Source of the DNA: Styela clava | Taxonomy: Eukaryota | Direction of reading: 5' to 3' | Assembly: GCF_964204865.1 (NCBI RefSeq) | Contig: NC_135250.1 | Location: forward strand, 24,366,001 to 24,430,000 | DNA length: 64,000 nucleotides | Shown: one piece after another, positions 1 to 64,000 of the stretch | Layout of the letters: every line of letters starts with the position of its first letter | Position numbering within the stretch: position 1 is the stretch's first letter | Notes under the pieces: generated by a model | Told to the model about the DNA's origin: nothing | The model's database searches: none | What the model saw: the letters and a program-made list of their open reading frames with translations, nothing else | Made by a program: the position numbers and the translations under genes

Positions 1-14483: not shown

Positions 14484-17400
14484 AACTTTGTCTTTTTAAT
14501 AACTAAACAATTGAGATTTGCCGAAAATTTCTATACTTTTAGGACGTGCTTAGTTTACAAAAAAGAGGTTTATTTAAATACATAATTTAGAGTTTCAAAT
14601 TTTGTGAATTAAATCGGTATTATTTCAAAGGGCTCCGTTAAATAGCCTACAAAATGGTAGCAAAATAGGGGTCTGGTGTAGTTTCGTACCTAAAGTACTT
14701 CTAGTGGGCGTAGAATAACAATTTTTGCATATGTTAATAGACAATTTTTTATATTTAGTTCATGACGGTACACCATAATTTTCTGACGTGATGCACAGAT
14801 TGTGATTGATGACTAGGCCTGCTTGTATTTTAATTAGCGTGAAAAGGATATGAATATATCTTCATTTCCAAGCTACCGTACATCGCAACAAAAAGAAAGC
14901 AATTGGCTATCTATCGATACTAATTGCTTGTTCTTGTAGTCAATCAGTATTATAAAACGTTACAAAAATAATATTCCAGCAGTAATATACTGCGATTAGA
15001 AACACTGTCTTCCCCAGTAAGTTTGGTCCTACTGGCAACCCAGTGCAATGAATGCGCTAATAGTAATATTCTGCAATTGTTTTTGTGATTCAATTTCTTC
15101 ATTACTACGAACCATTGCGGTCCCTTTCAAAATGCATATTAAATATATAAATAAAACTATAGCAGTAAATACCGAAATCCCAGTAAAATTACAGCTTAAA
15201 CGAATTAAATTCGTTTATTACTACATATCCATGAGGTATGTGACAAAACTAGGAATGAATGCTGGATACGGTAAATATAAGGACTCAATGTCACAAAAAT
15301 GTTAAAACACGTGAAGGGAATGGATTGCCGGTCTATTTCACATTTGTAATTCTGGATTTATGATCGAAATCGGTCAAGTTTATTCTAACAGATTGCAATC
15401 AAATCTGGTATGGATGCGAACAATAAATTTTAGCGAAGCCTCCATCACAAAATGCCAACTTTTTACTTCAGTAAAAACACATTTTTTTCTAGTGGTTTAT
15501 AACAGTTTTACCACGAAACAACTGATGAAAGATTTTATTCTCATTTTTTTATTGTTAAACGAACTCGGGGAAATAAAAATTCTTGCGTTACGAAATAACA
15601 AAAACACTTGCCCCAAACAAATACTTATTGCGCACTCAAGTGGAGAACGCAAGTATGTATGACGTCAAGAGCATCAACATATCGACTTTGTGACGCTAAA
15701 GTTGAAATTTATTAGAGAATAATACGACAGAAGTGAGCTATTTTAGAACCCAATCCTCTTTAGCAAGACGAAAGAGCGACTTGATTGAAGTGATAAAGTT
15801 CTGTCAGATATATTATTTGTGGTTTGAGTAATCTCTTTTAACTACTTTTCGGATCTTGTTTTGAACTTTTGTGAACCTTAAAAACAATGTAATTTTACGT
15901 ATGGTTTCTATTTTTGAAGGGAGTTTTTTTTTTTTTTTGGGCATTGCCTACTAAAATTCTTCAGAAGACAACACCATTTTGAACAAAAAAGTGCTAACCA
16001 GCAACAACTTTTGTGGGATTTCTCTCTCGCATTTACGGCAAAAACATGCATTCGAATATTTTCATCAACACAGCAGTTTTATAAAAATATTTAATCAAAT
16101 TGTGAGAGGTTACGAAAATTTAATTTCTGCATATAAATCTAAACGTTTTGGTGGGTAAGTTCAAGAAACACTTTAAAAGATTCGACAGCGAATCACGATG
16201 CCTATTTGACATACTATACCCTGAAAATTTGTTACATATATATATGCAAATATAGAGTATTCACATGTTAAATATACAGATATTTATAGGCCATACAAAA
16301 TGTTAAATTGTATTTGTAAAGAGTGTCATTCAGGCTGACCTGATGACAAAATTAAATACCGACTTTCCAACATAAGAGACTATCATTGTATTTAATCCTT
16401 TCCACTCAGGCTAGTATTCGTTCCGTAGATGATGTTATTGAGAATCCCTTGAAATATTTTCACGTGATAATCCCTCCCTATAAAAGCACTGAAGCAGAAC
16501 TATAAAACGAAATTGATTGTAACTCTATAGAAATCAATTTCAATAAAACACCGAGGACCTGTCAATTTTAGTGTGACGTATTGAGAATTTTTAGTAAAAT
16601 TTTCGTCACGTTAGAGTGAGTGATAAATTTGTCCTAAGGTGACATAACCTATTTTTATCTATTTGTTAATATATATGTTTTTTTGGTATAAAATATCGAT
16701 AACAATACGGTCAAAAACAAACTATCATTCACTTGTTTATCGCTTCACAATTGAAAACGTTACATATGTTTTTCATGTTCTTATCTTATTTTGATAACAT
16801 TTCTCTTTCTACGCACCTTTGTGCTTGACAATTTAGATAAAATCTTTGTTAATGTTAGTCATAGTATTCCGGGTATAAATATGTGTTTCATTTTTTGTAA
16901 GAAAAACAGAATAATTTAAATTTATTCACTGTAAAAAATATATACAATATACTGTGCTCATATTTACGAATAATCGTTTGAGAACCCGTGTCAATTCAAT
17001 AATATTATTGTCATATGAGAAGCAATTATGGATGCATTGACTTTCGTTATGTAGTTCTCTCTCTCGACGTTAGTACATTATGTTAGAAGGTCTTACATTT
17101 GTTGTGTCACAAACGAAACAAGGACGATGACTCAAGTTGTGAATGACTAAGTGAAACATTTGTTTTTTAAAAGTTATTCATTTTTTCTCATTCATTATAT
17201 CTAAACAACACGGAAAAATGACTTTGTAACAGTTATCTGATCTATATAAATATATATTCTATATATATATTTATATACTCTTGTCAAACAAGGGGTCACA
17301 GTTATTTATTTTTCATTCCAGCATTTAAATAAAGAAGATCCACAGTCAAAATCAAGTGAAAATGAGGCAATTAGTCGTCCGGAATATCTCTTTCATTTCA

Positions 17401-19053
17401 TGCCTCAAAACTGTATCAGAAGTTTTTCTTGCGTGAAAAACGTTACTGTGAGTTGTGGTTACATAGCGCTCTTTAGTGTCAAAAGTTTTTGAAATATGAA
17501 TAATAAAGATACCGCGATTCAGCCACATTGGTTCACTTCGAATAATCCCACTAGCAATTCCCTTGCGTAGGCTTGACAGTAAATTGACAATACATTAATC
17601 ATTTCAAGTTTTTTCAGTATTTTTAAGACAATTTTTCTTAAGGCAATATTTGTATATTACCTATACATTATTATAATGCCTATAGGTTGCTCCTGACAAT
17701 TTATATAACAATTGTGCAACATCGAATTGGGCTTGAACTTATTGATCTATCTCGCGATGACATCTGTCCATTACCTCGTCGAGGCTATAGTTTCAATATG
17801 GCCGTGTAAACCGGAAGACTAAATCACCACGAAGTATAAGCGCAATGTCCATATTTCTTTCGAATATTTGACAGTGATAGATATTTTGTTTTAATTGCAT
17901 GCGATTGATTAGACTTGGTAATTTTAGTTCTATAAATTCTAATTCTCATTATTTTGGTAACAAGATGTAAAAAATCACAACAATCTTCTGTATATTTTTG
18001 ACACTGAGCTATTCCTTTTAAAGTGGACTAATATATTGCATTCTGTATTATAACAACGTCGATGCGTTGTGATATATTGAGCTAAGTCCGATACAGGTCA
18101 GTGATAGACGCGTAGATTTATATAATATGTCCAGCATATATATATATAACAGAACACAGACATAAATGGTAATTGTTTTATTGATATACAACTGGAAAAT
18201 GTTTTGTGTGTAGCGAATAGCGTGTCTTCAAAACATAACTCTTGTTCTTCGTTCAGTAATCAGAGAAAAATTACTCTCATGTTAAATTGTAAACGATGTA
18301 GTTATGTTATATTTGCGGTTAGACTTGTAAACGGAAGGAGTTTTTGGTCCATATCGTGTCAGCATCATAGTCATAGTTAGGCGAAGCGCCAGCGTAGTTG
18401 AGATTGAGTGTAGCTTTGTGTTGAATGTGTGTTTGCGGTTTCTAATTCGCCGAAGTTACAATTAAAGAAAGGATGTAACAAGAATTGTATTGCAGAATCA
18501 ATACATACGAAGCAAGGGAGTAGTACGTAAAGATAGCTTTATAACATCGCTGAAAGAAAATATCGCCGGCCAGATTCGGCTTCATTGTAGATGTATCTCA
18601 CGAAATGTTAGTATTGTAGAGTAAAGAAAATTACTGATATATATATTTACACAAATGGAGATGTTGTACGTCTCCGGATAGATATTAATTCTGAAAGTCC
18701 TCAAGTCTTTGTCTATATACTGTCGATTGTCTAACAATGGAATGCGTTACTACAGGGTAACGTAAAAAACAGAATCCAGGTCGTATGGAACCTATTTTAA
18801 AAATGGCATAACTTTTGTACAAAGATCCTTAGATTACTGAAACGTTTGGGTGCATGCAAAAAGTCTTAAGTCTTAAATAATATTTTATTATTTTTCGTAG
18901 ATTTAATTGAGAAATTTATGGGCTTCGTTTTACTTGGTCAACCTATAAATTGTCAGTATTCTTATGCGCGAAATTGCAACGACGATATTGTTTAAAATAT
19001 TTTTAGTTTCAACCAACACTTAAGCGTATAGTCATTTAAATTGGTCTATTGCA

Positions 19054-22000
19054 ATGAAGCTAATATGTGCAGGACTTCCGAAAACAGGCACGAAAACTAT
19101 CGCAGAAGCTTTAAGAATACTTGGATATAACGTGCATGATGTATTCGAGCAGTTTATGAAGGACAGGGAACTGTGGGACAAGGTGACGTTAATCATAGTG
19201 CAGTGTAGGGTTGTGGAGGAAAATTTGCAATCGACTACGACTTTCAGTTGAAAAAAATTGGACACCGAATACGGATTGTAAAAAAATTGGTATTCCCTTT
19301 GTATGTGTACCAGGTTAAGGTTAGGTCATGATCTTATTCCGATTTTCTATATTTTAGTTTTATTACGAGTTCGGGGACAAAAACCTGAGCATATGCAAGT
19401 CTCCTTTAATTAGTTCTGGGTACCTGTAAGAAAATTTTGACTTCTATTTTCATCATTGAATGTATGAAATTCCGACTTCCAACCCGGGTAGTTTAAAACT
19501 ACGACTCTAGCTCCGACATAAGTAAGAACATCCCAAACCTTGTCTCCACAATCCCGTTACTCGGCTCCGGTCGCGACCTTTTTAATTTTATCATTACCTA
19601 ATCAGATAGTCAACAACACAGTTACCACAGAAGATTACCAACGGGTTCTTGGAGACGTTGATGCAGTGATGGACTGGCCTGCAGTTGCAGTTTGGGAACA
19701 AATTATGGACGCATTTCCCGATGCTAAAGTGGGTAATTGGTAAAACTAAATACTTTAACTAGAATTCTCCATGAATTGTATCTATAATAAAAATTGGATT
19801 ACGGATACTAGACGTGTATCTACGTAGGTGGGCTATAAATGTGCTGAATAAACGAGGTTGTAGTTAAAGGTCGTCCCTCTATCACAAACTATATTAAATT
19901 GCATTGGCTTAAATTTCACCTTATAAATAAACTATTCTGACCCGTTTTGATGTCCTAGTTTTCGCATTTTCTTTTAATTGCAATGTTTATTAAATTTGTT
20001 TTTAACAGTCATTTGTTTTGCGATGATTTATTAATGTTGTTTTTACCTATCTTGACTGTTTTACATACAGGTCATACTGATGGTCCGTTCAAGCGAAGAT
20101 GAATGGTACAAAAGCATGAAACGTCACTCGGGAATCATTAATAAATATGTGCCGTATGTAATATCTTTATTCATAGAAAATAAAATAAATTAAAGCGACG
20201 CAATTGAAACCGACAGTAGGAACTTTCGTTTGAAGAGTAATGCAGTTCTAGGGCCAGGATGGCATATGATACGATCTATCACTTTTTTGCCTATCGTTAT
20301 AACAGTTGTCAATGTAATGTCCTAATAACAACTCGATGATACATTGCTCACTTCGATTTTATATAGAGTGGTAAGAGTCGCGATCAACAATGTCTGGTTT
20401 GACTTCACAGTGTTAATACATATCATAGAAAAATCTTAGTCTTCTTTTAATAGCTTACCTAGAATGAATTTCATAAATAAAGCGCATTCTTTCGAATTTC
20501 TTGTTCGATAGAAGAGGTTTTGCCTAACCTGCCAATATAAATGTGCTACATCTACAGATAAATAATGAAAGCTAATACACTCATTATGAGCTTGTCAATA
20601 ACAAAAATACCTTGAAATCTTATTGGGCACGAAATGAATCTATGATGGATAGTTTTGTTAAATTGTTATTGTTGTTGTTAGCATTCCTTTTTCTTTTGTT
20701 GTTGTCTCTTTAACTAGTGGACTCCACTTTGAAATTTAGCAGCGGTCAAAGATTGTTGTTGTCGCCCGAAGGCAACCACTTTATTTCTTTCAAAAATGTT
20801 TCAAATCGTTTTTTAAGTTTTGAAGTTATGTGTAATGCTGTCATCAAAATTATAATTCGCAATGTGTGGTAGTTTGGCCAACGCATTGCAGCGATTTGTT
20901 GTCCAGAAGTTCTTTGATAGGGAAGACTACCGGTAGTGTAGGATACGATACTACTTCGTTTTGATGTTCGTGTATGTATATTTGAGTACATCTGTCTTGT
21001 TTTCAGAACAAATGAAACAATACAGCAAATTCTGTTTGGCCTGGTGTCTGGACCAGTTGCAAGTCAATTTTATAAACTCGAGACAGCGTTCTGTTCTGCG
21101 TGCCTTGGTATACCAAGGATGTATGGATCCGTTGTAACAGAAACATTTCTACGGTAAGAACATTGATATGCATTTCATGTTCGTTCTCCGCGTGGTGGAG
21201 CTCTTGACTCGGTATATAAAAGAATGTGAAGGGGTTTGGTATCCCCTCAATCAAGGATTGTTAGCAAACCCGTTCTTGTTTTGTTATATACATCATACCA
21301 CGGCAGCAAGTATAGGTAACGTGCATCGTAGCTGGCGACTAGCGTGTCATGTTAATGCAGCTTACGTGGTGTTTCCCCGAAAATAAGACCTAGCCTTAAT
21401 TTTAATAATGATTTTAATATAAGCCCTCCCCTTAAAATAGGACCTAGTCAATAGCTCACATTTATTTTTTTGACCTATTCGATAGTAAGAAATCTCTCCT
21501 ACACTTTTTAAATGAATAACAATCTATGTTTAGCGGTTATTTCATGAAAAACGTGTTATTTATAAGTAGATGGATATCGGTTTTCATATTTTGTATATTT
21601 AAAAATCTCGTAATTCTCTACTTTATAAATAATTTTGTTTTTGATAAATGAAAATAAAAGCCATCCCCCAAAATAAGCCCTAGTGTTGTTTTTCGAAAGA
21701 AAATTGAAATAAGGCCGTGTCTTATTTTCGGGGGAACACGGTATTCTGAAATGAGGGAACATGTTGTTCTTTAGTTGATACAAAAGAGAATGCGTTCTTA
21801 AAAGTTTTAATCCCACCACTGTATATAAGTATACAACGTGTATAGAAAACCGGATAACCCTAGAGAAAATAAATATTTGTAACACGGCTCTGAGAACTTG
21901 CTTAGAAAAGAAGCAAAAAGAGTTGGATCTAACGTTTGGAATGAATATATCTATCCTGAACGTTTCACTTATTCGGTATGTTTCAGATCTCGGTATCGCC

Positions 22001-22290
22001 AACACAATTCTTACGTGAAGTCGACTTGTCCTAAGGGAAAATTACTGATATACAACGTTAAAGAAGGCTGGGAACCACTTTGTCAATTTCTGAACAGAGA
22101 AATCCCAGATCAGACGTTTCCAAAAGTTAATGTTAAAGGAGATCTCACTCGAAAAATGGTGAAGAATAATTGGAAATATGATTGTGGTTTGAAACAAACA
22201 ATCAGTAAGCAAAGGAGAATACGACTGGCTAAAATATGCTTTGTACTTATTGCGTTAATATCTTGTCTAGTGTACAATCTGATGAAATAA
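19054..22290 (+). CDS. Sulfotransferase (Sulfotransfer_4-like) with C-terminal TM anchor, copy S1, intact, 261 aa
   Basis: Exons 19054-19182, 19606-19728, 20071-20153, 21007-21153, 21987-22290 (786 nt, GT-AG, frame consistent). Motifs MKLICAGLPKTGTKT (5'-PSB loop), DWPA, FPDAKVILMVRSSEDEWYKS (3'-PB), HNSYV, LLIYNVKEGWEPLCQFL, FPKVN. Hydrophobic tail ICFVLIALISCLVY. Confidence 0.88.
21369..21741. mobile_element. pogo/Tigger-like MITE in S1 intron 4 (partial related copy at ~8170-8555)
   Basis: TIR GTGTTTCCCCGAAAATAAGAC / GTCTTATTTTCGGGGGAACACGG followed by TA. Internal sequence is shared in inverted orientation with ~8290-8345. Confidence 0.75.
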
Positions 22291-23040
22291 TAATAAATTT
22301 TACTGCCGAGTAGATTTACAAAATTCTCTTGCGAACTTGCTACAACCGGCACCTTATAATGTTACTGATCACCGAGCTAGAAATTCGATCGTTCTGTCCT
22401 AGGCTAATTTAATTGATCAGCTACCTGATCCTTATTGGCGTGTATAGTACCACGGTACAATTTTAATCAATCAATATGTTTGCTGGCCAACTTTTTCAAC
22501 CAATATTTCAATAGAAGCATGTCAGATATGGTTTTCTTCAGTTTTCTCTCTCGGTATTATATTATTCATTTTAATAAGTTATACATGGTAAATTATGTAA
22601 TGGTTATTCAATTTAAAACAGATTGAAAGTATCAGCCATACCGCCGTGCTCGAATTGATTATTAGACTTGAAATTTCCGCGCTTCAGGCCCGTCGAACAA
22701 TTATATATATTATAATATGTTGCGTATACGTAATGGTCACGTCAACCGCCTGGAGGTTGAATAATTTGGTAATCTTTGTACCGGAAAAATAGCTTAATGC
22801 TGGCATAGTATCATGGTAGTGGCATAAACATCTTCATCGCTGCTTAAATAGTTCAGTTTTTTAGAGGCAAGAGATAAACTTAGTTAGCTCGAGTATCAGA
22901 CTATCTTATTATATTTTGGTTATGCCCAAGGGATTTATTCTATCGTCCTTCTAGTTTTTAGGCTACGGAGACTGTGCGGAGACATTTGAAGTTATCGGAT
23001 GATTTACTAGCACATACATTTCGTTGAAGCTCCACTACGA

Positions 23041-23250
23041 CAGGGTGTTCAAAAAATAACGCAAAATTAACAGAAGTTAAGATGAAATGCTACCTAAAAC
23101 ATTCAACGAATGACACCTTTTAACAGTATTGAATTACAGTGAAAAATGCCATTCAAACATTTCACGACTGACGCTTTTTAACAGTTACTTTTTTAACGTT
23201 GCCATGACGAAAAATTTCACCTTAATTTTGCGTAATTTTCTTAACACCTT
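23041..23250. mobile_element. Tc1/mariner-like MITE
   Basis: Inverted ends CAGGGTGTTCAAAAAATAACGCAAAATTAA / TTAATTTTGCGTAATTTTCTTAACACC. Confidence 0.6.
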
Positions 23251-23522
23251 AGTGCGGTCTTAGTGCGGTATTTCGTTACCCAGCGATCCATGATCGTCTG
23301 AAAATTCGGCAGTGTAAACAAAACTATCGATCTGTGAAACTTTCTGTTGTTCTGAAGCTCAATATTGACACAAATTGTAGTTTGCAGGTCATCGGCTATT
23401 GAGTAAATATCCTAACCAAACGAAAATGGACAAAGGTTCGTTTTAATAAGTAAAGGGTTCGGATAAAGAATTCGGATCACGAATTCAATCCTGAGTAAAC
23501 TTAGTGGAAATAGTCTATCGCT

Positions 23523-26401
23523 ATGAAGGTAATATGTGCAGGACTACAGAAAACTGGCACAAAAACTATCGCAGAAGCTTTAAGAATACTTGGATATAAC
23601 GTACATGATGTGTTCGACCAGTTTATGCTGGACAGAGAACTGTGGGACAAGGTAACGCTAGTCTTGGTATTGGAAGTATCGTGAGTGTAACTTTGGTATG
23701 CAATCTCAGCGTCATGAAACTACTTTGGTACGTGATTTCACTTGCTTAACGTCATTGATTAAGGCATTCTTATAGAATTCAGTTCCTAACCCTGTCATCG
23801 CTGGGTTAGGATTAAGTCAGAGGTGGGCAATTACCCTTCTGAGTGGGCCATTTACACATCCTAGACTTGATTACTAGGCTCAAAACTATGAATAGAAAAC
23901 AGTTTATTTACAAAAGGTAGTCCAACAGCTAGGCTAACGTTTATATTAATAAGAAGCACAATGTAACAATTGGGTTCATTTTGACGTTATTTTCATCGAT
24001 ATTTTCAACGAAAATTTATATCCACGAAAGCATAGTCGAAATTTTAGCACACATAAATGGGCCGGGTGAAACACTTCGGTGCCGTAAATTGGCTACCCGT
24101 GGGTTAGAGTAATACTAAAATCACTGCGACCATACACTGAGATCGCATACCGAAGTCGCACCGTTTTGGGTTTCAAGCGCGACGTCTTAATTAAGTTGAT
24201 GTATCATTTGAAACCTAGATTGTAGCCAACACAGTTACTGTGGAAGATTATCAACGAATTCTCGGAGATGTTGATGCAGTAATGGACTGGCCAGCAGTTG
24301 CAGTATGGGAACAAATCATGGAAGCATTTCCCGATGCTAAAGTGGGTAATAGGTCAAACTTAACAATTTGTTTATTTACTGGTAGGTGGTACGCGTTGTT
24401 ATGCAGATAGCATCTCTAAATCTTGTCCAAACAAGATTATTATTATTTTCAGTAGATAACGCATGACAATGTGAGATATCTTGTTTATTAGAGAATTAAT
24501 CTCAACTATGCCTGCCTCGCTTGTTATATTCATTCCACTTCAAGGTGGTATACGAAACACAGCTGATTATTCAAATGCTCAAAAAGGGAATTGGAAATCA
24601 AATCTTACCGCCATGACAATTTGTATTGGTACCAGGAAGGCCACAGTTGAGTGTTCTCTGTCGGAAAGATGTTCGACTAGTCTGACGTCACAGCATTGTC
24701 ACGTGACCCAATATTCACATGGTGAAATAGGGTGATTTTCCACACAACGACAATTTAGTTAATCAATCCATTAGTACTCTTCGTGTCCAATACTATAGGA
24801 TTGGGTGTCTTCACTCCATCAAATATCTCGCGGGCTTTTGTCTGTGTTGTTCCTAGTTTATAAAGTTAAGGGTTTACATAATTGAAATCTTAAAATGAAA
24901 TCTTTTCTTGAAATCTTTCATCGATACTTTTCGTTTTTGTTATTTTCAGGTTATATTGATGATTCGTTCGAGTGAAGATGAATGGTACAAAAGCCTGAAA
25001 AATCACTGTGAAATTATAAATAAATATGTACCGTATGTATTATTTGTCTTTTTGTAAAAACATACCTATCCAAGGCAACGTTGAGGAAACTAGTCAATTG
25101 GTTAATTATTAAAGAAAGTAGTTGATCCAATTGAATTTGAACTAAATCAAGAAGCGCATTACGTTTTGATAAAGGCTCGTTACAGTATTTCAAAGGCGAT
25201 ACTTTTGCGGTTCATTTATTCGGTTAAATATTATTCTAAAATCAGTTTAAAAAGATACGGATTGAATAATGAGTCCGTACAATAATAATTATTTATCTAT
25301 AGAGCAATGTTAGTTGGATAATTTGCCAAATTGGCATATATTTAAAGCCATAATAATATTTGAAAAATCCTTATAACTGCCTGATAAAATTTTTTCTATG
25401 ATTTATAACATTTCTTCAATTGACCCTAGAAGTTCCCCATGTATAAGACGTTTTGCAACTTTGCCCTGGAGAAAGTTCTGTATGAACAGCCTCATAGAAC
25501 TAGAAATATACCAATTGTGGACGATTATTTCTTTTTCATTCACTGTATTTAGATGGGAATCTACCTGACACCACATTCTATCACCTGCGATACCAGTATA
25601 ATATACTCATAATTAAAATTATTATTTTCAGATCAAACGAAACCTTACAGCAATTTCTATTCCATGTAGTATCTGGGCGGGTTGCAAGTCACTTTTATAA
25701 ACTCGAGACAGCATTTTGTTCTGCGTGCCTTGGTATACCGAGAATGTATGGATCCGTTCTGATAGAAACATTTTTAAGGTAAGAATATGGGTATCATGAA
25801 ACCTGGCACCTTGATCCAAGGTTGCTTTTTCTATTATCGGTTGCGATAGTTGTCCTCAAATTGTCCAGATTTGATAATATTTCTGCATCATATCTTTCCG
25901 GGCGCTCCAGAAGTTCTAATATGGAGGTAACTTATTTTGTTTGTCTACTTTACATCAAGTCGTGTAAAGGGACCGATGGGCAGGGGGCATATTCACTTGG
26001 CTAATAATTTTCCGCAACCAGATACCCACAAGCGCAAAAATACGAAGTTACTCCCGAAGAGACCGGAGTGATAATTTATGTTGATATATTGTTTCAGATC
26101 TCGGTATCGCCAACATAATTTGTACGTCAAATCAACTTGTCCGAAAGAAAAATTATTGATATACAACGTTAAGGAAGGCTGGGAACCACTTTGTCGATTT
26201 CTGAACAAAGAAATTCCAGATCAAGCGTTTCCGAGGGAGAATGTTAAAGGAGATATCACAAGACAAATGATGAAAAATAATTGGAAATATGATTGTGGAT
26301 TTCAAGAAACAATGCAAAAACAAATGAGGATACGATTGGCAAAAATATGCTTTGTGATTGTGGCGATTATATCGTGTTTAGTGTATTATTGGATGATATA
26401 A
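23523..26401 (+). CDS. Sulfotransferase copy S2, intact, 261 aa
   Basis: Exons 23523-23651, 24219-24341, 24950-25032, 25632-25778, 26098-26401. Exon sizes and phases identical to S1, no stops. Begins MKVICAGLQKTGTK, ends with TM tail ICFVIVAIISCLVYYWMI. Confidence 0.88.
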
Positions 26402-27127
26402 TGATTAAGAGATGCATTATTAGCAGTTGCAACCTCCTAATTTTTTTAATCAACTTGTAGTCAATTTTTATTGTAGTGAGGTGCAATTTAGTGAGATCAC
26501 ACATGATTTTTATTTTTGAAAAATTATAATTATTTTTTATTGGAATTATTTGATTTTTGACACAATATTAAAGATGTCATTCTGCTTGATTAAATTAACA
26601 ATTTCGCTCCAATTGTGAGAGTTGCTGTAATTGGTTCTTGTCGAACGCAATATTTTAAACAGAAATGCATGTTCACAGTAAGATGGTACAAACATATATA
26701 TCAGTCGAAAAAAACACGAGTACATTTTACACGCGACGAAACAAACATGAGCAGTTGCAAGTCTATATTTCTTTTAGGAGTTACTCAAATATGCTACCAA
26801 CAAGCATCAGGTTGTAATATGTAAAATGTGACTATTGTTTCTGAATTGGTAGAGAGTGACCGCTTGTGGATGCCAGGTTTATGTAAGCCTTTCTATTAGA
26901 GTCTGACAAATGATACCCGAAAATGATATATGTTTGCATTAAGACTTAATTGAATAAATCAGGCTAAAAACACAATTCCCATTTTGTATCCAGTCATTGC
27001 AGCTTCACACCCAAGCCTCATCCTGCCAGACAGTTGAAAATTTCTTTAATTTTAAACTTTATTATTTTAACCCTTTTACACCCATTAATATATCATCAAA
27101 TAAATCATACATAAATTTAACCTTACA

Positions 27128-28462
27128 TTATATAATATACCAAACAAAAAATAGCGTGATGAGAACAAAACAGATTTCAGCCATCCTCCAAAGTGTTTGT
27201 CTTTCTACTGTTTTTTGGAATCCACAGTCGTATTTCCATTTATTGTTCATAAGTTTCTTCATTATTTCTCCTTTAACATTTACCTTTGGAAACGTTTGTT
27301 CTGAGATTTCTTTGTTTAAAAACCTACAAAGTGGTTCCCAACCTTCTTTAACGTTGTATATCAATAATTTATTTTCGGGACAAATAGATTTGACGTACAA
27401 ATTATGTTGGCGATACCGAGATCTAAAAAAGATAAAAAAAAATAGGCTTGGCATCTATTACATAGCAGGTGTGTTCAATCTTTAATACAGAGAGGCCAGA
27501 TACAAATGACTGCGTGAAGCCGCGGGCCGCACCTTTATTCAAAGTTGCAGGCACACATATTTTGGTTATTGATCTTATGACAAGCGTTCGGTTTGCAGGT
27601 ATGAACATAGGAAATGGAATTACTCGCACATGCCGGATCGAACTAAACTAAAAACTCGTTTCGCGGGCCGTACGCCGTTTGTACAATTTTTCGCTGCGGG
27701 CCGCAGGTTGCACACCCGTGAAGTAGAAAATGGAGACTAACCTCCGTAAAAATAAATTTTCATGAATGTCAACACATCTAAATTAATTGGCAGAAACTCT
27801 TACGTAAGTATGGGTCGGAAAGAATTTACCGTGAACCGACTTTTCTATCTCTTAAATTCGAAATCGGTTGTACATTTTTACCAAGAGATATTTAGCAAAA
27901 TATCCACTGCGTGACCAGTAATCATACCCTCACCTCAGGAATGTTTCTGTCATTACAGAGCCATACATTCTCGGTATTCCAAGACAGGCCGACATAAACG
28001 CTGTTTCAAGCTTATAAATTCAGCTAGCTAATGGACCAGCTATTACATGAAATAGGAGTTGTTGCATTATTTCATTCGTTCTGAAAATAAAAGATAATAT
28101 TTCTTTAATCGTTGATTTGTAGACCATGCGCTGTTGCTGCGTACGTACTGAACCCTCATAAGTGAGAGGTTTCATTATTTTTGCAATCAGTACATTTGCA
28201 CCAGCGTACTTTTGCGTTCGCGCACATGTGCAACAATAGACAAGTGCACCCGCAGTTTTCAGCACCCACATACAGATTGCACCCATAACCGCTCTCAGGT
28301 ACATTTCCATTTACGTAGACTACTTTTGCACCAACAGGCATCAGCACTCTTGGCTGCAAATTTACAGTCAAGGTGCTGAATGCTTTCATCTTTCAATGTA
28401 AGTAAAATGACAAGAATACATTTTGTCCCGGTTTTCTGGAGCCCTGCACATATTATTTTCAT
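27128..28462 (-). pseudogene. Sulfotransferase pseudogene S3
   Basis: Starts MKIICAGLQKTGTK at 28462, then unrelated sequence replaces the rest of exon 1 and exons 2-3. Exon 4 (28080-27934) has an in-frame TGA. Exon 5 (27422-27128) is open. Confidence 0.82.
27466..27720. mobile_element. hAT-type MITE in S3 intron 4
   Basis: Imperfect inverted ends CAGGTGTGTTCAA / TTGCACACCCGTG and repeated GCGGGCCG motifs. Confidence 0.55.
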
Positions 28463-28806
28463 TGCGATATCGGTGATATAGGTGAGAATACACAATTTTT
28501 AAAACAAACTTGGTTTTGTCAACATTTCTACGTATCACTACAGAGCTTCCGAGCGTATAAGCCTTTATTACCTTTCACGCAGTCCAGTCACTATCGATAT
28601 TATCAGCTTAGCAATAAAATTGAAGGCTGCATAAAATTTCACAATCCTGTGACAAGTATCAAATGCATGCAAATTACAATACCAATATATACTGTGTACT
28701 GTATATGACTTTTGTAGAGACACGTGAAGAAATCATTAGTTTGAATGTCACTCTACCTTACGCAATAAAAATAAAAGTTACGATATCAACTTCATAATGT
28801 AATATA

Positions 28807-29227
28807 CAGGGTGGCCCAAAAGTAGGTATACAGTTATTAAACTATTTTATATGCTTTGAAGCTACTTGCAGTTCACTTTATGTTACTTGTTAAGTACCAC
28901 AAAAAATGCTTATTTTTTAGATAATAAATCTAGTGTGAATTTTGCATTAGTTTTCTAGCTGCTTGGAAGGTAATACATTTTGTAAATCTTTAGCCAACAG
29001 TCACTCATCATAGAGCGTTCATTTCTTCAGTATGGATAAGTAGTTAAATTTAGGTATGATTTGCATTTTACATCAACCGACAGAATGACAAGGAGATTAA
29101 CCCACGAAATGAGGTGCAAAATTGCTGTTTGGCAAGAAGCATATAAATCAGTAAGGAAACTCGCTATGATGAGTACCAGAAAAGCAAATAAAAATTAAAA
29201 GTGTATACTTACTTTTGAGACACCCTG
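28807..29227 (+). mobile_element. Tc1/mariner-superfamily deletion derivative
   Basis: TA TSD, TIR CAGGGTGGCCCAAAAGTAGGTATACA / TGTATACTTACTTTTGAGACACCCTG. Internal MTRRLTHEMRCKIAVWQEAYKSV (~29084) resembles a transposase HTH N-terminus. Confidence 0.8.
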
Positions 29228-29924
29228 TATGTATACATATCACATTGTCCTCACTCCTAAGTTTTTTGAAACAAAATTTTATGGAATGACTACTAATTAT
29301 TAATATTATTTGATGATTGTTTTATAGTCATTACAAATTTTGATTATTTTCATACGTTCCAATTCAATTTTTTTTGCTTCGGGCTACTATTGTCGGACTC
29401 GGCCACGGTTCGCGCTAAAAAAATAAACCGATTATGTTTTGGCGTTCGATTTTCATTGACAAGCACGTTTTTGAATTCTTTATAGCATGTATTGCTACTG
29501 TTATTAAATTAAACTGCTTTTTATATCCTGTGGGCATAAGCGTGAGGCACTGATTGACCAGTTCGTGTGAGGCTTTCTTTCTTCAATCGAGTAAAGTTTC
29601 ATCCCTTGTTTTGTAGTTTGTAAATGAAATTTCTATCTGTGCCTTTTCACAATAAAGATTATATGCACTGGTCTTCAGAAAACTGGCACAAAGTCTATTG
29701 CGAAAGCGTTGAGAATACTTGGTTATAATGTGCATGACTTGTACGAGCAATTTTTCCGCGAAAAAGAATTATGGGACAAGGTAACTGAAACATTTGGAAA
29801 AGGAAAATAACATTTAGTTTTATGTAAAGCCTGGCAGGATAAAGTATCTCTCATGAAAATATACATTAGTATGACGGAAGCTGTTGTTAATGGCTTCGAT
29901 ACAAAAGTGGACTCAGAATAGGTT

Positions 29925-30153
29925 ACGATTTGCATATTTATTCCGGGGGAGAGGAAAGCCGTTAGGACGGCTCAACCATATGACGAACCTCGGCCAGCGG
30001 TTACGTAAACCCACCTACGGCGGCGAGGAGTCCAGCAATCCTCTCGCACATGACCATCCCACATGGGATTAGAACCTGCGAACCCACGCATGGTAATCAG
30101 AGGTGCGGTGGCGAGCGTATTCCTAACGCTTAGCACGATGAACCACACCGCCG
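29925..30153 (-). mobile_element. tRNA-derived SINE in S4 intron 1
   Basis: On the minus strand: GGCGGTGTGGTTCATCGTG (A-box-like), GGTTCTAATCC (B-box-like), GC-rich body and an A-rich 3' end. Confidence 0.7.
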
Positions 30154-31663
30154 TGTCGGTTCACTGTCGGTTGTACTCGAAATTTTTTATCCCATCACTG
30201 CCTTCATGTTTGTTGAACAGGTTGTTAACACGACAGTTACAATAGATGATTATCAACAAAGTCTAGAAGATGTTGATGCAGTAATGGACTGGCCTGCAGT
30301 TGCAGTGTGGGAACAAATCATGGAAGCATTTCCTGATGCTAAAGTAACAATGAGGATTTTGGTTATTCTATGTATATCCTCATTATCTTTTTGCCTACAT
30401 GGGTATATATTTCTTACAAAGGCCGAAGTTTATATGGCCTGCCTATAATGTTTCCAAAGGGCACATCACACATCCACAATATAAAGATTCGGTTCATGCA
30501 TCTGAAACTAATACCTGATCAAGATTCCAATACTCGTCACGAACTGGTAACCGGACAAGATGTCGCTAAGTTATTTAACTGTCTTATCAATCAGACCAAG
30601 ATCAGACTTCTTCAGACATACATAGTTCAATATATTTGTGTTAGTGTGCAGCAAGAATCTGGAATCACTTAGGATAGGTATCTGAACTCTTGCTACAGCA
30701 TCCTTGCAATATATGCATACGGATCGGCCGGCACAAAAGCATAGAAGAAGGATAAGTAGTATAGTCTCGCAAAAACCAAATCATTAATACATTTTTGGGT
30801 AACGCTTTTTGCATTACCGAAGATCAAAATTACAGAACTATATTTTTAACAGGTGATTTTGACGATTCGATCCAGTGAAGACAAATGGTTTGAAAGCGTC
30901 AAATACCAGTATGAAGTTGGAAACCAATACGCACACAATACGGAAACCAGTGGCGTATTTAGGATGTGGCAGTCATGGCTTGTGCTCGTGCCAAAACAGC
31001 GAAAAGTATTAATCATAAAAATCAACAAAATCATTTCAAATTGGGAATAACTGAAACTCGTAGTTCTAATCAAATAAATACGTACAGGTATCTCAATTCA
31101 ATAATTGTCATTATAAATTGCAAACAACTATCAAAGGAGCGCATTTTTAGACTTTGCCATGGGCGCCATTTTACGCCATTTTTACGCCATTTTTACACCA
31201 CTGATTACAATAGAAAGAGAGAAATGGAAAAGGACACAAGGGTATAGTGGATAAAACGTTAGACTTAACGATGATGAAATCTCAGGTTCAAATTTTGGGT
31301 TCACACGTTCACCCCCTCACCTAGGGTGTAATAACTTGGGTAGGCAGTGGCAAACCAGAACCTATATTGTAGCATTGAAGACGAATAAAAAGTTGAGAGG
31401 AACGAGATGAAAAGAGAAAAGAAAGAACACGTTGATGAAGGATGTAGAATGTACAGGGGCCTCCTTTGAATCAATTCATATATATTTTCATTTAAATTTT
31501 TTTTTTTCAGAAAAATTGATTTACTCTTGAAAATATATCATTTGATTGTGGGTTCAGTGTATCGCAGATTCCTAAAACGAAGCTTTCTATTTCTTAATGC
31601 TTGTCTTGGAATTCAACAATTTTCAGGAACACCAATTGAAGCTTTTATGAGGTCAGTTGCTGC

Positions 31664-33755
31664 TAGGCTTGCACGTAATTGACAAAAATCAATTCCGTAA
31701 TTACGGCAAAATCAATTACGTAATGACCCCGTAATTGCGATATTTTTCCACGCATTTAAACCTATCGTAACAACCAATTGAATCCACTTTTTTTCCGAAT
31801 GGGACATTGAAGTTGGGTTTTCCTATTCTTGGCAGTACTACACGCCGGCGGCAGATGTTAAAGACAACTATCAAGGAGTGAATTCAAATTAATTTTATTC
31901 TGATTTTTATCTTTTGTGTTAGCTTTGGTTTTTCTTTATCACCTTCGCAAATTAACCGTCCCATTTTTATGCGATCAATTTTATTTTATCATTACCGACA
32001 CTGGTATACGGATATTTATGGAAACGATAGTTTTTTAAAACCACCTGAGTACTGAATAAAAATTACGGGTTTCTAATTTATTAACCAACAACGATTTCCT
32101 CGCGACGAAGACTTGTTTTTGCAGCGTTTTCTGCATTATCCGACATTACTGCCTTGTTAGCATTTTTATAATAATAATTATTGATGTCGACTTATTGACG
32201 ATATTCCTATTACCATGCTTCATTTTACATTCAATCATTTCGCGGACTGAATGTTTATAACATTATTTGCGATAAATTTAGATCAAATATTATTTATTTG
32301 CGTATAATTTAAATACCGAACTTATATGACATGCCTTCTCCGAAAATACAAAGTTATATCGCAAAACAATGCATTTTGCGACATTTATTTTACACTCACA
32401 ACATTTATTTGCTAACTCAAGTCGGCGATCCTATCGGCCAAGATTGACAAAAGTTTGGTCGAGTGCCGGTGGTATTCAAGTCGACGATAAATCAAAATAA
32501 GTTGCCGCATTTGGTAAGACAGTTAATCATATATGGCCGAAATATTGAGAGGAATTGTGAAAAACATCATGAGCAAGGCCAAGTCCGGACTGATATATAA
32601 CGATAAAACCGTTAACAGAACATCAAGATTTTGTAATAGAAAATGGATCTCGCACAGAATAAACACACAGGCTCATATTTATTTATATATGATAGCAGTT
32701 AAATTTTCAACGGTCCGCGAGGAATCCGTCGTTTTGGTTCATTACGCAATCTCTCTTTTGTCGTCATATTGCTATTTGATAAGCGCGACATTAATTATCA
32801 TGGCGAGGTATTGGCGCGAGTGATCAATCGCTCTTTTCGCTTATTTGGTTCCAATTCGTCGCGAAAGCTCTTCGTTAAATTTCACAAGATAGTCGTGTTG
32901 AAAGGTTATGGATATTTTCCTGTTTATACCCCAAGTCTGAAATGAAACAGCCAAAAATAATATGATATTCCATGTTCATATATCCAGTGTTGATATTAAC
33001 AATAAAGAATGGTTAAGCATTGCTAATCCACACTTGGTGGGGAATTCCCACTATTCAAACGCGTGACTATAAAATAGAATAAAATAGAAACGGAACATAT
33101 ATACCATAAGTAACGGAAAACTGGAACAAGTAAATAATAAATAAAAGTAAAATGGATACAAATGTTTGATAGACCATGTTTGATAGATTGATCTCCTGCG
33201 TTCATTAGTCATTTCACCCGAAGAAGTTGAAACCGGGCGTGTTAGCGTCCATCTGTCTTAACACAATTCTTCCCCCTATCTACGGTTATATGTACATTGG
33301 CCATGGCCATGCTAGATAAGATGCGAGAGAAGTTGAAACCAGGTGTGTTGGCGTCAATCGGTCTCAACGCAATTCTATCCCTTATCTACGGTTAAGTTGC
33401 GGGAGAAGTTAAAACCAAGTGTGTTGGCGTCAAACGGCCCTACTCAGTTCTTGCCCATTAACTACGTTAATAATTTACATTGGCCACGCCAGATAAATTG
33501 ATAATAGGTTAGTAAATGGCAACGCGTCATGCCTTCCTTCACCTACGTAACAAGAGAGAGAAAAACGGCTGCGAATACCGGAACTCTAACTTCTTCTACT
33601 TGTTGAGCTTTCATTTTCGCAATCGACGAAATTGACTGCTTTGAAGAAAGCTCGTTTCAATGCAATAATTACGACTTTACGTAATTCGTAACTTCCCTTC
33701 CGTAACTCCAAATAATTACGTAATTCCGTAAATCCGTAAATTACGTGCAAGCCTA
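31664..33755. mobile_element. Non-autonomous hAT-type DNA transposon, 2092 bp
   Basis: TIR TAGGCTTGCACGTAATT...AATTACGTGCAAGCCTA, perfect 8-bp TSD GTTGCTGC, subterminal CGTAA repeats. The paralogous empty site is in S6 (~59345-59375). Confidence 0.9.
33218..33475 (+). repeat. Three degenerate ~70-nt internal repeats within the hAT element
   Basis: GAAGTTGAAACC(A/G)GGTGTGTTGGCGTC...CTACGGTTA occurs three times. There is only one unit in the 39.7-41.0 kb copy. Confidence 0.7.
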
Positions 33756-35788
33756 GTTGCTGCTATTAGATTTCTAACCAGTTCAAGTCGATCTCATCTC
33801 AAATTAAGGTGAACAATTTCAATTTTAATATGGGCTTGATTTCGTTATAACAATAAAAATTAGGTACATTGTGTCCAGAAAATATATGACCAGAACCTTT
33901 TTGTGCTACCTAACGGTTAAAAAACAGAAATTTTTATTTCCCAAAATGAAAGAATATTAATTTCATTATTTTCAAATTTTTCTCCTATGAAGTCCTAAGG
34001 AATTTGATATTGGGAAGTACTTGAGAATCCATCGTTGCATCTCTCAGGCCCTTACTTTTAGCGCATCACTTTTCAGGCAATCAAGTTCTTTCCTTATAAA
34101 GTCTAAATATTGCATCTAACATTACAAAATGTATCAAAGCATCTAACCCAAAAAGTATACGACGCGGTAACAGACGGTCACGGACAGGCCCGGTGTTTAC
34201 AGACCACTGCAATAAACCAATCAATTTCTCACCCGATTGGTTCTTACTTTATCACGTAAAGTTCGACGCACAACGTAATTCTACATATGAATATTTCACT
34301 TGTACGCTTTTGAAATCAATATCATTCTTTTTCATCAGGTCCCGATATCGGCAACACAACTTATACGTCGAGTCAACATGTCCGAGTAGCAAACTTTTGA
34401 TTTATAACGTTAAGGATGGCTGGGGACCATTGTGCAAATTTCTAAATAAGAAAATCCCGGACAAACCTTTCCCAAGGGAAAACATTAAAGCCGAAATGAC
34501 CCACAAACTGTTGGCCAATAAATGGGAACACGATTGTGGATTGATGGAAGATTTACACAGACGATTCACAATACTATTGGGAACACTGGTTTTCCTAATA
34601 ATCGCGATTATATCTTATGTTGTTATGAAAGATTTTGAAAATTAAAAGTCCCTTTTCAAATATATTTATATATACATCGCCAATTCTGAGTATTTATGAA
34701 CAGTGCTTCATAGATTCAAATGATTCAAGCCTCAAAGTGACTCTCCGACCACCTGAACGTGATTTAACTTTTTCAATTCCGCCGGGACCTGAAATTAAGG
34801 ACCGATCCTGAAAAGTCGTGCCGAAAAAGCATTGGGATGGGACAAGATGGTATTCTACCAGAATAGCTAGCTTATATATTTATCCGCCAGCATGTCTGGA
34901 ACTGCGGTCAGAAATTTTCAAACGCCTGGTAATATGGATTTCTGTTGTTCAATCCCACTGGGACAATCTCAAGAATAAATACCGTTAGCACACATATGTT
35001 CCAAAAGGGAAAAATATGATGAGAAACAACATTAATCCATGTCAGATACCTTATACACTCAATCTGATTTGTTTTCAATAATTATTATAAATCGGCATTG
35101 GGAGGGTATTAAGCCTCGGAAAAAATTTTGGGAAAGTTTTTGAAGAGTAAAATTTGATTTACCTCCCCGATTAATGTCGTATTAAAAATTGTCGAAAACT
35201 CTCTAACTTTTTTTAGCTATAAATTTTGATAAAGAGTAATGATACCGATGTATATGTTGTCGAATACATGAGTAATCCCAGTTTGATATGATGAAATAAC
35301 GTTGATTAACGTGAGATGGAAAGTTTCGTGTCATAATGTGAAGGGGACTCATATTTTTTTCTTTCGCTCGAGCCTCTGACTCATTTAACTCATTAGTATT
35401 CAGTTGTATTATGGCAAATAAATGGGATGTCCCGGGAATTTACAAACTTGTTGACCGTCTCAGACTTTCAAGCCGCGAAAATTAACTTTGTTTTCATAAT
35501 TTCAACATGGAATTGGGTACATTTGGGGATTAATTGCTACAGTATTAAACTCGTTACAATAATGTGATGCAATGTTTAAAAAATAAATAAAATTAAAAAC
35601 ATAAATACAAAACATTTTATACAAAATCATATTAACATCCAAAAATATTCATTGGAATTGTAACAGGAAAATTTGACAATTAGTGGTATTTGTTTAATTA
35701 ATGTAAATTTATTTAAATGCAAATCTAAATCAATAATTGTTTCTTTAATGTGATTCTACATATATATTATACAATTTTCCTCCCCCTT

Positions 35789-36579
35789 TTATGCAGATAT
35801 TGCTATTAATCTAGGGCACTCAACATTATTGTTAGATTTGAGAACATATTTATGTTTGCATGGATCGGAATCGTCAGGCATCGCTTCTTACTCGTCTGGA
35901 AGAATGGCAGTTTGCATGCTGAAAAACATAAACATAGACAGTTATTGTTGCGTGCGCTACAGCGGTACTAAGGTTACTAATTTTACATTCGGTAAAAAGA
36001 TTATTTATGACAATCATCATCATAACTAACTGCGTGTAACCTATCCAATAATTAAATTTGATAATCACTTACTTGTTACAGCAAGATGTGGCAACAGTTT
36101 CAATTATTCGATAAACTATGAACAGTTGAGATGGGAGATGTTCATTGGAATTTTTTCATTTTGGTGAAACCGGGTGGACATGATGGTGGAAGATTATTAC
36201 GATCAATATCTTCAAATAAGGTTTCAACTTCATCAGGTCCAGGCAATCCATATGCTGTCAGTAGCGAACAGTTTAGATGAATCTGTATAAATGTAATAAA
36301 CAAATGTGTTTAAAAGGTTATTTTTGTTAAACAGCAATCCATGAAAGAGTACAAATACATACGTGATAAGCTGCAATGTTGCATCGACATTCAACGCAAG
36401 GTCCGACGTTCCACACCTCACCAACTTCATAGAAATTCGTAAATATACCTAAAAAAGATGTTGGAGTGTATTTACACCTTTTATCTCCTGATATATCGTA
36501 GGTACAACTGGCGCTGATGCATCCAACAATCGCAAATGAGATCAAAGTTATGAAAACAGCTTTTAACAGAGTATTTCAT
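35789..36579 (-). pseudogene. MSMB/PSP94-like pseudogene M1
   Basis: Exons 36579-36363, 36282-36073, 35918-35789. Frameshift in the signal peptide, +1 frameshift in exon 2, TAA replacing a Cys codon in exon 3. TATA segment is deleted upstream. Confidence 0.85.
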
Positions 36580-37398
36580 CTTGTTTGTAAGAAACAAATT
36601 CAATATTTCGAGCAAAACAAATTTTGAATCTTCAACACAGTTCAGAAATCAGTGTGGAGAGAACTAATTTATACAGAAATAATTTCAATTGTGCTGTGTT
36701 GGGCATAATCACTGTCTTAGCGATTTTCTCTGTTTTCAGTTTGTTCACAAATCACGAGAGTGCAAGTAGTCACTTTTGTTTTTTGAAATAGATACCTTTT
36801 ACGATGAGCTGACGGAAGTAGTTTAGAAAGTCCTAATTTATTTATAGAAACATATCTCTGTATTACTAATCTGTTTACCAAAATTTTGTAATTTCTTTCT
36901 GTCGGTTTTATGTTTTTATCCTAATACATTTAGCTTTTTATTTTCGATATGGAAAATTCCAATCGGATGAAATCTCGTAAACAACTTTCATTTGGGTCAA
37001 TTATTTCACTTTTTGTAAATCTAATTAATACTGATCACTACTAATTTGAACCGAAAGTAAAAGCTGGAAATCTAGTATAAAAGTTATTTATAATAATCTG
37101 TAATTCTGTTTATTTTTACACTGTAATGTTTAATTTGGGAATTAAAAAGAAATTGAATTAAAAAAACACATTCCATCATACAAAAACATTCTCGTCAATG
37201 AAATCCAAAAGCAAAGTCGGTTCATTTCTTTGGCGCCAACATCAGCCGAGCGCAACAACAACAGTCCGAGGCCAAAAATGTTTCATTGGAACATGTGAAA
37301 ACAATCAAAATTTGTAGTAACTAATAAACAATCACAAATATTAATAATATTAATTGTCATTTTGTTTCACAAAAATTCAGAATGAGAACAATGTAATA

Positions 37399-38166
37399 CA
37401 GGGTGGGCCAAAGTTGCGAGGTTGAAGGGCCGCAAAAACTTTTGAATAGGTCTCGCGGGCCGCAGTCGTAGAAAACCCAAAAGTGATCAAAACATGGCGA
37501 GTTTACTCACTGTAGATATATTTAGGAATGAGAATTTAATGGTTCTAATCAGTTTTTCAAGGAAACTATATAAAGCCTTTAGTTATTTTTAAAAAAAATT
37601 CCCGAGAAATATCGTGGTATTTTCGGTATCTTTCGTGTTTGCTTTTGTAATGTCGCTTAAAATTATATTCTTTCGTGACAAATATTACTTGAAAACACAC
37701 CAGACACTGTGGGTAAGGAAATACGTTTACTCTCAGTTTACTTCGGTCACCTTTTTGTACACTCATCGCGTGATGAATGTTTTACTTATAGCGTGAGCAG
37801 GCCTAGTGCTACCGTCAAAAAACAACCCAGTTCGTCTAAGTTAGAACCTCGGACCCGGATAAAAAAAATAACTGGATCGCGCGGCGCTGAGTCAGATCTG
37901 CGGTTTGTCACTGCTTTCACATGGCCAACGCTTGAAAATAGAGGAATGTTTTAGACGTTTATAGATACAACAATGGAATTCCGTAATTTTAACAAACATC
38001 AATCCCGACATCTGATCAGGAAAAGGACTATTCCTAGTTGGAATAGTTTAAAAATTATTCAAAATTGTTCTGCTAATTAATACAAGTATCTGTCAATGGT
38101 TTAGTAGTGTACGCTAAAATTTTTCTGCGGGCGGCACGGAATGTGTCCGCAGTTTGGACCACCCTG
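37399..38166 (-). mobile_element. hAT (Charlie/SPIN-like) deletion derivative with transposase N-terminal remnant
   Basis: TIR CAGGGTGGGCCAAA/TTTGGACCACCCTG, 8-bp TSD ATGTAATA. ORF 37766-37566 contains PQCLVC..KEYNFKRHYKSKH (SPIN/GTF2IRD2-type zinc finger). Empty site at ~53948. Confidence 0.88.
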
Positions 38167-38740
38167 ATGTAATATATATCTATATTAACTCAATTCAGAT
38201 TCTACCATTATTATGAACATGAAGGCTTGAAGTTTTAGATATGCAGTAATCTAGTTGTCGCTGTATAGTTGTTTTATTATTATACTACTAAAAACGAAAC
38301 GAAGACAAAAAATTGAAACTTTTCCATAATATTTCTTCAGTTCTGACGCTCACAAATAAATCTAATTTCGTATCTTACGTGAAACTAATTGGAATGTAAC
38401 TAAAAGTAGTCGCAACTATAAAATAAGAAACTATTTCTAATTTATGGAAAACAAGTGAGTAACGTTTCATTTATTAGAAAAGTTCTTATCCCAGAAACAT
38501 ATAAAAAGAATAAGTGTTTTTACTTTCGTTATCGTGAACGAAAATAACACGACAGACCGAATCGCATTTATTTTTTTCCGTTCCGGGAAAGGTATAAGAG
38601 GCTGCGAATATGTCAAATACAACACAACTAAACTTTTCTGTGTAAATTGAATAACTTCAATAGTTTTCAACTTTCTGAACTGTCTTATATAATCGAAATC
38701 CTATTTGCTTGAGTTGCTGAATTCGTTTCTTACAAACAAG

Positions 38741-41172
38741 ATGAAATACTCCTCGATAAAAGCTATTTTCGGATCTTTGATCTCATTTGCAATTGTTGGA
38801 TGCATCAACGCCAGTTGTACCTACGATATATCAGGAGATACCTGGTGTAGACACACATCAACTACTCCTACAAGTAGATTTACAAATTTTTATGAAGTTG
38901 GTGAAGTGTGGAACGATGGACCATGTGTTGAATGTCGATGCCATCCCGTAACTTACAGAGTATGTATTAGTAAATATTGACTAGTATTGGACACAAAGTC
39001 CATATGCACTTCCTATAAATTGTTTTGTTTTTATTATGTTGATTTTGTTGTAAAAAAATCTCCTTTCTCAGCAACTACAGGTACAATTGCTTTGAAATTT
39101 TCGGAGGTTAAAGATTGTTGTAATCATTAGAAGGCTAAAACTTTTATATTCTGTGGGCTCTATGGGATTCCTTTTTCAATCTGAAGTTTTAGGTGATAAC
39201 GTCATCAAATTTAAAAAGTGCGCATTAGGCCGCATTTCAGCGAATTAGGGAGAACTACCGTTAAAGATTTGATACCGATACTACTCCGTCTTGGCTTTCG
39301 TGCCCTTATCTTCTGGCATTGTTCTCTTGTTTTCTTGAGAAAATATAACGTTTTTAAAATGTCATTCATTAACTTTGATACAGACTCATTTAAACTGTTC
39401 GCTACTCGTGGAAGATGGAAAGACTGGACCGGATGAAGTTGAAACCTACTTTATAAATCTTGGCAACGTCTATCCAACATCATGTCCGTTCGCCTTCACC
39501 CAAGTTACTGACTCCAACAAACATCTCGCATCCCAGCTGTTTGTTGTTTATCGATTTGTTGACACTGTTGCCACATCTTGCTGTGACAGGTGGGTAAATC
39601 TAACATTTAATGGTAGAGTTACGTGCGCTTTAATTTAATGCAATTAATTCTGATAGACTATGAAACTTATTGTATTAGTGAAGTATGTGTACAGTCTAGG
39701 CTTGCACGTAATTTACGGATTTACGGAATTACGGAATTATTTCGAGTTACGTAAGCGAAGTAACGAATTACGTAAAGTCGTAATTATTGGTCGAGTACTT
39801 TCGCGATTGAAACGAGCTCTCTTCAGAGCAGTCAATTCCGTTAATTGTAAAAAATTAAGTTTAATAAGTAGAAGTTAGAGTTCCGGTATTAGGAGCCGTT
39901 TTTCTCTCTCTTGTTACGCAGGTGGGGAAGGCATAACGCGTTGCCATTTACTAACCTATCATCACTTTATCTAGCATGGCCAAAGTACATATTAAACTTA
40001 GATAAGGGATAGAATTGTGTTGAGACCGATGGACGCCAACACACCTGGTTTCAACTTCTTCGGGTGAAATGACTAACGAATGTAAGAGATCAACTTATCA
40101 AACATGGTCTATTTGTAAATGCCGTGATAATTAATGTCGCGCTTATCAAACAACAATATGACGACGGAAGAGAAATTGCGTAATAAACCAACGCAACTTA
40201 CTTAGGTAGTTTTTTCGGCATCGGTAAATCGATTGAGACGGCAGAGAAAACGAAACGACGGGATTTCCCGTGTTTATTCTGCGCGAGAACCATTTTCTAT
40301 TACAAAATCTTGATGTTCTGTTACCGGTTTTATCGTTATATATCTGTCCAGACTTGGCCTTGCTCAATATGTTTTTCACAATACCTCGCTATATTTTGGC
40401 CAAATATGATTAACTGTCTTTACCGAAAGTGGCAACTTATTTTGATTTATCGTCGACTCGAATACCGCCGGCACTCGACCAAACTTGTGTCAATCTTGGC
40501 CGATAGGATTGTCGACTTGAGTTAGAAAAATAAATTAATATTTTCGTGAGTGCAAAATAAATGTCACAAAATGCATTGTTTTGCGATATAACTTTGTATT
40601 TTCGGAGAAGGCATGTCATATAATTACGGTATTAATATCCGTATACCAGTGTTGGTAATGATAAAATTGATCGCATGAAATTGGGTGATAAAGAAAAATC
40701 AAAGCTAACACAAAAGATAAAAATCAGAATAAAATTAATTTGAATTCACTCCTTGATATTTGTCTTTAACATCTGTCGCCGGCGTGTAGTACTGCCAGGA
40801 ATATGGAAACGAAACTTCGATGTCCCATTCGGAATAGAAGTGGATTCAATTGGTTGTTATGATAGGTTTAAATGTGTGAAAAAAATATTGCAATTACGGG
40901 GTCATTACGTAATCGATTTGGCCGTAATTACGGAATTGATTTTTGTCAATTACGTGCAAGCCTAGTGTACACATCAAGTCTATAGAGGTTTTACAACACT
41001 TTTTGTCGATAATTCATTTAATATCTGGTTTATGTTTTGCAGAATGCAACTTGCCGTCCTACCAGACGACTGCGAAGCAATACCTGACGATTCCGATCAA
41101 TGTATATTTAAATTTGTTTTGAAATCCAACAATAATATTGAGTGCTCTGGAAATATGGCAATGTCTGGATAA
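38741..41172 (+). CDS. Secreted beta-microseminoprotein (MSMB/PSP94)-like protein M2 with insertion, intact, 184 aa
   Basis: Exons 38741-38959, 39384-39589, 41043-41172 (555 nt). Signal peptide MKYSSIKAIFGSLISFAIVGCINA, then SC..C..GEVWNDGPCVECRC..[insert, 2 Cys]..CC..C..C..C. The PSP94 assignment rests on my recognition of the Cys/Trp pattern. Confidence 0.8.
39697..40964. mobile_element. Second, shorter, inverted copy of the same hAT-type element in M2 intron 2
   Basis: Same 17-bp TIRs. Internal sequence is the reverse complement of 31664-33755 with deletions. TSD is imperfect (GTGTACA on both sides). Confidence 0.88.
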
Positions 41173-41724
41173 AAGAGAAAAGTCAAATTTTAAGAAACAA
41201 TCAATTTACATTAAATAAATAGTGTTAATTATCGCACATTTTTTAGTTGAAATTTGTGTGTAACAATATTCCTTGGTTCGTACGTTGATATATAGTACAT
41301 GTGCTCAATAAAATTAACAACAATAACATTATGAAACAATTAAATACCAGTGAGTTTTATATTGTAATAAAAAGAATAGACTTTACATTCATTTTATCTG
41401 TTCAACGTAGGATTATTTGTGTTAACCAGTGTTTGTTTGAAGGTATTAAACGCCATTTCGAGTCACAGGTTATCAGCGTGTCGAGTCAAGTCAGGGTCTA
41501 GGAAAATTTCGATTCATAAGTTAAGTCTTTTTGCTCACACGATTCAAGTAGAGTCGCAAAAATCTCAACTGACAGGTCGAGTTAAAGGCATTCCAGACTG
41601 ATCGAATCACTTCGAGTGTTTAAATAACGTGACTCGAGTCATTCATTCGAATCACTCCAGTACTATTAATAACCATTAGAAATATGAGTTAGGGCTGATA
41701 GTTTGTTATATATTTATAACATTT

Positions 41725-41946
41725 AATCTTCAAAATATCTCATAACATCATAAGAAATAATTGCGATTATCAGAAAAATCAGTGTTCCCAACAGGGTTTT
41801 AAATCGTCTATGAAAATCTTCGATCAATCCACAATCGTGTTCCAATTTGTTGGAAAACAATTTGTAAGTCTTTTTAATGTTTTTCCTTGGGAAAGGTATG
41901 TCCGGGATTTCTCGGTTTAGAAATTTGCACAGCGGTTACGAGCCAT
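41725..41946 (-). pseudogene. Sulfotransferase exon-5 fragment (S4 subfamily)
   Basis: Reverse complement matches the 3' part of S4 exon 5 (PLCKFL...HDCGL...TLIFLIIAII) with indels. Confidence 0.75.
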
Positions 41947-42738
41947 ACAAATAAAACTTGTTTACGCAATTACAACCATCTCACACATTTTGTTACTTTA
42001 CACTTATAGTTTCAATTACTGCTCTTTCTAGATTATCGCTCAAGTTTCAAATATAATATTCTATAAATATGAAAATGAAAGCCTTTTTTTTTATAGATAT
42101 ACAAATGAGAGGAATAATGTTACAGGCACAATGCTTCTGATAATCTACGTTTAAACATAAAATAGGCAAAGAATGGATTTCAAAATCAATAAATATTCAG
42201 TTATCTATAGATTGGATAAATACAGAGTGACGCCAGAAAAAAAACAATGTTTGTGTATAATTGTACCAAAAGTTATATTAGTCTAGAACGCTTCGCACAC
42301 GCTTTGTTATGATCTCTATAGAATAACCTGGAGTCTGTTATTTTATTTTTTTCTTCACCCTGCAGTAATAAGCTATTATGTTGACGAATCACGTAATAGA
42401 AAGTTGAAATTGTAAAATTTACAAAGCTGATTGTGGGATTAGCTACTTAGAATACCCGGCTATAAGCTTGAGTCGCGACTCGCCTTCTAAGGACTTCACT
42501 CCAGTTCTACTCCACCTCCACTGAATATACATTCTCCTAAACTAAATAATTTAAATAAATATAAATTCATATCTATTTTATTATATGTAATATCTAATTT
42601 GATGGTATTTAACTGTTTAATTAAAACAGTTGGTTATAACAATGTGATACAATGTTAAAAAGCAAATGTAGTACTCATCAACATACAAAACAATAAATAC
42701 TGTTATAAACAAATATATTTATTGAAATTTTAACAGAA

Positions 42739-43044
42739 TAAACGAGAATATCGGTCGAAGACAGAAGACTTATCGATCAGAGATTAGGGGATCCCCAAAA
42801 CAGCGCTCTTACTCCATAGTGACACCGTGTGTCCAATCACTAATTAATTAATAACTCGCTAATTATACGACATAATTCATCGAAAATCAATAGGCTTCTG
42901 TTCCGAACTATGATGAATACACATGCCAAATTTGGAGCAGATTCAACCTCGCTTCCGTGAGATATCGCGTGTATCTAACAGACAAACAAACAAACAGACA
43001 AATACCTATCAACATACTTACCGATCTTAAGATCGATAAGTAAT
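42739..43044 (+). mobile_element. Helentron/DINE-1-like non-autonomous rolling-circle element
   Basis: Subterminal inverted repeats ACTTATCGATC (42768) / GATCGATAAGT (43031), 3' hairpin TACTTACCGATC-TTAA-GATCGATAAGTA, internal (ACAA/ACAG)n microsatellite. Confidence 0.6.
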
Positions 43045-43155
43045 AAATAATTTAAAGCATTCGTTTAACGTTAATTCATTCATATTGAAATTCAAATAAA
43101 TCTTGTTTTCTTTAAATGCAATTTTTTCTAACGACTGTACATGTTTCTCCTCTTT

Positions 43156-44368
43156 TTATAAGGACATTGCCACAATCCCAGAGCACTCAATATTATTGTT
43201 AGATTTAAGAAAATATTTATTATTGCATTGATCTGATTCGTCAGGTATTGCTTCACATTCGTCTGGGAGAATGGCAGTTTTCATGCTGCAAAACATAAAC
43301 GAGATATCTAAAGAGTTATCGACAAAAAAGTTTTTGAACAACTTTATAAACTTGTACTCCTATTTTTCTAAGATACTTAGTTTCCTATTTCAAATCCGAG
43401 TTTGGTCATAATATATAAGGCTACTTCGATCGACCATGCCTGGATTTAGGTGTTCTTGAAAGCCAACCGCATATAAATTGAGTTAGATCAGCCAAAATAT
43501 CGATTCACAAAAATCAAATCTTCGTTTCTTGCCCTACGTGAAACAAATACAAGCGAATAGAAGCAATTGGACAAATTATACTGTAGCGGCTTGATAGATA
43601 TCTTGGCTTTTATTGCATGATCGTTATTGTGAAGATTTTTCCAATTCTGCTGTGGGGATTGCAGTTTTATTCTCGAGCTCGTTGTAGACGACATAATTGA
43701 ATGTTAAATTTAAACAGCGAAGTTCCAATTCGGGTTAACCATAATATAAGTTCCTCCTCTATAGGTTTGCATACGCTACTGCAAAGGTCATCTTTCCTTG
43801 GGAAATTCCTATTAATAACCATAGTTTTTCCAGTCAACATTCGGAAATGAGGATTATTTATCGCAATTATCATCACATTTAACTGAATTACTCTGGCGTT
43901 AAATTTTATAATTACTCCCCTGTTACAACAAGATGTGGCAACTTCGTTAATAAATCGATAAACTACGAATAGTCGAGATGCGAGATGTTCAGTAGACTTT
44001 TTTATTTCAGTGAAGCCGACAGGACATGACGATGGAAGATCATCATCATCAATATCTATAAATTCGGTTCCAACTTCATCAGGTCTTGTCATTCCTTTTT
44101 TTACAAGTAATAAACAGTTCAGATGAGTCTGTATAATAAAGGATTTATTAAATGAATGCGTTAAAAACTCGATATTTTCTCAAAGTACCAATACATACGG
44201 AATAAGGTATGATACTGCATCGATATTCAACGCATGGTCCATCGTTCCACACCTCGCCAATGTCATACCTATTCGTAATTCGAGTTGTGATTAAAGTATA
44301 CAAACACTTCGTATTTAATGATATATCATAGGTACAACTGGCGTTGGTGCATTCAACAATTGCAAATG
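43156..44368 (-). pseudogene. MSMB-like pseudogene M3
   Basis: Exon 1 remnant ~44368-44199 lacks the ATG/signal start and has C>Y in CxC. Exon 2 (44128-43920) has a mutated donor (GGGAGT). Exon 3 (43285-43156) is open. Confidence 0.82.
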
Positions 44369-44511
44369 AATGCGATTCGTTTTGTCGTGTTATTTTCGTT
44401 CACTATTTTTGTGACTTCAAAGCGGGACGCCTCCAAAGACAACAACCCCTTAGCTGTGATTTTGTAACTTTACATTTTTCGATTTCACAATACAAAGGCC
44501 TACATTTAAAG

Positions 44512-45314
44512 CAGAGGTGACCAACCTGAAACCCGCTAAGGAATTTCATGCAGCCCGCGAATCAATCAGGCGATTCGGTGTATGTTTGGCTTGAAGTCAT
44601 AAACCTTTAGGGCTGTTCAGAGAAAACAGGAGCCCAGGATTACTTATATTACTGGCAACGCTATTTCAAATAAATCTTCAAATCTTGTTTTGTTGGATCC
44701 TCGATATCTTTATCAATGGATCAAAATAACCATTGTCTTATAATAGTTCCGCAGTTAGGCAAGCGCATCGAGATTAATGGAGGTAGGATAACCTTAGTTT
44801 GTGAAAATGTGATGTTTTGGCGCACGGGACATCTGGAAGTAATAAAAAGTTTATAACTTTAGCTCAATGATTAAAACAATGAAAAATCTTGAAAAATGAC
44901 TACGTTTTAAAAACCGGTTAATCGCCACAGGATGGATTCGTTTAAAATTTCTGTATCCGAAGACTTGCGAAATACGGATCTTTTGTACAAAGCCTTCGCC
45001 ACTAATGTGAAATTTGAGAAAATTTGAGAGTTTCTAAATCGTCAGTTCGTCCTAATCAAAAACGCTTAGTGAAGCAAAAAAGTTTTCATCTCACTAAGCA
45101 AAACATGTATTGAATGTTCTATTTTTATTTTATGCTGCAATATATCATTAAATAACTTCAGGATGGATGGATGGTATGTATGGATTAAGTTGTTCGTTTT
45201 CGTTAATGAAAATTAATAGGTATTACCATAGTATGACTAAAAAGTTGTGCGGCCCGCTAAGTCAGCGTTGACTGATAAAATAGCCCGCGAGAGCAGATGG
45301 GTTCGTCACCCCTG
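44512..45314. mobile_element. Non-autonomous hAT-like element, ~800 bp
   Basis: Ends CAGAGGTGACCAACC / GGTTCGTCACCCCTG, degenerate 8-bp TSD (ATTTAAAG/ATTCAAAA), CCCGC subterminal motifs. Confidence 0.7.
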
Positions 45315-46374
45315 ATTCAAAACAATCCCACCTGTCTTCATTGACCATATTGTCATCGAAAGTTTATGTGCATATTCTCTGTCTAAATATCGGGTTCAGT
45401 TCGTAAAATAAAAAGGAATTAACGTTAACGATATAAAATAATTCGAATTTAGATTTTTTATGTACAACAAAAGGAAGAAAGAATAATGAAATAGTCTGCG
45501 GCTTTCAAGCACTGAGAATTCGCCTAATCATACTTTTCTGTAGATAACACCTTCTTTAAAAAGACGTTCAATGTTACATCCACGTAAAAGTCAGAGCAGG
45601 ACCACTTAGTATTGATTTTACATGTGATAGGTTCGCTAACTACGAAACAAACAAAATAACGCATTCACCTTCAGATAGTAGGCTAGCGCTGCGCTGCAAA
45701 GCAACAGCAGTAACGAGAACATGTTATTGGTAATGTTCGTGTATTATGCTGGATGGATGAACGCCAAAGCGGGAATTTGACTAAATTTCAAATTGCTTAT
45801 CATTTTAGTTTTGACTACTTTCGGTTATATTCCAATTAGTTTCAAGTAAGTCACGCAAAATGTATCGGCGAGCGTTTAAAGTGAAGGTTTAAGGACCAAG
45901 TTAAGACACCTATATATAAATCACACGTAAAATTAATGAAATTTGTCGCAGCCACCATCCTTAACGAAGTAGACAAATACATAAATTGAAAATTTCATTT
46001 CCTACGGGATATACAGCATTGTAATTTCATATTTCGTCGTCATTAGCGATGCCACAATGCCGGTCATAATTGATAGTTATTAAATTCTCCATAAGAGTTG
46101 AATAATTAACACGAATGAAAGTTGTTTTCGAGATTTCATGCAATTGGAAGTAGTCACATCGAAATTAAAAAGCTAAATATATTTCATACAAATTTTTCAA
46201 GACGAAAACATAAAATCAACGGAAATAAAATAAAAAACTTTGGTAAACAGATTAGTAATACAGACAAAATATTTCTATAAATAAATTAAAACTTTCTACA
46301 TTATTAAATAAACTTGTAATCTTGTCGTAAAAATATCTATTTTTTAATCACGAATGTGAATACTTGCACTCTCG

Positions 46375-46440
46375 TGATTTGTAAACAAATTGAAAATGGA
46401 GAAAATCACTTTATCATGTGCTCAGAAAAGTATATAAGAC
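46375..46440 (+). promoter_or_regulatory. Putative M4 core promoter (TATATAAG at 46431; forkhead-like TGTAAACA upstream)
   Basis: Same block at the same spacing (~150-160 nt before the ATG) for M5, M7 and M9. The TATA part is missing in pseudogene M1. Confidence 0.5.
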
Positions 46441-46579
46441 TGTGATTATGTCAGATACAGCACAATTGAAATTATTTCTGTAGAAATTAGTTACTCCGCT
46501 GATTTTCAAATTTCTACGTTGTGGTTTAAAATCGAAACCTTATTTGCTTGAATTATTGAGTTTGTTTCTTATAAACAAG

Positions 46580-47368
46580 ATGAAAAATGTCGCGATCAAA
46601 GCAGTTTTTATAACGTTGATCTCATTTACAATTGTTGGATGCATCCACGCCTTTCCGTGCCTTTCCCACGGTACAACAGGAGGTAGAAGGTGTGAACACA
46701 CTCTCATTAGTGCTCCAGTGTTTGAGGCTACGAAATTTTATGAAGTTGGTGAAGTGTGGGACGATGGAATATGCGTTGAATGTCGATGCCATCCCGTAAC
46801 TTACAGAGTATGTATTGGTACTTTGTCATGGATTGCTGTTTAATCAAAAATAACCTTTTAAGCACATTTGTTTATTACATTTATACAGACTCTAAACTGT
46901 TCGCTAATGACACGTCATGGAATTCCTGGACCTGATAAAGTTCGATCTTTTTATGAAGATATTGATATTCTTCCATCATCATGTCCAACCGGCTTCATCG
47001 AAATGAAAGAATCTAGTAAACATCTCCCATCTCTAATGTTCCTAGTTTTTCGAACAATCGAAACTGTTGAAACAAGATGTTGTAGTAGGTAAGTGATAAT
47101 AAAACCTAATTAAATAAGTTACACGCGCCTAAATGCAGTTAGTTATGATGATGATTGTGTTACATAATCCTTTTACAGAATGTAAAATTAGTACCCTCAG
47201 TAGCGCACGCAACCATAACTCTCTATGTTTCTGTTTTTCAGATACCAACTTGCCAGTTTCCCAGACGAGTGTGAAGCGATACCTCACGATTCCGATCCAT
47301 GCAAAGACAAATATGTTCTCAAATCTAACAATACTGTTGAGTGCCCTGGAGTTAAAATTTTTATATAA
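46580..47368 (+). CDS. MSMB-like secreted protein M4, intact, 184 aa
   Basis: Exons 46580-46807, 46889-47088, 47242-47368. GT-AG, in frame, all 12 mature-chain Cys present, TATA box upstream. Confidence 0.82.
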
Positions 47369-47830
47369 AATAAAATGCTTTGAATTTACATATAAATATT
47401 CAATTTGTTCAATTTACAAACAACGTATGTATGTTGGGTAGGAGCCCCAGGAAGCTCAGTCGCGAGTCACGGGTTATCCGAGTCTTGAGTCAAGGCTGCG
47501 TCTATGCAAAGTTTCAAGTTCTCGTCGAAAGTCGTTATAACAGATTTTATAAACAACAGGAAAAGGAATAAATATGAGTCGCATTTGCAATATGGCATGA
47601 AACTTCCCATCTCACGTTAACCAACGTTATTTCGTCATATCGAACTAGGATTTGATCATGAATTCAACAACATTCACATCGGTATCTTCACGCTATATCA
47701 CAAGTTATAGCTACAAAAAGCTAGTAAGTTTTCGATAATTTTTAATACGATGTTAATCAGAATTTTCTCCAAATTTTAAATCACGTCTCGGGTGGTCAGT
47801 CGAGTCCTTTGAGGCTTGAATCATTTAAAC

Positions 47831-49416
47831 CAGGGGTCACCAAACTTTTTTGACCGCGGGCCGGGTATGACTCAAACTGTGTTGAAACGGGCCGGATGAA
47901 TATTCTTGTCAATGCAATATAATAAATTCACAGAAGTTGGGAAATCCATTCAACAATATATCTTCTACATTTCTGAAGACTTGATTCAAATTCTATCTAT
48001 ATCGCAGAATATAGATCAGGAACATCCTAGGAAAACAAATATGGAAGATTTCAATATCTAAACAACTATCCTGAGTTTAGCTGGTATCAAAACGTTTCTG
48101 TCGTGAATTAGGAATTTTCAAAATCCGCTTTTTCGCGCCAAAAAATGTACGCATCATGTCTGCTAAGTACCGTTATGCAGTGTTGGAAAACCGCTCATAA
48201 AAACGACTACGGACTGCTTGCTGTAGCTTAGAATTCCATGAAATTTTGACATAATTTAGATCAAATAAACATCTATTATCTGGTATTTAATTTTTTTCAT
48301 TAGCGCATAAATTTCCCAACATTCGACGCTTTTAAAAATTACGCTCCAGTTATATGTAGTGCAAATTAATGATATTATCTATGGACAGCAATAACTTTTA
48401 TATGTACGTGTGTATTTCTTTCCTAATTTGATACTTACCAATTTTTATGACGTTTGCACAATCAGAACATCGTTAAATAGTACTCACAATGAACCACTGT
48501 CAAACTATCATGCACAACTCCAGCGTTTATTTGTGACGATCTTTCGGCGGTGTCAATGACCGTTGCCAGAATAAAATCCAGAAATAGTCTCAATATTCCA
48601 TAGATGTGACGCACATCGAAATATTAGTGAATAATATGTGTTCTTTTTTCCTATTTATTACAATTCTTATCAAAAAGTAATACAATCTTTATGGAAAAAA
48701 TTGGCCTGTCGGGTGGTACTAAAGTTCCGATATTTTCGTTATTTCTTGACCGTTTGTTATAAACTTGGTATTATTTTCTATTTTCACTCAGATCTATCCA
48801 CTGACGCAGTTTTTATTTATATCGGAGTTAGTGTGACTTGTGAAATTGGAGCTGTACGCGAGGGATTACAGTACTGTTAGCGCAAAATGCACATTCGATG
48901 TTTATTTTAGCACAAGAAACGTAAACAGTTTCGTCGAAAGCACGCGCTACGAGTGTACAAGAGCATTTTTCTCAGAAAACGTTGCATACCGGTAGAGAAT
49001 TTTTGCCTATTATGTCACAGCTATTCCTAGACCAATTTTTCCTTACTACTATTAAAACTACAACTCCTAAGGACGCAAATGATGATTGACTTATTTGATT
49101 CATACTTAAATTTCCGAAACACAACCAAAAACTAACGAATAGCATTTAAAGTCGCAAAAACGAAATATTGTTTACAACCACGACTGAAAATCTATCAGGG
49201 TGAAAAAAGTGTCTGAGCGAAAGCGAAAAGACCTATTATTACGTCACGTTTTTGCATCTTGCTGATTGGCCAATGTTACAAATTAAACAAGGAAGACGAT
49301 GCTCGGGAAAATCTCCCTTGGAAAAATATTTAGCAATTTTTGCGTGTTATTGCGGGCCGGATAAAGTGACGCCGCGGGCCGGATCCGGCCCGCGGGCCGT
49401 AGTTTGGTGATCCCTG
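47831..49416. mobile_element. Non-autonomous hAT (Charlie-like) element, 1586 bp
   Basis: TIR CAGGGGTCACCAAACT/AGTTTGGTGATCCCTG, perfect TSD ATTTAAAC, subterminal GCGGGCCG repeats. Empty paralogous site at ~34700-34730 (inverted). Confidence 0.9.
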
Positions 49417-49494
49417 ATTTAAACCTCTGAAGCGCTGTTTATAAATACTCAGAATTGGCAATACATATATATACATATATTTAAGGACGGACTT

Positions 49495-50511
49495 TCAAAT
49501 TTTCAAATCTATCATAGCAACATAATACGCTATTATTAGGAAAACCAGTGTCCCCAAAAGGATTTTAAATCGTCTGTGTAAATCCTCCATCAAGCCACAA
49601 TTATGTTCCCATTTGTTGGCCAACAGTTTGTGGGTCATTTCGGCTTTATTGCTACCATACCATTCATCTTCACTTGAACGAATCGTCAGTATTACCTACG
49701 TACGTATAGAAAGTGTATGTAACGCCATAGCTATAAAAATTGTTAGTATGCATAAGTAAATCTCCTCCCTCCATACCAACCTCGTACAAACATCGTAGAA
49801 AACGGACCAGCAGACCACTTTGGCGTCAAAGAAGCCATAAATGGTGGCCACTTTACAGTATATGATAAGTTAAGTTGTGAGTGAGAAGCATAAACATTGA
49901 CACATTTAAAGATATGATTTTGATGGTCGACTCGATAAGCTAAAGGCTACGTTTTTTCTCTAAGCTGCCAACTTATCTGGCAACAAAACCTAGAAGGTAA
50001 CTTTTCAATATTTCCTATGCTGCGTTGTATTCGTTAAAACTTTCAATAATGAAATATACTTTATTCTGTATTTCCGCAATTTTAGTTTGCTATTATTACT
50101 CCTTCGATCAATTTTATGCCAATCGTGAAACTAATTATACCAATATCTTTGAAATTTTCATCAAAAATCCTAAATGATTCTATTTACCTACTTTAGCATC
50201 TGAAAATTCTTCCATGATTTGTTCCCAAACTGCAACTGCTGGCCAGTCCATTACTGCATCAACATCTCCGAGAATTCGACGGTATTCTTCTGTGGTGACT
50301 GTTTTGGTCACAATCTAATTCTAGGTTATAAATAATACCCAACTTAATTGAAGACAACGTCGAATACTAAAACTAACTTTACCTTGTCCCACAGTTCTCT
50401 GTCATACAAAAGCTGTTCAAATGCATCGTGTACGTTATATTCAAGTATTCTTAATGCTTCTGCGATAGATTTTGTCCCGGTTTTCTGGAGACATGCACAT
50501 ATTATTTTCAT
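49495..50511 (-). CDS. Internally deleted mini-sulfotransferase S5 (150-aa open ORF; may be a pseudogene)
   Basis: Exons 50511-50383, 50314-50192, 49695-49495. The third exon is an in-frame fusion of the exon-3 start (VILTIRSSEDEWYGS) to the exon-5 end (NKAEMTHKLLANKWEHNCG...TM*). P-loop AGL is changed to ACL. Confidence 0.55.
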
Positions 50512-51728
50512 TGCGATATCGCGGATATAGGCGAGTGCGTCTAACTAAATATGCTGGTAAGTAATGTATAAAATTAAATTGGTTTTGGGTCTAATTTCTA
50601 TTTCTCACTGCGATTTGGGCATTAGTTTGATTTCAATACTCTTCACACAGTCTAATTAGTAGCGATTAATCAAAATCAAGGCTGTGGAGTAGTAATATTA
50701 ATTTCACAAATCTGTAACAAGTGTAAAATGCGTGCGAACTTCAATGACGTTATAGGCTATGTATATGACTCAAGTAAAAAGACGGCGTTTAGAAACTCAT
50801 ACTAATTAAATTAAGTCGCCATTTGAATATAGTGTTGATACAGTCTCTACGTCACCCAATAAAATAGAAATCACGATATCAACTTCATAATTTTATTTTA
50901 TATGTACCAAACAGCTCAAATAACTGATCTGAGAGAGTCAAATCTACAACCAAACACATTTTGTCTTTCTACGTATTCTTAACATATGTTGGTGTCGTGC
51001 AGAAGAAATAGTAGCCTACCGTTACAGTCAGCTCCCGGTGCTCTGAACACACTAAAATATAAACCGGAAGAATGATTTTATAGTTAAATCTTATACAGGG
51101 AATTCTGTTTATATGTCTACTGATAATTTCGAGAACTATTTTGTCGTTAGAACGATAGGGGTTCTGAATGGTTTTTATTTGTTTACGAACGTTTATTGTT
51201 AGGCTTCGGGCTTTCCATTATAAATTGCGTAAGACTGGCACTGAGCTCGCAATGAAAACAACGCAGGGCGTTAAAGAATATCGGTACAAAAATCCATGGC
51301 AGTTAGCAGTCTCACGTTAGCAGTGTCACTGTATTGTTTCCAATGACTCGAAACTCGAATAACCTGTGAATCGCGACTAGGCGTTCAGGGACACCTATTC
51401 AACACTGAATATACATACATTCTATCAAATTAAAGAAATTAAATATATGAAAATTCAGAGCATTTTATTATATATACTATTTAACTCACTAGTATTCAGT
51501 TGTATTAAACTCGTCACAATGTGGTACAATGTTTAAAAACACACAAATACAGAACATTTTATACTAATCATATTGACATCCAAAAATATTCATTGAAATT
51601 GTAACAGGAAAATGTGACAATTAGCGGTATTTGTTTAATTAATGTAAATTTATTTAAATGCAAATCTAAATCAATAATTGTTTCTTTAATGTAATTCTTT
51701 ATATATATTATAGAATTTCCTTCCCCTT

Positions 51729-52527
51729 TCATTCAGATATTGCTATATCTACAGGACACTCAATAGTATTGTCAAATCTGAGAACATATTTTTGTTTGCA
51801 TGGATCGGTCTCATCAGGAATCGCTTCACACTCGTCTGGGAGAATGGCAGTTTGCCTGCTGAAAAACATAAACAAATTATTTAGAGAGTTATGATTGCGT
51901 GCGGTACCAAGGTTACTAATTTTACATTCCGTAAAAAGATTATTTATCACAATCATCATCATAACTAACTGCATTTAGGCGCGTGTAACCTATCCAATCA
52001 AATTTTATAACTACTTACTTGTCACAGCAAGATGTGGCAACATTTTTAATTGTTCTATAAACTACGAACATTATAGATGGGAGATGTTTATTAGATTCTT
52101 TCATTTCGGTGAAGTTGGGTGGACATGATGATGGAAAATGAAAACGATCAGTATCTTCAATTACGGTTTCAACTTTAGCAGGTCCAGGCAATCCATTTTC
52201 TGACACAAGCGAACAGTTTAGAATCTGTATAAATGTAATAAACAAATGTGTCCAAAAAGTTATTTTTGTTAAGCAACAATCCATGACAAAGTCCCCATAC
52301 ATACTTGATAAGATGCGATGTTACATTGACATTCAATGCATGGTCCATTGTTCCACACTTCACCAATTTCATAAAATTTCATAATTATACTCATGGGAGT
52401 AATTGAAAAGTGTTGACACTTTCTAATTCCGGTTATACGGTTTCCACAACTTGCGTTGATGCAGCCAACAATTGCAAATGCAGTCAAAGTTATGAAAACA
52501 TTTTTTTGTCGCGGAGCATTCCATCAT
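51729..52527 (-). pseudogene. MSMB-like M5: single +1 frameshift in an A7 run of the signal peptide, otherwise intact
   Basis: Three exons are open with all Cys. The ATG at 52524/52527 is out of frame by 1 nt through a homopolymer (52501-52507), so this is either a true lesion or an assembly error. Confidence 0.65.
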
Positions 52528-54929
52528 GTTTGTAAGAAACGAATTCGATATCTCAAGCAAATAAGGTTTCAATTTTATACCTCGACGTAGAAAATCAGCG
52601 GAGTAACTAATTTCTACAGAAATAATTTTAATTGTGCTGTATCTGACATAATCACAGTCTTATATACTTTTCTGAGCAGATAAAAAGCTAATTTTTTCTC
52701 TATTTTCAATTTGTTTACAAATCACGAGAGTGCAAGTAGTCACGTTTGTGATTTAAAAATAGATATTTTCTACGACGAGTTGACGAGTTTTTTTAATAAT
52801 GGAGAAAGTTTTAATTTATTTATAGAAATATTTTGTAAGTATCTGTTTTCAAAATTTTATAATTTCATTTTTTTCGATTTTATGTTTTCGTCCTCAAATA
52901 TATTCTATGAAATAAATTTAGATATTTAATTTAGATATGACTACTTCCAATTGCATGAAATCTCGTAAACAACTTTAATTTGCGTCAATTATTTCACTTT
53001 GGAGAAATTAAAAATTATCAATCACGCCGAGCACTTTTACATCGCAAATGACATGGAGAATAGGAAATTGCAATGGTGTATATCCCGTAGGAAATAGAAC
53101 TTTCGGATACGTATTTTTGTGCTGCGTTGAAGCTGAAAGTTGCAACAATTTTACAAAACTATGCATTCATTTCATGTGTGACTTCATAGATGCTCCATGA
53201 ATTGTGTCAGGATTTGTTTTCCACAACCAGTATCTTATATGAACAATATCTTGCATTGGGATAGCTTACAAATCACCAAGTATCAGATTGATATATATTG
53301 CCATAAATAATCAGGAATTGTAGTATAAAAAAAATTCAATCGTCTATTTTCAGTAGTTTTTCCTTTCAATTTTTTGGAAATAAATATAAAACTATTTTAC
53401 TGTTCGTCCGCAACTCTTCGCTCAGAAATCAGTCTCCTTCATGTTAAAGAATTGAAACGTATTTAGAAAATAAATTTTTGCAAAGAAAAAGTTTTTCAAA
53501 TTCGTAAGGCGTCGTCCTACTATAATTGCTGTTACCTTTATATATCTTTACTCTCTGAATCCCAGGCAGTAATATTTTCAGAAAGCAGGATAGTTTAAAT
53601 TACTCTGTGAGAAATGTTAGTTGCAGAAGAGTTCAACAAAGATTTATAATTAGCGCTTCATCACATATTTTCAGATAAAAACCAAAAGAACCAAAATAAA
53701 ATTGAAATAAAAAAACACACTCCATTTTACCAAAACATTCTCGTCAATGAAAATCGAAAGCAAAGTCGGTTCATTTCTTTGTCGCGAACCTCGGCCGAAA
53801 CCGACAACAAGCGGCCCGAGGCCAAAAACGTTTCATTGGAACCTGTGAAAATAATCAAAATTTGTGATAACTATAAAACGATCATGAAATATTATTACTC
53901 GTAATCTTTCTATAACATTTGTTTCTCAAAAATTAGGAATGAAAACAATGTAATTATATGTAATCACCCAGTTCAGACTCAACCATTATTCTGAACGTAA
54001 AAGAACATGGTTTGAAGTTTTGGATATGCAGGAATCTAGTTCTCGCAAAAAATTATTTATGATTATAACACCAAATGTAAAAAATGAAAACAATTCAAAA
54101 TTTTGCATGAAATTTTTCAGCTTCAACGCTCGCCAATAAATCTAATTGCGTAACTTACGTGAAACTAATGGAATGTAACTGGAAATAGTCCCAACAAAAC
54201 TAAGGAGAATTTCTAATTTGTGGAAAACAAAACACAAATAAACTACTAAATTTAGAAGTTATCGAAATAGCTGCAAATCTTCGGTGACATTCTTCCAGAT
54301 CTGAGTTGTTTCATAAAACTATCTAAAAGATTGATTACGTATTTTAGATTTATGTTTGCGCTGTATGCATCAGTGAATAAGTTGTCTTTAAAAAAATGTA
54401 TTTGCAAACATAGAAAAAAATAAGAGTGTTCACTTTTGCTATAGTAAACGAAAATAGAACGAATCGCATTCATTTTTTCCGGTCTCGAAAAGTATGAAAC
54501 GCTGCGAATATGTTAAATACAGCATAACTAAACTGATTCGATTCCAACTTCCAAGGTTTGTTTCATCGAGTCTTTTCGTTCAAACTTTTAGCAAAGCATA
54601 CTAGATACTAGTGTTTTTTTCGCCTACGTTTGTACCCTCTAACTGTGAACACGCATTCCTTATATATATCCTTCCGGGCTAATTCAAATATTGTGCTCGG
54701 CAAAAACCCATTAGAATAACTCCTGCTATTGAAGCTGAATCCGTAACTTATTCAGGCCGAAAGACACTTTTATTATTGTGTCACAAACCTTTAATCAAAA
54801 ATTACATTTTATTAAGAATAAAAAATCATCTAAAATTTCACTAAATTACACCTCACAACAATAAAAATTGACTACAAGCTGATTATCAAAATCGGGAAGT
54901 TGCAACTGGTATAATGCATCAATGACTGA

Positions 54930-55016
54930 ACCCACCCCAACTCTGCCGACTATATCATAAAATAATATATACACTAAACACGATACAAATGCAACAATAA
55001 CAAAGCATATTCTTAC
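54930..55016 (-). pseudogene. Sulfotransferase C-terminal TM fragment (S1/S2-like)
   Basis: RICFVIVAFVSCLVYI matches the S2 tail KICFVIVAIISCLVYY. The downstream 3' region resembles 26400-26520. Confidence 0.65.
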
Positions 55017-55209
55017 CGTATGACTGCCTATTCTACAGAGTTCCATACGCTACTGCAAAAGTCATTTTTGTATGAAGTTGCTGATAATAACCGTAGGTTA
55101 TTATTGATTTTACATTCGGAAAAAATTATTTATCTTAATGATCATATCACCATCATCATAACTAACGGCATTCAAGCGAGTGTAACTTTACCATGAATGT
55201 TTTTAATTA

Positions 55210-56010
55210 CCCCTCTGTTACAGCACGATACGACAAGAGTATCAACAAATCGATAATCCACTACAAACAAATCAATTAAATTACTCAGTAAAAAGGAAAA
55301 TATACAAACAAATGAAAAAAAAAATGAATAAATTTTTTTTGCCACACCAAATTAATATTTTTATGAGGATTGCCAAATTGGATACCGAATTAGTCAACAA
55401 GAGTAATGTATTGTGGATAGAAAAGTATTCCTCAAAAGATATCGCCAAGCTGATTATAATTGGAGTCCCCTAATGCCAAATTGCCCAATCAGAATTGCCA
55501 AGTTAGATGTATGAAGAGGTGGGCTAAACCTGCTTCACTCATCCAATAGAAGCCACAACAAGCCAAATAACGTCCAAATTATTTCAAATACTATTAATCA
55601 ATAACAGTACCGGAATCATAATTAAAATTAATTAGGGCGGTATTTTACAGAGGTAGGTAAATTGCTCAAGGGAATATATATGGTGTTAAAGGTTTAAGTA
55701 AGGTTTCTAAGGTCATGGATTATAGGCAAGTAAATTTAATTGAGGTTGTTGATCACTGCGGTCAGTTAAAAGATTTTCAGCGTTCAGTATATTTTTTTTA
55801 TTTCGGTGAAGCCGACTGGACACGATGATGGAAGATTTTAAATATCAATATCTATAAATTCGTTTCAACTTCATCAGGGTTGTCATTCCTTTTTTTACAA
55901 GTAATTAACAGTTCAGATGAGTCTGTATAATAAATGATTTATTAAATGAATGCGCTAAAAACTCGATATTTTCTCAAAGTACCAATACATACGGAATAAG
56001 GTATGATATG
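55210..56010 (-). pseudogene. MSMB-like fragment M6 (M3 paralog)
   Basis: 55800-56010 is nearly identical to 44005-44215 (exon 1 end, intron 1, exon 2). Exon 2 is interrupted, with the CC remnant at ~55215-55260. Confidence 0.72.
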
Positions 56011-57342
56011 ATAAGGTAGGTTTTATGAAAAACTCTGATTTGGAGGAATGTCACCGAAAAATTGCAGATATTTCAACAATTAACAAATTTAGAAGTTTTT
56101 TGGTGTTTTGTTTCAATTTCTATAAATTTGAAATTGCTTCTTTCTTTAGTTTTGACTACTTTCGGTTATATTCCAATCAGTTTCACGTAAGTTACGCAAA
56201 ATGTATTGGCGAGCGTTTGAACTGAAGAAATATAATGGAAAATTTCAATTTTTTGTCTTTTTTTATGTTTAGTATTATAATCATAAACAACTTTTAGCGA
56301 GAAGCGAAAGCACCATCCCTTAATTCAGAACGTGAATAAATATGTATTTAAATATTTGATTTTTTTCAAGCGAATTCCAACTTTTATTTTCGGTTTTATT
56401 TTAGGTAATCTGATTCAAATTTCCAAAATAGTTTTATAATAAAATATGTTGTGAATTTGTTCCAATTTTTAAAATAAAATGTATCAAAACAAAAATGACA
56501 AATTATCTAAAAATATGCGATAAAGCACTAATTATAAACCTTCGTGAAACTCTTCTACAATTACCAATATGATAATTATCAATATCATATTTGGCGATTT
56601 GCAAGCTATTCAAACCAATACAAGATATTGTCCATGGGATTTGAACAATCCACTATGACACAATTTAAGGACCAATTTAAATCACCTATATATAAATCAC
56701 ACGTAAAATTAATGAAATTTGTCGCAGCCACCATCCTTAACGAAGCAGACAAATACATAAATCGGAAATTTCATTTCCTACGGGATATACAGCATATCGT
56801 CGTCATTAGCGATACCACAATGCCGGTCGTAATTGATAGTTATTATATTCTCCATAAGAGTTGAATAATTAACACGAATGAAAGTGGTTTTCGAGATTTC
56901 ACGCAATTGGAAGTAGTCACATCGAAATTAAAAAGCTAAATATATTTCATACAAATTTTTCAAGACGAAAACATAAAATCAACGGAAATAAAATATAAAG
57001 CTTTGGTAAACAGATTAGTAATACAGACAAAGTATTTCCAAAAATAAATTAAAACTTTCTACATTATTAAAAAAACTTGTCATCTTATCGTAAAAATATT
57101 TTTTTTAAAATCACGAATGTGAATACTTGCACTCTCGTGATTTGTAAACATATTGAAAATGGAGAAAATCACTTCATCATGTGCTCAGAAAAGTATATAA
57201 GACTGTGATTATGTCAGATACAGCACAATTGAAATTATTTCTGTAGAAATTAGTTACTCCGCTGATTTTCAAATTTCTACGTTGTGGTTTAAAATCGAAA
57301 CCTTATTTGCTTGAATTATTGAGTTTTTTTCTTATAAAGAAG

Positions 57343-58128
57343 ATGAAAAATTTCGCGATAAAGGCTGTTTTTATAACGTTGATCTCGTTTCCAATTGTTG
57401 GATGCATCAACGCCGCTTGCATTTACCACGGTACAGCAGAAGGTAGAATATGTAAACACTTCCCCAATATTACTCCAGTGTTTCGAGTGGCGAATTTTCA
57501 TGAAGTTGGTGAAGTGTGGGACGATGGAATATGCGTTGAATGTCGATGCCATCCCGTAACTTACAGAGTATGTATTGGTACTTTGTCATGGATTGCTGTT
57601 TAATCAAAAATAACCTTTTAAGCACGTTTGTATATTATATTTATACAGACTCTGAACTGTTCGCTAATGACACGTCATGGAATTCCTGGACCTGATAAAG
57701 TTCAATCTTTTTATGAAGATATTGATATTCTTCCATCATCATGTCCAACCGGCTTCATCGAAATGAAAGAATCTAGTAAACATCTCCCATCTCTAATGTT
57801 CCTAGTTTTTCGAACAATCGAAACTGTTGAAGCAAGATGTTGTAGCACGTAAGTGATTATAAAATCTAATTAAATAGGTTACACGCGCCTAAATGCAGTT
57901 AGTTATGATGATGATTGTGTTACATAATCTTTTTACAGAATGTATAATTAGTACCCTCAGTAGCGCACGCAACCATAACTCGCTATGTTTATGTTTTTCA
58001 GATACCCACTTGCCCGTTTCCCAAGCGAGTGTGAAGCGATACCTCACGATTCCGAACCATGCAAAGACAAATATGTTCTCAAATCTGACAATACTGTTCA
58101 GTGCCCTGAAGTTAAAATTTTGACGTAA
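57343..58128 (+). CDS. MSMB-like secreted protein M7, intact, 183 aa (recent duplicate of M4)
   Basis: Exons 57343-57567, 57649-57848, 58002-58128. In frame, all Cys present. Confidence 0.82.
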
Positions 58129-58214
58129 AATAAAATGCTTTGAATTTACATATATTTAATTCATTCAATTTACAAACAATGTATGTATGTTGGGTAGGAA
58201 GGACGGACTTTCAA

Positions 58215-59518
58215 TTTATTTTTCAAATCTTTCATAGCAACATCATATATAATCGCTATTATTAGGAAAACCAATGTTCCCAAAAAGGATTTTGAATCGT
58301 CTGTGTAAATCTTCCATCAAGCCACAATCGTGTTCCCATTTGTTGGCGAACAGTTTGTGTGTCATTTGGGCTTTAACCTTTTTTCCTGGGAAAAGTTTGT
58401 CCGGAATTTCTTGATTTATGAATTTATGATTTATGAACGGTTCCCGGCCATCTTTAACGTTATAAATCAAAAGTTTGCTGCTTGGGCATATTGACCTAAC
58501 GTATAAATTGTGCTGCCGATATCTGGACCTGAGGATAAGGATGGTACTTGTTAAATGCGTGAAAGAGAAATAATTATGTGTAACTTTGCGTACTTCGATG
58601 TAATGGGTCGAAACAAATTGATTGAGAAAAGATTATGCGTAACTTTGCGTAATTCCACGTAATTCGTCGTAAATTACAAATGCAGTTTGAGGCACCTTGT
58701 GGCGTCTGAAGCTGCCGCAAAATCATGGCGGGATTTACAAACCATGGCCGCTATGGTCAAATCATTGCGGCTTACTATTTAGCTGCCACAAACAAATGGC
58801 GTGAGGCGGGGTACCACGACATCAAATTGAAAACCATGGCGGGTAAATTGTGCTGCCACAAACCAAGGCATGTAGGCTGTAATGGCAGGAACGCCCCTGA
58901 TCGTGACACACTTTGGGTAAGTTACAACATTTTTCTTACAGATACAGTTTCGATTGATTTGGGGTTAGGTTTCAGATTTAGGTAGATATAATTTCGCATG
59001 GTGAACTAAAATCTGGTACATGACTTTGTGAATATACTGGTAATAGCGCCATAAAACCATATTAAGAGACGCCGCGGTTCGTTCGTAGCAGGAGCCGCTA
59101 TGAGGTGGTAATCACTGCGTCTCGTAACTTACGTGACAAAGTCGAAACAAATCGATCTAGAAAAGATTAGTTTAATGGTGTGGTCGGTAATCACCGAACC
59201 TGCCCATAAAGAGAGAAACGTTTTGTATAGTTAGACGCAATATTTAGACATTATAAGAAATGAAATTAATAGTCTGATTTTTACGTTAAGGCTTGAGAGC
59301 CGAGTTTGAAGTGTTTAACTTAATTTGAGCTGAGATCGTTTTAAACTGGTTAGAAATCTATTAGTATCAACTGAACTCATAAAAGCTTCAATTGGTGTGT
59401 TCCTGAAAATTGTTGAATTCCAAGACAAGCATTAAGAAATAGAAAGCCTCGTTTTAGGAATCTGCGATACACCGAACCCAAAATCCAATGATACATTTTC
59501 ACGATGAAATCACTTTTC
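58215..59518 (-). pseudogene. Sulfotransferase pseudogene S6 (exons 4-5 only, S4 subfamily)
   Basis: Exon 4 at ~59518-59376 has its donor GT mutated to TT. Exon 5 from 58528 has indels. The 5' exons are missing and replaced by the truncated 3' end of M8. Confidence 0.8.
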
Positions 59519-59711
59519 CTGAAAAAAAAATTACAATATATATATATATATGAATGGATTCAAGAAGAGACCCTTGTACATTACACCCATTTCCTCAAAA
59601 ATTTAACGATGATGAAATCTCTATTCAAATTTTGGGTTCACACGTCACTACCTCAGCTAGATCTACTAGATTTTAAAAATACTTTTATTTCGCCACTGCC
59701 TACTGAAGTTA

Positions 59712-60721
59712 TTTCACAATCCTCTGGTAGAACGGCAAGTTGCATGCTGCAAAACATAAACAAAATATTAGAAAAATCATCGACAAAAAGTGTTGTAAAA
59801 CCTTCATAAACTTGTATTCCTAGTTGACTAAGCCGCTAAGCTTCATGGTCCACCAGAACTGACAACATTGAAGTGCACCTAACTCTACCTTCAAATTTTA
59901 TATTTACCCACCTCCTGTCACAGCAAGATGAGGCGACAGTGTCAACAAATCAATAAACTAAGAACATTCGAGATGCGAGATGTTTATTGGAATCAGTAAC
60001 TTGGGTGAAGGCGAACGGACATGATGTTGGATAGACGTTGCCAAGATTTATAAATTCGGTTTCAACCTCATCAGTGCCAGTTCTTTCATCTTCTACGAGT
60101 AGCGAACAGTTTAGATGAGTCTGTACAAAAGTTGAGAAATGGAATTTTAAAAACTTTATTATTTTTCAAGAAAAAACAAGAGAACAATGCTCAAACATAA
60201 GAACACGAAAGCCAAGACGAAGTAGTACCGTAAATATATGCTACTACGGTAGTACTGGTATCAAATCTTTTATAGTAGCGGTAGTCCTCCCTACTTCGCT
60301 GACCACCAGATCGCTGGCATGGTGCGCACTTTTTAATTTTAAAGACGTCATCACACAAAATTTAAGATTGAAAAGCAAATCCCATGAATCCCACACATTA
60401 TAAAAGTAATACATACCCTTGTAGCGACTACAACAACATAATAATATTAATAATGAAACGATCCATATAAATTTTTGTCCAATACTAGTCAATTATTACT
60501 GATTCATACTCTGTAAGTTACGGGACGGCATCGACAATCAACGCATCGTTCCACACTTCACCAACTTCATAAAAATTTGTAAATCTACTTGTAGGAGTAG
60601 TTGATGTGTGTCTACACCAGGTATCTCCTGATATATCGTAGGTACAACTGGCGTTGATGCACCCAACAATTGCAAATGAGATCAAAGTTATAAATACCAC
60701 TTTCATCGCAGAAAATTTCAT
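59712..60721 (-). pseudogene. MSMB-like pseudogene M8 (M2 paralog)
   Basis: 7-nt deletion after WND in exon 1, TGA in exon 2 (starts 60120), and exon 3 truncated after LPEDCE. Confidence 0.83.
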
Positions 60722-62755
60722 TTTGTTTGTAGGAAACGAATTTAATTATTCAGGTTTCGATTTTATAACACAGTTCAGAAGTTTGCAAACTATTAGAGTT
60801 AACCAATTTCTTTTGTTCTGTTTCTGTTGTTTTGTTTTGTTCAATTTTAGTTGTTCTGTATTTGAAATATTCGCCGCCTTTTATACTTTCCGGGACCGGA
60901 AAAAATGAATGCGATTCGTTCTGTCGTGTTATTTTAGTTCACTGTAACGAAAGTAAACACTCCTAATTTTTCATATAATTTCTGGAATAAGAGCTTTTTT
61001 GAAAAATGATAACTTACTCACTTGTTTTCGGTAAATTAGAAATAGTTTCCTATTTTATATTTGCGACTACTTTCATTTACATTCCATTTAGCTTGACGTA
61101 AGTTACGCAATTACATTTATTGGCGAGAGTTGGAACTGAAGAAATATTATAAAAAAAAACTTTTGTATTTTTTCGTCTCCAATAGTATAATCATAAACAA
61201 CTTTTAGCGATAACTTAGAAATTACTGTATATCTAAAACTTCAAACAAAGTGCCTTCATGTTCAGATTATTGTTAGAGTCTGAATTGAGTGAATATATAT
61301 TGTTCTGATTCCTAATTTTCTGCGAAACAAATGCTATAGAAAGTTAACTAACGATTAATATTATTTTATAGTTGCTACAAATTTTTATTATTTTCACAGG
61401 TTCCATAAAACTTTTTGGCCACGGACTGTTATTGTCGGGCTCGGCCGAGGTTGGCGTCAACGAAATAAACCGACTTTGCCTTCGATTTTCATTGACGAGA
61501 ATGTTTTTGTATGAAATGTGTTTTTTTGGTTCAATTTCCATTTTGATTTAAAAATTAAATATTAAACCAGAAAAAGTGTAAAATGGACACGATAACAACC
61601 CATCATAAACCAGATTATGTTTATTTTTTCAAGCGATTTCCAGCCATTATTTTTGATTCTATTTTATGTAATATGATTAAAATTGCCAAAAGAGTTTTGT
61701 AATAATATATGTTTTAAAATTGATTGAATTATTAAAAAAGTTTTGTATCAAAATGAAAAGTTATCTGAAAATATGTGATAAAGCGATCAGGTTTCTTTGT
61801 GGAACACTACTACAACCAACGTTTCTTACAGATTATTTTAAACTATTCTGTTTTCTAAACATATTTATGCCTGGAATACCGAGAATAAAGATATATAAAT
61901 GTAACAGTAATTATAGTAGGACGACTTAAGGATTTGAAAAAGTTACTCATTGCAAAAATTAAATTTTTAAAAGCGTTTCAATAACAAATACAGATATAGC
62001 CATGAACCACGTGGTATGATGAGCTGTGATTAACTGTGAGTTATTTGCGCTTCCGATATAAAACCAGAAGTTGAAAAATACTAATCAATAAAATGAAATT
62101 TATTGGTTATTCAATAAACATATATTTTCTTTACACGAGAGGTGAGTTTCAATAAAGCAAGGTTGTAAAAAGTGTTTTCGTTAAACAAAACCCAAAACTC
62201 GATACAAGAATTCATATGTAGAATAATCAATTTGCTTTTAAGTTTTTCGGGATATACAGCGTTGCAATTTCATGTTTTCGTCGTCATTAGCGATGTGACA
62301 GTACTTGGCGTGATTGATAGTTATTAATTTCTCCAAAGTGAAATAATTGACGCGAATGAATGTTGGAATTAGTCATAACGAAATTGAAAGGCTAAATATA
62401 TTTCATACAATTTATTTTTAGACCAAAACATAAAATCGACAAAGATAAAATATTAAATTTTAGTAAACATATTAGTAATACAGACAAAATATTTCGTCGA
62501 AAATATATATTTTTAAATCATAAACGTGACTACTTGCACTCTTGTGATTTGTAAACAAATTAAAAATGGAGAAAGTCACTTTATCAGGTGCTCAGAAAAA
62601 TATATAAGACTGTGATTATGTCAGATACAGCACAATAGAAATCATTTCTGTAGAAATTAGTTACTCCGCTGTTTTTCAAATTTTTACGTTGTGGTTTAAA
62701 ATCAAAACCTTATTTGCTTTAATTATAATTATTGAAGTTGTTTCTTATAAACAAG

Positions 62756-63561
62756 ATGAAATATTCCGCGATAAATGTTGTTTTTTGTGACGTTGATCTC
62801 ATTTGCAATTGTTGGATGCATCAGCGGCAGTTGTGTCTACAATATAACAGGGGATAGAAGGTGCAAGCACACGTTTAATACTTCTTCAAGTGTAACTACG
62901 AAATTTTATGAAGTTGGTGAAGTGTGGAACGATAAACCATGCGTTGAATGTCGATGCAACATCGCATCTTATCACGCATGTATTGGTACTCTGTCATGGA
63001 TTGCTGTTTAACAAAAACATCTTTTAAACACATTTGTTTATTACATTTATATATATATATAGATTCATCTCAACTGTTCACTACTGACACCACATGGCTT
63101 TCCTGAACCTGTTGAAGTTGAAACCTATTTTGAAGATATTGATCGTAATAATCCTCCACCATCATGTCCACTCGGCTTCACCGAAATGAAAGAATCTAAT
63201 AAACACCTCCCATCTCTACTGTTAATAGTTTATCGAATAATTGAATCAGTGGCCACATCTTGCTGTAACAAGTAAGTGATTGTAAAATTTGATTGTAAAG
63301 TTACACGCGTCTAAAGCAGTTATTATGACGATGATTGTGATAAATAATCTTTTTACTTAATGTAAAATTAGAAACCTTAGTACCGCACGCAAACAAAACT
63401 CTCTAAATATTCTGTTTATGTTTTTCAGCAGGCAAACAATTGCCATTCTCCCAGCCGAGTGTGAAGCAATTCCTCACGATTCCGATTCATGCAAATATAG
63501 ATATGTTCTCAAATCTAGCAATAATGTTGAGTGCCCTGGAAATATAATAGTATCTGGATGA
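62756..63561 (+). CDS. MSMB-like M9: near-intact, alternative start and GC donor
   Basis: The ancestral ATG (62756) is frameshifted by an extra T, but ATG 62775 is in frame (MLFFVTLISFAIVGCISG). Exon 1 ends at 62975 with a GCATGT donor. Exons 63063-63271 and 63429-63561 are open with all Cys. Confidence 0.6.
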
Positions 63562-64000
63562 AAGGGGAAGAAAATCGTATAATATACTGTATATGAAGAA
63601 TTACATTTAAGAAACGACTATTAATTTAGATTTGCATTCAAGTTATTTTACATTTAACAAATAGTGTTTGTTATCACCAGCGCTGGACATTTTTGAATAC
63701 CTGACGATTTCACAATCGAATCAAATAGTTTTTTCAACTCGAATCTCCAATACTTAAAATATGTGACTTTTAATTGTGATGTGTCCTCCATGCACTTAAA
63801 CAGGAAAATATATATTTCATCACTCGAACGGTTCGCTGGCGTTCACAAGCATTAAGAAGCTTGTTTCATCCCTAACTCGCTAGGAAGAAAATAGTCATAT
63901 GTCAGAATTGTATTATAAAAGCTTCAATGACAACAATTGAGAAATTCACCTCGACCTTTGGCGTCCAAGTAAAATAAACAAGATTGCGGCAATTCGAAAT

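What the first reader, a model, noticed from the sequence alone, without database searches (positions are those of the whole stretch)
29652..63561. Co-duplicated sulfotransferase + MSMB-like cassette: candidate two-family secreted defence/signalling cluster
Seen: sulfotransferase 3' ends repeatedly face MSMB-like 3' ends tail-to-tail (S4/M1, M2/41.8-kb fragment, M4/S5, M7/S6). The spacer at ~34650-35400 recurs inverted at ~47570-49500. MSMB-like genes form head-to-head pairs (M1/M2, M3/M4, M6/M7, M8/M9). Inference: the two unrelated families were amplified together by inverted and tandem segmental duplication. They may be functionally linked, for example sulfation of a small molecule plus a secreted binding/effector protein in chemical defence, reproduction or immunity. 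I know of no described cluster like this in animals, but linkage alone does not prove joint function.
Basis: partly seen in the sequence, partly recalled or inferred. Interest (0 to 1): 0.8.

Follow-up and report, generated by a model that had tools for sequence, protein, structure and literature searches.

The report
Secreted-protein duplications dragging dead neighbours
In a sea squirt, a small secreted protein family was copied many times and carried along pieces of whichever enzyme gene lay next to it, so the apparent two-gene cassette is a by-product; the mildly interesting part is the secreted protein itself, a microseminoprotein-like protein with an extra inserted module.

Summary
The layout is real; the functional cassette is not supported. 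The window is Styela clava (database names). Sulfotransfer_4 genes (S) and a three-exon secreted Cys-rich family (M) are interleaved as described. But the five M-facing S copies (four here, one 85 kb downstream) form one clade (100/100) with homologous spacers: one juxtaposition, copied. In this assembly 0 of 5 tail-to-tail junctions keep both genes intact; all four S partners in the window are broken. The intact S1/S2 lie outside the finding and have a C-terminal hydrophobic tail and no signal peptide, so they are not secreted. The only other M locus (contig 4) has no S exon in 90 kb; there M was co-duplicated tail-to-tail with a GT10 fucosyltransferase, whose extra copy also decayed. Best reading: birth-and-death amplification of M with hitch-hiking neighbours. 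M2 is spliced in one run. M keeps MSMB/PSP94 cysteine spacing and last-intron position but has a ~65-residue insert with two extra cysteines; no search reaches significance for PSP94, and all full-length relatives found are Styela. Caveats: some lesions are polymorphic, S4 evolved under purifying selection, synteny and tissue co-expression were not testable.

The parts
19054..22290 (+). S1, intact five-exon Sulfotransfer_4 gene, 261 aa, C-terminal hydrophobic tail (outside the finding)
   Evidence: last-exon contigs in runs X1, X2, X12
23523..26401 (+). S2, intact five-exon Sulfotransfer_4 gene, 261 aa (outside the finding)
   Evidence: last-exon contigs in X1, X2, X12
27128..28462 (-). S3, broken S copy: exon 1 cut after 16 codons, exons 2-3 not found, stop in exon 4 (that stop is a sense codon in run X1 and in half the depth of X11)
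29652..34645 (+). S4, copy of the S7 type; all five exons open but start codon is ATA and the exon-3 splice donor is gone; transcribed with read-through into intron 3 in run X1
30948..31203 (.). 256-bp element with short terminal inverted repeats, sitting where the S4 exon-3 donor should be
31663..33756 (.). high-copy repeat in S4 intron 4; inverted partial copy in M2 intron 2 (39696-40965)
   Evidence: very high DNA-run depth
34646..35788 (.). S4/M1 spacer, homologous to the spacers at M4/S5 and at S7/M10 (G000:C1:24514.6-24515.6 kb)
35789..36579 (-). M1, broken in this assembly (frameshifts in exons 1 and 2, stop in exon 3); the exon-1 lesion is absent from a contig of DNA run X11
38741..41172 (+). 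M2, intact three-exon gene, 184 aa = RefSeq LOC144427186; signal-peptide-like N-terminus, 12 mature Cys; intron 1 spliced at 38959/39384 in run X2
41722..41946 (-). partial last exon of an S7-type gene, with a stop
43156..44369 (-). M3, 5'-truncated, one core Cys lost, non-GT intron-2 donor
46580..47368 (+). M4, intact, 184 aa = RefSeq LOC120339535
47831..49416 (.). DNA-transposon-like element (terminal inverted repeats, 8-bp target duplication) splitting the M4/S5 spacer
49495..50511 (-). S5, chimeric and internally deleted: exons 1-2 of S1/S2/S3 type, then part of exon 3 fused to the second half of an S7-type exon 5; exon 4 absent
51729..52524 (-). M5, one-base frameshift in an A run near the start; RefSeq models a 140/141-aa product without signal peptide (LOC144425605)
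54606..55017 (-). remnant of an S2-type 3' end
55185..56008 (-). M6, exon-2 remnants only (92% to M3)
57343..58128 (+). M7, intact, 183 aa = RefSeq LOC144422710; recent copy of M4 (93% over 1.56 kb)
58215..59517 (-). S6, exons 4 (part) and 5 only, frameshift in exon 5
59650..60721 (-). M8, broken (frameshift in exon 1, stop in exon 2, degraded exon 3)
62756..63561 (+). M9, frameshifted from the first ATG but open from a second ATG with a shorter signal peptide, GC donor; RefSeq LOC144422717 (179/180 aa)

Best explanation
Birth-and-death amplification of a secreted MSMB-like family with passive hitch-hiking of its neighbour. One M gene came to lie tail-to-tail with one member (S7 type) of a pre-existing Sulfotransfer_4 array (inferred: single event). 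The S-M block was copied in inverted orientation ~115 kb away (S4/M1 versus S7/M10; shown), then locally re-amplified by inverted and tandem duplications whose units include the M gene, its promoter and its 3' flank, and so the 3' end of S (shown by trees and spacer homology). Surplus S pieces decayed by deletion, chimerism and transposon insertion; some M copies stayed intact and diverged quickly. The two products work apart (inferred): S as a tail-anchored, probably cytosol-facing PAPS-dependent sulfotransferase for small molecules; M as a disulfide-bonded secreted binding protein, most likely acting like MSMB/SSP/PSP94-like proteins in mucosal or body-fluid defence or tissue remodelling, with the insert and the variable N-terminus setting partner specificity (inferred, weak).
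For: Five of five M-facing S last exons form one clade, 100/100, against seven other S copies; nine of nine contig-1 M copies tested form one clade, 100/99, against four contig-4 copies. Spacers match each other (69-90% in pieces) and 0 of 9 control flanks (5 non-facing S genes, 4 contig-4 M genes) match them; 3 of 4 other contig-1 M flanks do, so they descend from the same unit. 0 of 5 junctions with both genes intact: S4 broken/M1 broken, fragment/M2 intact, S5 broken/M4 intact, S6 broken/M7 intact, S7 intact/M10 frameshifted. An X1 contig enters at the S4 exon-3 acceptor and runs 149 bases past the exon end, beyond the in-frame stop. Second M locus on contig 4: four intact genes, no S exon at E<=0.01 in 90 kb, nearest S match 1.66 Mb away; it is co-duplicated tail-to-tail with a GT10 fucosyltransferase whose second copy lacks its start and membrane anchor and has three stops. 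S family is large and scattered: 113 last-exon matches of 121 candidates, 15 contigs, 49 clusters. Other tandem arrays lie between the two contig-1 blocks. MSMB clusters without such partners are in print: 14 paralogues in opossum (PMC3268785, passages), 11 tandem PSP94-like genes in a sea cucumber (PMC5638244, passages).
Against: S4 versus S7 has dN/dS 0.22 at dS 0.38 with all exons open, so S4 was a working gene for most of its history. Lesions can be polymorphic: the M1 exon-1 frameshift is absent from an X11 contig and the S3 stop is a sense codon in X1, so other haplotypes may hold an intact pair; S4's start codon and M10's deletion were not checked in other samples. On contig 4 one GT10/M junction looks intact on both sides. 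Only 0.24% of the genome lies within 5 kb of an S last-exon match, and both M loci adjoin a transferase array, which is curious. S1, S2 and M2 pieces all occur in run X2.
Confidence: 0.85

Rival explanations
1. Formerly or still functional S-M cassette: S sulfates a small molecule, M binds or presents it outside the cell; linkage kept by co-regulation, and this assembly is a haplotype rich in null alleles.
For: S4 under purifying selection until recently; lesions in M1 and S3 vary between samples; S1, S2 and M2 present in the same run X2.
Against: One origin of the junction; the three intact M genes that face S all face fragments that cannot encode an enzyme; S4 donor loss also seen in X1; genes are convergent, so they share no promoter; S not secreted; contig-4 M genes have no S.
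Confidence: 0.05
2. Looser link: M genes persist beside transferase arrays (sulfotransferase on contig 1, fucosyltransferase on contig 4) because they share a regulatory domain for secretory cells making sulfated or fucosylated mucus or tunic; the extra enzyme copies are passengers but the neighbourhood matters.
For: 2 of 2 M loci adjoin a transferase array, tail-to-tail; M has an invariant N-C-S glycosylation site in the insert.
Against: 'Transferase' is a category chosen after the fact; both families are large here (113 and 46 matches) and tandem arrays crowd this region; S lacks the N-terminal anchor that the GT10 has, so the two enzymes probably sit in different compartments.
Confidence: 0.06
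3. Part of the repetition or of the lesions is an assembly artefact (collapsed or doubled haplotypes, homopolymer errors).
For: M5 and M9 lesions are single-base changes in homopolymer runs; no laid contig spans the whole stretch.
Against: Copies differ by 7-30%, far above read error; M4 and M7 differ at 24 of 93 bases in one coding patch; four DNA runs of two samples hold 0.65-0.74 of the words of 34-44 kb; RefSeq lists M2, M4, M5, M7, M9 as separate loci.
Confidence: 0.04

Closest known systems
Beta-microseminoprotein / PSP94 family (MSMB, MSMP, USM, snake SSP; Pfam PF05825; PDB 3ix0, 6rwc)
   Same: Signal-peptide-like start; ten cysteines in the MSMB order with W-x4-C-x2-C-x-C, CC and three C-terminal Cys (spacing 12/10/14 in M2 versus 14/9/14 in human, using C64, C73, C87 from PMC3268785 and C50 recalled); last intron phase 2, two codons after CC, as computed for MSMB from marmoset exon sizes (PMC2746217 Table 4; 20-residue signal peptide and C49/C50 recalled); lineage-specific clusters with fast coding change.
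   Different: About 65 extra residues between CxC and CC (71 versus 6) with two more invariant Cys and an invariant N-glycosylation motif; ~160-residue mature chain instead of ~94; a phase-0 intron before the insert and no intron inside the N-terminal domain; no PF05825 hit; full-length relatives found only in Styela clava.
Tandem PSP94-like cluster of the sea cucumber Apostichopus japonicus (PMC5638244)
   Same: Invertebrate-deuterostome cluster of about ten duplicated PSP94-like genes recognised by cysteine pattern.
   Different: Passages read mention no enzyme partner, insert or inverted arrangement; they report up-regulation in gut regeneration, for which nothing is known here.
Sulfotransfer_4 family (PF17784; schistosome oxamniquine-activating sulfotransferase, PDB 4mua, 5tiz; 9kf1)
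   Same: Pfam hits above cut-off for first and last exon; PDB sequence hits E 4e-10 to 4e-7.
   Different: Extra C-terminal hydrophobic tail; over 100 matches in this genome; substrate unknown.
Birth-and-death multigene evolution with segmental duplication of flanking genes (general concept, recalled)
   Same: Recent duplicates, pseudogenes, chimeras, transposon-broken copies.
   Different: Nothing essential; the same M family shows it twice with two different passengers.

Membership tests
MSMB/PSP94 | PF05825 profile match above cut-off | tested here: not met
   0 of 8 full-length members, 0 of 9 exon-3 and 0 of 10 exon-1 pieces hit PF05825 at E<=10; genome search with PF05825 gave no M exon. 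The insert splits the domain, which lowers the power of this test.
MSMB/PSP94 | Ten conserved cysteines in the family order and spacing | tested here: met
   Mature M2 Cys 26, 36, 62, 65, 67, 139, 140, 152, 162, 176 plus insert Cys 78, 107; profile aligns to chicken MSMB3 in two pieces covering the last eight Cys, overall E 2.9, not significant.
MSMB/PSP94 | Secretion signal | tested here: met
   N-terminal 15-residue hydropathy 2.35-2.69 in five of six M proteins examined; the sixth is the truncated M5 model. Hydropathy only, no signal-peptide predictor.
MSMB/PSP94 | Two-domain all-beta fold with five disulfides | tested here: inconclusive
   Models poor (pLDDT 32 and 36). Foldseek no hit at E<=0.001; the only VIA match of 63 with Z>=2 was human PSP94 3ix0, Z 2.6, rmsd 4.2, 37 residues, model 146-183. 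Atlas best hit PSP94 at 0.85, a lead only.
MSMB/PSP94 | Conserved intron between N- and C-terminal domains | tested here: met
   M2 intron 2 after 425 coding nt = phase 2 in codon 142, CC at 139-140; MSMB 3+106+106 nt = phase 2 in codon 72, CC position recalled.
MSMB/PSP94 | Mature size ~94 residues, no insert between CxC and CC | tested here: not met
   About 160 residues, ~65-residue insert in all 8 aligned members.
MSMB/PSP94 | Binding of CAP/CRISP proteins or antifungal activity (recalled properties) | not testable with these tools
   Needs protein assays.
Sulfotransfer_4 (PF17784) | Pfam profile match | tested here: met
   S1 exon 1 E 2.3e-10, exon 5 E 1.2e-18, both above cut-off.
Sulfotransfer_4 (PF17784) | Sulfuryl transfer from PAPS | not testable with these tools
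   N-terminal G-x-x-K-T-G-T motif present in S1, S2, S7 (its role is recalled); no assay.
Functional multi-family gene cluster | Both partners intact in the repeated unit | tested here: not met
   0 of 5 junctions in this assembly.
Functional multi-family gene cluster | Partnership holds at every locus of the family | tested here: not met
   1 of 2 M loci has S; the other has GT10.
Functional multi-family gene cluster | Conserved adjacency in related species | not testable with these tools
   No relatives held for this genome.
Functional multi-family gene cluster | Co-expression in the same tissue or cells | tested here: inconclusive
   S1, S2 and spliced M2 all in run X2; runs are contigs without tissue record.

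The most novel reading that the evidence does not exclude
M is a Styela-specific microseminoprotein that gained a second disulfide-closed, glycosylated recognition module and is diversifying as a secreted immune or self-recognition factor, and its two loci are kept beside sulfo- and fucosyltransferase genes because M is co-expressed with, carries or reads the sulfated/fucosylated products of those enzymes. Intact S-M pairs would then still segregate in the population. (The insert itself is shown; the coupling to the enzymes is the unlikely part.)
Probability: 0.07. Interest if true: 0.65.

Novelty: new variant of a known kind. Interest (0 to 1): 0.25.

Why it matters
As a cassette it matters little: it is a clean example of how duplication fakes functional linkage, with a built-in control (the same family dragging a different enzyme on another contig). 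The residual interest is the M family: 14 copies at two loci, unannotated in RefSeq, apparently an MSMB fold opened by a ~65-residue insert. MSMB function is a long-open question, and a natural insertion variant with fast-changing paralogues in a chordate without adaptive immunity gives a testable handle on what the fold binds. Seven literature searches (open-licence PMC and bioRxiv only) listed no paper on this family or on an S-MSMB cluster; MSMB-like genes in Ciona are mentioned in PMC3268785 (section 6), whose alignment supplement is a picture that could not be read, so whether the Ciona proteins carry the insert is unknown.

Tried and rejected
Structure prediction: single sequence pLDDT 32, 8-sequence alignment pLDDT 36; Foldseek rows all E>=2, not used as evidence except to note that PSP94 and MSMB3 had the two highest probabilities (0.23, 0.21). 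PDB sequence searches with exon-3 and exon-1 profiles found no MSMB. Atlas search of the insert alone: 0.76, uninformative. VWC: weak Pfam hit in 8 of 8 members, below cut-off, covering only the W-C-C-C stretch; rejected as the family. One non-Styela representative hit (P0007) is an 18-residue match in a repetitive protein; rejected. Sequencing-run search: no RNA holder listed on record; seven guessed-RNA runs had shares of 0.07-0.12. Runs X1 and X12 gave no cover of the M2 exon-1 bin while holding S1/S2 contigs; a part without cover proves nothing and is not counted. Contig depths were not used to rank genes. Positive selection on M not shown: M4-M7 dN/dS 1.0; the mature N-terminal patch has 24 of 93 bases different versus about 4% in flanks and introns, but dS is raised there too and bootstrap support for dN>dS is 0.87, so conversion fits as well. 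An older-assembly M4 allele shares 5 of 32 diagnostic residues with M7: ancestral states or conversion, undecided. Pfam on 97 of 97 open frames in window 1-19050 gave nothing above cut-off. Pfam on flanks used 72 of 188 open frames. M6 was left out of the M tree (remnant). Earlier findings of the scan: none. No complex prediction was run because no binding claim is made.
Full report
Source. The window is G000:C1:24366001-24430000 of a 377-Mb genome. A search with one M exon returned a RefSeq protein of Styela clava, LOC144427186, identical to the spliced M2 model I had built from the sequence.

The observation. Self-BLAST gave 124 matches of 80 bases or more, most between 19 and 64 kb. The spacer behind S4 recurs inverted between M4 and S5 at 82-87% identity, split by a 1.59-kb element with inverted ends and an 8-bp target duplication.

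What S is. S matches Pfam Sulfotransfer_4 above cut-off and, in the PDB, schistosome oxamniquine-activating sulfotransferases. Intact S1, S2 and S7 have no N-terminal hydrophobic stretch (0.6-0.7) and a strong C-terminal one (2.7-2.9): a tail anchor, not a secretion signal (inference). The family is large here: 113 last-exon matches of 121 candidates, on 15 contigs in 49 clusters. The two intact S genes of the window, S1 and S2, lie before the finding. Inside it all four M-facing copies are broken: S4 has ATA for ATG and a 256-bp element at the exon-3 donor; the 41.8-kb piece is part of one exon with a stop; S5 is a chimera (exons 1-2 group with S1/S2, 211-216 of 252 identical, against 192-199 for S4/S7) with exon 4 and half of exons 3 and 5 deleted; S6 is exons 4-5 with a frameshift.

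What M is. M2, M4 and M7 are intact; M9 is open from a second ATG; M5 has a one-base frameshift; M1, M3, M6 and M8 are broken. A contig of run X2 joins 38959 to 39384, exactly the predicted first intron of M2, so M2 is transcribed and spliced. The protein has a hydrophobic start and 12 mature cysteines. Ten follow the MSMB order; a profile aligns to chicken MSMB3 in two pieces with about 65 residues between them, but at E 2.9. The only structural match with Z>=2 among 63 was human PSP94 (Z 2.6), the Atlas lead was PSP94 at 0.85, and the last intron falls two codons after CC in phase 2, as computed for MSMB from published exon sizes (residue numbering partly recalled). Pfam PF05825 is not hit and the models are too poor to show the fold. 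I rate MSMB descent likely (about 0.8) but not statistically shown. The insert carries two invariant Cys and an invariant N-C-S motif. Full-length relatives: 5 of 23 and 7 of 473 candidates, all named Styela clava; 3 full-length hits among 1.84 billion representatives, the same proteins. This shows restriction only at that sensitivity and database coverage.

One event, not four. Three exon searches place M at two loci only: ten copies on contig 1 and four on contig 4 (with M6; one weak contig-13 match with a stop, E 0.37, set aside). The tenth contig-1 copy, M10, lies 85 kb past the window, tail-to-tail with an intact S7; the S4/M1 block is an inverted copy of S7/M10. All five M-facing S last exons form one clade (100/100) and all nine contig-1 M copies tested form one clade (100/99). 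The spacers are mutually homologous, and none of nine control flanks matches them. M10 has a 14-base deletion in exon 1. So in this assembly 0 of 5 junctions keep both genes.

A natural control. The contig-4 locus holds four intact M genes in two head-to-head pairs and no S exon in 90 kb. It sits at the edge of a GT10 fucosyltransferase array (9 of 46 genome matches). A ~16.7-kb tandem duplication, 93-94% identical, copied the M pair with the facing GT10 gene. The first GT10 looks whole; the copy begins after the membrane anchor and has three stops. The same family thus took a different passenger, and the passenger again decayed.

Against my reading. S4 versus S7 shows dN/dS 0.22 with open exons, so S4 worked for a long time after the duplication. 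Lesions vary between samples: the M1 exon-1 frameshift is absent in an X11 contig and the S3 stop is a sense codon in X1. However, an X1 contig enters S4 at the exon-3 acceptor and reads on into the inserted element past the stop, so the donor loss is not private to this assembly. S4's start codon and M10's deletion were not checked elsewhere. Only 0.24% of the genome is within 5 kb of an S match, and both M loci adjoin transferase arrays; I read this as arrays crowding in duplication-prone regions (other arrays lie between the contig-1 blocks), but it is not explained away. S1, S2 and M2 occur together in run X2, which has no tissue record. Synteny could not be tested: no relatives are held.

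Mechanism. Shown: single junction, inverted and tandem copying, one-sided decay, transposon damage, splicing of M2. Inferred: M is the gene whose copies were retained; S pieces are passengers; S acts on small molecules at a membrane inside the cell; M is a secreted disulfide-bonded binder in defence or remodelling, by analogy with MSMB relatives. M is under purifying selection at depth (dN/dS 0.31-0.36 between old paralogues) and relaxed or diversifying among contig-1 copies (0.69-1.0); positive selection is not shown.

Literature seen. Passages of PMC5638244 (sea cucumber cluster of 11 PSP94-like genes), passages and section 6 of PMC3268785 (family survey, Ciona homologues, 14 opossum paralogues; its alignment supplement gave labels only), passages of PMC2746217 (marmoset exon sizes, exons more divergent than introns), passages of PMC11812014 (PF17784 in a fluke). 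Seven searches listed nothing on this family or on an S-MSMB cluster; subscription papers are not covered.

Verdict. Real duplication, ordinary cause. Cassette function unlikely (about 0.05, or 0.11 with the looser co-regulation reading). The undescribed insert-bearing MSMB-like family is a new variant of a known kind. Interest 0.25.

Noticed in passing
L015:4485 to L016:3126 and L017:5200-9850 (G000:C4:3.484-3.510 Mb): GT10 fucosyltransferase co-duplicated tail-to-tail with the contig-4 M pair; first copy looks whole, second is 5'-truncated with three stops. Part of a nine-match GT10 array at C4:3.30-3.51 Mb.
   Followed up: yes
window 35789-63561: All five minus-strand M copies (M1, M3, M5, M6, M8) are broken or doubtful and all four plus-strand copies (M2, M4, M7, M9) can give a secreted product; copies are not independent, so this may be chance.
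   Followed up: no
window 46652-46747 versus 57415-57507: M4 and M7 differ at 24 of 93 bases in the mature N-terminus but about 4% in flanks and introns: a hypervariable patch or a conversion boundary.
   Followed up: partly
window 28022 and 36568: The S3 stop and the M1 exon-1 frameshift are absent in other runs, so null alleles segregate in this region.
   Followed up: partly
window 29652-35277: S4 appears to be a transcribed pseudogene in run X1: contigs start at the exon-3 and exon-5 acceptors and one reads into intron 3. Its 3' contigs extend to about 35.3 kb, toward the 3' end of M1.
   Followed up: partly
L003:2430-3902 (-), G000:C1:24.452-24.454 Mb: 491-codon open frame with a NACHT domain (E 1e-16) between the two S/M blocks: an NLR-like gene, hinting at an immune-gene-rich neighbourhood.
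   Followed up: no
L001-L005 (G000:C1:24.435-24.451 and 24.461-24.479 Mb): Two further tandem arrays: one of about 73-85% identity, and one with 1.3-2.2 kb units at 92-97% identity; content not identified.
   Followed up: no
L009-L012 (G000:C1:24.515-24.542 Mb): Four more five-exon Sulfotransfer_4 genes (S7-S10); S7 and S8 translate without stops, S9 and S10 were not fully checked; plus a broken S2-type last exon at 24.487 Mb.
   Followed up: partly
L019-L020 (G000:C4:3.524-3.539 Mb): Exons with glucose/sorbosone-dehydrogenase and folate-receptor-family hits, in duplicate: HHIP-like genes (label recalled) on the other side of the contig-4 M locus.
   Followed up: no
window 63429 and 51858: RefSeq isoform pairs of M9 and M5 differ by one residue at the exon-3 acceptor (tandem CAG-CAG), a small alternative-splicing feature.
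   Followed up: no
window 1-19050: No Pfam match above cut-off in 97 open frames of 52 codons or more; dispersed ~200-bp repeats at 3.4, 11.2, 12.1, 12.5 and 19.3 kb.
   Followed up: partly

What the first reader, a model, noticed from the sequence alone, without database searches (positions are those of the whole stretch)
38741..41172. MSMB/PSP94-like proteins with a ~65-aa inserted module carrying an extra Cys pair
Seen: the mature chain has C..C..W..CxxCxC..CC..C..C..C, the 10-Cys PSP94 pattern. About 70 residues separate CxC from CC, versus about 6 in human MSMB (established). The insert fills almost all of exon 2 and has two invariant Cys (LNCS, SCP) and an N-C-S sequon in all intact copies. 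Inference: a new disulfide-stapled domain grafted into the PSP94 N-terminal domain, i.e. a novel 12-Cys subfamily.
Basis: partly seen in the sequence, partly recalled or inferred. Interest (0 to 1): 0.78.

Follow-up and report, generated by a model that had tools for sequence, protein, structure and literature searches.

The report
Sea-squirt microseminoprotein-like genes with extra module
A sea squirt carries a large, fast-evolving family of small secreted cysteine-rich proteins that look like distant relatives of the vertebrate prostate protein beta-microseminoprotein, but with an extra 60-90-residue piece of unknown fold, encoded by its own exon, in the middle.

Summary
Window 38741-41172 (+) is a three-exon gene (M2) of Styela clava. 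Spliced transcript contigs from two studies confirm both introns exactly, and the database protein P0009 equals the model. The mature protein has 12 Cys, with 71 residues between CxC and CC.

The PSP94 reading is partly supported. Pfam PF05825 gives no hit at E<=10, exon-wise or full length. Three weaker lines agree:
- ESM Atlas features and structure point to PSP94 clusters.
- The C-terminal 43 residues of a low-confidence AlphaFold model match MSMB first among 48,161 PDB chains, in register from CC to the end.
- An exon-3 profile finds only human MSMB in the PDB, E 0.11, with all three Cys aligned.

The middle exon has no detectable relative.

The family is wider than the window. I counted about 31 loci with this exon in the genome, in acidic (M), basic (N) and more divergent groups, with identical intron positions and phases in the copies whose exon borders I read. 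All database hits are S. clava "uncharacterized" proteins.

Pairing of the two extra Cys with each other is untested. Fibronectin-I and VWC alignments suggest another pairing.

The scan had already noted a related cluster 6.9 Mb away on other DNA of this genome (s1-815917).

The parts
38741..38959 (+). M2 exon 1: signal peptide, first two Cys, the Y-x-V-G-E-x-W motif and CxxCxC plus 6 residues; ends in phase 0
   Evidence: joint 38959>39384 in RNA contigs of X1 and X2; equals P0009 residues 1-73
39384..39589 (+). M2 exon 2: the extra module (two extra Cys, N-C-S sequon) plus the CC doublet; 68 codons + 2 nt
   Evidence: joints; no relatives outside S. clava and no PDB, Atlas or Pfam match
41043..41172 (+). 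M2 exon 3: C-terminal domain with three Cys (gaps 9 and 13) and the stop codon
   Evidence: AF2 model residues 140-184 match the MSMB C-terminal domain; exon-3 profile hits human MSMB residues 64-89
38726..41733 (+). Extent of the spliced M2 transcript contigs (817 nt in X1 ends at 41418; 1132 nt in X2 ends at 41733)
   Evidence: table 8, records 1 and 7
39696..40965 (.). Repeat element with 21-nt terminal inverted repeats inside intron 2 of M2; explains the 1453-nt intron (about 150 nt in M4)
   Evidence: arms 39696-39716 / 40945-40965, 95% complementary; many repeat-like contigs at high depth
35789..36581 (-). M1: broken copy (2-nt loss after the ATG, frameshift in exon 2, stop in exon 3)
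43162..44369 (-). M3: probably dead copy (no ATG found, CxxYxC, sequon lost); no RNA contig depth on its exons 1-2
46580..47368 (+). M4: intact copy = P0008 (184 aa)
51729..52505 (-). M5: copy whose ATG is out of frame at an A-run; NCBI models (P0001/P0007) start inside exon 1
55217..55922 (-). M6: exon-2 fragments with stops (pseudogene)
57343..58125 (+). M7: intact copy = P0002 (183 aa)
59659..60721 (-). M8: broken copy closest to M2 (stop in exon 2, frameshift in exon 1, degraded exon 3)
62775..63561 (+). M9: copy = P0016 (179 aa), short signal peptide, GC donor at intron 1

Best explanation
M2 is an expressed member of a large, rapidly evolving Styela clava family of secreted, disulfide-rich proteins. 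They are distant relatives of the MSMB/PSP94 superfamily.

Architecture:
- Exon 1 encodes the signal peptide and a fibronectin-I/VWC-like beta-hairpin part of the N-terminal domain (two Cys, the Y-x-G-x-x-W motif, CxxCxC).
- Exon 3 encodes a PSP94-type C-terminal domain (C-x7-9-C-x13-C).
- Exon 2 lies between them. In canonical MSMB only a few residues join CxC to CC. Here a separate exon supplies a 60-90-residue module with two further invariant Cys, ending in a conserved hydrophobic strand and the CC.

Inferred mechanism:
- The canonical disulfides around CxxCxC and CC clamp the base of this excursion, so the PSP94-like core can still form.
- The module projects from it as an added, quickly diversifying surface.
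- By analogy with MSMB-family proteins (tight binders of other secreted proteins; cationic, heparin-binding, antibacterial chicken MSMB3), the proteins most likely act as extracellular binding or defence factors. The acidic M group (pI 4.5-5.8) and basic N group (pI 9.1-9.8) would aim at different ligands.

Shown: gene model, splicing, transcription, Cys framework, family size, conserved intron phases, lack of relatives of the module.
Inferred: common descent with MSMB, the disulfide map, the fold of the module, and the function.
For: - Splice joints and transcript. P0009 equals the model.
- All 11 full-length M and N proteins whose mature start the script set correctly have 12 Cys at fixed spacing. 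For P0016 the script started the mature chain one Cys too late and counted 11.
- All 15 exon-2 sequences from M, N and seven divergent loci keep C..C..CC.
- Exon 2 starts two or three residues before its first Cys (four in M2, M3 and M9, counting the codon before the match printed) and ends in phase 2 after CC+1 in the copies whose borders I read.
- ESM Atlas for P0003: the best family hits are PF05825 clusters, score 0.91, 191/256 shared features. Best structural rows are an MSMB cluster (TM 0.58 by row, 89 residues aligned over 23-182) and a 114-aa mollusc cluster (TM 0.63).
- AF2 model from 14 S. clava sequences only. In a Foldseek-independent search of 48,161 chains only 4 reach Z>=2. Ranks 1-2 are pig MSMB (Z 3.3, rmsd 2.6, 43 aligned, model 140-184 to chain 48-91) and chicken MSMB3 (Z 2.2). 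The second look adds human PSP94 3ix0 (Z 3.7) and 2iz3 (Z 3.2).
- Exon-3 profile of 15 sequences against 177,635 PDB sequences: the only 2 hits are human MSMB, E 0.11-0.12, with the three Cys on C64, C73, C87.
- M and N exon 1 are related (hhalign 75%, E 2.5e-5).
- dN/dS is 0.3-1.4 between copies. MSMB is reported to evolve fast (PMC3268785, passages).
- Tandem PSP94-like clusters defined by Cys topology are known in a sea cucumber (PMC5638244, passages).
- MSMB-family genes are reported in Ciona spp. (PMC3268785, passage).
Against: - Pfam PF05825 gives no match at E<=10 for any exon peptide or full-length protein tried. Its six-frame scan of the genome gives only sub-threshold hits elsewhere; five of the six read as ordinary VWC-type exons.
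- No PDB sequence hit to MSMB with full-length or exon-1 profiles.
- The one sequence hit has E 0.11, not significant alone.
- Both AF2 models are poor (mean pLDDT 33.5 and 49.6). Foldseek finds nothing at E<=0.001. Z 2.2-3.7 is low in absolute terms, and a WW domain scores Z 2.0-2.3.
- Atlas scores of 0.9 occur for 4-10% of shuffled proteins by the tool's own note.
- Exon 1 gives weak VWC / VWC2L (E 0.006-0.08) and fibronectin-I (E 0.021) matches instead.
- M and N exon 2 align only over the last 15 columns (E 0.027).
- Nothing here tests function.
Confidence: 0.68

Rival explanations
1. Same family assignment, different anatomy. The module is not a self-stapled insert. The first exon-2 Cys takes the place of the canonical partner of the middle Cys of CxxCxC, completing a fibronectin-I/VWC-type hairpin module. 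The second extra Cys then pairs with one Cys of the CC. The extra residues would therefore lie after the equivalent of the first Cys of the canonical CC, and the disulfide map would be rewired rather than extended.
For: - Pfam VWC alignments run from the W motif through CxxCxC to the first exon-2 Cys (P0009 49-78, P0002 51-80, P0011 34-67).
- The N-family profile aligns its second Cys, the CxC and the first exon-2 Cys to the four Cys of fibronectin type I modules. The top 3 of 3 PDB hits are such modules, E 0.021-1.2.
- The spacing CxC-x9/10-C is fixed in M and N, while the next gap varies from 27 to 44.
- The AF2 N-terminal hairpin matches the VWF C4 domain (Z 2.0).
Against: - All these matches are below the family thresholds.
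- An intron separates CxC from this Cys in every copy whose borders I read.
- No confident model or experiment shows any Cys pairing.
Confidence: 0.35
2. Not descended from MSMB. The family is a lineage-specific mosaic or a convergent Cys-rich family, for example a VWC/fibronectin-I-like hairpin followed by novel sequence, whose small C-terminal hairpin domain resembles PSP94 only by convergence.
For: - PF05825 fails everywhere.
- Only VWC-type sub-threshold Pfam hits are found.
- PF05825 itself cross-hits VWC exons, so the motif is shared.
- Structural Z scores are low, and a WW domain scores similarly to chicken MSMB3.
Against: - VWC needs CCxxC after the doublet. That is absent here: 11-12 residues follow CC before the next Cys.
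- Three different methods pick MSMB first for the C-terminal part, in the right register.
- The Atlas structural alignment spans both flanks (23-182).
- In the Atlas the SVWC family scores only 0.81 against 0.91 for PSP94.
Confidence: 0.2
3. The locus is an annotation or assembly artefact, or a dead gene without a product.
For: - Five of the nine copies in the window (M1, M3, M5, M6, M8) are broken or doubtful.
- Run X8 shows no depth on the M2 exons.
Against: - Spliced contigs at depth 35-119 in three runs of two studies.
- Open frames with all 12 Cys in M2, M4, M7, M9 and in the N family.
- Conserved splice sites.
Confidence: 0.02

Closest known systems
Beta-microseminoprotein / PSP94 (MSMB, MSMP, USM; Pfam PF05825; PDB 3ix0, 2iz3, 1xhh, 6rwc)
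   Same: - Small secreted protein with a first Cys next to the predicted signal cleavage site.
- W four to five residues before CxxCxC in M and N, a CC doublet, then C-x7-9-C-x13-C (human C64-x8-C73-x13-C87).
- C-terminal domain fold.
- Fast evolution and tandem duplication (PMC3268785 and PMC5638244, passages).
- An intron at the border of the N- and C-terminal domains (exon 4 encodes the C-domain in vertebrates; PMC3268785, passage).
   Different: - 12 Cys instead of 10.
- 71 (M) to 88 (N) residues between CxC and CC instead of a handful (the human figure is recalled).
- That stretch is a separate exon.
- Precursors of 179-189 aa against 110-119 aa.
- Not recognised by PF05825.
- An N-glycosylation sequon in the M group, whereas MSMBs are described as non-glycosylated (PMC9363672, passage).
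PSP94-like tandem cluster of the sea cucumber Apostichopus japonicus
   Same: A lineage-specific tandem array (11 genes) of proteins called PSP94-like from Cys topology alone, in an invertebrate deuterostome (PMC5638244, passages read).
   Different: No extra module is mentioned in the passages I read. Its sequences are in figures and supplements that I could not see.
von Willebrand factor type C / single-VWC domains (PF00093, PF15430) and fibronectin type I modules
   Same: The Y-x-G-x-W...CxxCxC...C stretch of exon 1 plus the start of exon 2 aligns weakly to VWC positions 4-32 and to FN1 modules. The AF2 hairpin matches VWF C4.
   Different: - All scores are below the gathering score of 27.6 bits.
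- No CCxxC.
- The C-terminal half matches MSMB, not VWC.
- The Atlas score for SVWC is 0.81 against 0.91.

Membership tests
PSP94 / MSMB (Pfam PF05825) | Match to the PF05825 profile at or above its curated cut-off (22 bits) | tested here: not met
   No PF05825 row at E<=10 for the M, N or divergent exon peptides tried, or for 12 full-length proteins. The genome-wide six-frame scan gives 6 sub-threshold hits, none in these clusters; five of the six read as VWC-type exons.
PSP94 / MSMB (Pfam PF05825) | Conserved framework of ten Cys: C..C..CxxCxC..CC..C..C..C | tested here: met
   All ten are present in order in the M and N proteins and in 15 of 15 sequences of each exon alignment (one exon-1 row was cut short by my slip). 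Two extra Cys and 71-88 residues are added between CxC and CC.
PSP94 / MSMB (Pfam PF05825) | C-terminal domain fold and sequence (C64..C73..C87 region) | tested here: met
   VIA-align: pig MSMB rank 1 of 48,161 chains (Z 3.3); human 3ix0 Z 3.7 with model 142-184 onto chain 53-94. The exon-3 profile has human MSMB as its only PDB hits, E 0.11. All scores are weak in absolute terms, and the model pLDDT there is 62-68.
PSP94 / MSMB (Pfam PF05825) | N-terminal Greek-key beta domain | tested here: inconclusive
   The AF2 N-terminal part has pLDDT <55 and matches only VWF C4 at Z 2.0. The Atlas model of P0003 aligns 89 residues over 23-182 to an MSMB cluster, TM 0.58 by row.
PSP94 / MSMB (Pfam PF05825) | Five canonical disulfide pairs, including the inter-domain bond (C37-C73) | not testable with these tools
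   No confident model and no coordinates were available. It needs disulfide mapping or a structure.
PSP94 / MSMB (Pfam PF05825) | Secreted: N-terminal signal peptide | tested here: met
   By reading only: a hydrophobic stretch ending ...C-I-N-A just before S-C in M, and ...V-x-A before D/A-C in N. No signal-peptide predictor was run.
von Willebrand factor type C (PF00093) | Profile match at or above 27.6 bits, and a CCxxC motif | tested here: not met
   Best score 16.7 bits, E 0.009. CC is followed by 11-12 residues before the next Cys.
Fibronectin type I module | Four Cys in a ~40-residue hairpin module with a significant sequence match | tested here: inconclusive
   The N-family profile has FN1 entries as its top 3 of 3 PDB hits, with four Cys aligned, but E is 0.021-1.2. 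The M-family and broad exon-1 profiles do not find them.

The most novel reading that the evidence does not exclude
The exon-2 module is a new protein domain with no relative in sequence or fold. It arose within tunicates, for instance by exonisation or a new exon at the CxC-CC hairpin, and became fixed inside a disulfide-clamped loop of an MSMB-type scaffold. This would create a tunicate-specific three-part secreted scaffold that then radiated into acidic and basic groups used for recognition or defence.
Probability: 0.3. Interest if true: 0.65.

Novelty: new variant of a known kind. Interest (0 to 1): 0.5.

Why it matters
MSMB-family proteins are among the fastest-evolving secreted proteins of animals, and their functions are still debated.

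A chordate lineage in which the whole family carries a separately encoded 60-90-residue module inside the N-terminal domain would give:
- a natural example of how a small disulfide-knotted scaffold tolerates a domain-sized insertion;
- a candidate newly born domain to study;
- about 30 unannotated genes ("uncharacterized protein") with a family name and testable roles in the immunity, tunic or reproduction of an invasive sea squirt.

It also shows that PF05825 misses such members.

Tried and rejected
- **Pfam, exon by exon and on database full-length proteins:** no PSP94 hit. NCBIfam: nothing.
- **PDB sequence searches:** profiles of M exon 1, exon 2, exon 3, M full length, P0002, N full length, N exon 3, the broad exon 2 and the broad exon 1 gave no MSMB. 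Only the broad exon-3 profile did.
- **AF2 on 6 M proteins:** pLDDT 33.5, unusable. On 14 M+N proteins: 49.6, only the C-terminal part usable.
- **Foldseek against the PDB:** nothing at E<=0.001.
- **Internal duplication (is exon 2 a copy of exon 1?):** rejected, hhalign probability <1%.
- **Exon-2 profile against 1.84 billion representatives:** 3 real hits, all S. clava, and one spurious repeat protein, P0004. That profile also missed the N family of the same genome, so absence elsewhere is not shown.
- **Word-based searches:** (the last with 10 hits of 1,451 candidates) returned only S. clava proteins and no PF05825 member. I therefore could not build a PSP94 alignment, and the hhalign/HHpred test against PSP94 was not done.
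- **The mixed alignment A8** (fragments plus full lengths) was badly aligned, so its profile scores are rough.
- **Rfam on 35000-64000:** nothing.
- **PF00685 scan:** this was the wrong sulfotransferase family. The window's exons are PF17784.
- **Literature:** 'PSP94'+'ascidian' 0 papers. 'microseminoprotein'+'Styela' and +'tunicate' gave 1 irrelevant review each. +'Ciona' gave 3, of which PMC3268785 says homologues exist in Ciona spp. (passages read). +'fibronectin type I' gave 7 co-mentions, none relevant by listing. 'PSP57'+'MSMB' gave 5, not read.
- **Supplements of PMC3268785** (family alignment with exon borders; Ciona sources) were closed and not opened. They may show whether Ciona homologues have a long middle part.
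- **dN/dS for exon 3** was not obtained because the script stopped.
- **The joined (spliced) protein** was never built by me. Exons were searched apart, and full lengths came from database ids.
Full report
**What is at the coordinates**

The window is AT-rich eukaryotic DNA (GC 0.31-0.39). At 38741-41172 (+) there is a three-exon gene, which I call M2:
- exon 1, 38741-38959, ending in phase 0 before GTATGT;
- exon 2, 39384-39589, 68 codons plus 2 nt, after ...ACAG and before GTGGGT;
- exon 3, 41043-41172, ending in TAA.

One call of read laying on 38600-44500 with four Logan contig sets gave spliced contigs that carry exactly these joints:
- an 817-nt contig in X1 (38726-38959 | 39384-39586 | 41040-41418);
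- a 1132-nt contig in X2 (the same joints, reaching 41733);
- a 390-nt contig in X3 (second joint only).

Both skipped parts are GT..AG. The second is reported as 39586>41040 with 'cut +3', which is 39589>41043. X8 shows no depth on the exons. So 3 of 4 runs, from 2 of 3 studies, hold the spliced form. Contigs that skip introns are RNA-derived even though the runs are only guessed to be RNA.

The database protein P0009 (184 aa) is identical to the three exon translations and is named 'uncharacterized protein LOC144427186 [Styela clava]'. Names of the paralogues also give Styela clava. I never joined the exons myself. Exons were searched apart, and full-length sequences came from database ids.

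**The observation**

The mature M2 chain has 12 Cys with gaps 9, 25, 2, 1, 10, 28, 31, 0, 11, 9, 13. That gives 71 residues between the CxC and the CC, nearly all in exon 2. The two extra Cys are invariant in the six M exon-2 copies aligned.

The N-C-S sequon is present in M2, M4, M5, M7, M9 and the copies on contig C4. It is lost in M3.

The window holds nine copies between 35789 and 63561 on both strands:
- M2, M4, M7 and M9 look intact (P0009, P0008, P0002, P0016).
- M5 has its ATG out of frame at an A-run, and NCBI models it from an internal Met.
- M1, M6 and M8 are broken.
- M3 lacks an ATG and has a Tyr in place of a Cys.

**The family is much wider than the window**

*M-type loci.* A six-frame scan of the assembly with the M exon-2 profile finds 15 matches, which I read as 14 loci. 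Nine are in the window, one is 83 kb further on, and four are on contig C4.

I fetched it and found four genes (N1-N4) with the same three exons, the same phases (0 after exon 1, 2 after exon 2) and a middle exon of 80-84 codons with C..C..CC. Their database proteins (P0010-P0015, P0017) are again 'uncharacterized', S. clava only.

*How M and N compare.*
- The exon-1 profiles are related (hhalign 75%, E 2.5e-5, 52 columns).
- The exon-3 profiles are weakly related (E 0.004, 22 columns).
- The exon-2 profiles match only over the last 15 columns (E 0.027).

*Further loci.* Scans with the N profiles give 14 exon-2 loci and a few exon-1/exon-3 loci without an exon-2 match. I fetched seven divergent loci. 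All seven have the long middle exon (67-96 codons). It starts two residues before its first Cys, after a ...TTTCAG/TTTTAG acceptor, and ends in phase 2 after CC+1.

Across 15 exon-2 sequences the only invariant columns are the four Cys. Adding 14 M-type, 14 N-type and 3 further loci gives about 31 loci on contigs C1, C3, C4 and C14. The architecture is therefore old in this lineage, not a recent quirk of this cluster.

The M proteins are acidic (pI 4.5-5.8) and the N proteins basic (pI 9.1-9.8). The length difference lies between the two extra Cys (27-29 against 42-44 residues), while the stretch from the second extra Cys to CC is fixed at 31-33.

**Is it PSP94-like? Evidence against**

- Pfam PF05825 gives no row at E<=10 for any exon peptide or full-length protein.
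- The only Pfam signals are sub-threshold VWC / VWC2L hits on W..CxxCxC (E 0.006-0.08).
- PF05825 scanned over the whole genome gives six sub-threshold hits elsewhere. Five of the six read as ordinary VWC-type exons, so that motif is common to both families.
- PDB sequence searches with most profiles find no MSMB.

**Is it PSP94-like? Evidence for**

1. *ESM Atlas, stored paralogue P0003.* The best family hits are PF05825 clusters (score 0.91, 191 of 256 features). SVWC reaches only 0.81. The best structural rows are an MSMB cluster (TM 0.58 by row, 89 residues aligned between 23 and 182) and a 114-aa mollusc cluster (TM 0.63). The tool warns that 0.9 is reached by 4-10% of shuffled proteins.
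2. *AlphaFold.* AF2 with 14 S. clava sequences is poor overall (pLDDT 49.6) but reaches 62-68 in the last 30 residues.
   - Foldseek finds nothing significant, yet MSMB entries stand at ranks 2, 8 and 31.
   - The Foldseek-independent VIA search of 48,161 chains returns only four chains with Z>=2. The first two are pig MSMB (Z 3.3, rmsd 2.6, 43 aligned, model 140-184 onto chain 48-91) and chicken MSMB3 (Z 2.2).
   - The second look adds human 3ix0 (Z 3.7, model 142-184 onto 53-94) and 2iz3 (Z 3.2).
   - The register runs from the CC to the C-terminus, which is the whole MSMB C-terminal domain.
3. *Exon-3 profile.* A profile of 15 exon-3 sequences from all subfamilies finds only two PDB sequences at E<=10, both human MSMB (E 0.11 and 0.12). 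Its three Cys fall on C64, C73 and C87.

None of the three lines is significant alone. Together they make a distant MSMB relationship the best reading, firmest for the C-terminal domain. Because the Pfam test was run and failed, I do not file the proteins as members of PF05825. I call them a divergent MSMB-like variant.

**The module**

Exon 2 has no Pfam, PDB-sequence or Atlas look-alike. It is not a copy of exon 1. In the AF2 model it is beta-rich but at pLDDT 41-60, so its fold is unknown.

The M exon-2 profile against 1.84 billion representatives found only three S. clava proteins and one spurious repeat protein. The same profile missed the N family of the same genome, so the absence of the module from other animals is not shown.

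Whether the two extra Cys bond to each other is untested. VWC alignments extend to the first extra Cys. The N-family profile aligns it to the fourth Cys of fibronectin type I modules (top 3 of 3 PDB hits, E 0.021-1.2). This suggests the alternative that it bonds to the middle Cys of CxxCxC, while the second extra Cys bonds to the CC.

**Evolution and likely role**

Pairwise dN/dS between copies is 0.3-1.4.

In the youngest pair, M4 and M7:
- the mature part of exon 1 has dN 0.185 and dS 0.146;
- exon 2 has dN 0.013 and dS 0.045.

Either the N-terminus diversifies or exon 2 was homogenised.

From papers (passages read):
- The MSMB/MSMP/USM family has ten Cys, evolves fast, is duplicated in tandem in several lineages and was found in Ciona spp. 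Exon 4 encodes the C-terminal domain, and marsupial MSMB1 is 'significantly longer within Exon 3' (PMC3268785).
- A sea cucumber has 11 tandem PSP94-like genes defined by Cys topology (PMC5638244).
- Chicken MSMB3 is cationic, binds heparin and is antibacterial (PMC9363672).

By analogy I propose extracellular binding or defence roles, with the module as an added variable surface. This is inference.

No paper in the held library treats MSMB in Styela or ascidians. The supplements of PMC3268785, which may show the Ciona sequences, were closed.

**Verdict**

- Observation: confirmed.
- Interpretation: partly supported.
- Novelty: a new variant of a known kind.
- Interest: 0.5. This is a sizeable, unannotated, lineage-specific family with a domain-sized addition of unknown fold. 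The homology rests on weak signals, the function is untested, and the taxonomic range is unknown.

Noticed in passing
window 19600-34642 (+), 27152-27436 (-), 41726-41944 (-), 49501-50314 (-), 58218-58590 (-): Exons and fragments of Sulfotransfer_4 (PF17784) genes are interspersed with the MSMB-like genes (E 4e-19 and 9e-9 for two ORFs; tblastn copies 52-82% identical). One fragment lies just past the 3' end of M2. I did not build gene models or test co-duplication.
   Followed up: partly
window 42737-43130: Summed RNA-contig depth of 9,000-26,000 in all four runs, with many partial contigs and loose ends. It is a very abundant, repeated transcribed element between M2 and M3. There is no Rfam match in 35000-64000.
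   Followed up: no
window 39696-40965: An element with 21-nt terminal inverted repeats inside intron 2 of M2, matched by many diverged contigs. It is probably a non-autonomous DNA transposon and accounts for the long intron.
   Followed up: partly
window 46652-47086 versus 57415-57846 (M4 versus M7): Mosaic divergence of the youngest pair. The mature part of exon 1 has dN 0.185 / dS 0.146, while exon 2 has dN 0.013 / dS 0.045. This suggests diversification of the N-terminus or gene conversion of exon 2.
   Followed up: partly
window 62973-62978: Intron 1 of M9 starts with GC instead of GT (GCATGT). The NCBI model P0016 uses this donor.
   Followed up: no
L011-L013 (G000:C1:17427372-17457371) and L014-L020: Basic (pI 9.1-9.8) N subfamily and seven more divergent loci with the same three-exon, 12-Cys architecture on contigs C1, C3 and C14. 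Several divergent ones carry long charged C-terminal tails.
   Followed up: partly
L001-L005 (G000 contigs C17, C6, C14): The Pfam PSP94 profile gives its best (sub-threshold) genome hits on ordinary VWC-type exons. This shows that the W..CxxCxC part of PF05825 is not specific to that family.
   Followed up: partly
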